A DNA stretch of 64,000 nt, from positions 1,736,001-1,800,000 of the forward strand of contig CM120643.1 of NCBI GenBank assembly GCA_051362555.1, in the 5' to 3' direction. Positions within the stretch are counted from its first letter, which is position 1. The number at the start of each line of letters is the position of its first letter. The position numbers and the translations under genes were made by a program. This document shows positions 1 through 64,000 of the stretch, in pieces. This stretch comes from Lingula anatina (taxonomy: Eukaryota; Animalia; Brachiopoda). The notes below the pieces were generated by a model. That model saw only the letters and a program-made list of their open reading frames with translations, was not told where the DNA came from and did no database searches.

Positions 1-2738
1 CGCGCCTGACTGAGTGAATTCTGATTTGGCAAATGTGGAACGTAGCCAACACCAACACAGAGATACCGTAGAGTCCTTATAGCACTCAGGACTATATGCT
101 CTTTATCTGAGCGGAGAAGTCTCACAAGTGAATGAATGCCATTGGCATTGCCAATTTCTGTCTGTTTATTTAACGCCCCACGAGATAAGACCCCTAACGC
201 CTCTGAGCCAATAAGATGCAGCTTCTCTGACCCCGTGCTCAAGAACTCGATTAGTGTCTGTACGCCAATAATACTAGCCATGGAGCGTTGCTCTTCAATA
301 TAGTCTCCAGCCTCCGCCCACAGGGCAGCCGCCGTTTTCTCCTGAACACGCTCGGCTCGGCTTTTCTTGAGCAAGTTATTCAGAGGAATCAAGGCGCCCT
401 CCTCTTTGATAGTCTTCTGAGTCGAGCTGTTATTCTCGGCTAAATACCTTATGGCATCAACAGCCGACAGCTGCAGGTCTCTGTTTTTGAGACCAGTGAG
501 CGTGATGATGTGCGCGGCACCGCCCTCCTCCACAATGGCGTTCTGGTTGTTTTTATTGTTACAAGCAATCTTACTGATGCTGATAGTCAAAGCCATGAGT
601 AGATCCTGGTTTTGCGCCTCTTCTAAGTGTCCCACCAGGGCTTGGACACACCCTGACGTGTTTCCTATGGTTCCTTGGTGGGCCTCTCCCGCCTCAGCGA
701 TAAATCCCAAGCAATACACACACTCCACAAGAACCTCAGGGTCTCGGACAGTTTGAATGACCTTGACCAAGTTGGGAATGGCTCCTGCTTGAGCAGCTTG
801 GTCTGCCAGCTCCGTGATCCGGGAAACCTCTTTGAGGACCGTAGCCGCCAACTGTACTATGAAATTATTGGACGATTTCAAAAGTCTAACCAGTGCTGGG
901 ATGCCACCAGAGGACGCCACCTGTTCCTTTACAACATCCTCAGGGATGAGGTTTATCAGACAGTGTAATGCTTCTGTCTTAGCTCTGTCGCCAATCTGAC
1001 TTTTTATGACCTTCACAATGATTGGAACGCCACCGTTATCGACCACCGCCTTCCAGTTGGGGTGCATTCCCTCGGAACTCCCCTGAGTAAGAGTACGTAG
1101 ACATTTCCCCGCCGACTCAGCCTCATCTTCAACTTCCGAAGATAGGTAGTTCAGTAAACGTTTCCAAACTGGAAGATCCTCAAAGTTCTTTTCCAGAAAG
1201 AAATCTAGAATCTCAATAAAATGCTTGTTTGCTGACAGCTCCACAACACCATGATTCTGGTTGTTGATGGCATTCACCTGATGAAACAGTAAAATGAACA
1301 ATGTACAATATATCTATTAAGGGTAATTTTTCATCAAATTTATTTTTTTTTACATAAATTTTTCTTTGACAAAGTTATTGTGTCAAACATGAAAAAGATG
1401 ATTCCAACATTTTAAAAAAGGTGATTTTCATGTTAGAAAGTGTATGTTTTTATAAGTACTATAATGAGAAATCTTTGTAACCCCCCCCCCCCAAATAAAA
1501 TAACAATACTAACAAAAATTTTTAACAAAAATAAAATAGAAATAAGTAAGCCATGTGTTGTTACTTGAGTCATCACTGTAATAAATTATTCATTTGTTTA
1601 TTTTTAGGACCTACATATAGCTTTTATAAATGCCATTACTAGAACAAGTAAAAATGAATTATATTCTCAACATAAAGATTACTTATATTTAATTTTGCTT
1701 ATCTTCCACAAAACCTGGTCACACTGCTTTCCTGAAAATCCTACCTTGGCACCAAGGGAGATAAGACACTCAACCGTCTCCTTGTTTCCATTGGTCACTG
1801 CCAGTAATAGAGGCGTAGAGCGATACTCATCTTCTGTCTCCAACTCCAACTGGTCCTTATTGGCATTGACGAACCTCTCGATGGATTTTATGAACCCTCG
1901 GAAGGCGGCATGATGGATGTGGTACCATCCGTTCTCGTCTTTCTCATTCATAGTTGCTGCTAGACGGGTCGCAGCAACTGTTTGCTGGGCTCTGGATTGA
2001 AAGAAAATGAAAAAATCAGGTCATGAAATACTTAATATTAAAAAAATACACTGTTTTCCTGAAACAAAATATATTTTAGTAATTGTTTATCAAAATTAAG
2101 ATCTAAATAACTAGTAAAGACTGCTGAGAGTCCATCAATGGAAGACAATATAAAGAAATGGAACAAAAACTGAGAGTTGTTGTTTAGACGTCAAAACCAT
2201 TCGAAATTAAAAGAGCATACACTGTATGGATTAAGGCTGCGTGCTCAACAATATTCTATCCAATATCCTTTGTAATTAAAAATATATTTGTTTTCAAAAA
2301 GTACTCAATACTTGACATGATAAATGCATAAACCATAGCACCTGACTACCAATAACAGCTAATCTCGTATAATGTGTTGGCATGTTTTCTCAAAACATCC
2401 TCAAAAACATTAACAACAACACAGGATAACAAGACCATATACATGTACACTAGATATTGTCAACAAAGATTTTTAAACATGCCCGCTTCAATAAAAACTA
2501 AATTCACTTAAGATATTAAGATACTAAGATATGCAGCACTGAGGTGAAAGACTTACAAAACTTTAAACCCTCTACTAGATATTCTTAACAAAGAGTTTTT
2601 AGACATTCTACTGCCTGCCTCAATATAAAACAAAATTCAGATTCAAATTAAGATATTTTAGCAATAATACCAAGATATGTAGCATTTGAGATGAATGACT
2701 TACAAAACTTTAAACCCTTTACCACGACAGTCAGCCAT
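1..2738 (-). CDS. Ankyrin + armadillo repeat protein (ANKAR-like), 5' part; continues off the left edge
   Basis: Coding exons 2738-2704 (MADCRGKGFKVL), 1991-1745 (AQQTVAATRLAATMNEKDENGWYHIHHAAFRG...TPLLLAVTNGNKETVECLISLGAK, ankyrin) and 1277-1 (VNAINNQNHG...NGGVPTIVKVIK...SGGIPALVRLLKS, ARM repeats). GT-AG junctions are in frame. Probable 5'UTR exon ends at donor 4481-4486. Confidence 0.8.
2450..2724 (-). repeat. Diverged ~145-bp tandem duplication spanning the ANKAR-like first coding exon end and donor
   Basis: GACTTACAAAACTTTAAACCCT occurs at 2550 and 2697, and the adjacent intron sequence also aligns. Confidence 0.8.
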
Positions 2739-3093
2739 TTTCTGTTTAACTACCAGAGAAAAACACAAATATTTCAAGTTGCAATAAAAGGCAACATTAT
2801 ACCCAGGGAGGAATTCAGGGGATGCAAAACTAATCCAAACCCCTAATAAATTACAGCTTGTATTTGTTAAAAGGCTGCAATAACTGTGTGACTGTTATTT
2901 ATATCTGTGCCCTGACAGCCAGTACACATAAACACGTGGAGGTAGTACACAGCAATATATAGTACACCAAGATCAGTCCACTTGGACACTGACTTAAACC
3001 CTGACTTGTGGGGCTTAGATTACATCGCTAGACTAAAAAAAAGTAAAAATATGTAAAAATAAAAAAAGGAAAAGGAAAAAAAAATAGAATGAA

Positions 3094-3163
3094 ATAATAT
3101 AATATAATATAATATAATATAATATAATATAATATAATATAATATAATATAATATAATATAAT
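3094..3163. repeat. (ATATA)n microsatellite
   Basis: Direct reading. Confidence 0.95.
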
Positions 3164-4529
3164 AATTTGTGATATATCATTTTACACCTATTTATGTAGT
3201 TGTATTAAAAGCAGTTGGAGCTTCGTACTCCACTTTGGGAAGAGCTACATTTACTCTGCTGGCTAAGACATTAAAACAGGAGCTTATTTGTTACATATGC
3301 ATGTGTTCTTAGGAACTTTTCTAATTCAGTAATTTACTAAATTGGACTCATCAACTTTGAGACATTGACAATGTAAATAGTCTGGAAATATTTGGTGTCT
3401 ACTATTACAGTCTATATTAAATACATGTATTGAGCACAGATTTGCAAATAGAAAACTACCCTTTAAAATAGGTTTTTTGATGGTGTCTCATCAAAGTTGC
3501 CAAAACAATTACTGAGTACATATTAGATGGATATTCTACTGACAATTGCCAAATGAAATGGCATTTCATTCAAAATTATTTTCAAAAGGGATACCAAATT
3601 AATTATGTAAGGTTCAAAAACGCATCATTGGAATTTAGAATGTATAATTTTATGATAATTTATACAGTGAGGGACTGGATATTTGTGTGACCATATATTT
3701 GGTAAGCACAAAGCTAAAATTATTTTCATTCCTCTCATTCTTTTTTTACTATCCATCAACAAATTATGTTTTTTGGCCCTTAGCTGGTACAGTATGTTAT
3801 CATGAAGAACACGGTGTTAAAAACCTAAATTTTATAATAAATAGTGATCAGATATCACACTTCCATCAATGGCAAACTGCATTAGAACTCTTCACCAAGT
3901 AAAATTCAATAAAAATATAATATTATTATATAATATCTCGAGCTCAAATACCAGGTAACGGTGAATTAATTGGGGGGCTTCCCCTTTGCACCTCTTAAAT
4001 AATGACATCATAAGAATAACAGTGAAACCTTTAATGATTTCAAGCCATCTTACGGTATTGCCATGTTATATCGCAGCCCAAGCTACCATAAAGACACTCG
4101 ACTCAAGACCATAAAGCCATAATATCGTCAAGAACTCTTCACTTCAGTGTCTTCTCTGGAGATGTAGTCGCCACTTTATGTACCCCTTATCGACTCAAGG
4201 ACTTCATTCTTTAAACAGTAGTTATCCCTGTTTGTAAACGTACAGCTTAAAGTACCCTGTACCAAGGCCTACTTACGGGACGAAATTCTGGCCCCCGTTT
4301 TTTTATTTAGGACTCTTCAATCAAAACTTGATCACAGCTCCAACATGCAAACAGCCTTCAGGGAAACAAAGTAAGAAACATCGTTTTTGTATTTGTCCCC
4401 AATGGCGTCAGTGTTGTTGCCTTCTAAAATGGATACTTTGTGTATTTCCTTTGCTAAGTTTCGGGGCAATTATACTATTTACTCACCTTTCGAGCCTTTG
4501 ACAAGTTCCGGATATTAATGTTCTTCTAC

Positions 4530-4610
4530 AAACCCGCTTGACTTGGCAACAACCTGCTCATTGTTTCCGCAGTCGCGCGTTTCTCGCGATCTGATTGGTC
4601 GCTATGTAAT
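4530..4610 (-). promoter_or_regulatory. Putative ANKAR-like promoter: RFX half-site and CCAAT box
   Basis: CTTGACTTGGCAAC at 4537-4550 and CTGATTGGTC at 4591-4600, in a CpG-enriched patch upstream of the UTR donor. Confidence 0.4.
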
Positions 4611-6420
4611 CAATAGTTGGGTAGACGGTGCTGCCGTCTCGCGGAAAACAAAAGAATCTACTGTAAATCATATGACAAGGCATACATATCATTTACAATA
4701 TTAAATCATTAAATTAGAAATGAAATGAATAATTGAATCCACGTGCAAGGAAGGGGTTGACAACAACTCAATTGCTTTTTTCCCCCCACAAGGAAAATTC
4801 ATTTTGGCAGGTAAATCCAATACAGACTTTTGATTAAAATCACTTTTATGATATTAAGTACATGCATACTGTACAGTAGATACAGTGTAGCATTAAAATG
4901 TTGAAATAGACAATTAAGGAAGTCAAAATTTGAATTCTGAGGCTAATTCTACAATTTTGTCCTAATGATTATAGGAAAATGAAAGGCTGTTTTTAGTGAG
5001 CAGGGATAATGGGAATACACAGCTATGTAATCAATCAAAAGAACTTAAAAATAATAAATTAAAATTAAATTTTAAAAAATTAAATTTTATGCATGAGAGA
5101 GAGAGACAGATATAGAGAAGTGAGAGGAGGAGAGGTATAAAAAACAAAGTATCATTTACTGTTATATAATTGTTTTATATTAAATTTTATTTTATATTAA
5201 AATAAACACATTTTATTGCTCCAGCAATATACTAATGTAAAAAAAGCCATTTAAAACATATACTTGAAGAATTTAACATATTATAATCATTTCCATTTTG
5301 ATGATAAACTAATGATAAAACATCACAGGTGATTTCACTAACAAGTGTTTGCTAAAACAGAATACATATACTCTGAGAAAAAGTTACAGAAATTCAAGTT
5401 TTTTTTAACAACATAATTCTTCATTTCACAACCACTTTCACTAAAATCAACTGATGCTGATTGAAATAAAATTAAATTCATGATTGATTTTCAGTTTTAA
5501 TCTGAAAAATATGTATCACATTAATTTACCATGATTGGTTTTATAATTCTATCACCTTGAAATTTTCCACTTTCTGATTCAAAAACTTAAATAATTTATC
5601 ACCACTTTATTTAGTATTCCAAATCTGGACTAAAATAATACAGATTTCATCATTTGTCTTAATACAAGAAGGCACCATTGAAGTTTTTTTTTTTTTTTTT
5701 TTTTTTTGCTTTCACTTAAGACACAAAAGAAAGCTTTAAAAGATACCACAGATGTGACATCTAAATCACTTTCCACAACCTTAAACTGCATCTTTATCTG
5801 AATAAATTAAAGTTAAACTTACTATGCAACAATGACATGTGAGGAAAAGCTCCCCAAATTGCAATAATCCATGTGCTGGCTTTCATCAGAAATAATCATT
5901 CTAACAAATACATTTGATTTCATCACGATGCAATGTACCACACAATAAATCTGTTTATTATTTTTCTGACTTATAGTCTAGATTTTTTAATCAACTGATC
6001 CCTCCATAGAAACATATGACAAAAATTTATAAGATTTCTTCAGCTAGCAAAACAGTAAATCACAAAAAAAAAATGGTATAACTGTATAAGGGAGGGTATC
6101 GGGGGTTGCAGAAGCCAGGTTCTACACAAATTCTATTTCATCTTTTTGTGAACTGCTCCACTGTAATACCATGTTTGATTGGTTGGTTAGAAGGGAGTGT
6201 TTGATTGGTTGGTTAGGAGGGAGGGCTGAATTATACTTTCTGCAATTTAATCTCAAGATCAAGAATTTTGTCGTGATGCATTATAATGATTCATATGGCA
6301 GGAAGTGGGAAGATTTCCAACTGGAATTTTTTTCTCTTCATATCTATTGTCCTGTCATGATATTACTGGTTGTCCCATCTTAATCTTCTCCAGTAACTCC
6401 ATCTATTTTTAATTGTCCTG

Positions 6421-9400
6421 TCATGATATCACTGGTTGTCCCATCTTAATCTTCTCTAGTAACTCCATTTCTTTCTTCATGAGCCATTCATCATATGGGG
6501 TTCTCTGGCGCTCCTTGGGCTTGTATTTCTCTTTGATCTAAATTGGGAAAAAAATCAATGATTAGTAACTTTGGTTAACAGACTTAGTGGATCACTATGA
6601 AAGCATACAGTATTTGGTTATTGGCCAAACAAGGCATACTTCTGGCATTTATACCCATAGTTGTTAGAATGGCAGAGTTTCTTTAGAGTGAATTCATTTA
6701 CTTGTTAAAAAGTTAATATACTTTTTAGATGTTTTATAGTTATTTGAAGGTTATAAAAAATAGTCACTGGTTCACTTATGAAAATTATGCGTAAAAGTGA
6801 AGAGACTTTCTCATTTGCTTGACATTAGTAAAAAACATAAGTTTATATACATAACTTAAGTAAAAACAGACTGTAATAAAATGGTTTAAGATGAAAAGAG
6901 TGCAAAATTCAAAAGAAGCATCTCTAAACAGAACATGCATTAGAGTCACACCCCACATTATTTTATGACCCAATCAGAAAGTTTAGGAATCAATTATATC
7001 AAATAATACAGTGTACATGTATATCATTTCAAGATTCTTGTTGTTTTCCTTACTGAGAAAAAAAAAAAAAAAAAAAAGAAGAAAATTAACTTGTAACCTG
7101 AACCAAACTAATCAGTAAGTAAACAGAAAAAAACTTTTTAAAAGCCACCTTACACAAAAAATAGAAGTGCATTTGCACATGCATTGAACTAAAGGATGTG
7201 CGTGCTAAGGAATATCATGAATGAACCCCAACTGGCAGAAAAACATTCATATTTTATGGCCATGCTGTTTACCTGCTTACTCCCACTCATCAACAAAATA
7301 CACAAACTGTAAAAATTGAGGCATGTTAGTATACGTAAGCATGTTGTTAATACAAAAGCTCACAGGTCAGAGTCAATATGTTATACATGTACATAAAAAT
7401 CAACAATCAGGGGCAGACATAGGCTGTCTTCTGGGTTTTCCAAAAGATGGTCAGAATTTTCAAGTTACATTGAAGGGCAACTGATTTTTTCTTTTGGAAG
7501 ATGGACAGACAAAAATAATTTGGAAGACTGTCAGAAAAAAATATATCCGGATCTGCCCCTGACAATATCAATGATATCTGTCATGAGCGACAAGATTGGG
7601 TGGGGTTTCCCCTACTCTCTACTGGGGCCACAGATGGATATTTCACAAGATATTCACATATATGACTGACAACTTCTTGAAAATTTTTCTACAGTAAGAA
7701 TTGTCCAGATAGAATTTTAGGATTTAATTAATGTATTAAGTAGGAATCGAACAGATTTTAGACACAAGTAAAGTACATGTATATATCAGCTAGCTTACAG
7801 AATTTAAGTTAATTTTATGCAAACATTGACAAATTCTGTAGCCATATCTTGAAGCAAAAAAAAAAAAAAAAAATGAATTTGACATTTTATTTAGTTAGCC
7901 AAAAGCAAACTCCATGTTGACAAGGGTGACAAAATAATTCTTACCTCAGCCACTTGTTTCTCTTTCTCCTGTAACCTGTCTGGGTTATGTCTCTTCTTCA
8001 CAGCTTCTTTTTTGACATATTTCTCTTTCTCCTGCAGCCACTGGTCATATGATGCTTCCCGTAGAAGCTTTTCCCTCGCTCTGTGAATAAAATGAAAAGA
8101 TGACTCATGATCAGCAAAGATGGAAAATATCACGACACGTAATGTACAAAGGTTCTTTTGATGGCAGGAATAAATAAAATAAAGATTTGTATATGAAATA
8201 TGAAACATTATGACTGAACCTGCTCTTGCTTGCATCAGATCAAGAGAAATCAGTTTGGTGGAATTTTATACCACTTACTCCAATTCCTTTTCTTTCCGTT
8301 TTTCTTCCTCTAATAACTTTTGATCTTCTATTTGTCTTGCCTCTTGATCTTTCTTCACTTTTAACCAATCATCAAAAGTCTTTGGACTAGCTTTGGATTT
8401 GTCATCAATGCTACAAGAAAAAAAAAACATAGTAATCAAATTAATATCTTTTAATGTTGAACATGATATAAAAGTATTTCGAATACATTAAGCTTTTATT
8501 TACCAGTATAAATGCTTTTCATATAAATCTGTCATGTTAAAGTTAATTTATTTTCCACATAATTAGTGATTTTTGCACTATTGTAAAATTGCACGCTGCT
8601 GAAGTGCTTGTGTTGTACTGTAATTTTACAGAACTGGATAAATAATAAATAATTATATGTACAGTAGGTCTGATATGACTACAGAATTTCACTCACTCTG
8701 AGCCTTTGCTAAACCCATAACTCCTAGACCTTCCACTGGACTTGCCACTCATCGGAGTCTTGGGCACCCCACTCACAGATTTAGAAGGGCTCCCATGGGA
8801 ACTCCTTGTGCCGGTCCCACTGCCTCTAGAGGGGCGGGGATTCCCTTTCTCATCCACGGGGCTCCCATACAATTCTGTGTGCTCTCTGTCACTTGCACCA
8901 GATTTGGCAGATTTTGGATTTCTGGAAGTTGCTGCGCTACCTGACATGCTGCGCTCTTCAATGGCCGGCATCTTGGGAGAGCCTCGGCCTCCTATCTTTA
9001 CCTCTGAAAGTTAGGTACATGGTGTTTGAATATAGCTGACACATCTGAGAATTTATGATAAAATATTTGACTGATGATATACAGGCATTGGTGGATTATT
9101 TAAATTATGGGCCTAACATAATATGTGTGTCAATAAAATAAAATAAAATAAAAAATAAGAAGAAGACGAATCCTCCCACTTCCCCTTATGCCATTTGACT
9201 TTTTAAATTACATGTGCACTGTATCAGCCCCGGTGAGCTGGTGATCTTACTCTTATTAGCCAGTGATTTGAGGTAATCTTTGTGCCTGTTGGCCTCTGCC
9301 TCTATCTCCATCACATTTTTCAATGTCTCTGTTCCAAGATCAACCTGGAAGACCAGGAAATATGTGTTATGGCGAACATAATGAAAGAAGTGTTCATTAA

Positions 9401-12400
9401 TTCTTGAGAATAAAATGGTAATTACTCTCATTATGTTGTTCATAAGAATAAATAAAAGAAAAGGTTCAAATATAAAGATACTCACATTGTGAGCAAATTA
9501 CTAATAAATATTTTTCAATTACTATCAACCATATTTGGCTGAATTTTATACATACCTGTATGTCTTCTTCTTTTGATTTATTTGACTCCCTGGATCCTTT
9601 TTCTCTTTCTTTTGGGGCTGAGCTCGGGCGCTCTTTATTTCGAGGAGCATGAAAAGCTGTTCCTTCAAATTCCCCTGGAGGAAGTATTTTTTGAAAATAA
9701 ACCTGCCCATGGTTGCCATGCAACCAGACTGGAAACTTGGAATCGAAGAACTGATGGGCCATTAAAGGAATGTCCTGGAAGCTGGGTTTTGTCTTTTTTG
9801 CGCGTTCCTGCCAGCGGAACAAAAATAGGTGGCGCTCACATCCTTTGTGTCCAAACTTGGTGGCTATCTGTAGGGCAGAATCACCAAACTGATCTGCTGC
9901 ATTGATATTAGAACCTTTAAAGATGAGAAAGAGATGAGAGAAATGTAGTAAATTATAGATTTATTTTAATTCTTTTTTTTTTATTGCAATAGAAAAAAAG
10001 CAAGTACATAAATTTTACAAGCACACAATATTCATTACAATACCAAAGTCCACAAGGATTTAACGTATAAAAAAATTAGTCAATAACTTGTATACATGCA
10101 ACTACACAAATCCATATATACCTATCCATTTCTGCCATATAACATTGAATTTATCTACGTCTTGAGATACAATGTATTTTTGCTTATAGATTTTGTATAT
10201 ATTTTCTAAATAAAATTGAAGTTTTGTGAGCAACAGTGCGTCTTTCTGACATTTTGTTTTGTATATGAAAAACTTAATGTGTATAGTCATAATATCTTAC
10301 GCCAAGTAGAAGCATGGTTAATTTCTTGTAATATATATTTAAATTTCAGTAATATACAGTTTATTTTAATTGACATTAATGAACGTAATGTATCCAATAT
10401 TTTAATTCTTTGTAGTAGCATATACTGGTACATATACTTCTACCTGATACACTCTGTCCCTTTTTTTATATATAATCACTCAGTGTTTGAGGGGTAAGAA
10501 TTAACTGACAGGCCCATAGCCTATATAGGGGGGTTCAGGGGGTATGATGGAACCTTGCCTTGAAAAGGTCTGCTCTGGGTAAAAATTGATCTAGATACAG
10601 GTAAGTTTCATGATAAAAGGTCCACTTTTTCAGAAAAAAAGACCCCTCCTCCCTTTGAAATTGCCAGGTATGGACCTGTTTAACTTCAGTTTAATGTGGT
10701 CCAAAGCTTACAAAATCATGTATCAAATGTTTTTTCACTATTTTGTAACCTTTTTCAAAACTGACTCACAACATTCATTTTAATATTACCTTTTTCTAGC
10801 AACAAATCAACAATTTTCCCATGTCCTTGAGCTGCTGCCACATGTAATGCTGATCGGCCTTTTGGAGTTTGAGCATTGACATTGGCACCTAAAATACAAA
10901 TAATACAAGCTACAGCAACATTTCATCAGAATGAAGAGCTTTAAATGTCATAAAATAACCCAAACATCAAGCAATACAAATGTCTTGCGATCACAATAAA
11001 ATTCCTTTAAAGTCATTTAGACCAATTAATTCACAGAGTTTCTTAATTAGCATTAAATTAAAACAGTTTGCATGCCAGTGAAATATGTAAGATACAATGT
11101 ACTTTATGCAGATTAATCTGAGCCCAGCTTAGTTTTATCTTAACTCCTTCAGACTGCTCCTAACTCTAGGAGTAAATGCAATAACTGGTACTTTGCATCA
11201 AGCCTCTGTGTGATATGGTCAGTAGATAAACTGAGGAATACCACAGGTCCTACAAATGATCTAGACATGATCAAATTTTCAACTTTCTCTCATAGTTTCA
11301 AATTATTGGATTAGGTGCAAAAGCAGCTTTAGTTGTAACAAGGGTAGCCTTTCTTTACCTGCCTGAATGAGTTTCTGAACCATCTTCAAGTGACCTCTGT
11401 GTGAGGCAATGTAGAGGGCAACAAATGCTCTCTCTGCAATCCACACCGCCTTGTTTTTACTGCCCATGTATTCTGAGTTGGGGGTCTTAAAGTCTGTTTT
11501 GTTACTCACTCCCATCTTCATCACCTACATAGGAAACATAATACAATACAATACAATACAATACAATACAATACAATACAATACAATACAATACAATTAT
11601 TCACTGGTATAGTGCTAATCCATTTGTTCATAAGGCTGACAACCAGAACAATTTTAATTAAACAAGAGATTGAAATATCTATGGAGCAATGAGATTTCTC
11701 TGGTTTTCACAGGTTGTCAGGGACCCCTAAATGTCTTAATGTAGTTTTAGAACTTCCGTAAGAGTGTAGGCAGAATCTTGTTCATGAAGTTTATTGTCAT
11801 TGTTTAATCGAAGCCAGTTTGATCAGTCACTGCCTAGAAGGGCGTGGAGGTGGCCAAGTGACCTCTAATTTAATTAAGTTTTATTCAGACGGTCGAGGAG
11901 TGACCGGTAATTTGAGTTAACCATGTTACTTGTATACCTGCATATAAGCCAGGTGGGAAACGTTATTCGAGAGAACTGATGTTAGACTTCAATGAGACAT
12001 GGCGATTGTAATACTTGTTATACATCAGAATTAAATATTTATTAATAGTTAGAAACTTTACACGGGACTTGAGTTCGTTCTCTCACACGTTTACTTGCAT
12101 ATATACAGACCTCGAACTTAAGACGAATTGAACTGCGATCGTAATCGATCGGCGGCTAATATTGCGTTAAGTTAACATCAGGTCGGTCCGATGTATTTTA
12201 ACTCAAATATTGATAATATGTTGTGGTAAACTATTACTAGCATTTCACATTATCAAAACCTGCAATAAAAAATTTAATGAAAACAAACAAACAAAAAATA
12301 TATTTCACAAAATACTCACGGCTTCAACATCATTAGAAGCTGCTGCCTCCACCAAGTTTTTCCACATGTGCCACACTTTGAGAGCCAGCGTACCCCCAGG

Positions 12401-12964
12401 AACTATGTCATTATATCTGATATCTGTATCATCTTGCAGGTCACCTACAATGTCATACAAGACTTTGTCACAACAGATGAATTCTACATTTTTATGTTTC
12501 CCTAAACAATATGAGCACAGGCATGCATACCTATATGTAAAAGCTTGGCTTTTAATGAAGATACAAGAAAACAGTAAAATTGTACAAAAATGACTTAAAA
12601 TTTGAGTTATTATTAAATTGTGAAAATTTTAAAATAACACAGTAGAAAATTTATAAATCCTCCATCCATTTTTTTCTAGGGATGGGAGGGGGGACATGGG
12701 ACACAGAAAAACAAAAACAAAAACAAAAACAAAAAAAAAAAAAAAAAAAAACAGCACAGGGACTTTACCTTCATCCAGATAATTCAGCCTTTGCATGTGA
12801 TATGGAATTCCTGCAGCAAACTCAATATAACTCTTCAGTTCACTGATCTTCATGTCTGGTGTGATGTTCTTCAGAGGAAACACTTCTCCAGTTTCAAGCC
12901 TCACATTCAGGTTAAAGTTTGAATGTTTGGCGAAAAAGTTCACTTTTTTATTCTTATTTGCCAT
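6421..12964 (-). CDS. ANKRD60-like protein: ubiquitin-like domain, ankyrin repeats, low-complexity/charged C-terminus; 10 coding exons
   Basis: Exons 12964-12769, 12444-12320, 11524-11359, 10888-10790, 9914-9556, 9344-9251, 9003-8697, 8410-8279, 8080-7945 and 6537-6421 (TGA), all GT-AG and phase-consistent. Ubl (LKSYIEFAAGIPYHMQRLNYLDEGDLQDD) precedes ankyrins (ALYIASHRGH, GRSALHVAAAQGH, GDSALQIATKFGH). Confidence 0.8.
7408..7561 (+). mobile_element. MITE family A (CAGGGG...CCCCTG termini, 5-bp TSD)
   Basis: TSD ACAAT on both sides; paralogs at ~20004, 38235, 45118 and 62014. Confidence 0.8.
11538..11597. repeat. (AATAC)n microsatellite
   Basis: Direct reading; immediately upstream of an ANKRD60-like acceptor. 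Confidence 0.95.
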
Positions 12965-13479
12965 ATTGTTGTCTTCTTTTGGTGCAGTCTTGTTGTTTTG
13001 TTTCTAAAATGAAAGTCATCTTAATACTGTATGATTATAAAACTGGAAAAAACAATAAACTAAAATTAATTTGGTGTTGGACCTTACGTTCTAACAAGGT
13101 GTTTCTGTCAAAAATCTCCTACAGTACATAAATTGCTGTGATAAGTTATGCCTACAGGCAGAATAATAAATGCATCTTATAGAAAAGACTGACAACCCAC
13201 TCTTTAATGACATATGCAGAGGAGTTATGAAGCCATCAATGTCAATGACAGAATGTAAATACAGTGTACGTGTTCAGTAACAAGTTACCGCAGTTGAGAA
13301 GGTCAAATCAATGAACCAGCATTATTAAGTGTTATCAAAATGCCAAAAACTGAGAAGCTTACCAGTAGTAAACCACAATGATCTTGTTTGATTCTTTGTG
13401 TGGCATCATTGTCATTTTTTACATTTTGGGTATTTTAGTCCAAAATATGTGAAAAGTTTCTTGTGTTTTTCAAGCACCT

Positions 13480-13747
13480 GCTTCTAAGCCGCCATGTTGT
13501 TTACATATTCTCACCGTAGCAACTAATCTAAATAATTTTACAAAGGCTGCTGTAAAATCATACCCAAATTACGGAATAATAAATGAATATAATTCTAAGT
13601 GTTTTGAACATAACCAGATTTAATATTTCACATAATAATTTCACAAAAATGTTAGTAACTGCGGTACTATCTGAAAGCCGACGCTTCTAGTGCCCGGATG
13701 TTATGTAAAGGTAGACGTTTTGTAAGTTTAACAACAAATACCCGACA
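13480..13747. promoter_or_regulatory. Bidirectional promoter region, ANKRD60-like / NDUFV2
   Basis: Minus-strand UTR exon donor at 13357-13362 and NDUFV2 ATG at 13748; YY1-like GCCGCCATGTT and RFX half-site GTAGCAAC at ~13488-13523. Confidence 0.55.
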
Positions 13748-16700
13748 ATGTTAGCATCTGCTGTGCGATCTTTGTCTTCTGCGGTGGTGAGTATTTTTAT
13801 TCTCCCAGAAAATTTATCCTTGCATTGCTTTATGTATTGTCGTGCTTAAGAGGATGTTTACCGCGGTGTGTAGCTGACGACTATCCACTTCAGCACGGAT
13901 GAAGTTCTGCCAGTCCTACCAGTAGAGAACTGCCCACATATAACTTTGAAATGTTAAAAAAATGAAATTCTGATAAGTATTTGTTTGTTAAACTTCAGGT
14001 GCGCCAGGTGAGATCCATTCACAAAACTGCACCAGTGCTTAGTGACAAACTTTTTGTGGTAAGTAGAATTCTCTTATTTTTATCTCGTGTATATTTGCAT
14101 AATAACTTATAGTCATAGGAAATATGTCTGATGTTGGATAGTTGTGAGTAAAATGACTTTTTGGATTTGAAGATTTGTGCCGTGAATTAGATTCTTTTGC
14201 AAATTTTTTTCGTAGCATCGAGATACCCCAGAAAACAACCCAGATGTTCCATTTGAGTTCACCCCAGAGAATATGAAGGTAGTTGGTAACTCTCACTCTA
14301 TACCTTGATGGGGAAAAACTGAAGCTCCTATTGTAACTTTGATCTTCTTCTACAGTACAACTAATATTGATGATTGCCCTACAGAAATATTGTACTAGTA
14401 TTCTTTTGTAATATACATAATGCATGTTAAGATGTGCATCTCAAAAGAATGTGAAAGAAATGTTAATTGATAATAACCTCAAATGAATATTTTGTAGATA
14501 GCCCAGAGTATTATCAAAGACTTCCCAGAAGGACACCAAGCAGCTGCCTGCATCCCACTGTTAGATCTGGCCCAGAGGCAGCATGGTATGTAGATACTTT
14601 GGGGAGGGGCGGGGGCATGAGATTGTCTTGTTTCCTGTATAGATGCTGCATTATATCTTTGAGCCTTTTTAGCACTCCTTTAAGCATGCACATACTTGTA
14701 AGTATTTCTACTCAAAATTACAAGTGCAGGGTGAGAGAGGTCTTAAATTTTTGGTTTTTGTATGTTTCAAGGGAAACAGGTATGACATGTCATATTTTGA
14801 ATATATATATTTTAATGTAAGTTCATTTTTAAGTTCATTTCATTAATGTAAAATGTTCTATCTTCCAGGCTGGTGTCCAATCTCAGTGATGCACTATGTG
14901 GCAGACATGTTAAGCATGCCCAGGATGAGGGTTTATGAAGTAGCCACCTTTTACACTATGTTCAACAGGTACTGCTACACTCCATACAGAATAGGGGACT
15001 AACTAGGCTGAGGGTCAAATTTGGCGACATACTACAAAGCTTGCTGTCTAATCTGCTAACAGACACTGAATAGATATATTGTGGGGAAGTATCCAGTTGG
15101 GTCGGCCATATTTAGTCCCCTATGCTGAATGGGGCCTTACATTGCAGCATGTTCTCTAGATCTTCCTGAGTTAACAAATGTAACACAAGCCTGTAGCCAG
15201 TTGGGTTGGAGTTTGACGTAATACCCGTATTTTGCTTGGAAAAGTCCCCTTCTGGGCAAAATTTTAGCTTGGTTCAGAAAAGAACCCCCTCTTTTGAAAT
15301 TGCAGGCCTGTAACAGTATCCTAAAGTTTAGCAAAGACAGAAATTGATTGCGCAGACTGAAGAGATTTGTCTGAAAATGTTCTCAGGATTTTAGTACTTA
15401 GACTCCATGAGACAAAGATGTAACTTTAAATGTCTGCTTATTATTTGAACAAGTTTGATTTAGTTACCTTGATTTCATGATAAAATTCCAAACCGTGCGT
15501 TTCACTTTTCATACACAGAATTTTAAAAACAAAATTATATGATGAAATTCAATGCTATTTTGTGATACTTCTTTCAAATTAAAGGTTGTATTTTATTACC
15601 AAGCAAGTGTAATGACTTAAAAATTGTGTTTTATATTTCAGGGAACCTGTAGGAAAGCATTTTATTCAGATCTGTACCACAACTCCCTGTATGTTGGGTG
15701 GAGTAGGAAGTGATGTCATATTAGAGGCTATTAAGACTAAACTAGGTAAGACAATATCCCTGTATGTTGGGTGGAGTAGGAAGTGATGTCATATTAGAGG
15801 CTATTAAGACTAAACTAGGTAAGACAATATCCCTGTATGTTGGGTGGAGTAGGAAGTGATGTCATATTAGAGGCTATTAAGACTAAACTAGGTAAGACAA
15901 TATCCCTGTATGTTGGGTGGAGTAGGAAGTGATGTCATATTAGAGGCTATTAAGACTAAACTAGGTAAGACAATATCCCTGTATGTTGGGTGGAGTAGGA
16001 AGTGATGTCATATTAGAGGCTATTAAGACTAAACTAGGTAAGACAATATCCCTGTATGTTGGGTGGAGTAGGAAGTGATGTCATATTAGAGGCTATTAAG
16101 ACTAAACTAGGTAAGACAATATCCCTGTATGTTGGGTGGAGTAGGAAGTGATGTCATATTAGAGGCTATTAAGACTAAACTAGGTAAGACAATATCCCTG
16201 TATGTTGGGTGGAGTAGGAAGTGATGTCATATTAGAGGCTATTAAGACTAAACTAGGTAAGACAATATCCCTGTATGTTGGGTGGAGTAGGAAGTGATGT
16301 CATATTAGAGGCTATTAAGACTAAACTAGGTAAGACAATATCCCTGTATGTTGGGTGGAGTAGGAAGTGATGTCATATTAGAGGCTATTAAGACTAAACT
16401 AGGTAAGACAATATCCCTGTATGTTGGGTGGAGTAGGAAGTGATGTCATATTAGAGGCTATTAAGACTAAACTAGGTAAGACAATATCCCTGTATGTTGG
16501 GTGGAGTAGGAAGTGATGTCATATTAGAGGCTATTAAGACTAAACTAGGTAAGACAATATCCCTGTATGTTGGGTGGAGTAGGAAGTGATGTCATATTAG
16601 AGGCTATTAAGACTAAACTAGGTAAGACAATATCCCTGTATGTTGGGTGGAGTAGGAAGTGATGTCATATTAGAGGCTATTAAGACTAAACTAGGTAAGA

Positions 16701-19477
16701 GAATATCCCTGTATGTTGGGTGGAGTAGGAAGTGATGTCATATTAGAGGCTATTAAGACTAAACTAGGTAAGACAATATCCCTGTATGTTGGGTGGAGTA
16801 GGAAGTGATGTCATATTAGAGGCTATTAAGACTAAACTAGGTAAGACAATATCCCTGTATGTTGGGTGGAGTAGGAAGTGATGTCATATTAGAGGCTATT
16901 AAGACTAAACTAGGTAAGACAATATCCCTGTATGTTGGGTGGAGTAGGAAGTGATGTCATATTAGAGGCTATTAAGACTAAACTAGGTAAGACAATATCC
17001 CTGTATGTTGGGTGGAGTAGGAAGTGATGTCATATTAGAGGCTATTAAGACTAAACTAGGTAAGACAATATCCCTGTATGTTGGGTGGAGTAGGAAGTGA
17101 TGTCATATTAGAGGCTATTAAGACTAAACTAGGTAAGACAATATCCCTGTATGTTGGGTGGAGTAGGAAGTGATGTCATATTAGAGGCTATTAAGACTAA
17201 ACTAGGTAAGACAATATCCCTGTATGTTGGGTGGAGTAGGAAGTGATGTCATATTAGAGGCTATTAAGACTAAACTAGGTAAGACAATATCCCTGTATGT
17301 TGGGTGGAGTAGGAAGTGATGTCATATTAGAGGCTATTAAGACTAAACTAGGTAAGACAATATCCCTGTATGTTGGGTGGAGTAGGAAGTGATGTCATAT
17401 TAGAGGCTATTAAGACTAAACTAGGTAAGGCACTATCCCTGTATGTTGGGTGGAGTAGGAAGTGATGTCATATTAGAGGCTATTAAGACTAAACTAGGTA
17501 AGACAATATCCCTGTATGTTGGGTGGAGTAGGAAGTGATGTCATATTAGAGGCTATTAAGACTAAACTAGGTAAGAGAATATCCCTGTATGTTGGGTGGA
17601 GTAGGAAGTGATGTCATATTAGAGGCTATTAAGACTAAACTAGGTAAGACAATATCCCTGTATGTTGGGTGGAGTAGGAAGTGATGTCATATTAGAGGCT
17701 ATTAAGACTAAACTAGGTAAGACAATATCCCTGTATGTTGGGTGGAGTAGGAAGTGATGTCATATTAGAGGCTATTAAGACTAAACTAGGTAAGACAATA
17801 TCCCTGTATGTTGGGTGGAGTAAGAAGTGATGTCATATTAGAGGCTATTAAGACTAAACTAGGTAAGACAATATCCCTGTATGATGGGTGGAGTAGGAAG
17901 TGATGTCATATTAGAGGCTATTAAGACTAAACTAGGTAAGACAATATCCCTGTATGTTGGGTGGAGTAGGAAGTGATGTCATATTAGAGGCTATTAAGAC
18001 TAAACTAGGTAAGACAATATCCCTGTATGTTGGGTGGAGTAGGAAGTGATGTCATATTAGAGGCTATTAAGACTAAACTAGGTAAGACAATATCCCTGTA
18101 TGTTGGGTGGAGTAGGAAGTGATGTCATATTAGAGGCTATTAAGACTAAACTAGGTAAGACAATATCCCTGTATGTTGGGTGGAGTAGGAAGTGATGTCA
18201 TATTAGAGGCTATTAAGACTAAACTAGGTAAGACAATATCCCTGTATGTTGGGTGGAGTAGGAAGTGATGTCATATTAGAGGCTATTAAGACTAAACTAG
18301 GTAAGACAATATCCCTGTATGTTGGGTGGAGTAGGAAGTGATGTCATATTAGAGGCTATTAAGACTAAACTAGGTAAAAGATGGGGTCACTTTCATTTAA
18401 AACATTTTGCCCAAAACTACTTGAACACATATGAAAGCTCTGAAGGGAATGTTTAATAAGATAAATGAATCATGATTATGAATGAAATGATAATCCTGAT
18501 TTAATCAGAAGTGCGTTTTTTATTATTAGTTTTGAATTAGACTCGAGAAGTCTTGTTAAGTGATATATTAATATTCTGTGTTGTGTTTTAGGTATAGAAG
18601 TTGGTGAGACCACAAAGGACAATATGTTCACACTAGCAGAAGTGGAGTGTTTAGGTGCCTGTGTTAATGCTCCTATGGTTCAAATCAATGATGACTATTA
18701 TGTAAGTTACTGTAGTGATAAGTATGATAATTACTCATTTGTTTTATAGATTTAGTAAATTATTTTTCATCCTTATTTTCAATATCGGAAAGAAGACAGA
18801 GAGTTTTGGACAGCAATGATATCTCATCTTAGAAGGAATTTTGTTTGTAATTCTGATAAATCTGAAGGGAGGAGAGGATAATACATAAAATATAAGGAAT
18901 AAAAAGCATGTGAATAATTACCGATTCATCAGTGTGTTTAACATTGAAGAAGACTAAAGTATGCCATTTCCTTAGTGTTATTCATGAACCTTTCTGGAAT
19001 GATGACATATATGCTTAAATATGTATCTTATTTTTAGGAGGACCTTACTGTTGATGATATGAATAGTATTTTAGATGATTTAATAGCAGGGAAAAAACCT
19101 AAAGCAGGCCCAAGGCAAGTATATCAATTGTAAACATCAATACTACATTTTAAGATTTAACCAAATAATTCAGTCATTTAAATTTTTTTTTACATTTTTG
19201 GCAATGGGTCCAGACTAAAAGATAATTGACATATTCGGCACTGGGTTTGAGGTATAAAATCAAAAATTGCTTCTATGACAGAATCCCCACTCTTTATAGG
19301 TGATATTTAAATAATTATATTTAAAAAAAAACTCTCGGAATTTTGATCATAGTGAATTGTTTTCAATATTTCAGGAGTGGACAGAACCACAGATTTGCTT
19401 GTGAACCAAAAGGAGGTCTAACGTCATTAAAAGGCACGCCAACAGGCCCAGGGTTTGGGGTCCGAAGTGATCTTTAA
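13748..19477 (+). CDS. NDUFV2: NADH dehydrogenase (ubiquinone) flavoprotein 2, 24-kDa subunit of complex I
   Basis: Exons 13748-13786, 13999-14058, 14216-14278, 14498-14585, 14869-14968, 15642-15745, 18592-18701, 19038-19114 (GC donor) and 19375-19477. Translation includes [68 protein letters not shown] and [12 protein letters not shown]. Confidence 0.97.
15186..15310. mobile_element. MITE with CA(A/G)GCCTG termini and 5-bp TSD
   Basis: CAAGCCTGTA...TGCAGGCCTG flanked by TAACA on both sides. Confidence 0.6.
15684..18377 (+). repeat. 73-bp tandem array, 37 copies, of NDUFV2 exon 6 3' end (62 nt) plus donor GTAAGACAATA
   Basis: First donor GT at 15746 and last at 18374, a distance of 36 x 73; copies near-identical. 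Confidence 0.97.
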
Positions 19478-20003
19478 CGAGGTTTTCAATTTAAGTGACG
19501 ATATTTACAATATGGACCTACTTTACGTGTTGTCTTAGGTGCTGGTCTATACACAAACTATGCTTGCCACAAGTTACGTTGCGATAAGTTTGTAAAGCTG
19601 AGCTGCAAGAATGGACAGTCCTCATCTGAAGAGTTTTACAGTTGTGTTGGCACCAAGGCAATAACTTAAATTAAACTTTTTTGTTACAACACGGGATAAC
19701 TGAATGCAGTGACAAGTTTTGCTTCATTTCTGTTTCAGGATACAATAATTTTGTAAGGTGGGGGTGGTGGAATGCTGTGCTTAGAGTGCTACCATTAGCA
19801 AAACGAAGAAATGCACGGCATCTGAACACAAAGAATACACCATTTTCAGAACAAGTCAAATGTACAGACAAAAAACAGAAAATAAAGGTGCAAAAAAAGG
19901 TCATTTTGTCAATTTTGATGCAATAATAAATAATGCTTATAATAGCACTGTCAGTCAACACTGAATTTTAATCATGCACAACAGGTAACATGGTCAATAA
20001 CAG

Positions 20004-20165
20004 GAGCGGACCCTGAGATATTTTCTGACAGTATTCCAAAGTATCAATGTTGATCCATCCTCCATTTTGATGGTCTTCCAACAGAAAAAAATAGATACCA
20101 GTCAATATAAACTTAATAACCTGTCTTCCAGAAGACCCAGAAGATGGTCTCAATCCACCCCTTCA
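20004..20165 (-). mobile_element. MITE family A copy
   Basis: Reverse-complement match to the 7408, 45118 and 62014 copies. Confidence 0.7.
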
Positions 20166-21506
20166 ATAAGATTACAGTTTCAGGACCATGAGAGACCAAA
20201 GTCACCTGATGAAAGTCTCAATATTTGAAAAATGATGACAGTGCATAAAATAATATTTTATAATACTTAAAGACATAAATAAACAATACAATTGCTTATG
20301 TGGAAATACAGAAAATGTGCAGAGCCTTGAGCAGATGAGAGTTAAAAGTCACAAATGCAAGTGTTTGAGAAAAAATTGTAAAGGAAAACATAACAAAACT
20401 AGAAAACCACCAAGAGTGCAGACCTCTGCCAAGGCAGCAATTCTTGATTATTATTGATTATTGAATGATTATTGAGCCAGACCACCACTAAAAACTAATC
20501 ATTGTCCTCTTTGGCCCAATTCTGTAAGTTCAATTTTAATTATGCACAACAGGTAACAACGAAGAAAGTAAAAGCATAAGGCTTCAGGCCCATCAGAGTT
20601 CAAGTTTATACTTAAAAAGTGCCAGAATGAGAAAAATTAAAATTTCACTTAAAATTGCATAAATTCAATAAAAAATGATAATCCAATTGACCTGGCTTTC
20701 TTATTTGAACTGCATGCCAATCCAAAAAATCATACTTGTCAGATAAAAATAATAATAATTAACACAGTTTTCTTTTCATAATGTTTGCAGTAGCAATGCA
20801 ATAATATTGTTGTCAATTTTGATGTAACATTACATAATAAATTACAGAATAATTATCACTAATTTTTGATTATTGACAATAAATAGCATGGACATGTAGA
20901 AAATTTGATTACCATTCGGCTTCATGTCCATGGGAGCTCCGAGTCCCACAATGAATATGCCAAAAAGATAATGAAAATTTCACTCAAATGTATAACTTCC
21001 AGAAAAAGAAGCCAATTAGGCTGCTTTTCCAACTCATTCTGCATTTTAGTCCCGTGTTTCTTTTTTAAAGGTTTGACAGTCATAACACGGTTTTCCCATA
21101 ATGGTCATCATGGCAGCAGCACCAAAAATTGTATTTTCTGCTTTTTTGATGCAACAACCCTTAGCAAAATTAAGGGCTTCTTGCAAACAGTTGCTGCAAG
21201 TTTGCAGCAAATTTGCAAGAGGAAATTTACCAAGCAAATTAAGTCTCTTGCAAATTTGCTGTAAACTCCCCACAAACTTAATCAGCATGACAAAAGGGGA
21301 TCTGTCACAGGTTTCTTGCAAATTTGCTGCAAACTCTCAAGAACCATTCATACGAATTTGCTGCAAACTCTCCAGAACTGTTCTTGCTAATTTGCTGCAA
21401 ACTCTCCAGAACTGTTCTTGCGAATTTTCTGCATATTCACTAGAAATTCTTGCAAATTTGCTGCAAACCTTCAAGAACTATTCTTGCGAATGCTCTGCAA
21501 ACTCTT

Positions 21507-22731
21507 AAACAAGGCAGCAAAGCTGTCAAATGTACAGACAAAAAACAGGAAATAACTATGCACAAAATAGGCTACTGTCAATTCTGATGCAAAAGTACAT
21601 TATGTTAAACTGCAAATTCAACATTAAATTTTAATGATTGAATCTGACAAACGGCAATGATATGAGTTTATTTCCATTTTTGAAAGTTTATTACACAATA
21701 CACGATAACAAGTTTACCATCATTTTTACATAATCAACTAATAATGTTGTAAAGATGCAGGAAATGCCAAACAAACACTTTTACGTATCTTATTAATTAA
21801 AGCAATAATAACTCTTCGTTTCGGCCAAAAAATGAATTTTCCTGGAGTAAACAACAATTTTCCCATACTTTCCAATGGTTAATGAATCCATTTTTGCATT
21901 CAAAGTTGGTCCCTGGTTTTTTTCTAAAAAGTTTGGTTTTTTGTTAAAATCTCTTAAGAGATTTTAACAGAGTATAGCCATCAATGGAGGTCACGTGGTC
22001 TAAAGACAAGCTCAGATATAAGAATAATAGCTATAACTGATGTTTTGGTGGTAAAACAGAATATATTCTATTTCTATGAGTTATTCACAAGGTTTTTATT
22101 GTGAAATATAGATCTCATACGAAGAGTTATTACCCCTTTAAATAATGAAACTGTTAACATGCCTAAGAATTAAATCTGAGGAAATGTGAAAAAATGGCAT
22201 TTCTTTAATGGTCCAATTATGCTGATTTTTTAACTCAACCTGCATTTTAGCAGGAATGACCACTCCTGTGAGTTTAATGACAATTGGCCTATCTGTTTTT
22301 CTTATATTGTGTTTACAATGTTGCATATATGCTGAAAAATGAAAAAAAGCATAACTACTAAAATAGTGGCCCGATCTTGCCAATTTTCGAACTTGACCTG
22401 CGTTTTAATAAGATTGATTACTTCTGTGAGTTTCATGACAAAAGGTCTAATGGTTTTCCTTAAAATGTGTTTACAGGGTTGCATATATGCTGAAAAGTGA
22501 AAAAACAGCATAACTTCTACAATAATGGCCCGATCATGCTGATTTTCGAACTTGACCTGCGTTTTATGAATATTCATCAGCTCTGTAAATATTAAGACAA
22601 AAAGTAAAACTGCCCTCCACTTATCGTGTTTACAAGAAAAGTGCACGGCGACGGCATCGGCATCGGCGACGGCGACGACAGACGCAGGTGATGGCAATAT
22701 GTACAGACACATCTGTGTCTGTACATAAAAA
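21507..22731 (-). mobile_element. HINE-like element with both termini (internally deleted)
   Basis: 5' palindrome ATGTACAGACACAGATGTGTCTGTACAT and GTCGCC microsatellite; 3' subterminal TGTCTGTACAT and stem-loop CAGC-TTT-GCTG; T-rich flanks. Confidence 0.75.
21801..22137. mobile_element. Kolobok-like MITE with TTAA TSD
   Basis: TTAA|AGCAATAATAACTCTTCGT ... ACGAAGAGTTATTACCCCT|TTAA; empty paralogous sites at 23614-23617 and 53294-53297. Confidence 0.8.
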
Positions 22732-25700
22732 TCATTTTTGCAAATTTGCCGCAAACTCTCCAGAACTGTTCTCGTGAATTCCCGCAAAATACATATACAT
22801 AATGCTTAACAGCATAATGACCATCAATTTTTAATAATAGAATATTAGTAACATGGACATTCAGAAAACGTGACAAGCAAAGGTCTTCAGGATCATGGAA
22901 CTTGAAAGTCACGCCTTGAAAATTCCAATAAGTGACAAATTAAATTTTCACAAAAAAAAAACTGCTTAACTGCCAGAAAAAAATTACCAAACAGGCTGCA
23001 TTGCCTACTGAAGCTGTATTTTAGCCCTATGTTTCTTTCCTGTAAGTTTGAAAACAGTAAGTGACATGGTTTTTCTTAAATGGTCATCATGGGAGCAGTG
23101 CCCAAAATAGGGGTTTCTTCAAATTTTGATGCAATATTACATAATGTTTAACAGCATAATGACCATCAATTTTTAATCATAAAATATTAGTATCATGGAT
23201 ATTCAGAAAATGTGACTAGCAAAGGTCTGCAGGCTCATGGAACTTCAAAGTCACATCTTAAAAATGCCAAAATGTAAACAAGACAGCACTGTTCTGAAAT
23301 GGGTTTATTTCCATTTTTAACATAAAACAAAGTAAACAGTTTGTTGCCATTTTTATATGACCAACTAAGAAAATTGATGAGATGGGGAAATATCAAAAGA
23401 ACAGTGTTAAATGTCCAACTTCCTCCATTCTGAGATTCTGAACATAGTGGATAATTGAATCTGACAAACTGCAATGATATGAGTTTATTTCCATTTTTGA
23501 CACTTTATTACACAATACACGATAACAAGTTTATCATCGTATTTACATAGTCAATTAACAATGTTGTAAAGAAGCAGGGAATATCAAACAAACACTTTTA
23601 TGTATCTTATTAGTTAAATAATAAGACTATTAACATGCCTAAGAATTGAATCTGAGGAAATATGAAAAAACAGCATAACTTCTAAAATAAAGGCCCGATT
23701 ATGCTGATTTTCGAACTCAACCTGCGTTTTAGTTAGTTTGACTACTCCTGTGAGTAACTCCATACCAAAAAATATTTAGACCAAAATGACGGCACGGAAC
23801 TGTTAATTCTAGGTGCTCTATTCCAACTCATGAAAGTCTTGGTATTGTGGTATTGAGTTATTCCCAAATTGAAACGTTGCGCAACAAAAATGTATTTATT
23901 TACTTAACATCGTCTGGTTTTATGGAAGAAATCGGCATGAAAGTAATTACAAAAGAGTAAATCAAGTTTAGAATATAATTTTTATTCAACAATCAAGTTC
24001 AATGATGAACAGTTACATTCAATTCCAATAGGATTTGCAAGTTATCATTAATGAATTACTATATGTAAATGCAATGAATTAAAAAACGGTAGTTTTACTG
24101 AAAGTTTATACTTTCCATTCCCGTCTTTATCATCTCACAACGAAACGCAAATAGCCCATCAATGTACAAGATAAACAAATTTACCAAAGTAATTCATACA
24201 GAAAGAGGCACTGAAGCCAAATTTTGATGGTCAGAGTTTGGTACCAGATGCTCTCAGCCCGTGGGGGAAAAACCCGTCTAAACCCTTCTTGGGGAATGCC
24301 GAGAAAGTGCCCACGCCCGGATAACAGTTTTTACAGCGCCTTACAAGCTCAAGAATATCGTCCCGTTTTAGACAGCATGGCACGACTGAATTAACTTTCG
24401 TGACTACAAACTATTCTCTATATAAACTATACAAGATAAACATATTTACCTAAATATTTCATACAGAAAGTTGCCCTGAAGCCAACCCGAGACATTTACT
24501 AGAGACTTAACACGAAACTAGTTTAAACTTTATCCAGGGGGGCAAAGCCATAAATAAAGTCGCTCAGTCCTGAAATTTCTAACGATAACATAAACAGACA
24601 ATAAACAGATTCAAGTAATATAACTATAACTCGGGTATCTCAATGATTTAAACTAAACTAAGACATAACTCTGGATAAAATACCTAAAACTATAAAATTT
24701 CTAAATTTTCATTTTGCCCTGAAATCGCCACTACCTATATGATACAAGCTGAGAATAAAGCAAGCTTGCTTCGAATTATTTCGCATCTCACATCACTGTT
24801 TGACCGTCCATGTAAGTTTCAATTTGAATTTGGTTGATCCGGAGAAAAGGTTCATATATGATGAAGTGGATTTATTTGTCAAGTATAACACTTGAGAAAA
24901 TCTGAATGTTAGTAATGTGATCTCTATCTTGAGAGATGATGGCATCTCTCAAGTAGAGCAGACTGTGCAAAAAATAATGAAATATTTTCACATGTAAAAT
25001 ATTTCATTGCAGATTTTGCACAGGCTATCAATGTAAAATCTCTTCATGTAAAAGCGTTTACATGAAGTCAGATTTATCAAAGATGTGAGGGTTTATTAGC
25101 AAGGTTAGTGTGCAGGTTAAGACCTTCTCAAATGCCTTACTGACAACTCCGCATCATCAAAAGCACAAATTTCAGAAAAGACTACTGCACTAAGATTGAA
25201 ACAAAACACAGACGACCATAAGTGGTGGAAATGCGAATGTTTTTGTGAGCAAAAATCTTTCTGCACTTAGAATGTAAACAGCAACTGGATATTCAATTAA
25301 AATCATTAACATGATTATTATTATTATTATATCTGAAGAGGTAGACTTAACACATTTTATACATAACCAAGCCTCATCCTATTCAATTGGAATGCATGGA
25401 ATTAAGAATGATCATTCAGACCTTCAGCCATTGTAATAAAACGTCACTTACACAAGTGAAAAACAAAACTTTGTACAATTACACTCGACAAAAGTTTGTG
25501 ACCCTTGAAACCCAAATATTTTTATAATCCAAAAGCCTTGAGTCCATTATTAGATTGCATTCCTATTATACTCAGCATATTGCTCTCCATTTCCATTGCA
25601 CATTCTCTATATTTGTTAGCAGAACAAGTTGTATCCTTCAAAACCAAGACTGCTAGGACGTCCAATCATCAATGAAAAGTGGTTACAGGGCTCCTTGCTA

Positions 25701-27191
25701 TCGCTGTGAAGTGTTTCACATCTTGGATATTTGGTCTATGGTTGAAGATGTTTGTCTTCGGGCATCATTTCTGGAAATCTCTTTTCGTAGCCTACAAATG
25801 AATGTAATGTGTTCAATTTCTTAAAAAGTAATGATTTATTTCGCCTTGAAATGTTACATGTTAAAATTGTTGGTTGTCCATTCTACTTTTCTGCCTTTTC
25901 TTAAGGAAATATATGATTGAATTATTTAGTAACTAATTTAGACACTTGGCTATCAGTACATACAAGTTAAGGGATGCTATGTTTAGGAATGTGATGTTCG
26001 CTTTTGCCAAATCTCTATATACAGACACTGCTCTAAGATTATTCTTCGAGTTAAGAAGGATACATTTTTAATCGTAGGCTTAATTAAGAAACAATTCACG
26101 TAACGGACCACGAAAAAACATCGATTGGGAGAGTGCCAAGATTCTACCAAAAGAAAGTGACTGGAGAACAAGAGGTATAAAGGAAGGCATACAGACCGGG
26201 TAAACGCCTAACGATCCGCACAATATAAAAAGAAATTAATATTGATACTCACTTGTACTACAACCATATCACTGGGGTGCAATTGGTATTCTGGACCAGT
26301 AACAACGCCCCTGCGGCAAGCCAAGACTGATAAAGATCTGAAATAAAAGTAGGCCGATGGCATGTCAAAATAGATTGTATGAGTGATAAGGCATTTCCAA
26401 ATTTGCGACAAATTAAAAGAGCTTTTGACCTCTAAATATTGTGCACTATGAATTTCTTAGAGTTAATTGTAAATAGAGAACAAGCAACAATTAGTGAGTA
26501 GACGACAGTTTCCAAACAATTTCTTTAATTTAAATCAATTTCATCACTTTTCACAAAATGCCCATTTAGTTAATATACATAGATAAAACATTTGTAATAT
26601 TCAAGTAGTTAATTTAGTTCATTGTTTACCCTTATTCTGTCCAATAACTTACCTTGAAGGCTGTAAATCTTGAAATACCATATGATACAGTTTGGTCCAT
26701 TTTAACCTTCTTAAAATGGACCGTCATCAGGGCAGGAACTCGCAAATGCTACATGTATCTGCCTTAACTACAAAATAAAAATGAATAAGGTATAAGTTCC
26801 CTCTTTACTTTTCTCACCCCCACCCGTATCACCCAATCCCAGGAATGTGGTCAAAGTTAAGATACATTGCCTTGTGAATATAAGCTGTTAAATTAATGTG
26901 GCCAAGGGCTTTATTTTTCCAAGGTATCAAAAAACCACTTAAGTGTCTGCGCCCAGCAAAATTGTTTAAACCAGTACATTTCTAGAATGTGTCAATTTAG
27001 TAACGTGGTTGATAGATTTTTCTACAAGTTTTCAAAAGAGCTTCAGGTTTGATTTAATTTATTTAATTAACTGTTAAATCACAATTTTAAATGACAAGGT
27101 CTTGTTAATACAAATATTAATGCAATACAGTCCATTCCTATTCAAATTTGTATTTGGACCAGTAAATCCAGATTCAGACTTCTAGATTTAA

Positions 27192-27510
27192 AGGGATAAT
27201 AACTCTTCGTATGATATCTTTTTTTCACAATAAAAGCATTGTGAACAGCTCATAGAAATATAATATATTGTTTTACCACAAAAACAGCAATTATAGCTAT
27301 TATTCTGATATCTAAGCTTGTCTTTAGATCACGTGACTTCCATTGATGACTGTACTCTGTTATAATCTCTTAAGAGATTTTAACAAAAAAACAAACTTTA
27401 AAAAAACGGACTAACTTTGAATGAAAAATGGATTCATTAACCCTTGGTAAGTATGGGAACATAGTTGTTTACTCCAGGAAAAATCATTTTTTGGTCAAAA
27501 CAAAGAGTTA
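27192..27510. mobile_element. Second copy (inverted) of the Kolobok-like MITE
   Basis: TTAA|AGGGATAATAACTCTTCGTATG... aligns to the reverse complement of 21801-22137. Confidence 0.75.
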
Positions 27511-27652
27511 GGAAAGTAAGGCGGTCCAAACAGCCAGTAAGGTGAAAAGTTTATGGCACGGACTACAACTAAAAGTAAATCATTTTAGTATATTGCTCTC
27601 CCCAATAACACGGGTTACCTTTCAGGATTTTCCATCTCATTGAAACACCATA

Positions 27653-29925
27653 TGACAGGACTCGCTGGACGTTTCCCCATTGCAGCAACCTCGTAGACAA
27701 ACCATGGCAGGACTCGCTGGACAATTCCCCATTGCAGTCACCTCGTAGACGGACCATGGCAGGACTCGCTGGACGATTCCCCATTGCAGTCACCTCGTAG
27801 ACGGACCATGGCAGGGCTCGCTGGACGATTCCCCATTGCAGTCACCTCGTAGACGGACCATGGCAGGGCTCGCTGGACGATTCCCCATTGCAGCCACCTC
27901 GTAGACGGACAATGGCAGGACTCGCTGGACGATTCCCCATTGCAGTCACCTCGTAGACGGACAATGGCAGGACTCGCTGGACGATTCCCCATTGCAGTCA
28001 CCTCGTAGACGGACAATGGCAGGACTCGCTGGACGATTCCCCATTGCAGTCACCTCGTAGACGGACCATGGCAGGGCTCGCTGGACGATTCCCCATTGCA
28101 GCCACCTCGTAGACGGACAATGGCAGGACTCGCTGGACGATTCCCCATTGCAGTCACCTCGTAGACGGACAATGGCAGGACTCGCTGGACGATTCCCCAT
28201 TGCAGTCACCTCGTAGACGGACCATGGCAGGACTCGCTGGACGATTCCCCATTGCAGTCACCTCGTAGACGGACCATGGCAGGACTCGCTGGACGTTTCT
28301 CCCGTGCAGCCACCTCGAAGACAGACCATGGCAGGACTCGCTGGACGCTTCCCCCGTGCAGCCACCTTGTAGACAGACCATGGCAGGACTCGCTGGACGC
28401 TTCCCCCGTGCAGCCACCTCGTAGACAGACCATGGCAGGACTCGCTGGACGCTTCCCCCGTGCAGCCACCTCGTAGACAGACCATGGCAGGACTCGCTGG
28501 ACGCTTCCCCCGTGCAGCCACCTCGTAGACAGACCATGGCAGGACTCGCTGGACGCTTCCCCCGCGCAGCCACCTCGTAGACAGACCATGGCAGGACTCG
28601 CTGGCACCAAGGATTGGTCGTAGTAGCTAAGTATAGATGTGGGCCCTCTTCTTGCAGTTGTGTTCTGTAAACAGAAATAAAAACGAGATTAGATTTCTTT
28701 CATTTCTTAAACTCCACTTCCAAAAAGAAAAAGATTCCATACCTTATTAAGGAGTGCAGTCGAAGTCCCACAGGTGGCGCTCATCTTCTATTTCCTGTTA
28801 ATTGCAGTCACCTCGTAGACAGTCCATGGCAGGACTCGCTGGACGATTCCCCATCGCAGTCACCTCGTAGACAGACCATGGCAGGACTCGCTGGACGTAT
28901 TGCAGCCACCTCGTAGACGGACCATGGCAGGACTCGCTGGACGCTTCCCCAGTGCAGCCACCTCGTAGACGGACCATGGCAGGACTCGCTGGACGCTTCC
29001 CCAGTGCAGCCACCTCGTAGATGGACCATGGCAGGACTCGCTGGACGCTTCCCCAGTGCAGCCACCTCGTAGATGGACCATGGCAGGACTCGCTGGACGC
29101 TTCCCCTGTGCAGCCACCTTATAGACAGACCATGGCACGACTCGCTGGACGCTTCCCCAGTGCAGCCACCTCGCAGACAGACCATGGCAGGACTCGCTGG
29201 ACGCTCCCCCGTGCAGCCACCTCGCAGACAGACCATGGCAGGACTCGCTGGACGCTCCCCCGTGCAGCCACCTCGCAGACAGACCATGGCAGGACTCGCT
29301 GGCACCAAGGATTGGTCGTAGTAGCTGAAGTGTAGATGTGGGCCCTCTTCTTGCAGTTGTGTTCTGTAAACAGAAATAAAAACGAGATTAGATTTCTTTC
29401 ATTTCTTAAACTCCACTTCCAAAAAGAAAAAGAGAACATACCTTAAGGAGTGAAGTCGAAGTCCCACCGGTGGCGCTCATCATCTTCTATGTCCTGTTAA
29501 CAGAAATAAAAAACGAGATTAGATTTCTTTCAATTCTTAAACTCTACTTCCAAAAAGAAAAAGATTACATACCTTATTAAGGAGTGCAGTCGAAGTCCCA
29601 CAGGTGGCGCTCATCTTCTATTTCCTGTTAATTGCAGTCACCTCGTAGACAGTCCATGGCAGGACTCGCTGGACGATTTCCCATCGCAGTCACCTCGTAG
29701 ACAGACCATGGCAGGACTCGCTGGACGTATTGCAGCCACCTCGTAGACGGACCATGGCAGAACTCGCTGGACGCTTCCCCCGTGAAGCCACCTCGTAGAT
29801 GGACCATGGCAGGACTCGCTGGAAGCTTCCCCCGTGCAGCCACCTCGCAGATAGACCATGGCAGGACTCGCTGGACGCTCCCTAGTGCAGCCACCTCGCA
29901 GACAGACCATGGCAGGACTCGCTGG
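27653..29925. repeat. 52-bp GC-rich minisatellite in three blocks (27653-28605, 28800-29300, 29632-29925) within a higher-order repeat
   Basis: Unit CCATGGCAGGACTCGCTGGACGATTCCCCATTGCAGTCACCTCGTAGACGGA; about 18 copies in block 1. Confidence 0.95.
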
Positions 29926-29986
29926 CACCAAGGATTGGTCGTAGTAGCTGAAGTGTAGATGTGGGCCCTCTTCTTGCAGTTGTGTT

Positions 29987-30910
29987 CTGTAAACAGAAAT
30001 AAAAAGGAGATTAGATTTCTTCCATTTCTTAAACTCCACTTCCAAAAAGAAAAAGATTACATACCTTAAGGAGTGAAGTCGAAGTCCCACCGGTGGCGCT
30101 CATCATCTTCTATGTCCTGTTAACAGAAATAAAAAACGAGATTAGATTTCTTTCATTTCTTTAACTCCACTTCCAAAAAGAAAAAGATCACATACCTTAA
30201 GGAGTGCAGTCGAAGTCCCACAGGTGGCGCTCATCATCTTCTATGTCCTGTTAACAGAAATAAAAAACGAGATTAGATTTCTTTCATTTCTTTAACTCCA
30301 CTTCCAAAAAGAAAAAGATTACATACCTTAAGGAGTGCAGTCGAAGTCCCACAGCTGGCGCTCATCATCTTCTATGTCCTGTAAGCAGAAATAAAAAACG
30401 AGATTAGATTTCTTTCATTTCTTTAACTCCACTTCCAAAAAGAAAAAGATTACATACCTTAAGGAGTGCAGTCGAAGTCCCACAGGTGGCGCTCATCATC
30501 TTCTATGTCCTGTAAGCAGTAATAAAAACGAAATTAGATTTCTTTCATTTCTTAAACTCCACTTCCAAAAAGAAAAAGATTACATACCTTATGGAGTGTA
30601 GTCGAAGTCCCACAGGTGCCGCTCATCATCTTCTATGTCCTGTAAAGAAAAATAAAAACGAGATTAGATTTCTTTCATTTCTTTACCTCCACTTCCAAAA
30701 AGAAAAAAGATTACATACCTTAAGGAGTGTAGTCGAAGTCCCTCCGGTGGCGCTCATCATCTTCTATGTCCTGTAAGCAGTAATAAAAACGAGATTAGAT
30801 TTCTTTCATTTCTTAAACTCCACATCCAAAAAAAAAAAAAGATTACATACCTTAAGGAGTGTAGTCGAAGTCCCACAGGTGGCGCTCATCGTCTTCTATG
30901 CTCTGTAAAT
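29987..30910 (-). repeat. ~131-bp tandem repeat, each unit a 52-nt micro-exon plus ~79-nt GT-AG intron; 7 units
   Basis: Minus strand reads CAG|GACATAGAAGATGATGAGCGCCACCTGTGGGACTTCGACTGCACTCCTTAAG|GTATGT...CTAAT...polypyrimidine...CAG. Confidence 0.85.
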
Positions 30911-31558
30911 ATAAAGAAAATAGATTTTTTTACATTTCTCAAACTCAAAAAAGATTATATACCTTCAAGAATCGCCATAATCGAGTTCTGTTTACAGAAC
31001 GAAAAACGGACTAATGTCTTTTCCTACTAATGTCAGTACTCTGCAGTTAGGCTTACCTTTAAGGGGTTTCCATCTCATTGAAGCACCTTATGGCAGCCAC
31101 CTCGTAGACAGACCATGTCAGTGCTCGCTGGACGCTGCCCCCTGCCCCGCTGCCTTGGAAGTCTGTGAACAGAAAGAAAAAAAAGTTAATGAGTTTTCTA
31201 ACCTTATCTAGCAGTTTGCAGTCTGCTTCCTGGACCTGTAATAAAAAAGAAACCTGGAAAGCATGCAATAATGCAATGACACTACGACTAGCCCACGACA
31301 GCAAAAAGGTGAAGTATCCTGCGAAGATCCCTGAGCGACGATTCCTCGTGGGGAGAAGCGAAGGTTGTAGCTGGCCAGCTTAGAGAAACGCCGAATCCAC
31401 CGTTTAGACGTCTGCGTGTGCAATATGGCGAAGAGCGATGCGTTGACGTAGGATGAGGAAAGATTCGGAGAAATGCGAGTCGACTCACGTGTCCTTTGTG
31501 CTTGATTCAGGACGCAGCACACGACGTCCTTCCTGTTGCTGTAGATCTGTCCGCAGTT

Positions 31559-31608
31559 GAGTGAACGCACTTTCAAAATTCCGCGCTTTTATACCTTTAG
31601 TCACGTGG
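31559..31608 (-). promoter_or_regulatory. Pol II core promoter: E-box, TATA and Inr
   Basis: CCACGTGAC at 31608-31600, TATAAAAG at 31593-31586, TCACTC with A+1 at 31562. Confidence 0.65.
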
Positions 31609-33982
31609 TGGCGTTCCTGTTTGTTACCACTAGTCAACTTGTTCATAGGGGATAGCCTTTGATAGCGATACGCCAATTTGATTATACTATCTTAAAGACA
31701 TATAAATTTTATTTTCTATTTAGATTTTTTTGTTTATCATTTCATTTTATGGTAAGAGTATTGAGTACTAAGCAGTGACCTCGAAATGTAACAGACACAG
31801 TAGATGACAATTCTGAGCAACATATCCTCTCCCCAAAATTAAGAAAGACACGATGTCGGTTATACTGGAAGCTGTGAACTTCCCGCATAGCAGGCCACTA
31901 TATTGTGCGCGTGTATTCGAGCACTGATCCAAAATGTGGATGACGTAATAGGGCGTAGAATTACTGCATTTTCGAGGCATCCTGAGGGAGTATGGTTGTT
32001 CTGATTGTAGCGAATTGTAGTGAGTCATTTGAAAGTACGCTGGACTGGACATGTACATCCACCTCAGTTCTCTGAAACACATTTTGTAATCAAGAAATGA
32101 AATGAAAATAATTTATTATGATTTTACGAATAGAAAGAATAGCAGCAGTGGGTCATATGAAAAATCTTGATTAGCTTATACAAGGCAGAAGAAACGAATG
32201 ATTTTATTTTTGTATATAAAACATCTATTGATTTAGGCAATAATTAAGAACGGGTGCCTTCCTTTTTGGCTTCAGGTGACCAGTACTCTTATGGCACTGG
32301 CTTGAGTAGAGAAAAACAGAAAAAGATAATAAATAAGAATAATAAGATAAAAATTTAAAAAATGAAATTTTTCTCGTTTGTACGTAAACTTTACTTTATC
32401 TATTTTTAACCATAGCTGGATTTTACACTAGAAATGCGTTTTAACATGTTATTAGTCTCAGTGCTCACTGGCATCCTTTCTCATCGCTCTGGAGAGCATA
32501 CAACCAAAGTTGCCGAAAACTAGGGTTAACATGCTTATAGGTCAACTGCTCATTATCAGTGTTTCATGGCCGGGCATACAACAGTTCAATTTGTGTGTTT
32601 TCTCAGTGAGGTGGTCTCTGACTCGACTCTACATAAGAATCGAACTCGGGACTTGTCTCGCCTTCCACGAGAACACTCGCTGATTCTCAATGTGTAGGTC
32701 CATTTAAGAATTTAAAACGGGAGAAAGAATTGTTTATCCAAGTGGAATTTACTTAAATCGCTGCCAAAAAATAATTACTAGATTTATCTGTTCTGACATA
32801 AAAAAACATAAAATTTAAACCATCGTTATTGTAGTTCGCAGCTCCATCTTACATTATCCAATCGATCAAGGTTATTTCTACTAAAGCACAAAATCAGGAA
32901 GTGAGTATGATGTCTAACGTCTCAGAAAATGTCTGTGTTTATCTTCATTTTAAATGGCGCAATAAATAGATTGCGGCTACGTCCACAGTGTCACCTGACT
33001 TCTAAAAATTGAAAAAAATTCGTGACGTCTTTAGCCAGTTGTTTGATGTTTTTGTAATATTTTAGCCATATACATCTTCAATTACATTCATGATAAGCTA
33101 ATCGATAAGCAGGACACACTCAATTGCTTTAGACGAAACACGGCAAAACTGCGTTCTCATAGAAAGTAATTTGTAAAACCTTAGTTACCAGGCATTTTAA
33201 AAAATATACTTGAGGTTAAGAACAATATGTGTCAGTAAAATATATGTGCATCTCGTAATACCCCTTACGGGAGGTTTTAATTTTTGTTAGTATTAATAAC
33301 GTGCGAATATTCCCTAAAGGGCTGTTATTTTTAAAACCTCTTTCCCTGAATACAAAAACTCCATACTAGCAAGGCATGAATCGTAAGATGTTTTCACTAT
33401 TACACAAAAGCTTGGTTTATCACTTTCTGACACAATAGGTTTTAAAAAAGGAATTTCGCAAACCCCCCCCCCCCCCCCCCCCCCCCTCCTTCACGCTACT
33501 CGACGCTCCCGGTATAAGCACGTTTCACAATAAAACGTCACTGCCAATGTTTAGGTAGTTCTGCACCCACAATTTACTCACGTGCCTTACACCATTCCCT
33601 AAAATCCTTCCCCGATTTTGATTTTAGATAGTTATTCAGAAACAGACAAAACTACGCTTAAGTATTATGTTACAAAAGTCAGCCTATCCTATGCCTTGAT
33701 ACAAAATCTTTGAAACCGAACAACATGACCGTAGTCAAGTGTCATGTGGCTTACATTACAGTTTTGTGATGTTACTTGATGACTTTCTAAAATTGATATA
33801 TTAAATTATCTTTAAATATTATGTCCACGCATTAAAATGTTTATTATTATTATTATTATTTTTTTTTGGGGGGGGGGGGGGAGGTTAAAAAAAAAACCAA
33901 CACCCCTCTACAAAATCCAGGATCCGCCCCTGCTTGGCTTAACCCATCTAGTAGTACATACTTGGGCGATGAACTCCGACCC

Positions 33983-33987
<5 letters not shown>

Positions 33988-34047
<60 letters not shown>
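33988..34047. repeat. (TA)n microsatellite
   Basis: Direct reading. Confidence 0.95.
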
Positions 34048-34050
<3 letters not shown>

Positions 34051-34776
34051 ACTCCAAAAGTACTAAAACAATTTTATACTTGGTCTCACATGAATATTTC
34101 CAGCTCTGCTCTTTTCCATTTTTTACATGGATGAGATACATAAGCAATCCCAATAGCGATTTGATGGCGATTCTGACTCTTTTACAAGAGATATGATAAA
34201 TAAAGCTCTTTAATCCAGAAAAGAAATACATATAAATACATTAGCAGTGTGTTATAACTCTTAAGGAGTGTATTTCACATTCTTTTAGTGAACTAATACC
34301 ATTACAGAAACCAATAACTGACGCTCTGATCAGTTTGATCATGCAAAGAACTTGAACTAGCAGAACTTGAGATATAAAGCTGATGAACAGGGAGATTAAC
34401 ATTTTCTTATGCAAGTTATTTGAATGTTCCACCTTTTTAAACATTTATTAGAAACGGGAAAGAATGTCACAATTCTGGATCTTTGTGTTAAACATGTACA
34501 CTATTTGAGCTTATCAGACAAAGCCAGTCTTAATGTGTTTCCACAGTACTCTCTTCTTGTGTTGCTTTTGCCTTGCATCTTAACATATATTATTGAGGCA
34601 GTGACAGATTATAAGTAATCCCACATCACTATTCAACTGTGTCAAATCTTCCACACATCTCAAAGCTACACCGAATCCCAAACTTTTTTTGACAACTCCC
34701 ACATTATGCTGTTTCAATCTCTTATATAAAGTCACTGCAGCATTCACTGGAGGTTAAAAGTACATTCCAAGTATGT

Positions 34777-36422
<1,646 letters not shown>

Positions 36423-36540
36423 AAACGGTAAAATATTCCACTTATCGTGTTATCGCCGAGTGCACAGCGACGGCGACAGTGATGACAGGCGCAGGTGACG
36501 GCTATATGTACAGACACATCTGTGTCTGTACATGCAAAAT
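36423..36540 (-). mobile_element. HINE-like 5' terminus fragment
   Basis: ATGTACAGACACATCTGTGTCTGTACAT palindrome and GCGACGGCGAC, matching the termini at 22620-22731 and 52850-52975. Confidence 0.75.
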
Positions 36541-37514
36541 GGACGTAGTTTTGTCATCTTTATCCAGTGTTTTAGGTTTCCAACATGCAGATGAAAATAA
36601 CTAGAAAACTTTCAGAACACTGTAATTGCGCTTAGGCCTGTCAGTGCTTCATAAATCAACAAAAAATATGCAGGGCAGAATTTGAATTAGACTAATTTAA
36701 TTGAGTTTTAAAAAATTCGATCAATGACATCTATATCTGTTGCAACATTTTATAAAATGGGATGCAAAGACAAAGTTTTGACAATACCACAATAACGCCA
36801 ATGCCACACAAAATTTATCATTCAGCGTTAGCAATGTGTGGCAAATCATACTCCACAAAACTTAAGGAAATTAAATTATTTCCCTAAGGAAGTCTAGCAC
36901 TGACACAAAACACTTCAGTGCATATATATATATATAATTTGTGTCGGTGGTCAACTGCTCACTTGTATATCTTAAAATTTACTTGCAGTCTTTTCAATAC
37001 TTCATTATTAAAAAATGTTACTGAAATTTTACTTTATTTTATGTGATACTGTACTTCGTTCTTGGGGTTAGGCATGGTAGTAATGAAAGCAGGTTTTTTT
37101 TCCTGCTGATGTTACCACATCTTCTATTTTATCACACAATGAAATGGTGATTTTGATTTATGTTCAGATATTTATCCAAGCAGGTTGTGGTCATCCAATA
37201 ATAATGACAGCAGCTGCAGTAATTGCAGCAAATTATTATCCATTATGGGTAAAATATCATATGCAGCACAAATGCACAGTTCTGCTGCCTTTTGGAAAGA
37301 TATTGAAACAAAATGTTAGGAAAGAAATCTGCTTCCTGACATCCTTTATGTTTGAGATTTAATGTTTCTGTTGATGCTGTTGCCAGTTCCTTATATTCTA
37401 ATCTTTGTTCTTTGTTTTTTGTCAGCAAACTTCACTTCACAATAGAAAGGAGATAATTTTTCAGTCTGTCTCTTCAATATATCAAAAAGAAAGGTGTATA
37501 TTTCACGTCTGGCC

Positions 37515-39013
37515 TCAGTTTCCCCCTAATTGCTGACCTCTCCCCCAGGGGCGACCCCCTCCTGCTCCGCCATCATCTCTCCGCCGACTTTCTGGGGCCA
37601 TTCCAAATCCTGCCACACCCCCTCTGCGGTTAGGAAACCATTTATAGCTGAAAAACAAACATAGACTTAATGAAGATTTATAAAGGGTTTTAAGAAGGAA
37701 TGCTTAAGACAGTACACAAAAATGTATCTGTATGATGATGCATGCTTCTACAAAAATAAATAAATAAATATATAAATAAAAAAATAAACAAATAAGAAGT
37801 TATAATAAGCGATGACTGTAAGACATGGATGGTGGATTTGTACATTAATATTGAACTGGGCTTACAGTACGGCAAATGCTTTCATGTGTAACACTTACAA
37901 TATTTCTGGTGTGCTTAAAAATCTTCTGCCACCAAAGTCTTGTGGATATTTGAACATCAGGAAGAAGTACAGGTGGCCCACTATGATGCCTATGATGTCC
38001 TGAACACCTCTGGAAAGAGAAAACTAAGTTATGAACTCAAAAATATCAAACTCGACAATAAAAACATTGAAACTGGATGGTTATAAAATCTAAGCTTTTT
38101 TTCCAATTAAACTTGTAAATATCAAAACATTTGGAGAGTCAGTCAATGCAGAGAAAAAGATTTTCACTGCATTTATCATTGCAGTTGATTTTATAAGTGT
38201 TAAGGAAATAAATGTCTTTTGATTTGAACAATAGTAGGGGGATTGAGGCTGTCTTCTGGGTCTCCTGGAAGACGGTCGGATGTTTCAAGTTTATATTGAT
38301 AGCGATCTAACTTTGTCTGTTGGATGATGGTCAAAAATGGAGAATGGATCAACAAAGATAACTTGAAAGACTGTCAAAAAAATATCTCTGGATCCACCCA
38401 GAATGGTCACCAGCAAGTAGAGAAATAACACATCTTCAGATCACTCAGTGCCACTTACCCGCCACGAATTATCATGTTAAATGCTAGTAGCACCCATGGC
38501 AAGTACATAGCCTAAAATGAAAAATACATATCAATTTACTTTATTTAGATAAAAGTAAAACAAAATTTGTATGTCTACTATAAAACCAGTGGTGTTTTAT
38601 ATAGAAATATTTCCTTTCTAATTGGCTACTGTTCATTTGTTGCCATTTTTTTTTCAAAAGGGACTCGGCTTATTAACATAAAATAAGAGTAATATTTTTA
38701 CCTCATATGGCCGGACGACAAGACATGAAAGAGCTAGAAAAAAGCACCCGTCATACCTTGAATTGTGTCCCAAACCAGAAGGAGACGATCTGATCTCTAT
38801 TCAGTTGACACCAGATGTAGAGCACACTCATCACCATGGGGTCCATTAGTAACTGAAAAATATTTTTTCAAAATGATTTAAAACAAGAAAGAATTGAGTA
38901 TTTTTTGGTATTTATTTGACATTTTGATAGTAATTCTTTACTGAAATGAACGACTGGCTTTTTAAAATGAACAGTTTTGAAAAAACTTCTACCATACATT
39001 AGTATTACTGTAA

Positions 39014-39056
<43 letters not shown>

Positions 39057-40128
39057 ATACTTACTGGTAATCCAATAATGAAACCAATCAGCTGTAGAGC
39101 AAAGTCAAGGAATGTAAAACATTAAGATTCTAAATCAAATAATTTAAAATTGAATGGTATAGTATGAAAAATCATAGAGTGCTGACAGTGAACAAATGTC
39201 AATATTCACAGTTTCGTGTGTGTGTGTGTGTGTGTGTGTGGAGGGGGGGGGGGAGGGGGGGGGGAGGGGGGGGGAGGGGGGGGGTAAAGGTCAAAACAAT
39301 AGTCTAGTTTACTCAAAGGATACCACCAAGCACAGCCAGTTGAAAACTAACAGGAATAAATAATCTGCAGGTTTTCCATCAAATAAACCTGTAAAGATCA
39401 ACAAATCACTGGTGAATTCAGTCATAAACAAGGCATTTATCACATTTTAAGACATTTCTTAACAAGCAAATGATTGTATATTGCAAATCTTCAAGAATTT
39501 TTTATTAGCTTATTTTTAAAAGTTTGTGACCGACTTTTATGATTTTCTCACAACTCTGATAGTTGCAATGCATCAAATGTCTACTTTTACACACACACTC
39601 ATAAACGTACACAAACTTATCACCTGTTTCAAGTCTTGTGGAATAGGAATATAAGAAGTAGAGTAGAATGAGATATTGGAATCCTGTGGCAGGTGAGAGA
39701 GGGAAGTAAAACAGTGCCGTCACTGGCCTCCAAATCTGAAATATATTATTGAAAATATGATATAATAAGGGGAAAAAACATCATGCATATATTACAGTAT
39801 CATTCTGACCATTTGTAACTGGGCTTTAAAAAAAGCAGTAATTTAGCAAAGTCAAGTAACAAATAATAAATAATGACAAATAATAAACAATTGCTTTGAA
39901 ACTGAATGGAATACTTTACCTGGAAATTATATAAACGATGGAAAACAGGTATTTGGAATTGCTACTTACGTGAAAATGATGAAATACGGCATAGTAATCC
40001 AAGATCATCGTCATAGGAGAGAAAACACCGAATCTTCCCAGCAAAGGAAGAACAACTGAGCCAGTAAACCAGTACCGAGTCATTTGGGGGATACCCCTAT
40101 ACCAGTCTCCCAAGTCATTTGACGCCAT
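37515..40128 (-). CDS. DERL1: Derlin-1 (ERAD rhomboid pseudoprotease), 8 exons
   Basis: Exons 40128-39970, 39735-39624, 39388-39324, 39091-39065, 38852-38757, 38511-38459, 38009-37899 and 37647-37515. Motifs include WYRGIPQMTRYWF, IWRPVTALFYFP, FLYSYSTRLETG, VSFWFGTQFKAMYLPW, GHLYFFLMFKYPQDFGG and an SHP-like WGRGQQLGGN*. Confidence 0.96.
38235..38401 (+). mobile_element. MITE family A copy
   Basis: Aligns to the other copies; approximate TSD AATAG/AATGG. Confidence 0.7.
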
Positions 40129-40560
40129 TATTTCTGGCTGTTCAGTTCACCAATGTCTCCGCTACTTCTTGCACTTATTTTGCTGATATAATACCGCTAC
40201 CTTGTCTGATGAATTCGCAAAATAAACGATGTAACACTGAATGATGACTTTCGATTAGCCTGACGTGTCTGAAGCCTCTTTTTCATACGACCTAGATATT
40301 AGATTTTCATAAAACAAGGATTAAACAATCATTTGTTGAATGAATTGATAACCAAAAATCATTATGAAGTTGTATTTTAAAAATTGAAAAACTAATCAGT
40401 TACTATACTGCTGCTACTTAAAATCATACTTGTATTAATGATTATGATTGTTGTTGTGTTGCAGAAAACCTTTCCGGTTGGGAGTTTAGCTTTTCGGGTT
40501 TCCCTGGAAAGCGCCATTTTGGAATATTTGTAAACAAGTCGGTTCAGAAACTTAGGTGAG
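40129..40560. promoter_or_regulatory. Bidirectional promoter, DERL1 / TBC1D31
   Basis: TGACGTGTC (UPRE/XBP1-like) at 40261-40269; GTTTCCCTGGAAAG (X-box-like) at 40498-40511; GCGCCATTTT (YY1-like) at 40511-40520; UTR donor GTGAG at 40556. Confidence 0.6.
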
Positions 40561-40685
40561 AAGTAGTTTTCTTGAGGACCTGTTCCTGACGTTGTAATGC
40601 TATTGAACTAGTTAACGTGGACTAATCAGACTTAAGTGATAAAAAGCATTTCAATAAACATTGTATATTTGTTTTATTTATTATT

Positions 40686-40687
<2 letters not shown>

Positions 40688-40759
<72 letters not shown>
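40688..40759. repeat. (TC)n microsatellite
   Basis: Direct reading. Confidence 0.95.
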
Positions 40760-40763
<4 letters not shown>

Positions 40764-40893
40764 GTGAACATGCATTATTTGCGTACAGGGCAACAGTAAA
40801 ATAACCTACCCACCAACACCAGAATTTATAGATCAACTGCTTGTGAAAACTTCCTTTTTCAGCATGTGAATCAGGTGGTTCTTGGTCCTCAAC

Positions 40894-43800
40894 ATGGCTC
40901 TGCAAACATTGGACCTGTGTAGGAAAGAGTCCGGGAAGATATGGCAGAGAAAGCCTGTTCCTTCCACTGATGATGGGTGAGAGGAAAGATACATAGATCA
41001 GTAATTAGATACATGGATAAATTTAAAAAAAATGTCTTACTTTGGATCCTAATATATGTATCTAAATAAATGAATGAATAAATCATAAGATTTATATAAA
41101 CTTGAAAGATAACATTATGCATGAAAAAAGTTGGTTCAAAATGCTGAATTCTGTTATAATATGCCTTTTTCTGAAGACCTAGAAAAATACAATATATATG
41201 ATTTGTATGGGCAGGGTTTGGGGCTACGATATGCCATTGTGTTTGATATAAATTTTCAAGGATCAGAAGCTTCAAAAACTTATTTCCCCTCTCTCTTTCC
41301 TGTTTCTCCACCAGTGTCATGGTACACATCACTCACAGCGTGTCCAGTCCGCTAGCTCTTCAGTCCAGGAACATACGCTTCCTACACGTGGCCTTTGACA
41401 CAACAGGAGATCGCTTCGTGGCAGGAGATTACCAGGGAAACATGTTTGTCTTTGATCTCAGCAGAAACAGGTATGTTAGGCAAGTCCCTGTAACTTTCCC
41501 CAGTGCTTTTAAGACTTAAAATTTTAATATTTAAAAATTACGATGATCCTAAAAGCAATCAAAACCTGGTATCAGTGTAAGATTATTTTATATTGTAACA
41601 GTTAGTAGTAGAATGTTTTCAGAGTATTAAAATAAAAATATGTTACTCCTCCAGGTATTCTCTGGTCCAGCGTACAGGGACTCCATGTTCCTCGTTGGCT
41701 TTCACCTTAAAAAGAAGAACAGAGTTCCTAGTGGGGATGTCCGACTATTCCCTGAAGTGTTATGATATAGGTATAAGCATTTTCTTTACATTCTTAGCAA
41801 CAAATTAATCTTATTTGGACAGTTTGATAATTGTTACCTGTGAAAATACACTCAAAGTCTTAAGTTTCTATTGATTGAAGTTTATTCACTGTATGGCAGG
41901 GTTAATGCTTAGTGTGAAAATTTTATTTTTTTAATGAAAATGTTTTTCTTGTGGTATTAAAATGATATATCATTATGTTGTGTCACTGTCACATATATTA
42001 ACATTACCTATTGATAAACTGTGCCTAAAGTTGTTTAAGATCTGTCTTCACCGTGATTGGTGGGCCTCAGAAAACTACTGGTGTGAATCAAAGTTTACCA
42101 GTCCCAGGATAAAATCTTAAAACTAATGGAAAATGCTTTAAAACAAGCACCAAATTTTTCACAAATCTGTTCAGGTTTATTTTAGTGCTTCAGAAAACAT
42201 GACATTGTGTCTTTTTCACAGTTTGTGACTCTGATGCTCTATTTACTGGTCAGTAAGTGTAGACCATTGGCAATTGTTGCAAATTTATACATTTTCTTCC
42301 CTCTTGTTGTAATCAGATAGCAAAGAGCTTGTTCCCTGCATGAGTCTCCTACTACACACCAGATTTATTTGGCTGCTACCAGTGGCAAATGTTGCTGACT
42401 ATGATATTGTTCTCCTTTGTTGTAATCAGATACCAAAGAGCTTGTAGCCTGGATGAAGGGTCATGAGTCTCCCATACACACTATATCTATCCACGCCTCT
42501 GGACGCTACGCGCTGACTTCCTCCAACGACACCGCGCAGCTCTGGGATCTGGACACTTTCCAGAGGAAGAGGAAGTTGAACATCAAGGAGAATGTTGGGA
42601 TTGTTAAGGTGTGTGTTGTCGTGATCAAACAGATACTAGTTCATAAATGAAAATTATCACACACTATCTTGTCAGATAGATCGCCCCCCCCCCCTCCCCC
42701 AACCCCATCTCTATTCATGGGTGTCTGGTGCTGGCTGAAGTTGTGACATTTATAAGAGGGTCCTGGCCGCTATACCACCTAGCAGCCAGTGAGAAACAAC
42801 ATCTACTCACATCAGTCTGATGAAGGCCTATGTCCAGGTTGGTCATAAGCTAATGATATGAAAGATTTTCGGCTTGTGTTTGATAATTTTCATTTATGAT
42901 CCAACTACCAAGCTAATGAACATTATTGCTCAGATACTAGTTGTTAATTATAACCATGGCATTGAACACGACATCTCTCTTCTCTATGACTGCATTCCCA
43001 GAGATTTAGACTGATCCATCTGGAACGACCTAACTCCCTGGGGGTTCCCGCTAAATTGCAGTCAGCCGAGCGCACAACAGTTAATTATCCCCTAACAGCT
43101 TTTAGTAGGCGGTACAGACATTAAAGCTGGTTATGCTGACACCAATCTAGTGAGACTCCCCAGGCAGATAGATCAATCTAAATGTCTATGGGAATGGGGT
43201 CTATGATGAAATAGTGGAGATATGATAACATATAGATTACCTACTTCTTGGCTTTGCCAGCATGGTTATCCATATTTATTACAAGACACTATGCCCACAA
43301 ATGATTGGTAATAGAGAGAGTTAGGTCAATTGATACAGAAATCAGTGTCAAAACTTATGTTATTTTGTTATCAAAGACTGGAAGATATGCATGCAGTATT
43401 TCTTTGAGAAATTTTCCCCTTTATTTAATTCTTATATTTGTTTGCAGGTGTTTTTCCTTCCACTGAGTAACACCATCATGACATGCTTCAAGGATGACTC
43501 CATCTTTGCCTGGGAGGCCGACACCCTGAACTGCAAGTACCAGTTGCCTATTCCCCCTGGGAATACACCACACTATAAGGCCTTTGCTGCCACTAAGTAA
43601 GTACCAGCAGTTATTCATAAATAAAACACTTTCCTTTTGGCAATGTTTTATTTTTTCAATATTTGCTTTTAAATTCTTAGTGGCATAAGAAAGTCACTTA
43701 AGTACTCCTAGGTTCGCTCCTTAAACCATCCAACTGTCTTTGAAAATACAGGCCATTTTTTGAGGCCATTGGCTATCCAAATCATGACTAGATGGCTCTC

Positions 43801-46800
43801 AGGGGAAAGCCTTTGTTACATAGTAAACCACACATTTGTTATGTATAAATTGCCTTACTAATCTCCCAGGAACGGCAGACTACTGGGGGTTATGGGGGGG
43901 GGGGGGTGTCTTTATTACACAGTAAACCACAGAGTTGTATATAAATAGTCTCCTCATCCTCCAGGGATGGCAGACTGCTGGTGGCGGGAGGAAAGTCCAG
44001 GTTTCTCCATGTGTGGACACTGGACACCAGGCGTCTACTGAGGATAATACAGCTTCCAGCCAAGGTCACCTCAGTGAAGGAGATGGAGTTCTTGCCTGAT
44101 AAGTTTGATGCTGGTTCCAGTCAGGTATGCTTGGTTTATTTTATATTATTTACTATGAAAGAGCTATGAAGAAGTTTGAAAGAATTGCACTCAATTTTGC
44201 TCGGAGAATTATTATATGGTGTTTTTCCAAAATTTTTCTAATTTCAGAATGAAACCATTTAAATTATTCAGGCAATTCAAAAGTAATACAATTTATCATA
44301 TTCACAATTCAAATATGAAACCATTTTAAATTTATCATTCTTACAATTCAAATATAGGACCATTTTCATTATTTTCACATTTATTCTGAAACAATTATTT
44401 TGAAATGCATCATTTTCTCCCTACCCCACATTAATTTTTTCTCTCTCCTCTCCCCTAGGTCCTGGGTGTCCTCAGTCAAGACGGCATTATGAGGTTTATC
44501 CACATCCACACGTGTAAACTGCTGTTTGACCTGGGCAGTGTAGGGGACAGAATCAACACCATGGCTATGTCTCCTACTGGGCACCACGTGGTGGGAGTGA
44601 TGGAGGACGGGAATCTTAATATATACAGTGTACAGGCACTGACTGCAGAGTTAAATAAGGCAAGTGATATGATAATATATACAGTGTACAGGCACTGACT
44701 GCAGAGTTAAATAAGGCAAGTGATATGATAATATATACAGTGTACAGGCACTGACTGCAGAGTTAAATAAGGCAAGTGATATGATAATATATACAGTGTA
44801 CAGGCACTGACTGCAGAGTTAAATAAGGCAAGTGATATGATAATATATACAGTGTACAGGCACTGACTGCAGAGTTAAATAAGGCAAGTGATATGATAAT
44901 ATATACAGTGTACAGGCTCTGACTGCAGAGTTAAATAAGGCAAGTGATATGATAATATATACAGTGTACAGGCTCTGACTGCAGAGTTAAATAAGGCAAG
45001 TGATATGATAATATATACAGTGTACAGGCACTGACTGCAGAGTTAAATAAGGTAAGTGATATGATAATATATACAGTGTACAGGCACTGACTGCAGAGTT
45101 AAATAAGGCAAGTGATACAGGGGAGGATTGAGACGTCTTCTGGGTCTTCTGGAAGACTGTCAGTTTTTCAAGGTTATACCGTCGGGTATCTAATTTTCTC
45201 TGTTGGAAGACAGTCAGAAATTGAGGATGGATCAACAAGATAATTTGGAAGACTGTCAGAAAATATATCTGGATCAGCCCCTGTGATATGGATGCTCTTT
45301 GTCTTATGAAGTTTAAGGATGCTTTTTATCTAAAGACGTCCTTGTTTATCTGTATACGTTGACACTATGTTCATCCACAAGACTTTCCAAATATCCTGCT
45401 GAATGTTTCATTTTTTCACTCAATGGTAAATCCAAATAATTTTTGGAATGAGTTTATAACTGACTTTGATACAGCTGCAACACATACAAGAAAGTATCTT
45501 GTGAAAAAACAAAGACAGGACAGTGCTGAATAGTCTTGATGTGTGAGATTATTTTTGTAACACTGTTAATTGACTTATTTCCAGCCTCCTCCCCCGTTGG
45601 TGTCAGTGGTATCATCTCAGAGGAAGCAGGAGACTGGAGACGTCACGTCATCGTCGCAGGCAGACGTTACCCAGGGGAAACGAGCTTCCAGGTTAAAACG
45701 TAAAGCACGTTTGGCTCAGGGCAGTGAGGTGTCGGCTGTGGATGTGAAACCAAAGAAAACTAGTCATGAACAGGTAGGTAGGGTGGGGTGAGGTGAGGTG
45801 AGGTGAGGTGAGGTGAGGTGGGATGGCTGGGGTAGGGTAGGGTAGGGTAGGGTGGGGTGTTGTGTGGCAGTCTTTGTGTGCTTGAGTTTTAACCTTGGGG
45901 TTAAGATGTGGATGAGAATTCCTTTACCTTTGGAAAATTTGCTTCTCCTTTTTCTGCATGCAGAATAAAATGTGAAACCTAATTGGAATTTGTATTACTT
46001 ATTCATAAATGTGAAATGCAGTGTAAGAATGGGACTTTTTTCATTTTAATTTGTAAACATTTTCTATTTTTTTTTATCCCAGCCCAAACATTTACCTTGT
46101 ATTCATGTAGTATTATGCCTCTGCGATCACTATGTTACTCTGGAAATCCGAGCTCTTATACGTCCACTAATTGTTGTTACATGTAAATGGGTGTATTTTC
46201 TCAATTTGATATCGTAACAGGTTGGACTACCTGAGGGCCTGAACATGGATAAACTGATGGCTATATTGAGGGGCTATGGAGAGTATCCAGCTAAATATAG
46301 GTAAGTAAACTGATGGCTATATTGAGGGGCTATGGAGAGTATCCAGCTAAATATAGGTAACAATATATGGCCATGTGGACATAGAATTTGATGTGTAATA
46401 TTGAAATTATTATGAAATAAAAATGTGGGGCTTGGTTTTGAAAATTTTCTGGACTATTAAAGCTGCCCCAAGTGTCACCTGTTTATGTGTTAATAATCTT
46501 ATGTGTTCATTCCTGCATTTGATATGTTTAGAATTCTCAGTTTTTTTTTTGTGAGATAGACAGTTCTTTAAATTTTAAACAGAAAAAAATGAGTTTCAAA
46601 AGAATAGTTAAGGTACTTTTGGTTTATGTAAAAAGAATTATAAGCTAAATACATACATTATTTTATGTCCAGGATGTTTATCTGGCGTTCCATCTTGCGG
46701 CTACCAGAGAACCACGCGGCGTATGCCTCCCTAGTAGACAAGGGCACGCACCCAGCGTATGAAAACATACATGAGAAGTTTCCTATTAAGAGCAGAAAAC

Positions 46801-49800
46801 TGTTGAGAGTGCTGCAGAGGTCAGATTTTACAAACATTTTGGTTTGGACCGTATATTTTTGCATTGTTTTCATGTAAACAATTATGAAACTAAAAATTAA
46901 ATACTTTCATAATGAAAGATATTGTATTGGAAACAGTTAATAATGGTCATTTTTATCTTCTAAGTCATCTTCAATTTTGTATGTGTTGTGTTAAAGAATT
47001 GCAAAATAATCAGTATTTCTTTCTGTACATGATATTTGAAATGAACATTTAAAAAGCACAGTATCTATTAATTGGAATTCTACAGGTGCATTACCTCATG
47101 TTTCTGACACACTTTCAGAACCCTGTCGGCGCTCTCTCACTGGTCGGCCATCTTTGGTGAGATGGACTACCTGCCTCTCCTGACCTTCCCCTTTGTGAAG
47201 CTGTTCCAGAATAACCAGCTGGTGCTGTTTGAGATCATAGCAACTGTCCTAGGTAAGGCATTATACATACTGTGCTCTCTCATTACAGTCTTAATGTCAA
47301 AAGTTGTTGGTGTTAAGTTATAAGTTGATAAGAGAAATGAATTAAGCATAAAAGGTATAGACATTTTATTGTATTGTAGTCTTTTAATGTCTCATTTTGT
47401 TTTGGTTTTGTTTAAAATCGGATCTTAGAAATGTATTAACCAGGAAGAAGTCGGGATGAAAAGATGGATGATATTAGATACCAACTTTTTTCCTGTGACT
47501 TAATTTAGTAGCAGTGGCAGTTTGATAAGCAGCTGGTAGAAACTGGAGACTTGACTCTTGTTATCCAAGTTTTGTTACATAAATCAGAAAACAAAAGCAT
47601 CACTGGTCTATTTCAGTAAACTGGTGTCAGCACTGGTTTGAGTTCTTCCCCAACCCTCCTATCAATGTTCTGGGGATGGTGGAGAATGTCCTCGCCTTTC
47701 ATGACAAGGAGCTACTCCAGCATTTTGTCAAGTACGGCGTCACCTCACAGGTCAGTGAGCTCATTCCCAAAGAAACTATCGTTTTACGAAGACTGATCCA
47801 ACTCTGTGGATACCTTTGCTGAATTCAATCAGGTGTAAAGATTAACATGCCTCCACTTGTTTCCATTTTACTTGTACAACTACCGGCTTTTCTGTATTCT
47901 TCTTAACGCCAGGAGGAGGCATGTTAATCTCTTAATCAGATTGAATTCATTGCTACTGAGATCAAGCTCTAAAAGAGATGAGTCATTTGGCGGGGTTGCC
48001 CTGACACCTAATAAAACCTTAATTGATCTATATTCATGTGAGTCTTAATTGAAACAAGTTTAGTTTTTGCATTGAAGTAAACATTTTTCTCTTCAATTCA
48101 ATTTTGACTGTTTATCTTGCTGTTATCGTGAAAATGAAAAATTCTTTCTTTATTTCTTGTGCTTCTGTTTACTTTCAAAGTAAGTTTAATATCTATTTTT
48201 CTATCTAGACAGTTTTAAAGGAGATCAAGTCTTTATGTAGTCAGCTTTATCTTCAATTTGAAAAGAGATTATGTGTCTTAATTATCTGAATTGTAATTGG
48301 TATTATCAATCAGTCCCATTATTTTGTCAGATCTATGCGTGGCCCGTGCTGGAGACGCTTTTCTCTGAAGTACTTACCAAGGACGAGTGGTTACGACTGT
48401 TCGACAACGTGCTCAGTAACCACCCCGCATTTCTCCTCATGTGCGTGGTGGCATACTGCACGGCATGCAGAGGACCTTTGTTACAGTGTATAGAGTTTGA
48501 TGATTTTAAGGTATTTTGTGTGACAGTGTATGTGTATGGTAAAATAAATAAATTTTAGTCACTGAATTTAATGTTTTGAATAATTGTCGCATTAATTGTA
48601 GTTAATAAGAGTAATAGTCAGATATAAGAACTTAAAATTCAAAGTATTACTACACCAACCTTTTTATGGTGCAGTTGACCAATGATTGATAAGTGTCATC
48701 CTTTTCACTCTTAATATCTCAATATTTCTATACACTCTGTAATTTTTTTTTTGATAAACAAAATAATGTTAACAAACCACCTTTCCCCCCCTCCTCAGTA
48801 CTTCTTCCACCACCGTAATGCCGTGGACATAGGGGACGTGATTAAAGAAGCGTATAGGATTCAGGAGACCACCCCACCTGACGTCCACCCTGAGAGGATG
48901 CTGGACACGTTCCAGCCACTGACCAGGGGACAGTACCCAGTGTTCAATAAATATCCCAAGTTTATTGTGGACTATCAGGTACATTTGTGTCAAGTGATGT
49001 GATTGGTTCTGTACGTTTGTGCCAGGTGTTGTGATTGGTTCTGCAAAGATGTATCATATTGAGTAAGTCAGGGGGAGATGGGTCTCTCACGTCTCACATT
49101 ATAATGTGACAGCTGCTTACTTTTAGATTGTCGGTGTGAACATGACTGCAAAGTTTGCAGTGCATTCATGAATTTATCCAGAGTGTGCTTATTTTAACTA
49201 TTCTTTTTACAACAAACTACTCTCTATCCTCAGTTTTATTTCTAAGGGTGCCTCGCACTATGTAAAAAATTCACTCTGATAGGTTTCTTTGATGGAGTTC
49301 CTATATTTTACCCACAATAGATGTTGTTTGTTTAATTTTAAGCTTAATTTTATTTTGAATCCCAATCTATTCAGAAAAGATAAATGATTAGCTAAAAATT
49401 ACCTGAGGATAAAGTGCAGCTTTAATTGATATTTTAAACTTTGGTTTTAGATAAATGTTTAAAATCGTGATCTTATGAATAAGAGTTAAATTCAATCTAG
49501 GTTCAAGAAAGAGAAAGAATTCGTGAGGAAGAACTGGAGTACCTGCGACAGCGGCAGGTGTCTCTTGAGCTCCAGAAAGAGACTGAGCGTCGTCAGCAGG
49601 AGGAGGCTGCATGGTACAGACAGCAGGAGCTGCTTCTGGAGGCGGAGGAGAAGAGGAGGAAGATGATCTCAGAGGAGGAGGAGAAGCTTTATGAACAGAG
49701 GTCAAGGTAAGAATTATTATTAGGACAGACAAATGAATGGTGTCTCACTGTAAACAAGATCAGCTTAATCTTAGGGTCATTAGGTAGAAAATATAGGTGG

Positions 49801-51191
49801 TAAAATTTTGATTTTCTCATAATTAGGGTACCTAACAGATGTATAAATTTTTATCTGACCTTACCTTACAAATTAAGTAAGGTAAATATGTAGGTCTAAT
49901 CACCATAACCAAGTAAATGAGAATTCCTACTTGCTATAATACTTTGGGATGGGGAAGAGGGGTAAATTTTTCCATGATGTATAAGTTTGAAGAAGGAGCT
50001 ATTTTTTAGATTTTATATTTCTGTGGAAGTTTGCTGACATAGAAAAGTTAAATTAGACTTCACGTTATAGTAAAAAGCTTTTTCTTACATTGAGAGATAT
50101 GTTTTAACGGTAACTTAAGAATTAGTAGAACTTAAAAAAAAAAACAGCAAACATAATTATGAAAGGCATAGTGCTTTAAGAAAAGTTTTATAATTTATTT
50201 GAAGGCTTCAGGCCATGAATCGTGAAGTAAAGATGAAGGAAATGAAGCTGCTTGATGCCACAAGAAGAAAATACATGAATTATCAGCAGAAACAGAGGAC
50301 ATCAGAAATCAAGAGACTGGATGATGAAATACAGAGAAAGGTATCAGAAAAATTGTGGTTTGGCAAACTGAAGTAGTCTGATGTATTCCGTTTTAGTCAA
50401 AGTATGGAGATGTTTCCTTTTTTCCTTTGACCAAAAGTAAGTGAAAGATATTGTATGATAAGATACATAAAGATGGAAGTAAAGTTAATGAAGTAAAGAA
50501 AGAGGAAGAAATGAAGTGAAGTAAATATCTTTAAAATGTAACATCATCATATTTTAAAAGGATTTTCCATTCAGTTCTTTGACCTTTGTACACAAGTGAA
50601 TATTTTAGTAAATAAGTAAATCCATAATTTCTAATAATAATTATATCCATACAAGTCCACATTGTATTGACTGGTCCCTCACATCTCCTCTATATATGTC
50701 CTTACCCTAGGCTGCTATGAGGGAGATGGAAACTCAGCATGCAGTGCAGGAAGCAGAGATAAAAAATCTGGAGTTACAGCTACAGAAGAAAATGTTTGAA
50801 CAGGTACAACTGTGGCATTGTTGAACACATACAAAAACATGGGAACAGAAAACGGTTTGATAAAAAGAAATGCTAATGATAAGTTGTCACATGTAATTTG
50901 TTATGATACTGAAATGAGCATGCAGTTAAAATTGAAGTTCTCTGTTGTCTGAGATGCTAGTCTTTACTAAGCCAGTTATTTGCCCATAGGATTATGTGTT
51001 CACAGATAAGTATGCAGCAATTTCATATATTATTGTTTTCACCCGTACAGGAATTATACAGAGAGCATGCAGAGACCACCCAGAAACTACGTTCTGAGTA
51101 CGACGCCTTTAGGAAACGCCAGGAAATTGAAGATAGGGGGCAGCACCGTGTTAACCTGGCAGAGCGAGAGAGGGAGCAGGAAATAAGGAGG
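40894..51191 (+). CDS. TBC1D31: TBC1 domain family member 31 (WD40 + TBC + coiled coil); 18 exons, ~888 codons seen, 3' end not found
   Basis: Exons 40894-40976, 41315-41470, 41655-41770, 42430-42608, 43448-43596, 43965-44124, 44459-44659 (GC donor), 45585-45773, 46221-46300, 46673-46819, 47119-47252, 47617-47750, 48331-48510, 48799-48978, 49501-49706, 50205-50340, 50711-50803 and 51051-51191. Motifs include KESGKIWQRKP, DTAQLWDLDTFQRKRKLNI, YGEYPAKYRMFIWRSILRLPEN and YPVFNKYPKFIVDYQ. Confidence 0.95.
42986..43201. mobile_element. MITE-like element with ~35-bp imperfect TIRs
   Basis: GACTGCATTCCCAGAGATTTAGACTGATCCATCTG matches the reverse complement of CAGATAGATCAATCTAAATGTCTATGGGAATGGGGTC. 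Confidence 0.55.
44618..45117 (+). repeat. 56-bp tandem array, 9 copies, of TBC1D31 exon 7 end plus donor
   Basis: Donors at 44660, 44716 ... 45108; all read GCAAGT except copy 8 (45052), which reads GTAAGT. Confidence 0.95.
45118..45283 (+). mobile_element. MITE family A copy
   Basis: CAGGGG...CCCCTG with TSD TGATA. Confidence 0.8.
46250..46360 (+). repeat. 56-bp duplication of TBC1D31 exon 9 end plus donor
   Basis: TAAACTGATGGCTATATTGAGGGGCTATGGAGAGTATCCAGCTAAATATAGGTAA occurs at 46250 and 46306. Confidence 0.95.
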
Positions 51192-52398
51192 GTAAGTTTT
51201 CGTACAGATAAATAGATGTCAGCAGCAGTGTCATGTATGTAGATGTTTAAAGGGTTTGTCCTGGTCATTTCTATCTTTTGTAGCAGTATGTAAATGTGCT
51301 ACAGGTTGAAATATTACACTTATCACATTGACTTTTATTGAGTAACTAGAACATTATGAAAATGTTGTAATTAAAGAATTTAGAACCAGTTGTACAACCA
51401 CTATGTGTCCCTGTGATTGATTTTGGTCATTGATGTTGATTACTGTAACAGTGACATGAATGCTCAGGGTGGCAACTGTTTTTTCAAGTTTTCTGCAGCA
51501 TTGTGCTCAGCAGTGTCATCTCAGTCTCAACTAGTGCAATATGTAGTCACATCTCACTCTGTCACTCTGTCTCACACTGTGTCATGCTATTTCCAATGTA
51601 TCATCAACAGCCTGTGATGTTAACCACTTGCCCCACTGCCAATGCTGGCAGAAATTGGACTCTGGTGGCCTGTAAGTTGAAAAGCATTGGTACAGACTGC
51701 ATCATTGTTTCACGTTTCCCATAGTGCCAGTATATACATGTGACATTAAATATCACATCTGTGATAGCCAAGCAGGTAGCTGGTTTTGTTTTCATAGTTC
51801 ATCGACCGTTTGCATTCATCAGGACAGGCTGATTGAAGAGTATGTGTTATAGAGGATCAGTTTTGGGGGATAAAACTAGTTAGTACCACCAGCCAATGCG
51901 CTGGCAGTTTTCAAGGTTTTAGAGCTGGCCCCTCTTGTACGGTTCCAACAGCTCGGCATTCTGGCGTCGGATGGAAGTCACTGTTACTGCTTCTCCTCCT
52001 TATATATTATATGTACAGACAATAAAAAGGCAAATATATTGAAGACTGTAGGACTGTATGATTTGGTTATTATTCAAAAACGAGTTAACTGTGCTAGGAT
52101 TTTGATGTCTGAACAGAGAGTCAATAAAAAAAAGAGAGGGGGAGAGATCAGGATCTGATACTATGGATGTATAAATGTAAAGCAGAAAATCAATCTTGAA
52201 ACAACAAACTGAAATGCTCTAGGACACGTAGGTTTGTGTTTTGGGGGGATAAAATCAATGCCATCTAAAATAGGAAAACATGCTCTCTAAAAGCTTTTAT
52301 AGAACAATGAGCAGAACTAAAATAGTTGTTTCTGGATATTGATGGACTTGATGTGAAGGTACACATTTGTTAAGTATTTACATGTGTAGTTACTTTTT

Positions 52399-52453
<55 letters not shown>

Positions 52454-52849
52454 AACTGTTCCCAACTTTTGCAAGGTTGCTGTTATTTGATTGCTATCTT
52501 ACTCATTTCATTATTCTTGTTCACTCACAAAAATTAAAAATCTGTTGAGAAACCATCTCAGTTTTATTAAGAAATTTATTACCATTTATTTTCTTTAGAA
52601 ATTTGTTACCATTTATTTCAAACATTACAAAATTAATGGGACATTGTCTTAAGAAATACAATAAGTTTTTGTTCAAATCTGTTAAGTGCATGTTAACAGT
52701 GTGTGTAAAGTAAATACAGATACATGTCAATACTTTGAAACAACAGATGTGTAGGAGAAAAGCAAAGAATACAGGAAATTTGTTTTTACGCCAAATATTA
52801 GCAGTTACTGATTTAGAATCATATTGCATTTACAGCGAGTATTTCAACC

Positions 52850-54691
52850 TTTTTATGTACAGACACAGATGTGTCTGTACATATTGCCATCACCTGCGTC
52901 TGTCGTCGCCGTCGCCGATCATGTCGCCGTCGCCGTCGCCGTGCACTTTCAGCGTTAACACCATAAGTGGAAGACAGTTTTACTTTTTGGCTTTATATTT
53001 ACAGAGCTGACTAATATTCATAAAATGCAGGTCAAGTTCGAAAATCAGCATGATCGGGCCATTATTGTAGAATTTATCCTGTTTTTTCACTTTTTAGCAT
53101 ATATGCAACACTGTTAACACATTTCAAGGAAAACCGATAGGCCTGTTGTCATGAAACTCACAGGAGTTATCAATCTTACTAAAACGCAGGTCAAGTTCGA
53201 AAATCAGCATAATCGGGCCATTATTTTATAAGTTATGCTGTTTTTTCACATTTCCTCAGATTCAATTCTTAGGCATGTTAACAGTCTCATTATTTAACTA
53301 ATAAGATTAGTAAAAGTGTTTGTTTGACATTTCCTGCATCTTTACAACATTGTTAGTTGATTATGTAAAAATGATGGTAAACTTGTTATCATGTATTGTA
53401 TAATAGAGTTTCAAAAATGGAAATAAACTCATATCATTGCAGTTTGTCAGATTCATTCATTCACTATGTTCAGAAACTCAGAATGGAGGAAATTGGACAT
53501 TAAACACTGTTCTATTGATATTTTTCCCATCTCATCAATTTTCTTAGTTGATCATATATAAATGGCAGTAAATTGTTAATTTTGTTATATGTTAAAAAAT
53601 TGTTAAAAATGGAAAAAAAAAAAACATTTCAGGACAGTGCTGTCTTGTCTACATTTTAGCATTTTCAAGGTGTGACTTTGAAGTTCCTTGGACCTGAAGA
53701 CCTTTGCTAGGAACATTTTCTGAATATCCATGATACTAATATTTTATTATTAAAAATTGATGGTAATTATCCTGTTAAACATTATGTAATATTGCATCAA
53801 AATTTGAAGACACCCCTATTTTGGACACTGCTCCCATGATGACCATTTAAGGAAAACCATGTCACTTACTGTTCTCAAACTTACAGGAAGAAACATGGGA
53901 CTTAAATAAAGCTTCAGTGGGCAATGCAGTCTATTTGGTAAATTTTTTTGGCAGTTAATCAGTTTTTTGTGAAAATTTAATTTTTCACATATTGGCATTT
54001 TCAAGGTGTGACTTAAGAATCTCCACCGGCTTGAAGACCCATGCTAGTCACATTTCTGAAAATCCATGATTCGGATCTTTTATTATTAAAAACTGATGGT
54101 CATTATGCTGTTAAGCATTATGTAATATTGCATTAAAATAGAAGAAAACACAATTTTGGGTGCTGCTCCCATGGACATGAAGCCAAATGGTAATCAAATT
54201 TTCTACATGTCCATGCTATTTATAGTCAATAATCAAAAATTGGTGATAATTATTCTGTAATTTATTATGTAATGTTACATCAAAATTGACAAAAATCTTT
54301 TTGCACTGCTACTACAAACATTATGAAAAGAAAACTGTGTTACTTATTATTTTCAACTTACAAGTATGATTTGTAGGATTGGCATGCAGTTCAAATAAGG
54401 AAGCCAGCTCAAATGGGTTATCATTTATTATTGAATTTACGCAGTTTTATGTGAAATTTTCATTTTTCTCATTCTGGCATTTTCAAAGTGTGAACTTAAA
54501 CTCCCATGGGCCTGAAGCCTTACGCTTGTTACACATTTCACTTACATTGGTATTACCTGTTGAGCATAATTAAAATTTGATGTTGAATTTGCAGTTAAGC
54601 ATAATGTACTTTTGCATCAGAATTGACAGTAGCCTGTTTTGTTATTTCTTGCTTTTTGTCTGTACATTTGACAGCTTTGCTGCCTTGTTTT
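52850..54691 (+). mobile_element. Full-length-looking HINE-like (Helentron non-autonomous) element
   Basis: 5' TTTTATGTACAGACACAGATGTGTCTGTACAT, GTCGCC repeats and internal tandem repeats; 3' TGTCTGTACAT (54657-54667), stem-loop GACAGCTTTGCTGCC (54670-54684) and TTGTTTT. Confidence 0.75.
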
Positions 54692-57588
54692 AATCTGACA
54701 ATAATGTTGACATGCATTCTTAGCAACCGAGGCCTTTTCATTTTTAAGACCTTTGAAACTGAATAAAATTGTATCATTTGATAGAAATTCATGAAATGGC
54801 TTATTAGATTTTCATAATGATTTAGTGCCTAAACAGTTATGTAATACTATGTTAGTCATGCTAAAAAAATAGATAATTATTCTTAGGCATCAGACTAGAT
54901 CAGTTAGTAAATCAATAGTAAATCAACAGTAATCTGTTTATTTCACTGTATTTCAGGCCTGCAGGCCAAGAGTACATAAATTGAGTTCTATTTATAATAC
55001 TGAGCTGACTACACAGGGATATATATCATAAATGACACTAATTACTTATCTAAAAGAACATCTCTTAATTTCTCTGCATGATATATGAAGGCAGCAAGTC
55101 TTTTTATAAAGTCAACATTATGTGATGACAGAGCAGTCGCTAGTGACAATGTTGTAATCTCGGGAATCAACAGTAAATCTGATAAGTAAGTATTGGTTTG
55201 TGCGCCAGAGATCATGATAACTGTAAGTTAATTTATGAGTATTTTCCAAACTAATTATCTGATTGTTGTTCTTTAAGCTCCCATAAAACTTTTCACAAGG
55301 AACATCCAGGGTTGCTAGTTTTTACAAAAAATATTGGTTTTATTTGATTCCTCTTTGTTTTCTGGTGTAAATCTGGAGTAGTTAACAACATAGCACACCT
55401 GACCTCATTTCAGAACTGTGAACTCTTCAGTTCTGAGGACAATATTTTCAAATGAAGTAGTTTATATTCCGTTATTAATCCCATGTTTCTTCCAAAGTTC
55501 AGAAAAGTAAACTAGTTGATCTACGGTAATTGCTCACAAGTTTCACACTCTTCACCAATTCCAAATATTTTGTATTATTTCAAGATTCTTGAGTTTTAGT
55601 TTAGCACAAAAATCTACCTTACTTGAACTGAAATGGGTTTTCAGAGTTTCCCATAATTTTTCCAACTCTTATGGCCAAACTGTGAAGCTGGGCAGTATAT
55701 AATAATTTTTCTTCAAAATTATAGGGACATTACAGCACTTATTGGGACAGGTAGTTTATGGATCCGTGTACCCAGACCCCCTTATCCACCCCTAGATACC
55801 ATGCATAATAAATACTATTGGGTAAAAATAACAATAGATTTGCCTTCAATAATTAACCAATGAAGTCAATAGCTTGTGCCTTTGATGTAAAGGTTTATTT
55901 TATTGTCCATATTTCTCCTGGGTTTTGTGTGTTTGCTTGATAATGTGGTGAAGTAGACAGCTGACTGCTGGGGCAGTGTAATTATAGTAGCAAATATAAA
56001 AGGCTTGTTTTTTTTCATCGAAAAATCATTTGGGTAGAAAAAGGCAACTTAGCATTTCTGATTGATCAGGTCTTTAAGCCTTTTTTTTCAATCTTACTTT
56101 AGCGTGTGTCGTTATATTTTGTGGGTTTTGAATTGATTTTCTTTAAAGAAGCAAACCATAAGAAACAGAATACACTTTTTTATTTTGTGGTGTAACAGAG
56201 CCCATATTGATTCATACTATGGTCTACTTCATGTTAATTCAATAGAAATGTGAGAAAAAACACAAACTGTTTATGGAAATTTGTAAAGAAATCTTTCATC
56301 TTCTTGAAAGCACTGCCATTTTATCCGATTGATTTTTTTTTTTTTTTTTTTTTTTTTTGGTGCACTTTATTTTGGTGAACAGAAGCAGGAAATAAAACAA
56401 GTATTTATAGTAAAGTACACAGTGCTTCCTTAGTTCTTGTAGTTGACTTAGTGTGTGCATATTTGGTCATGTTGATTTTAACCAAAATAGTAGGTTCACA
56501 TTCCTTTTTTATTTCCACAAATATATTCATAGCCATATATACTCTAACTACAAAATTTGTACAGTTGCATGAGTGGGATATTACTCAAAGAAAAAGTAGA
56601 AAGGAAAAAAGAACCATTGGATCTATTCTCTCTAGTGAAAAAATGAAATTGAATAATTAAATAGATGTATTAAAGAATCAGCTAATATAAAATCTAATTG
56701 AAAAAAGACTTCCCATATTTATCTTTATAATAAAAAAGTCAGATTTTTAAAATTATAAAGCTTGTATTTGGATGACTACATATGATGAATTTTGAAAGAA
56801 TAAAGAACAGCAGGTTGAAATTTGAGCAATAAGCAAATATATATACACACAAAGTTTTATACATTTTCTGTAAATAGAAAGACCAGAGGCCCCTATTATT
56901 GTCAGGTTATTTTGTAAATTCTATCACACTATTTAAAAAAAATCTTGGTAATTTTATATTATAAGGATGCTGAAGTAATATGGCTTTTCTTTCAAAACTT
57001 TGTATTCAGGTCTATCAAAATTTCTGAATGTCTAAAAATGATTCATTTGTTTTCTTCTTGCCTGATGAGATCTGAAACGTAATATAAAAGGTGTGTTCTC
57101 TCCTTATTACAAATTAACAAATGTACAGGATTGTCAAATAGTAGTTAGTACAGAGAAGGTAGCTGATACAAAGTCTATAAATTCTGATTATCTCTGATAG
57201 AAAAATAGTTTTGACAGAATGCAAATACATAGCACCAATAAGCGATACCACACAAAAATTGACCTTGTAATAGTTCAGAGTTTCCATACCATCTTTTTAC
57301 AGTTTCATTGTTCAATATTTCCTTTACCTTTTTGTGTTTTACTGCCTTTAAAAAAATACCATGTTGAGCTTTGGAAAACTCTGGAAAGTGCTACTATTTG
57401 GCCAAATTGAGTTTTGGTAGATCCACATAGTACACCCAGATTGAAAAATATTATTCAATCCAAATTTTTTTGTACAAAATCACTTGTTTTTGTTCCAATA
57501 TAAAACATTTCTGATAGCCATCAAAAATTATATCACTTTGGTTTCAGTAATGTTTTCTGGCATTGTGACACTGGATAAACAAGCTTCA

Positions 57589-60500
57589 TTACATGTACTT
57601 GTATTTTTTAATGCAATGGTTAAGTTTGTCTGCCACAAGAACATGTCCATCATCAGTTGTAGATATCCCCAGTGGCTGATGCAGCTTGTCGCCAGTGCTC
57701 TCAATGCAAGACACAAACGTGCCGTCATACTTAAAAACTTGCAGTCTGTTGTTACGGCCGTCTCCAACAATGATGTTCCCATGTCGGTCAGTGCATACCC
57801 CAGATGGACTCTTGAACTGACCTTTGCCCTTTCCCTCGAACCCTATCTGATGCTTAAAGGAAGCGTGGCGGTTGAGAACCAAGACGCAATTCCTCTCCTG
57901 GTCGCACACCATGATATCGTCGTCTTGGCCAATGGCAATGGTTCCAGGCCGCTTGATGCCGCGGAACGTAGAGGTGATGTCACCTTTCTTGTTGAAGATC
58001 AGGAGCTTCTCGTGGCAGTAGTCTGAGACGATGATGTCGCCATGACTGTTGGTACCAACACAAACCCCTCCGCTCTTCTCACCATTGCATATAGGCATGA
58101 CCTGCTTGAGGCGGCCGTCGAAATCAAAAATTAAGATACGATCAGCGTACAGCTGAGAGGACTGGATGTAGGCCTCAGGGCAGATGATTTCTTCTTTTGC
58201 GGCATTGACACACACGTCACTGCTCCCTGTCAGCTGACCTTCTTTTTTCTCCTCCATGGCAGCGAGGTGAAAATGGCGGACGTACTTCCCGTCTTTGTCA
58301 AATATCTGCACTTTGTTGAGATCCAGGACAAAGTAGTTCTCACCCACAGCATGGACATGACGAGGACGGAATAACTGACCTGGACCATCTCCCTCCTCGC
58401 CGAACTTCATTACAGGATTATTGCTCTGGACCAGGATGGGGACCTCTTTTAAGGTTTGGTCATGGAAAACCAGGCGACATTTGTGAGGGCCAGAGATCTG
58501 TGGCCTGAAGGTAAAGCTGTAATTGCCATTCCCCCTTTCCTCTGTGCTGACACCACATACCTTGTCTCCAAATGGGTCCAGGATGTCCAGTGCCACTTTA
58601 AGGCACGAGAGAGGCTTGTCTTCGTAATTGGCTATCGCGACCTTGACACAGGATTCCAAGCTAGCCGTGGCACTTTCTGGCTCCATGTCCACCTTAGCAG
58701 GCATCCATTTTGAGTTGCGGAGACTTCCCATTCGGTTCAGCCCACCTCGAATCTCCTGCAAGGCATCGAAATCCTTAACAGAGAATTGTGGGTATTCTAT
58801 AGTGACTTCCTTGGAGCTGCAGTTAGTGGCGTCTTCACCCTCTATGTTGTTTGCATCTTCCTGCTTGGCGGTGTCAATCAGGTCTTGAAGCTTGCCTTTC
58901 TTGATAGTATGGCTGATTTGCTCTGAAGTGGAGGTAAGCTGATTGTAGTGCATCTCTGTCTCGATGATCATGTCCTTGAGCTTTGCTGCAATATGGCCGT
59001 GTTGGGTTCTCAAATTTTCCTTCATCTTTTGCCGGCGTTCTTCAATAGCTAGGCAGCACTTGTCCAGGGAGGTGTCGATGTCGGCCTCTGTCATCTTCTG
59101 CAGGCCGTTGAGGGAGCTGAGCTGCACTTGTAATGCTGACAGGATGTCTTCTTCTGACTGCATGAGTTGGCGTAATTTAGTTAACCTTTCCTGTAGTTTT
59201 TTAGTGAAGTTCCCCTTCATCACTGCCACCTCAGTGATAACGTGACCCTCACTCTCACGATGACTGAGAATGGTGCAGTCTCGACAGATGGCAGTCTCGC
59301 ACTTGGAGCAGAAGAAGGACAGCGGTTGGTTGGCATGGGTTTGGCAGCCATCTTGATCTTTTTGTCGTTTGGTCATTCCCATCAGTAGTTCCTCCATTTC
59401 CATGATATAGAAGTTAGTCTGGAGATGGGTGGCTCCACCTGTGTGTAATAAATGTGATGAATTACTATATATCAATGGTCCATCTCAACTTGATCACAGA
59501 ACACAATAATTCTTCAGTGACAAGGAAATTGAGCAAGTAGACTAGTCCGTTTTTCCTGCTTTGATTCCCATTGTGCACTGTAAGTAGGAGAGAGGTCCAG
59601 CCGACTACATAGCTATTTCAGAAGTTGATAATTCACTGGAAACTTACATATGATGCCATCTCATTTTCATTATTTAGAAAATTACTTTGATACATGTGTT
59701 CCACCTTGTGATATAAGGATAGCTAATCAATGTTGATTGATAGCCAGTCTTAAGTAATTGGTAAAAGCAGTCAGACTGTGATTGATATGGAAACAAACCT
59801 GCAAGCTCACTTGCAACACTTTAAAGTTTGTTAATTGGTCCTGGGGATCTCTGGAGGGAGATATGAGACTTGGATAATAAAAGTATTTAGAATACATCCT
59901 ATGTCAAATAGAAGGAATTTTTGTTTACATATGTATTGCAATTATTATTATTATTTTTGTCTTTTGTTCTTTGATTATCCCATTATTTGATTATTATTTT
60001 GTGGAAGCTATATGGATTTTTAAAGCACATTTTATTTTTGTAATTAAGTGGGATTTAAGTTTTAGAAGAAACACATAGGACACCAGTTATAAATATAGTG
60101 TTAATTACACAGGTGTGACAGTCATGGGGATTTCCTGATTTGAGGGACTTTATTCTGTCCAAACAAACACCTGCATGTAAAAAGTAAATACATCATTGGC
60201 TGGAGTAGCTCTAACACTTGCCAATTTAGCCAAATGTTAACATTAACTTAAATTGGCTTAACAAAAGAGGGTTGATTTGACTTGTTTTAGTCAAAATTTA
60301 ATCATTTGGAGAAAAAACTTGATAGAAGAGTAGTGATTGGTAGCTAATGCCTCCTTTACACTGGACGGCGTCCTTTCTGCGACCATGAAATTTGGCATCG
60401 CTGTGGTCTTAATAAGGAGGCACGAGCATTAATTTTGTATCAGAATGAATGCTCAATGATCGGCCAGTTGTCGGCACGTAAAGCATTATAATTTTTTAAC

Positions 60501-60828
60501 TCTCAAATGGGGCCGTACTGCTGGACGCAGAAAGGACGCCGTCCAGTGTAAAGGGGGCTTAAGTAAAAAAAAAAAAGTAACACTACCCCAGATTGGACTT
60601 TACACAAACCCAGCCACAGAGGAGTAGACACCCTATTTATTTACCTGGAGGCAAGCCGACCTCTTGTCGACATGTTGGGCACTTAGCCTTCCCTTTGGAA
60701 GTCTTCAGTCCATCAATACACTTCATACAGAAGGTGTGGTGGCAGGGCAGGAGTTTGGGCTGGTGTTCCTCGTGGTCATACTGCTCAAAACACACCTGAC
60801 AGCTTAGGAGCTGGTTCTCCACGTCCAT
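57589..60828 (-). CDS. TRIM2/TRIM3-like E3 ligase (RING, B-box, coiled coil, filamin, NHL), 677 aa, 2 coding exons
   Basis: Exon 60828-60645 encodes the RING (CQVC...LPCHHTFCMKC...CPTC). Exon 59438-57589 encodes a B-box (CQTH...FFCSKCETAICRDC...H), a filamin repeat (GNGNYSFTFRPQISGPH) and NHL repeats (GKGKGQFKSPSGVCTD...NNRLQVF). Confidence 0.92.
60348..60559. mobile_element. PIF/Harbinger-like MITE
   Basis: TIR CCTTTACACTGGACGGCGTCCTTTCTGCG / CGCAGAAAGGACGCCGTCCAGTGTAAAGG, with TAA on both flanks. Confidence 0.75.
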
Positions 60829-61430
60829 GGTACTGGAATATATGGAACAACTATATTAGGTGTGTTTATGGGGAAATATATATAATAAATACAGGAGCTG
60901 GTTCTCTACGTCCATGGTACTGAAAGACATAGGACAACTGCATTAGCCATATTTGTGGGAGAAATATTATATAATAGATATACAGGAGCTGGTTCTCTGC
61001 GTCCATGGTACTGAAAGACATAGGACAACTACATTAGCCGTGTTTGTGGGAGAAATATATATAATAAATACAGGAGCTGGTTTCTTTCTATGTCCAAGGT
61101 ACTGAAATATAGGGAACAATTACATGAGTCATGTTTGTGGGAGAAATATATATAATATACTGACAGGCAATGAAAACGCATCATTTATTTATCAAATTAT
61201 ATTTTTAGTTCCTTTGGCACATTAAGAAATAACAGTTTACGTGTGAAATATGACCCATTATTCAGACACACAAGGTGAAATAAAGGTCAGAAAAGATTAA
61301 ATTTTTTACTTATTTATATGGTTGGAATCGATTCTCGGTAAAAAAGTTCAAGAAAGTTTTTTGCTGTGTTTTCATTGACTGTCAGTATAGATATAAGAGC
61401 TGGGTCTCCATGTCCATGGTACTAGAACAC
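60806..61430 (-). repeat. ~87-bp tandem duplications of the TRIM acceptor plus start codon (4 tandem copies including the real one, plus 1 dispersed)
   Basis: AG|TACCATGGACG.AGAGAACCAGCTCCT at ~60806-60835, 60893-60923, 60984-61014 and 61072-61105; a degenerate copy at 61397-61425. Confidence 0.85.
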
Positions 61431-62013
61431 AAGGAATACAATGACACTTTTCTGCTTTTGAAACCTTGAGAAGGAAATGTCTGCATGATTGGCAACAAAT
61501 ATATCAGGGAGTCATTTGTCTCTGAACTAGTCAATTTATGAATGTTAAACCTGTCATAATTATTTATTGTTAGATACCTTGTCTATGAGCACTGCACAAG
61601 TTGTTGTTAAGTCCTTTCTCAGTCTCGTCCTGCCATGACACTTGTTTTGATTCTAGATTGAGCTCTAATTCCTGTCACTCTTTCCTTAGAAACATGTCAC
61701 ATTTTTGGTTTCTTCAGACAAGGTGGCATTTGTCACAGGACATCTGAACACGGAATTTTCATCTTGTCATCCTCAGATCTTGTTAGGCTTGTTACCTGCA
61801 CCTGTCACGTTCAACGCACATGTTCGTTAAGGCAGGAATGGTGTAAATAGGGTGATGCGAAGGTACCTTAGAGATCTGCTTTCAGGGCTCGCTTGGTGAC
61901 ACAAGGGGCCCAGTTGGCAGTATAATGGAAAGCTGATTGATTGGTAAATGACTGATACTGAATGTGGTGTATTGTGGTATACATGTTCAGTGGCCAAGGA
62001 TTGATTGGTATAT

Positions 62014-62182
62014 CAGGGGTGGAATTAGGCCGTCTGCCGGGCCTTCTGGAAGACAGTCAGATATTCAAGTTTACATTGACGGGTATCTAATTTTTTTCTG
62101 TTGGAAGACGGTCAAAAATAAAGGATGGATCAAAAAAGATAATTTGGAAGACTGTCAGAAAATATCTGTGGATCCGCCTCTG
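62014..62182 (+). mobile_element. MITE family A copy
   Basis: CAGGGG...CCTCTG with TSD TATAT. Confidence 0.8.
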
Positions 62183-64000
62183 TATATGACTGTAACTGAA
62201 TGTGGGTATTGTGATATACATGTTCAGTGGCCAGGGCCCTGGCATATCTAACCACTTATTGTAGACAAATACAGAAATGCATGGATGAACAATTGACTGA
62301 AATGGCAATCGGACACATTCATGTTTGGAGGCCCTTTTGCTGTACATAAAGCCAATATTTGTACTTGTTGTATCTAGACAGCTATCAATCAATTATTATC
62401 ATTGTTTCTATTGTTAAACCAGTTATTGTTCATGTTAGGAGGATGTATTTCATAAACTCCTGGCTGCAACCAATGAATGAATTAATAATTGTGGCCTTTT
62501 ATGGCGGATCAATATTGTACACAATTACTCCTCATTTGCACTGGGATGAAATGTTAAGATATGGGACTTAGTATTGAAGAGCACTTGTTTATGGGTATTA
62601 AGACACCTGGTGAATTCTTTTACCTTGGATGTTATGAAAACAAAATAGGTTATCTAACTTTTATTCATTGGTAGGAAAAGTGAAAATTGTGCAGGCTAGA
62701 GCACTTTCAAATTGTTTATTTAGTAACTTAGGTTTGCAGGCCTATTGTATAATACACTGTACGATTTCTGGGAACAAATGTAATGTTTTACATCCTGTGG
62801 AAGTGTATACAAGACTTCCTTGTATTTCTCCAGTAATAACATTTGGTGGATTTCCTTTTTATTTGTGGGAGTGTAGAAAGTTCCTGGGTTTCAAATGCTA
62901 TTTTTAATATCAAGAAACTCAGGAGAAGAGGATTGATTTTCATCTTTTTTGGAAACATAAAATTAATGATAATAATAACAAGAAAAAGAGTATATAACCT
63001 TTCTCTACATTTTTGAAAATATTTCTGCTATAAAGCACTTTAACAGCCTCTATTATAAAATGCACTTCGACTTGTCAGTGAACAGAATATTCCTATCAGC
63101 ATCTTGACTTGTTATAAACCAGGTGTTTCCATTTATAGGTGTAATATAAGAAGAAATATTATTCAAAACAATAAAAGCTGTTATCTGTAGTAAAAAGATA
63201 CTTGTAATGTTTGTGCTAATTGGCATCTATTTTGCCATATTAAATGCAGATATTTTATATATTTTGTTTACTGATACACCAAATATCATATATATGTAAT
63301 AGACAGAAAATCTATATTATGGATTACGAATATGAATTATGTGTCTGTGTGTGCCTGCGTATGTGCATGCTTGCGTGTTTGTGGGTGTGTTTGCTTGCGT
63401 ATGTGTGTGTGTGCACACAGTGAGCAGTGTATTGAAAACACGACCAAGGTCTTTATTGTCTTCTGTTGACATTACATCCAATGTAAAGATCAATACTTTT
63501 TTGTCACTATGTTAACTTTGTAATTGATCAACTTTATTGCTGTTAAAAATTCTCCACAGTACTGATGTGTCGTTTGAGATGGATGGGTCTAGGTTATGAT
63601 ACCAGGGAAGTTCTATATATTATTATTTTTTTTGTGATTTTTGTGTACATACGTCTGTTTATCAAATCGTCAAATTTCTGTCTTTTTAAAGGATGGATAT
63701 ATTGTTCTTAAATTTCATGCACAGCAAATTTCAGGGGTGGATGTTGAGGAATTTTGCTAAACATTTGACTTTTTCTGGAATCCAGCTCACATAATTCTCT
63801 CTCTTTTTTGTCTCTTAATTGACAGCAAGCCTAGGTAATTTGTAGAAATCATTTACTTCAAAATAAATGATAAATATTAATTTCAGTATCATAACTTGTG
63901 CATAGCACACTACATATCCTCTGAGGATGTTACTGCTGGATGTGCCCTGTTAAATTTAAATACTGACAGTGCCTGTGTACTAATTATATATCACTTGGTC

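Follow-up and report, generated by a model that had tools for sequence, protein, structure and literature searches.

The window analyzed here, a 64,000-nucleotide stretch of DNA from the brachiopod Lingula anatina, carries an ANKAR-like gene, an ANKRD60-like gene, NDUFV2, TBC1D31 and a TRIM-NHL gene. A first-pass annotation of the same sequence had reported at least eight local duplications straddling functional boundaries in these genes. All eight that it named were found in the window, with copies that are 73 to 100% identical, and all scored above the shuffle cut-off of a gapped or an ungapped scan (the best of four gapped shuffles scored 38 and the best of five ungapped shuffles scored 41). 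One of them, the pair at 43811..43984, passes the gapped scan only (57 gapped, 38 ungapped). Unit sizes range from 56 to 125 bp. The features are as follows.

2449..2722, minus strand: donor pair of the ANKAR-like (armadillo/ankyrin) gene; offset 125, 76% identical
6346..6474, minus strand: stop-codon pair of the ANKRD60-like gene; offset 66, 94% identical; TGA at 6421-6423
15684..18377, plus strand: donor minisatellite of NDUFV2 exon 6; 73 bp x 36.9, 99% identical
42263..42490, plus strand: acceptor pair of TBC1D31; offset 115, 73% identical; acceptor 42430, spare 42317
43811..43984, plus strand: acceptor pair of TBC1D31; offset 99, 76% identical; acceptor 43965, spare 43870
44617..45117, plus strand: GC-donor array of TBC1D31; 56 bp x 8.9, 99% identical
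46250..46360, plus strand: donor pair of TBC1D31; 55 bp, 100% identical, one spacer base; donor 46300
60806..61157, minus strand: acceptor array at the first coding exon of the TRIM-NHL gene; about 89 bp x 3.9, 85% identical; acceptor predicted from sequence
61394..61436, minus strand: detached fifth copy of the TRIM acceptor and ATG

In the gene models, the boundary spanned is a stop codon in one of the eight duplications and a splice site in the other seven; for two of these (ANKAR-like and TRIM) the site is predicted from sequence, RNA having covered NDUFV2 and TBC1D31. The exon part of the unit measures 19 to 62 nt. The boundary lies inside the unit, as had been described, but off centre rather than at its middle. 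Start and stop codons had also been proposed as targets; this stands for the one stop codon, whereas the TRIM ATG merely lies 4 nt behind the acceptor. The gene models are free of internal stops only via the exon-side copy, which bears out the earlier statement that this copy preserves the protein. At the three coding donors read-through runs into premature stops, as does use of either of the two TBC1D31 spare acceptors. The dinucleotide AG or GT/GC is retained by 36/36 spare sites in NDUFV2, 8/8 in the GC array, both TBC1D31 spare acceptors and the 4 TRIM spares. Five of the eight duplications are 85 to 100% alike and the three older pairs 73 to 76% alike; the range of ages first described, from near-identical to diverged, is upheld.

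Three of the genes are known here from sequence only. The ANKAR-like unit consists of 19 nt of exon and 108 to 130 nt of intron (exon-side copy 2574-2722, spare 2449-2575), and both donors read TTT/GTAAGT. The duplication of this donor is as reported, but the exon concerned (2704-2749) is probably 5' UTR, since relatives, in a quick tree of 30 of 66 matches, start at an MNExDE motif in the next exon. The ANKRD60-like unit comprises the last 54 coding bases with the TGA and 9 nt of 3' UTR, and its spare copy lies in the 3' UTR. The model has 577 codons and a single terminal stop; the gene gives a weak ubiquitin-like Pfam match and its name is taken from the first-pass annotation. The TRIM gene encodes RING, B-box and NHL domains, and its unit holds about 60 nt of intron and 27 nt of exon including the ATG.

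NDUFV2, identified by a Pfam match to PF01257, carries the longest array. Its unit consists of 62 nt of exon 6 and 11 nt of intron, arranged as copies of a 66-bp segment separated by 7-nt spacers, and places 36 spare donors behind the first. The first (coding) copy equals the array consensus. Copy number varies between animals: 37 copies in the window and about 27, 4 to 6 and 5 to 6 in three other DNA runs, these being rough depth ratios from reads compared with the first three copies of the array. Run X1 yielded a 103-nt cyclic contig at a depth of 2632.9 against flanks of 97.8 and 95.1 (about 27-fold), run X2 a unit depth of 552 to 767 against a flank of 126.8 (4- to 6-fold) and run X4 a depth of 106.6 against flanks of 16.9 and 22.7 (5- to 6-fold). 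Near NDUFV2 the intron haplotype of X4 departs from the window, with 19 changes plus 4 gaps over 286 bp; in addition, 255 letters before 15370 do not align. Across divergent haplotypes 0/21 third positions vary in the repeated part of exon 6, compared with 4/13 in its unique part (Fisher P = 0.015); this invariance points to exchange between alleles.

Splicing of this exon was followed in RNA run X12 (66 reads). Thirty reads pass from the first donor to exon 7; these 151-nt reads have a median loose part of 53 nt, so most of them begin in the unique part of the exon. A further 11 reads reach exon 7 from a copy that is not assignable, 22 join exon 5 and 4 are internal to the array. RNA depth is 4 beyond the donor, compared with about 51 in the exon.

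The TBC1D31 gene in the window is 99% identical to a protein named for Lingula anatina and contains four of the eight duplications. The pairs at 42263..42490 and 43811..43984 are, by the divergence of their sequences, old two-copy duplications; the spare acceptor copy 42317 has a 10-nt deletion in its exon part, and a contig from run X3 spans the 43811..43984 pair. The GC-array unit consists of 43 nt of exon and 13 nt of intron with the donor AAG/GCAAGT. Copy 8 instead carries a GT donor, AAG/GTAAGT, at 45051, 392 nt behind the real GC donor, and scores 12.3 against 8.3 for the real site. The pair at 46250..46360 is a young duplication, judging by the identity of its copies, in which the exon-side donor (GTAAGT at 46300) is stronger than the spare (GTAACA), and it is probably absent (single-copy) in run X3. 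In the same run a 54-nt stretch located 63 bp after a TBC1D31 exon is replaced by 17 nt. A further, 32-bp x 2 duplication abuts a donor without spanning it and was counted as non-spanning:

48979..49043, plus strand: TBC1D31 duplication, 32 bp x 2, beginning at the first base of the intron (GT)

High-copy elements occupy about 42640-43200 and 45118-45290 within the gene. Such elements filled the junction tables, and TBC1D31 splicing was judged from RNA depth alone. At the 42430 acceptor the depth was 10.2 (9.8 expected from exon-only use, 16.0 from spare-site use), at 43965 it was 0.35 (0.46 and 6.7, respectively) and at the GC array 2.1 (1.7 exon-only, 6.5 if the second donor were used). The intron bin after 46300 had a depth of 0.54; exon-only use predicts 0 there, and constant use of the second donor 4.15. 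Bin depths thus match exon-only use at three of the four sites. The annotated protein P0067 joins at the first donor of the GC array and at 46300, and alignments of P0067 and of a human TBC1D31 isoform run through the exon-side joins. RNA is spliced mainly at the exon-side site in both NDUFV2 and TBC1D31. The data come from runs selected by species label and from animals, other than that of the window, that may differ in array copy number; they would be compatible with read-through or use of spare sites at a level of up to about one tenth.

Beyond the eight, the window holds a compound array in a putative long noncoding RNA (lncRNA), together with duplications that span no boundary and served as controls:

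27617..30965, minus strand: compound array of the putative lncRNA; 131-bp exon and intron units mixed with 52-bp repeats
6172..6223, no strand assigned: control, no boundary; 26 bp x 2
24165..24485, no strand assigned: control, no boundary recognized; 56-bp copies 265 bp apart
44290..44366, no strand assigned: control, intronic; 39 bp x 2
52562..52618, no strand assigned: control, AT-rich; 27 bp x 2
61944..62236, no strand assigned: control around an inserted high-copy element; 56-bp copies on either side

The putative lncRNA had been set aside in the first-pass annotation, and its array is likewise kept out of the count below. The array is, however, itself made of splice units, including ten 52-nt mini-exons with AG/GT ends. 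An Rfam search of the window returned no matches, giving no snoRNA-host explanation for the putative lncRNA.

Boundary-spanning duplications are in excess within the window: they make up 8 of 14 non-transposon duplications, whereas 2.1 to 2.5 were expected (P = 2.5e-4 to 5e-4), and a GC-matched null leaves the excess in place. The window was itself picked for showing the pattern and is the only one on which enrichment was computed. The 14 exclude microsatellites (period up to 6), the lncRNA array, a short repeat in a masked element at 7493, eight repeat clusters in a transposon-like family (19855-24000 and 52850-54700) and four short Tandem Repeats Finder rows under the shuffle cut-off (5061, 10320, 39859 and 63362). 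Three masked elements (10500-10680, 15185-15315 and 60350-60560) were delimited by eye, as were roughly 25 splice sites that the null includes for putative UTRs, the lncRNA and fragments. Among young duplications, four of nine span a boundary against 1.1 to 1.3 expected (P = 0.015 to 0.027), and all three counted arrays of at least four copies, plus the lncRNA array, sit at boundaries. If spanning copies have a twofold survival advantage the excess falls to P = 0.01 to 0.02, and with a threefold advantage to P = 0.05 to 0.07; counting only the five boundaries in RNA-checked genes gives P = 0.045 to 0.075. The claim that comparable intronic duplications are few elsewhere needs a correction: outside transposons there are six non-spanning duplications beside the eight spanning ones.

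This class of repeat is already described, a point that the first-pass annotation had missed. Amphioxus "mirage" minisatellites occur in Adh3, the globins BflGb6 and BflGb9, troponin C and PGBD5 (PMC3087553, PMC3902484), with units of 10 to 160 bp that are 81 to 100% identical, many copies retaining AG/GT, and with somatic instability of the Adh3 mirage, as cited there (PMC3087553). The three older pairs of the window fall under that identity range. As here, an exon-intron boundary is copied in tandem at the donor or acceptor end, haplotypes differ in copy number, several genes per genome are affected and normal splicing is reportedly unaffected. The present cases come from a lophotrochozoan rather than a cephalochordate, lie in five neighbouring genes within 64 kb and include a 37-copy array, a stop-codon case and a GC-donor case. 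In BflGb6 the edge copies are reportedly excluded from homogenization (PMC3087553), whereas the first coding copy of NDUFV2 is the consensus. Human boundary VNTRs are reported in F7 IVS7 (37 bp x 5 to 9), 6-16, CBS IVS13, LAMIN B2 and PDGF (PMC1557585). There, too, the first unit spans the boundary, identical pseudo-donors follow, length is polymorphic and the upstream donor is used. In the account available these are isolated and on the donor side, while the present set is locally dense and includes acceptor-side and stop-codon cases. In F7 the most upstream donor is chosen and only a perfect-consensus pseudo-site could compete (PMC1557585); copy 8 of the GC array, behind its GC donor, is a site of that kind. 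Variable internal tandem repeats at exon-intron boundaries of human segmental-duplication genes are reported often to give young paralogues novel introns or alternative transcripts (PMC2812944); the genes here are ordinary and apparently single-copy, and they showed neither a novel intron nor a novel isoform. Among the literature matches listed, which were short on subscription journals, none tested boundary enrichment across a genome and none described such repeats in a brachiopod.

We consider it fairly likely (probability about 0.6) that these are real mirage-type tandem duplications, near-neutral by-products of DNA repair that persist as splicing uses the original site. In a first step a segment of 55 to 130 bp would be duplicated at the DNA level. 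The units carry intron bases and no bases of the next exon, which argues for DNA-level events, and the four young joins carry 1 to 9 extra bases resembling adjacent sequence, a mark that break repair or template switching would leave. Polymerase theta end joining in C. elegans repair mutants reportedly produces tandem duplications with templated insertions (PMC7368036); these are likewise head-to-tail copies whose joins can hold short inserts copied from nearby, but they measure 1 kb to 1 Mb, against units of 55 to 130 bp here, and the 1- to 9-nt spacers may also have arisen by later mutation and spread along an array. Second, a duplication spanning a boundary would be tolerated because the full exon and the first splice site stay intact, and one wholly within coding sequence would be purged. 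Third, two copies would permit unequal exchange or slippage, leading to expansion, contraction and homogenization. Finally, arrays that no longer turn over would decay. Arrays would persist because splicing keeps the exon-side site and the spare copies are removed with the intron. Across four old pairs divergence is 0.134 for the exon parts and 0.218 for the intron parts; the ratio of 0.62 (Fisher P = 0.055) matches what constraint on just one of the two copies predicts.

A somewhat unlikely alternative is that exon edges are preferred sites for duplications to arise or to be amplified, the products still being near-neutral mirages. In a highly polymorphic animal, exons could act as islands of homology between divergent intron haplotypes, and recombination or repair between homologues could stop at the exon edge and re-anneal out of register. 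Breaks coupled to transcription or splicing, as in the R-loop idea of the first-pass annotation, would be another route. The excess itself favours such a bias, as does its persistence in young duplications, where survival bias should count least. So do the ninth junction array (in the putative lncRNA), the duplication starting exactly at a donor, the very different intron haplotypes (X4 at NDUFV2, X3 at TBC1D31) and the invariant repeated part of NDUFV2 exon 6; mirages may, moreover, be general in cephalochordates, as suggested in PMC3087553. On the other hand, the single window was chosen for its pattern among very many, a two- to threefold survival advantage or restriction to RNA-checked genes weakens the statistics, and boundaries fall anywhere in the units, at no fixed distance from a breakpoint. 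The earlier proposal of a boundary-targeted mutational process is thus possible, with an excess that is present in the window and fades under survival bias. Most likely the excess has mixed causes: boundary duplications survive longer, one copy being held by coding constraint, the window was chosen for being striking, and formation or amplification is biased to some real extent.

Retention of the arrays as decoy splice sites had also been suggested. It is very unlikely that selection maintains them as ladders of this kind, which would adjust mRNA output, for instance by sending a share of transcripts into nonsense-mediated decay. Spare sites are often intact and score like real ones, copy 8 of the GC array being a consensus GT donor, and a few RNA reads enter the arrays. 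Use of the nearest pseudo-sites is reported for human 6-16 and CBS (PMC1557585), and tandem-repeat length is reported to be associated with splicing at many human loci (PMC10078293). Against this, copy number ranges from about 5 to 37 (about sevenfold), one duplication is apparently absent in X3, the host genes are unrelated in function and spare-site use is at most minor. Old spares carry deletions and decay at about the neutral rate, as unselected DNA does. A decoy function is unsupported because spares decay near-neutrally, copy number varies and use gives frameshifts, and at one locus it would be senseless because the boundary is a stop codon.

Copies written back from spliced or partly spliced RNA, by reverse transcription or RNA-templated repair, are highly improbable. 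Their link with splice sites hints at the involvement of RNA, but none of the eight units contains an exon-exon join, and a spliced-RNA template was rejected on this ground. Donor units run into the intron, and the polypyrimidine tract in acceptor units is that of the intron itself. Repair templated by unspliced pre-mRNA would be traceless and might still have taken place. An assembly or sequencing artefact can practically be discounted: three arrays are 99 to 100% identical between copies, and the 46250 duplication, seemingly absent in X3, is without confirmation in another run, but the other DNA runs largely refute an artefact for NDUFV2, the junction unit standing at several times flank depth in 3/3 of them, window copies hold scattered variants, some common to several copies, and the diverged pairs differ by 15 to 27%, with both TBC1D31 pairs wholly or partly spanned by contigs from other runs.

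On the reading we prefer, that of near-neutral repair by-products, the window adds a brachiopod to the lancelets and scattered human genes in which this little-studied kind of repeat was known. The DNA runs show large copy-number variation, and RNA shows that splicing for the most part passes over as many as 36 identical spare donors. With a consensus GT donor lying 392 nt downstream of the GC one, the TBC1D31 array provides a natural test of splice-site choice, and the arrays are polymorphic markers within genes as well as a warning for gene annotation. That exon edges are genome-wide duplication hot spots in a highly polymorphic brachiopod, exons being islands of homology among divergent intron haplotypes, with arrays drawing the coding copy into concerted evolution, is unlikely. 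If this hot-spot reading were true, part of an essential respiratory-chain exon would be homogenized across haplotypes by an intronic minisatellite, and mirages would gain a mechanism, their abundance being predictable from heterozygosity. An excess that proved genome-wide and reflected a bias in formation would bear on the evolution of introns and exon edges, for which an intron-gain model has been put forward (PMC3087553), and on the concerted evolution of coding sequence.

The eight boundary-spanning duplications in the window are genuine, show local enrichment and polymorphism, and are largely silent. All were recovered where the first-pass annotation had placed them, at 2449 (ANKAR-like), 6346 (ANKRD60-like stop), 15684-18377 (NDUFV2), 42263, 43811, 44617 and 46250 (TBC1D31) and 60806 (TRIM), using Tandem Repeats Finder, self-BLAST and two calibrated scans. 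Copy identities ranged from 73% to 100%. Shuffled sequence gave top scores of 38 (four gapped shuffles) and 41 (five ungapped shuffles), and each duplication exceeded at least one of these maxima, that at 43811 the gapped one only.

Exon models with open frames were obtained for NDUFV2 (248 codons), TBC1D31 (859 codons, 3' end open), the ANKRD60-like gene (577 codons), Derlin, the TRIM-NHL gene and the 5' part of the ANKAR-like gene. One exon of TBC1D31 matches P0067, the annotated TBC1D31 protein named for Lingula anatina, at 100% identity, and from residue 200 onward gene model and protein share 652 of 660 positions. The source animal thus belongs to this brachiopod species or to one closely related to it. 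In P0067 the exons are joined at the GC donor on the exon side (44659) and at 46300; a human TBC1D31 isoform aligns over all four duplicated boundaries of the gene. The last 189 residues of P0067 found no coding match in 51191-64000. TBC1D31 probably continues past the window, a long intron of it housing the oppositely oriented TRIM-NHL gene; alternatively, its 3' exons are missing from this assembly. Two GC-AG introns (AAG/GCAAGT) were seen, at 19114 (+) in NDUFV2 and 44659 (+) in TBC1D31. A quick tree of 30 out of 66 hits placed the ANKAR-like protein in a clade of lophotrochozoans (support 98), apart from molluscs, annelids and nemerteans. Related proteins begin with the following exon, so that the donor at 2704 probably lies in the 5' UTR; this boundary and the TRIM acceptor are predicted from sequence.

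Donor units comprise 19 to 62 nt of exon and the beginning of the intron; acceptor units comprise 52 to 60 nt of intron and 20 to 61 nt of exon. An exon-exon join was present in none of the eight units, and spliced RNA is an unlikely template for the copies. In the four youngest cases, copies of the segment are separated by a short spacer (7, 3, 1 or 9 nt) that looks like adjoining sequence. These spacers point to DNA-level duplication via break repair or template switching as the most likely origin (compare PMC7368036). Owing to the spacer, the exon-side donor outscores the last copy in NDUFV2 (9.4 versus 6.3) and at 46300 (10.4 versus 5.7), on a matrix derived from other splice sites of the same window. 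In copy 8 of the GC array the donor is GT, with a score of 12.3 versus 8.3 for the exon-side donor. Premature stops result from reading through the three coding donors or from splicing at either of the TBC1D31 spare acceptors. Three of the four TRIM spare copies, within 60919-61421 (-), have an upstream ATG; use of the nearest one's acceptor would create a 19-codon upstream ORF.

NDUFV2 splicing was assessed in RNA run X12, of which about 6% was covered; all RNA came from different animals than the DNA. Of 66 reads placed on NDUFV2, 30 go from the first donor into exon 7, 11 reach exon 7 from an unassignable copy and 22 join exon 5. Depth falls from about 51 in the exon to 4 beyond the first donor, and these four reads lie within the array, as judged by bin depths. 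TBC1D31 was judged from depth only.

RNA depth at duplicated TBC1D31 boundaries
42263-42490 (+), acceptor pair: 10.2; expected 9.8 exon-only, 16.0 spare site
43811-43984 (+), acceptor pair: 0.35; expected 0.46 exon-only, 6.7 spare site
44617-45117 (+), GC array: 2.1; expected 1.7 exon-only, 6.5 spare site
46250-46360 (+), donor pair: 0.54; expected 0 exon-only, 4.15 spare site

The exon-side site dominates in NDUFV2 and TBC1D31, and read-through of up to about a tenth may occur at the donors. A function of the arrays as splicing decoys is unlikely. Most likely, a new duplication is tolerated because the outer site is chosen, as was found in these two genes. For donors, the F7 study (PMC1557585) found that the most upstream one is selected.

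The NDUFV2 unit stood at several times flank depth in all three DNA runs (first three copies as reference), and an assembly artefact is an unlikely source of the arrays. Relative depth was about 27-fold in X1, 4- to 6-fold in X2 and 5- to 6-fold in X4, compared with the window's 37 copies; these are rough ratios, contig depth not being equal to copy number. The right flank in X1 is identical to the window. Contigs of X1 and X3 traverse the two old TBC1D31 acceptor pairs wholly or partly. One X3 contig ends at 44647, a point at which the repeat would interrupt it; another continues without a break to 46304, leaving 14 letters over, which suggests an unduplicated X3 allele at 46250-46360. Sequence diversity among animals is high in 41300-51300 and 15330-15680, with about 10 exonic variants in the 124 bp of 44488-44611 and 8% intron divergence between X4 and the window; cryptic species sharing one label may be part of it.

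Third-position variants of NDUFV2 exon 6 in RNA occurred at 4/13 sites in the unique part and 0/21 in the repeated part (Fisher P 0.015). The X4 unit showed no differences from the window, against 8% in its flank (P about 0.08 alone). This pattern, spotted post hoc at one locus, suggests homogenisation of the array and the coding copy across haplotypes; a constraint from splicing close to the donor could also account for the invariance. Copy-number differences and shared variants point to amplification and homogenisation through unequal exchange or slippage as the most likely next step. Finally, arrays would decay. Four old pairs diverge by 0.134 in exon parts and 0.218 in intron parts, matching the expectation for one constrained and one free copy.

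Enrichment was counted with transposons, microsatellites and the putative lncRNA array (27617-30965) set aside.

Other features of the window
34780-36416 (-): isolated 3' piece of a gene for dihydrolipoyl dehydrogenase, matching PF02852 and human DLD
27617-31600 (-): putative non-coding gene, ten near-identical 52-nt mini-exons with AG/GT ends
7406-7561, 19997-20162, 38237-38398, 45118-45290, 62012-62190: short element of about 170 bp, five copies
19855-24000, 52850-54700, 27186-27510 (opposite orientations): transposon-like family pieces with internal tandem repeats, 67-93% alike

Exons 36345-36416 and 35598-35687 of the dehydrogenase fragment were confirmed and a third was seen by eye near 34780-34843; a transposon piece truncates its upstream end at about 36420. 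The putative non-coding gene, without a match in Rfam, has several blocks of 52-bp repeats akin to an upstream exon and amplifies whole exon-plus-intron units, unlike the half-exon units of other loci. The short element has very high depth in DNA contigs; copy 45118-45290 directly follows the last GC array copy and 62012-62190 lies between two 56-bp direct repeats.

Fourteen local duplications remained in the enrichment count. Eight span a boundary, against 2.1 expected with 124 boundaries and placement restricted to viable positions (P 2.5e-4), or 2.5 under a GC-matched null (P 5e-4). The clustering at boundaries proposed in the first-pass annotation thus held within the window, and shrank when spanning copies were granted a twofold (P 0.010-0.016) or threefold (P 0.05-0.07) survival advantage. 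Its remark that comparable duplications are few elsewhere stood only in part: six do not span a boundary, one of them adjoining a donor. Restriction to the five boundaries in RNA-checked genes gave P 0.045-0.075, and 4 of 9 young duplications span a boundary (P 0.015-0.027). Because the window was picked for its pattern, these P values apply to it and not to the genome. That formation itself favours exon edges is possible but rather unlikely.

In anatomy, size, polymorphism and splicing silence, the duplications resemble amphioxus mirages, minisatellites whose unit spans an exon-intron boundary (PMC3087553, PMC3902484), and human boundary-spanning VNTRs (PMC1557585). Our literature search found no genome-wide test of boundary enrichment and no brachiopod case. 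The window's duplications are a dense case, in a further phylum, of a repeat class already described, and the points that they raise for testing are a genome-wide formation bias and the homogenisation of coding sequence.
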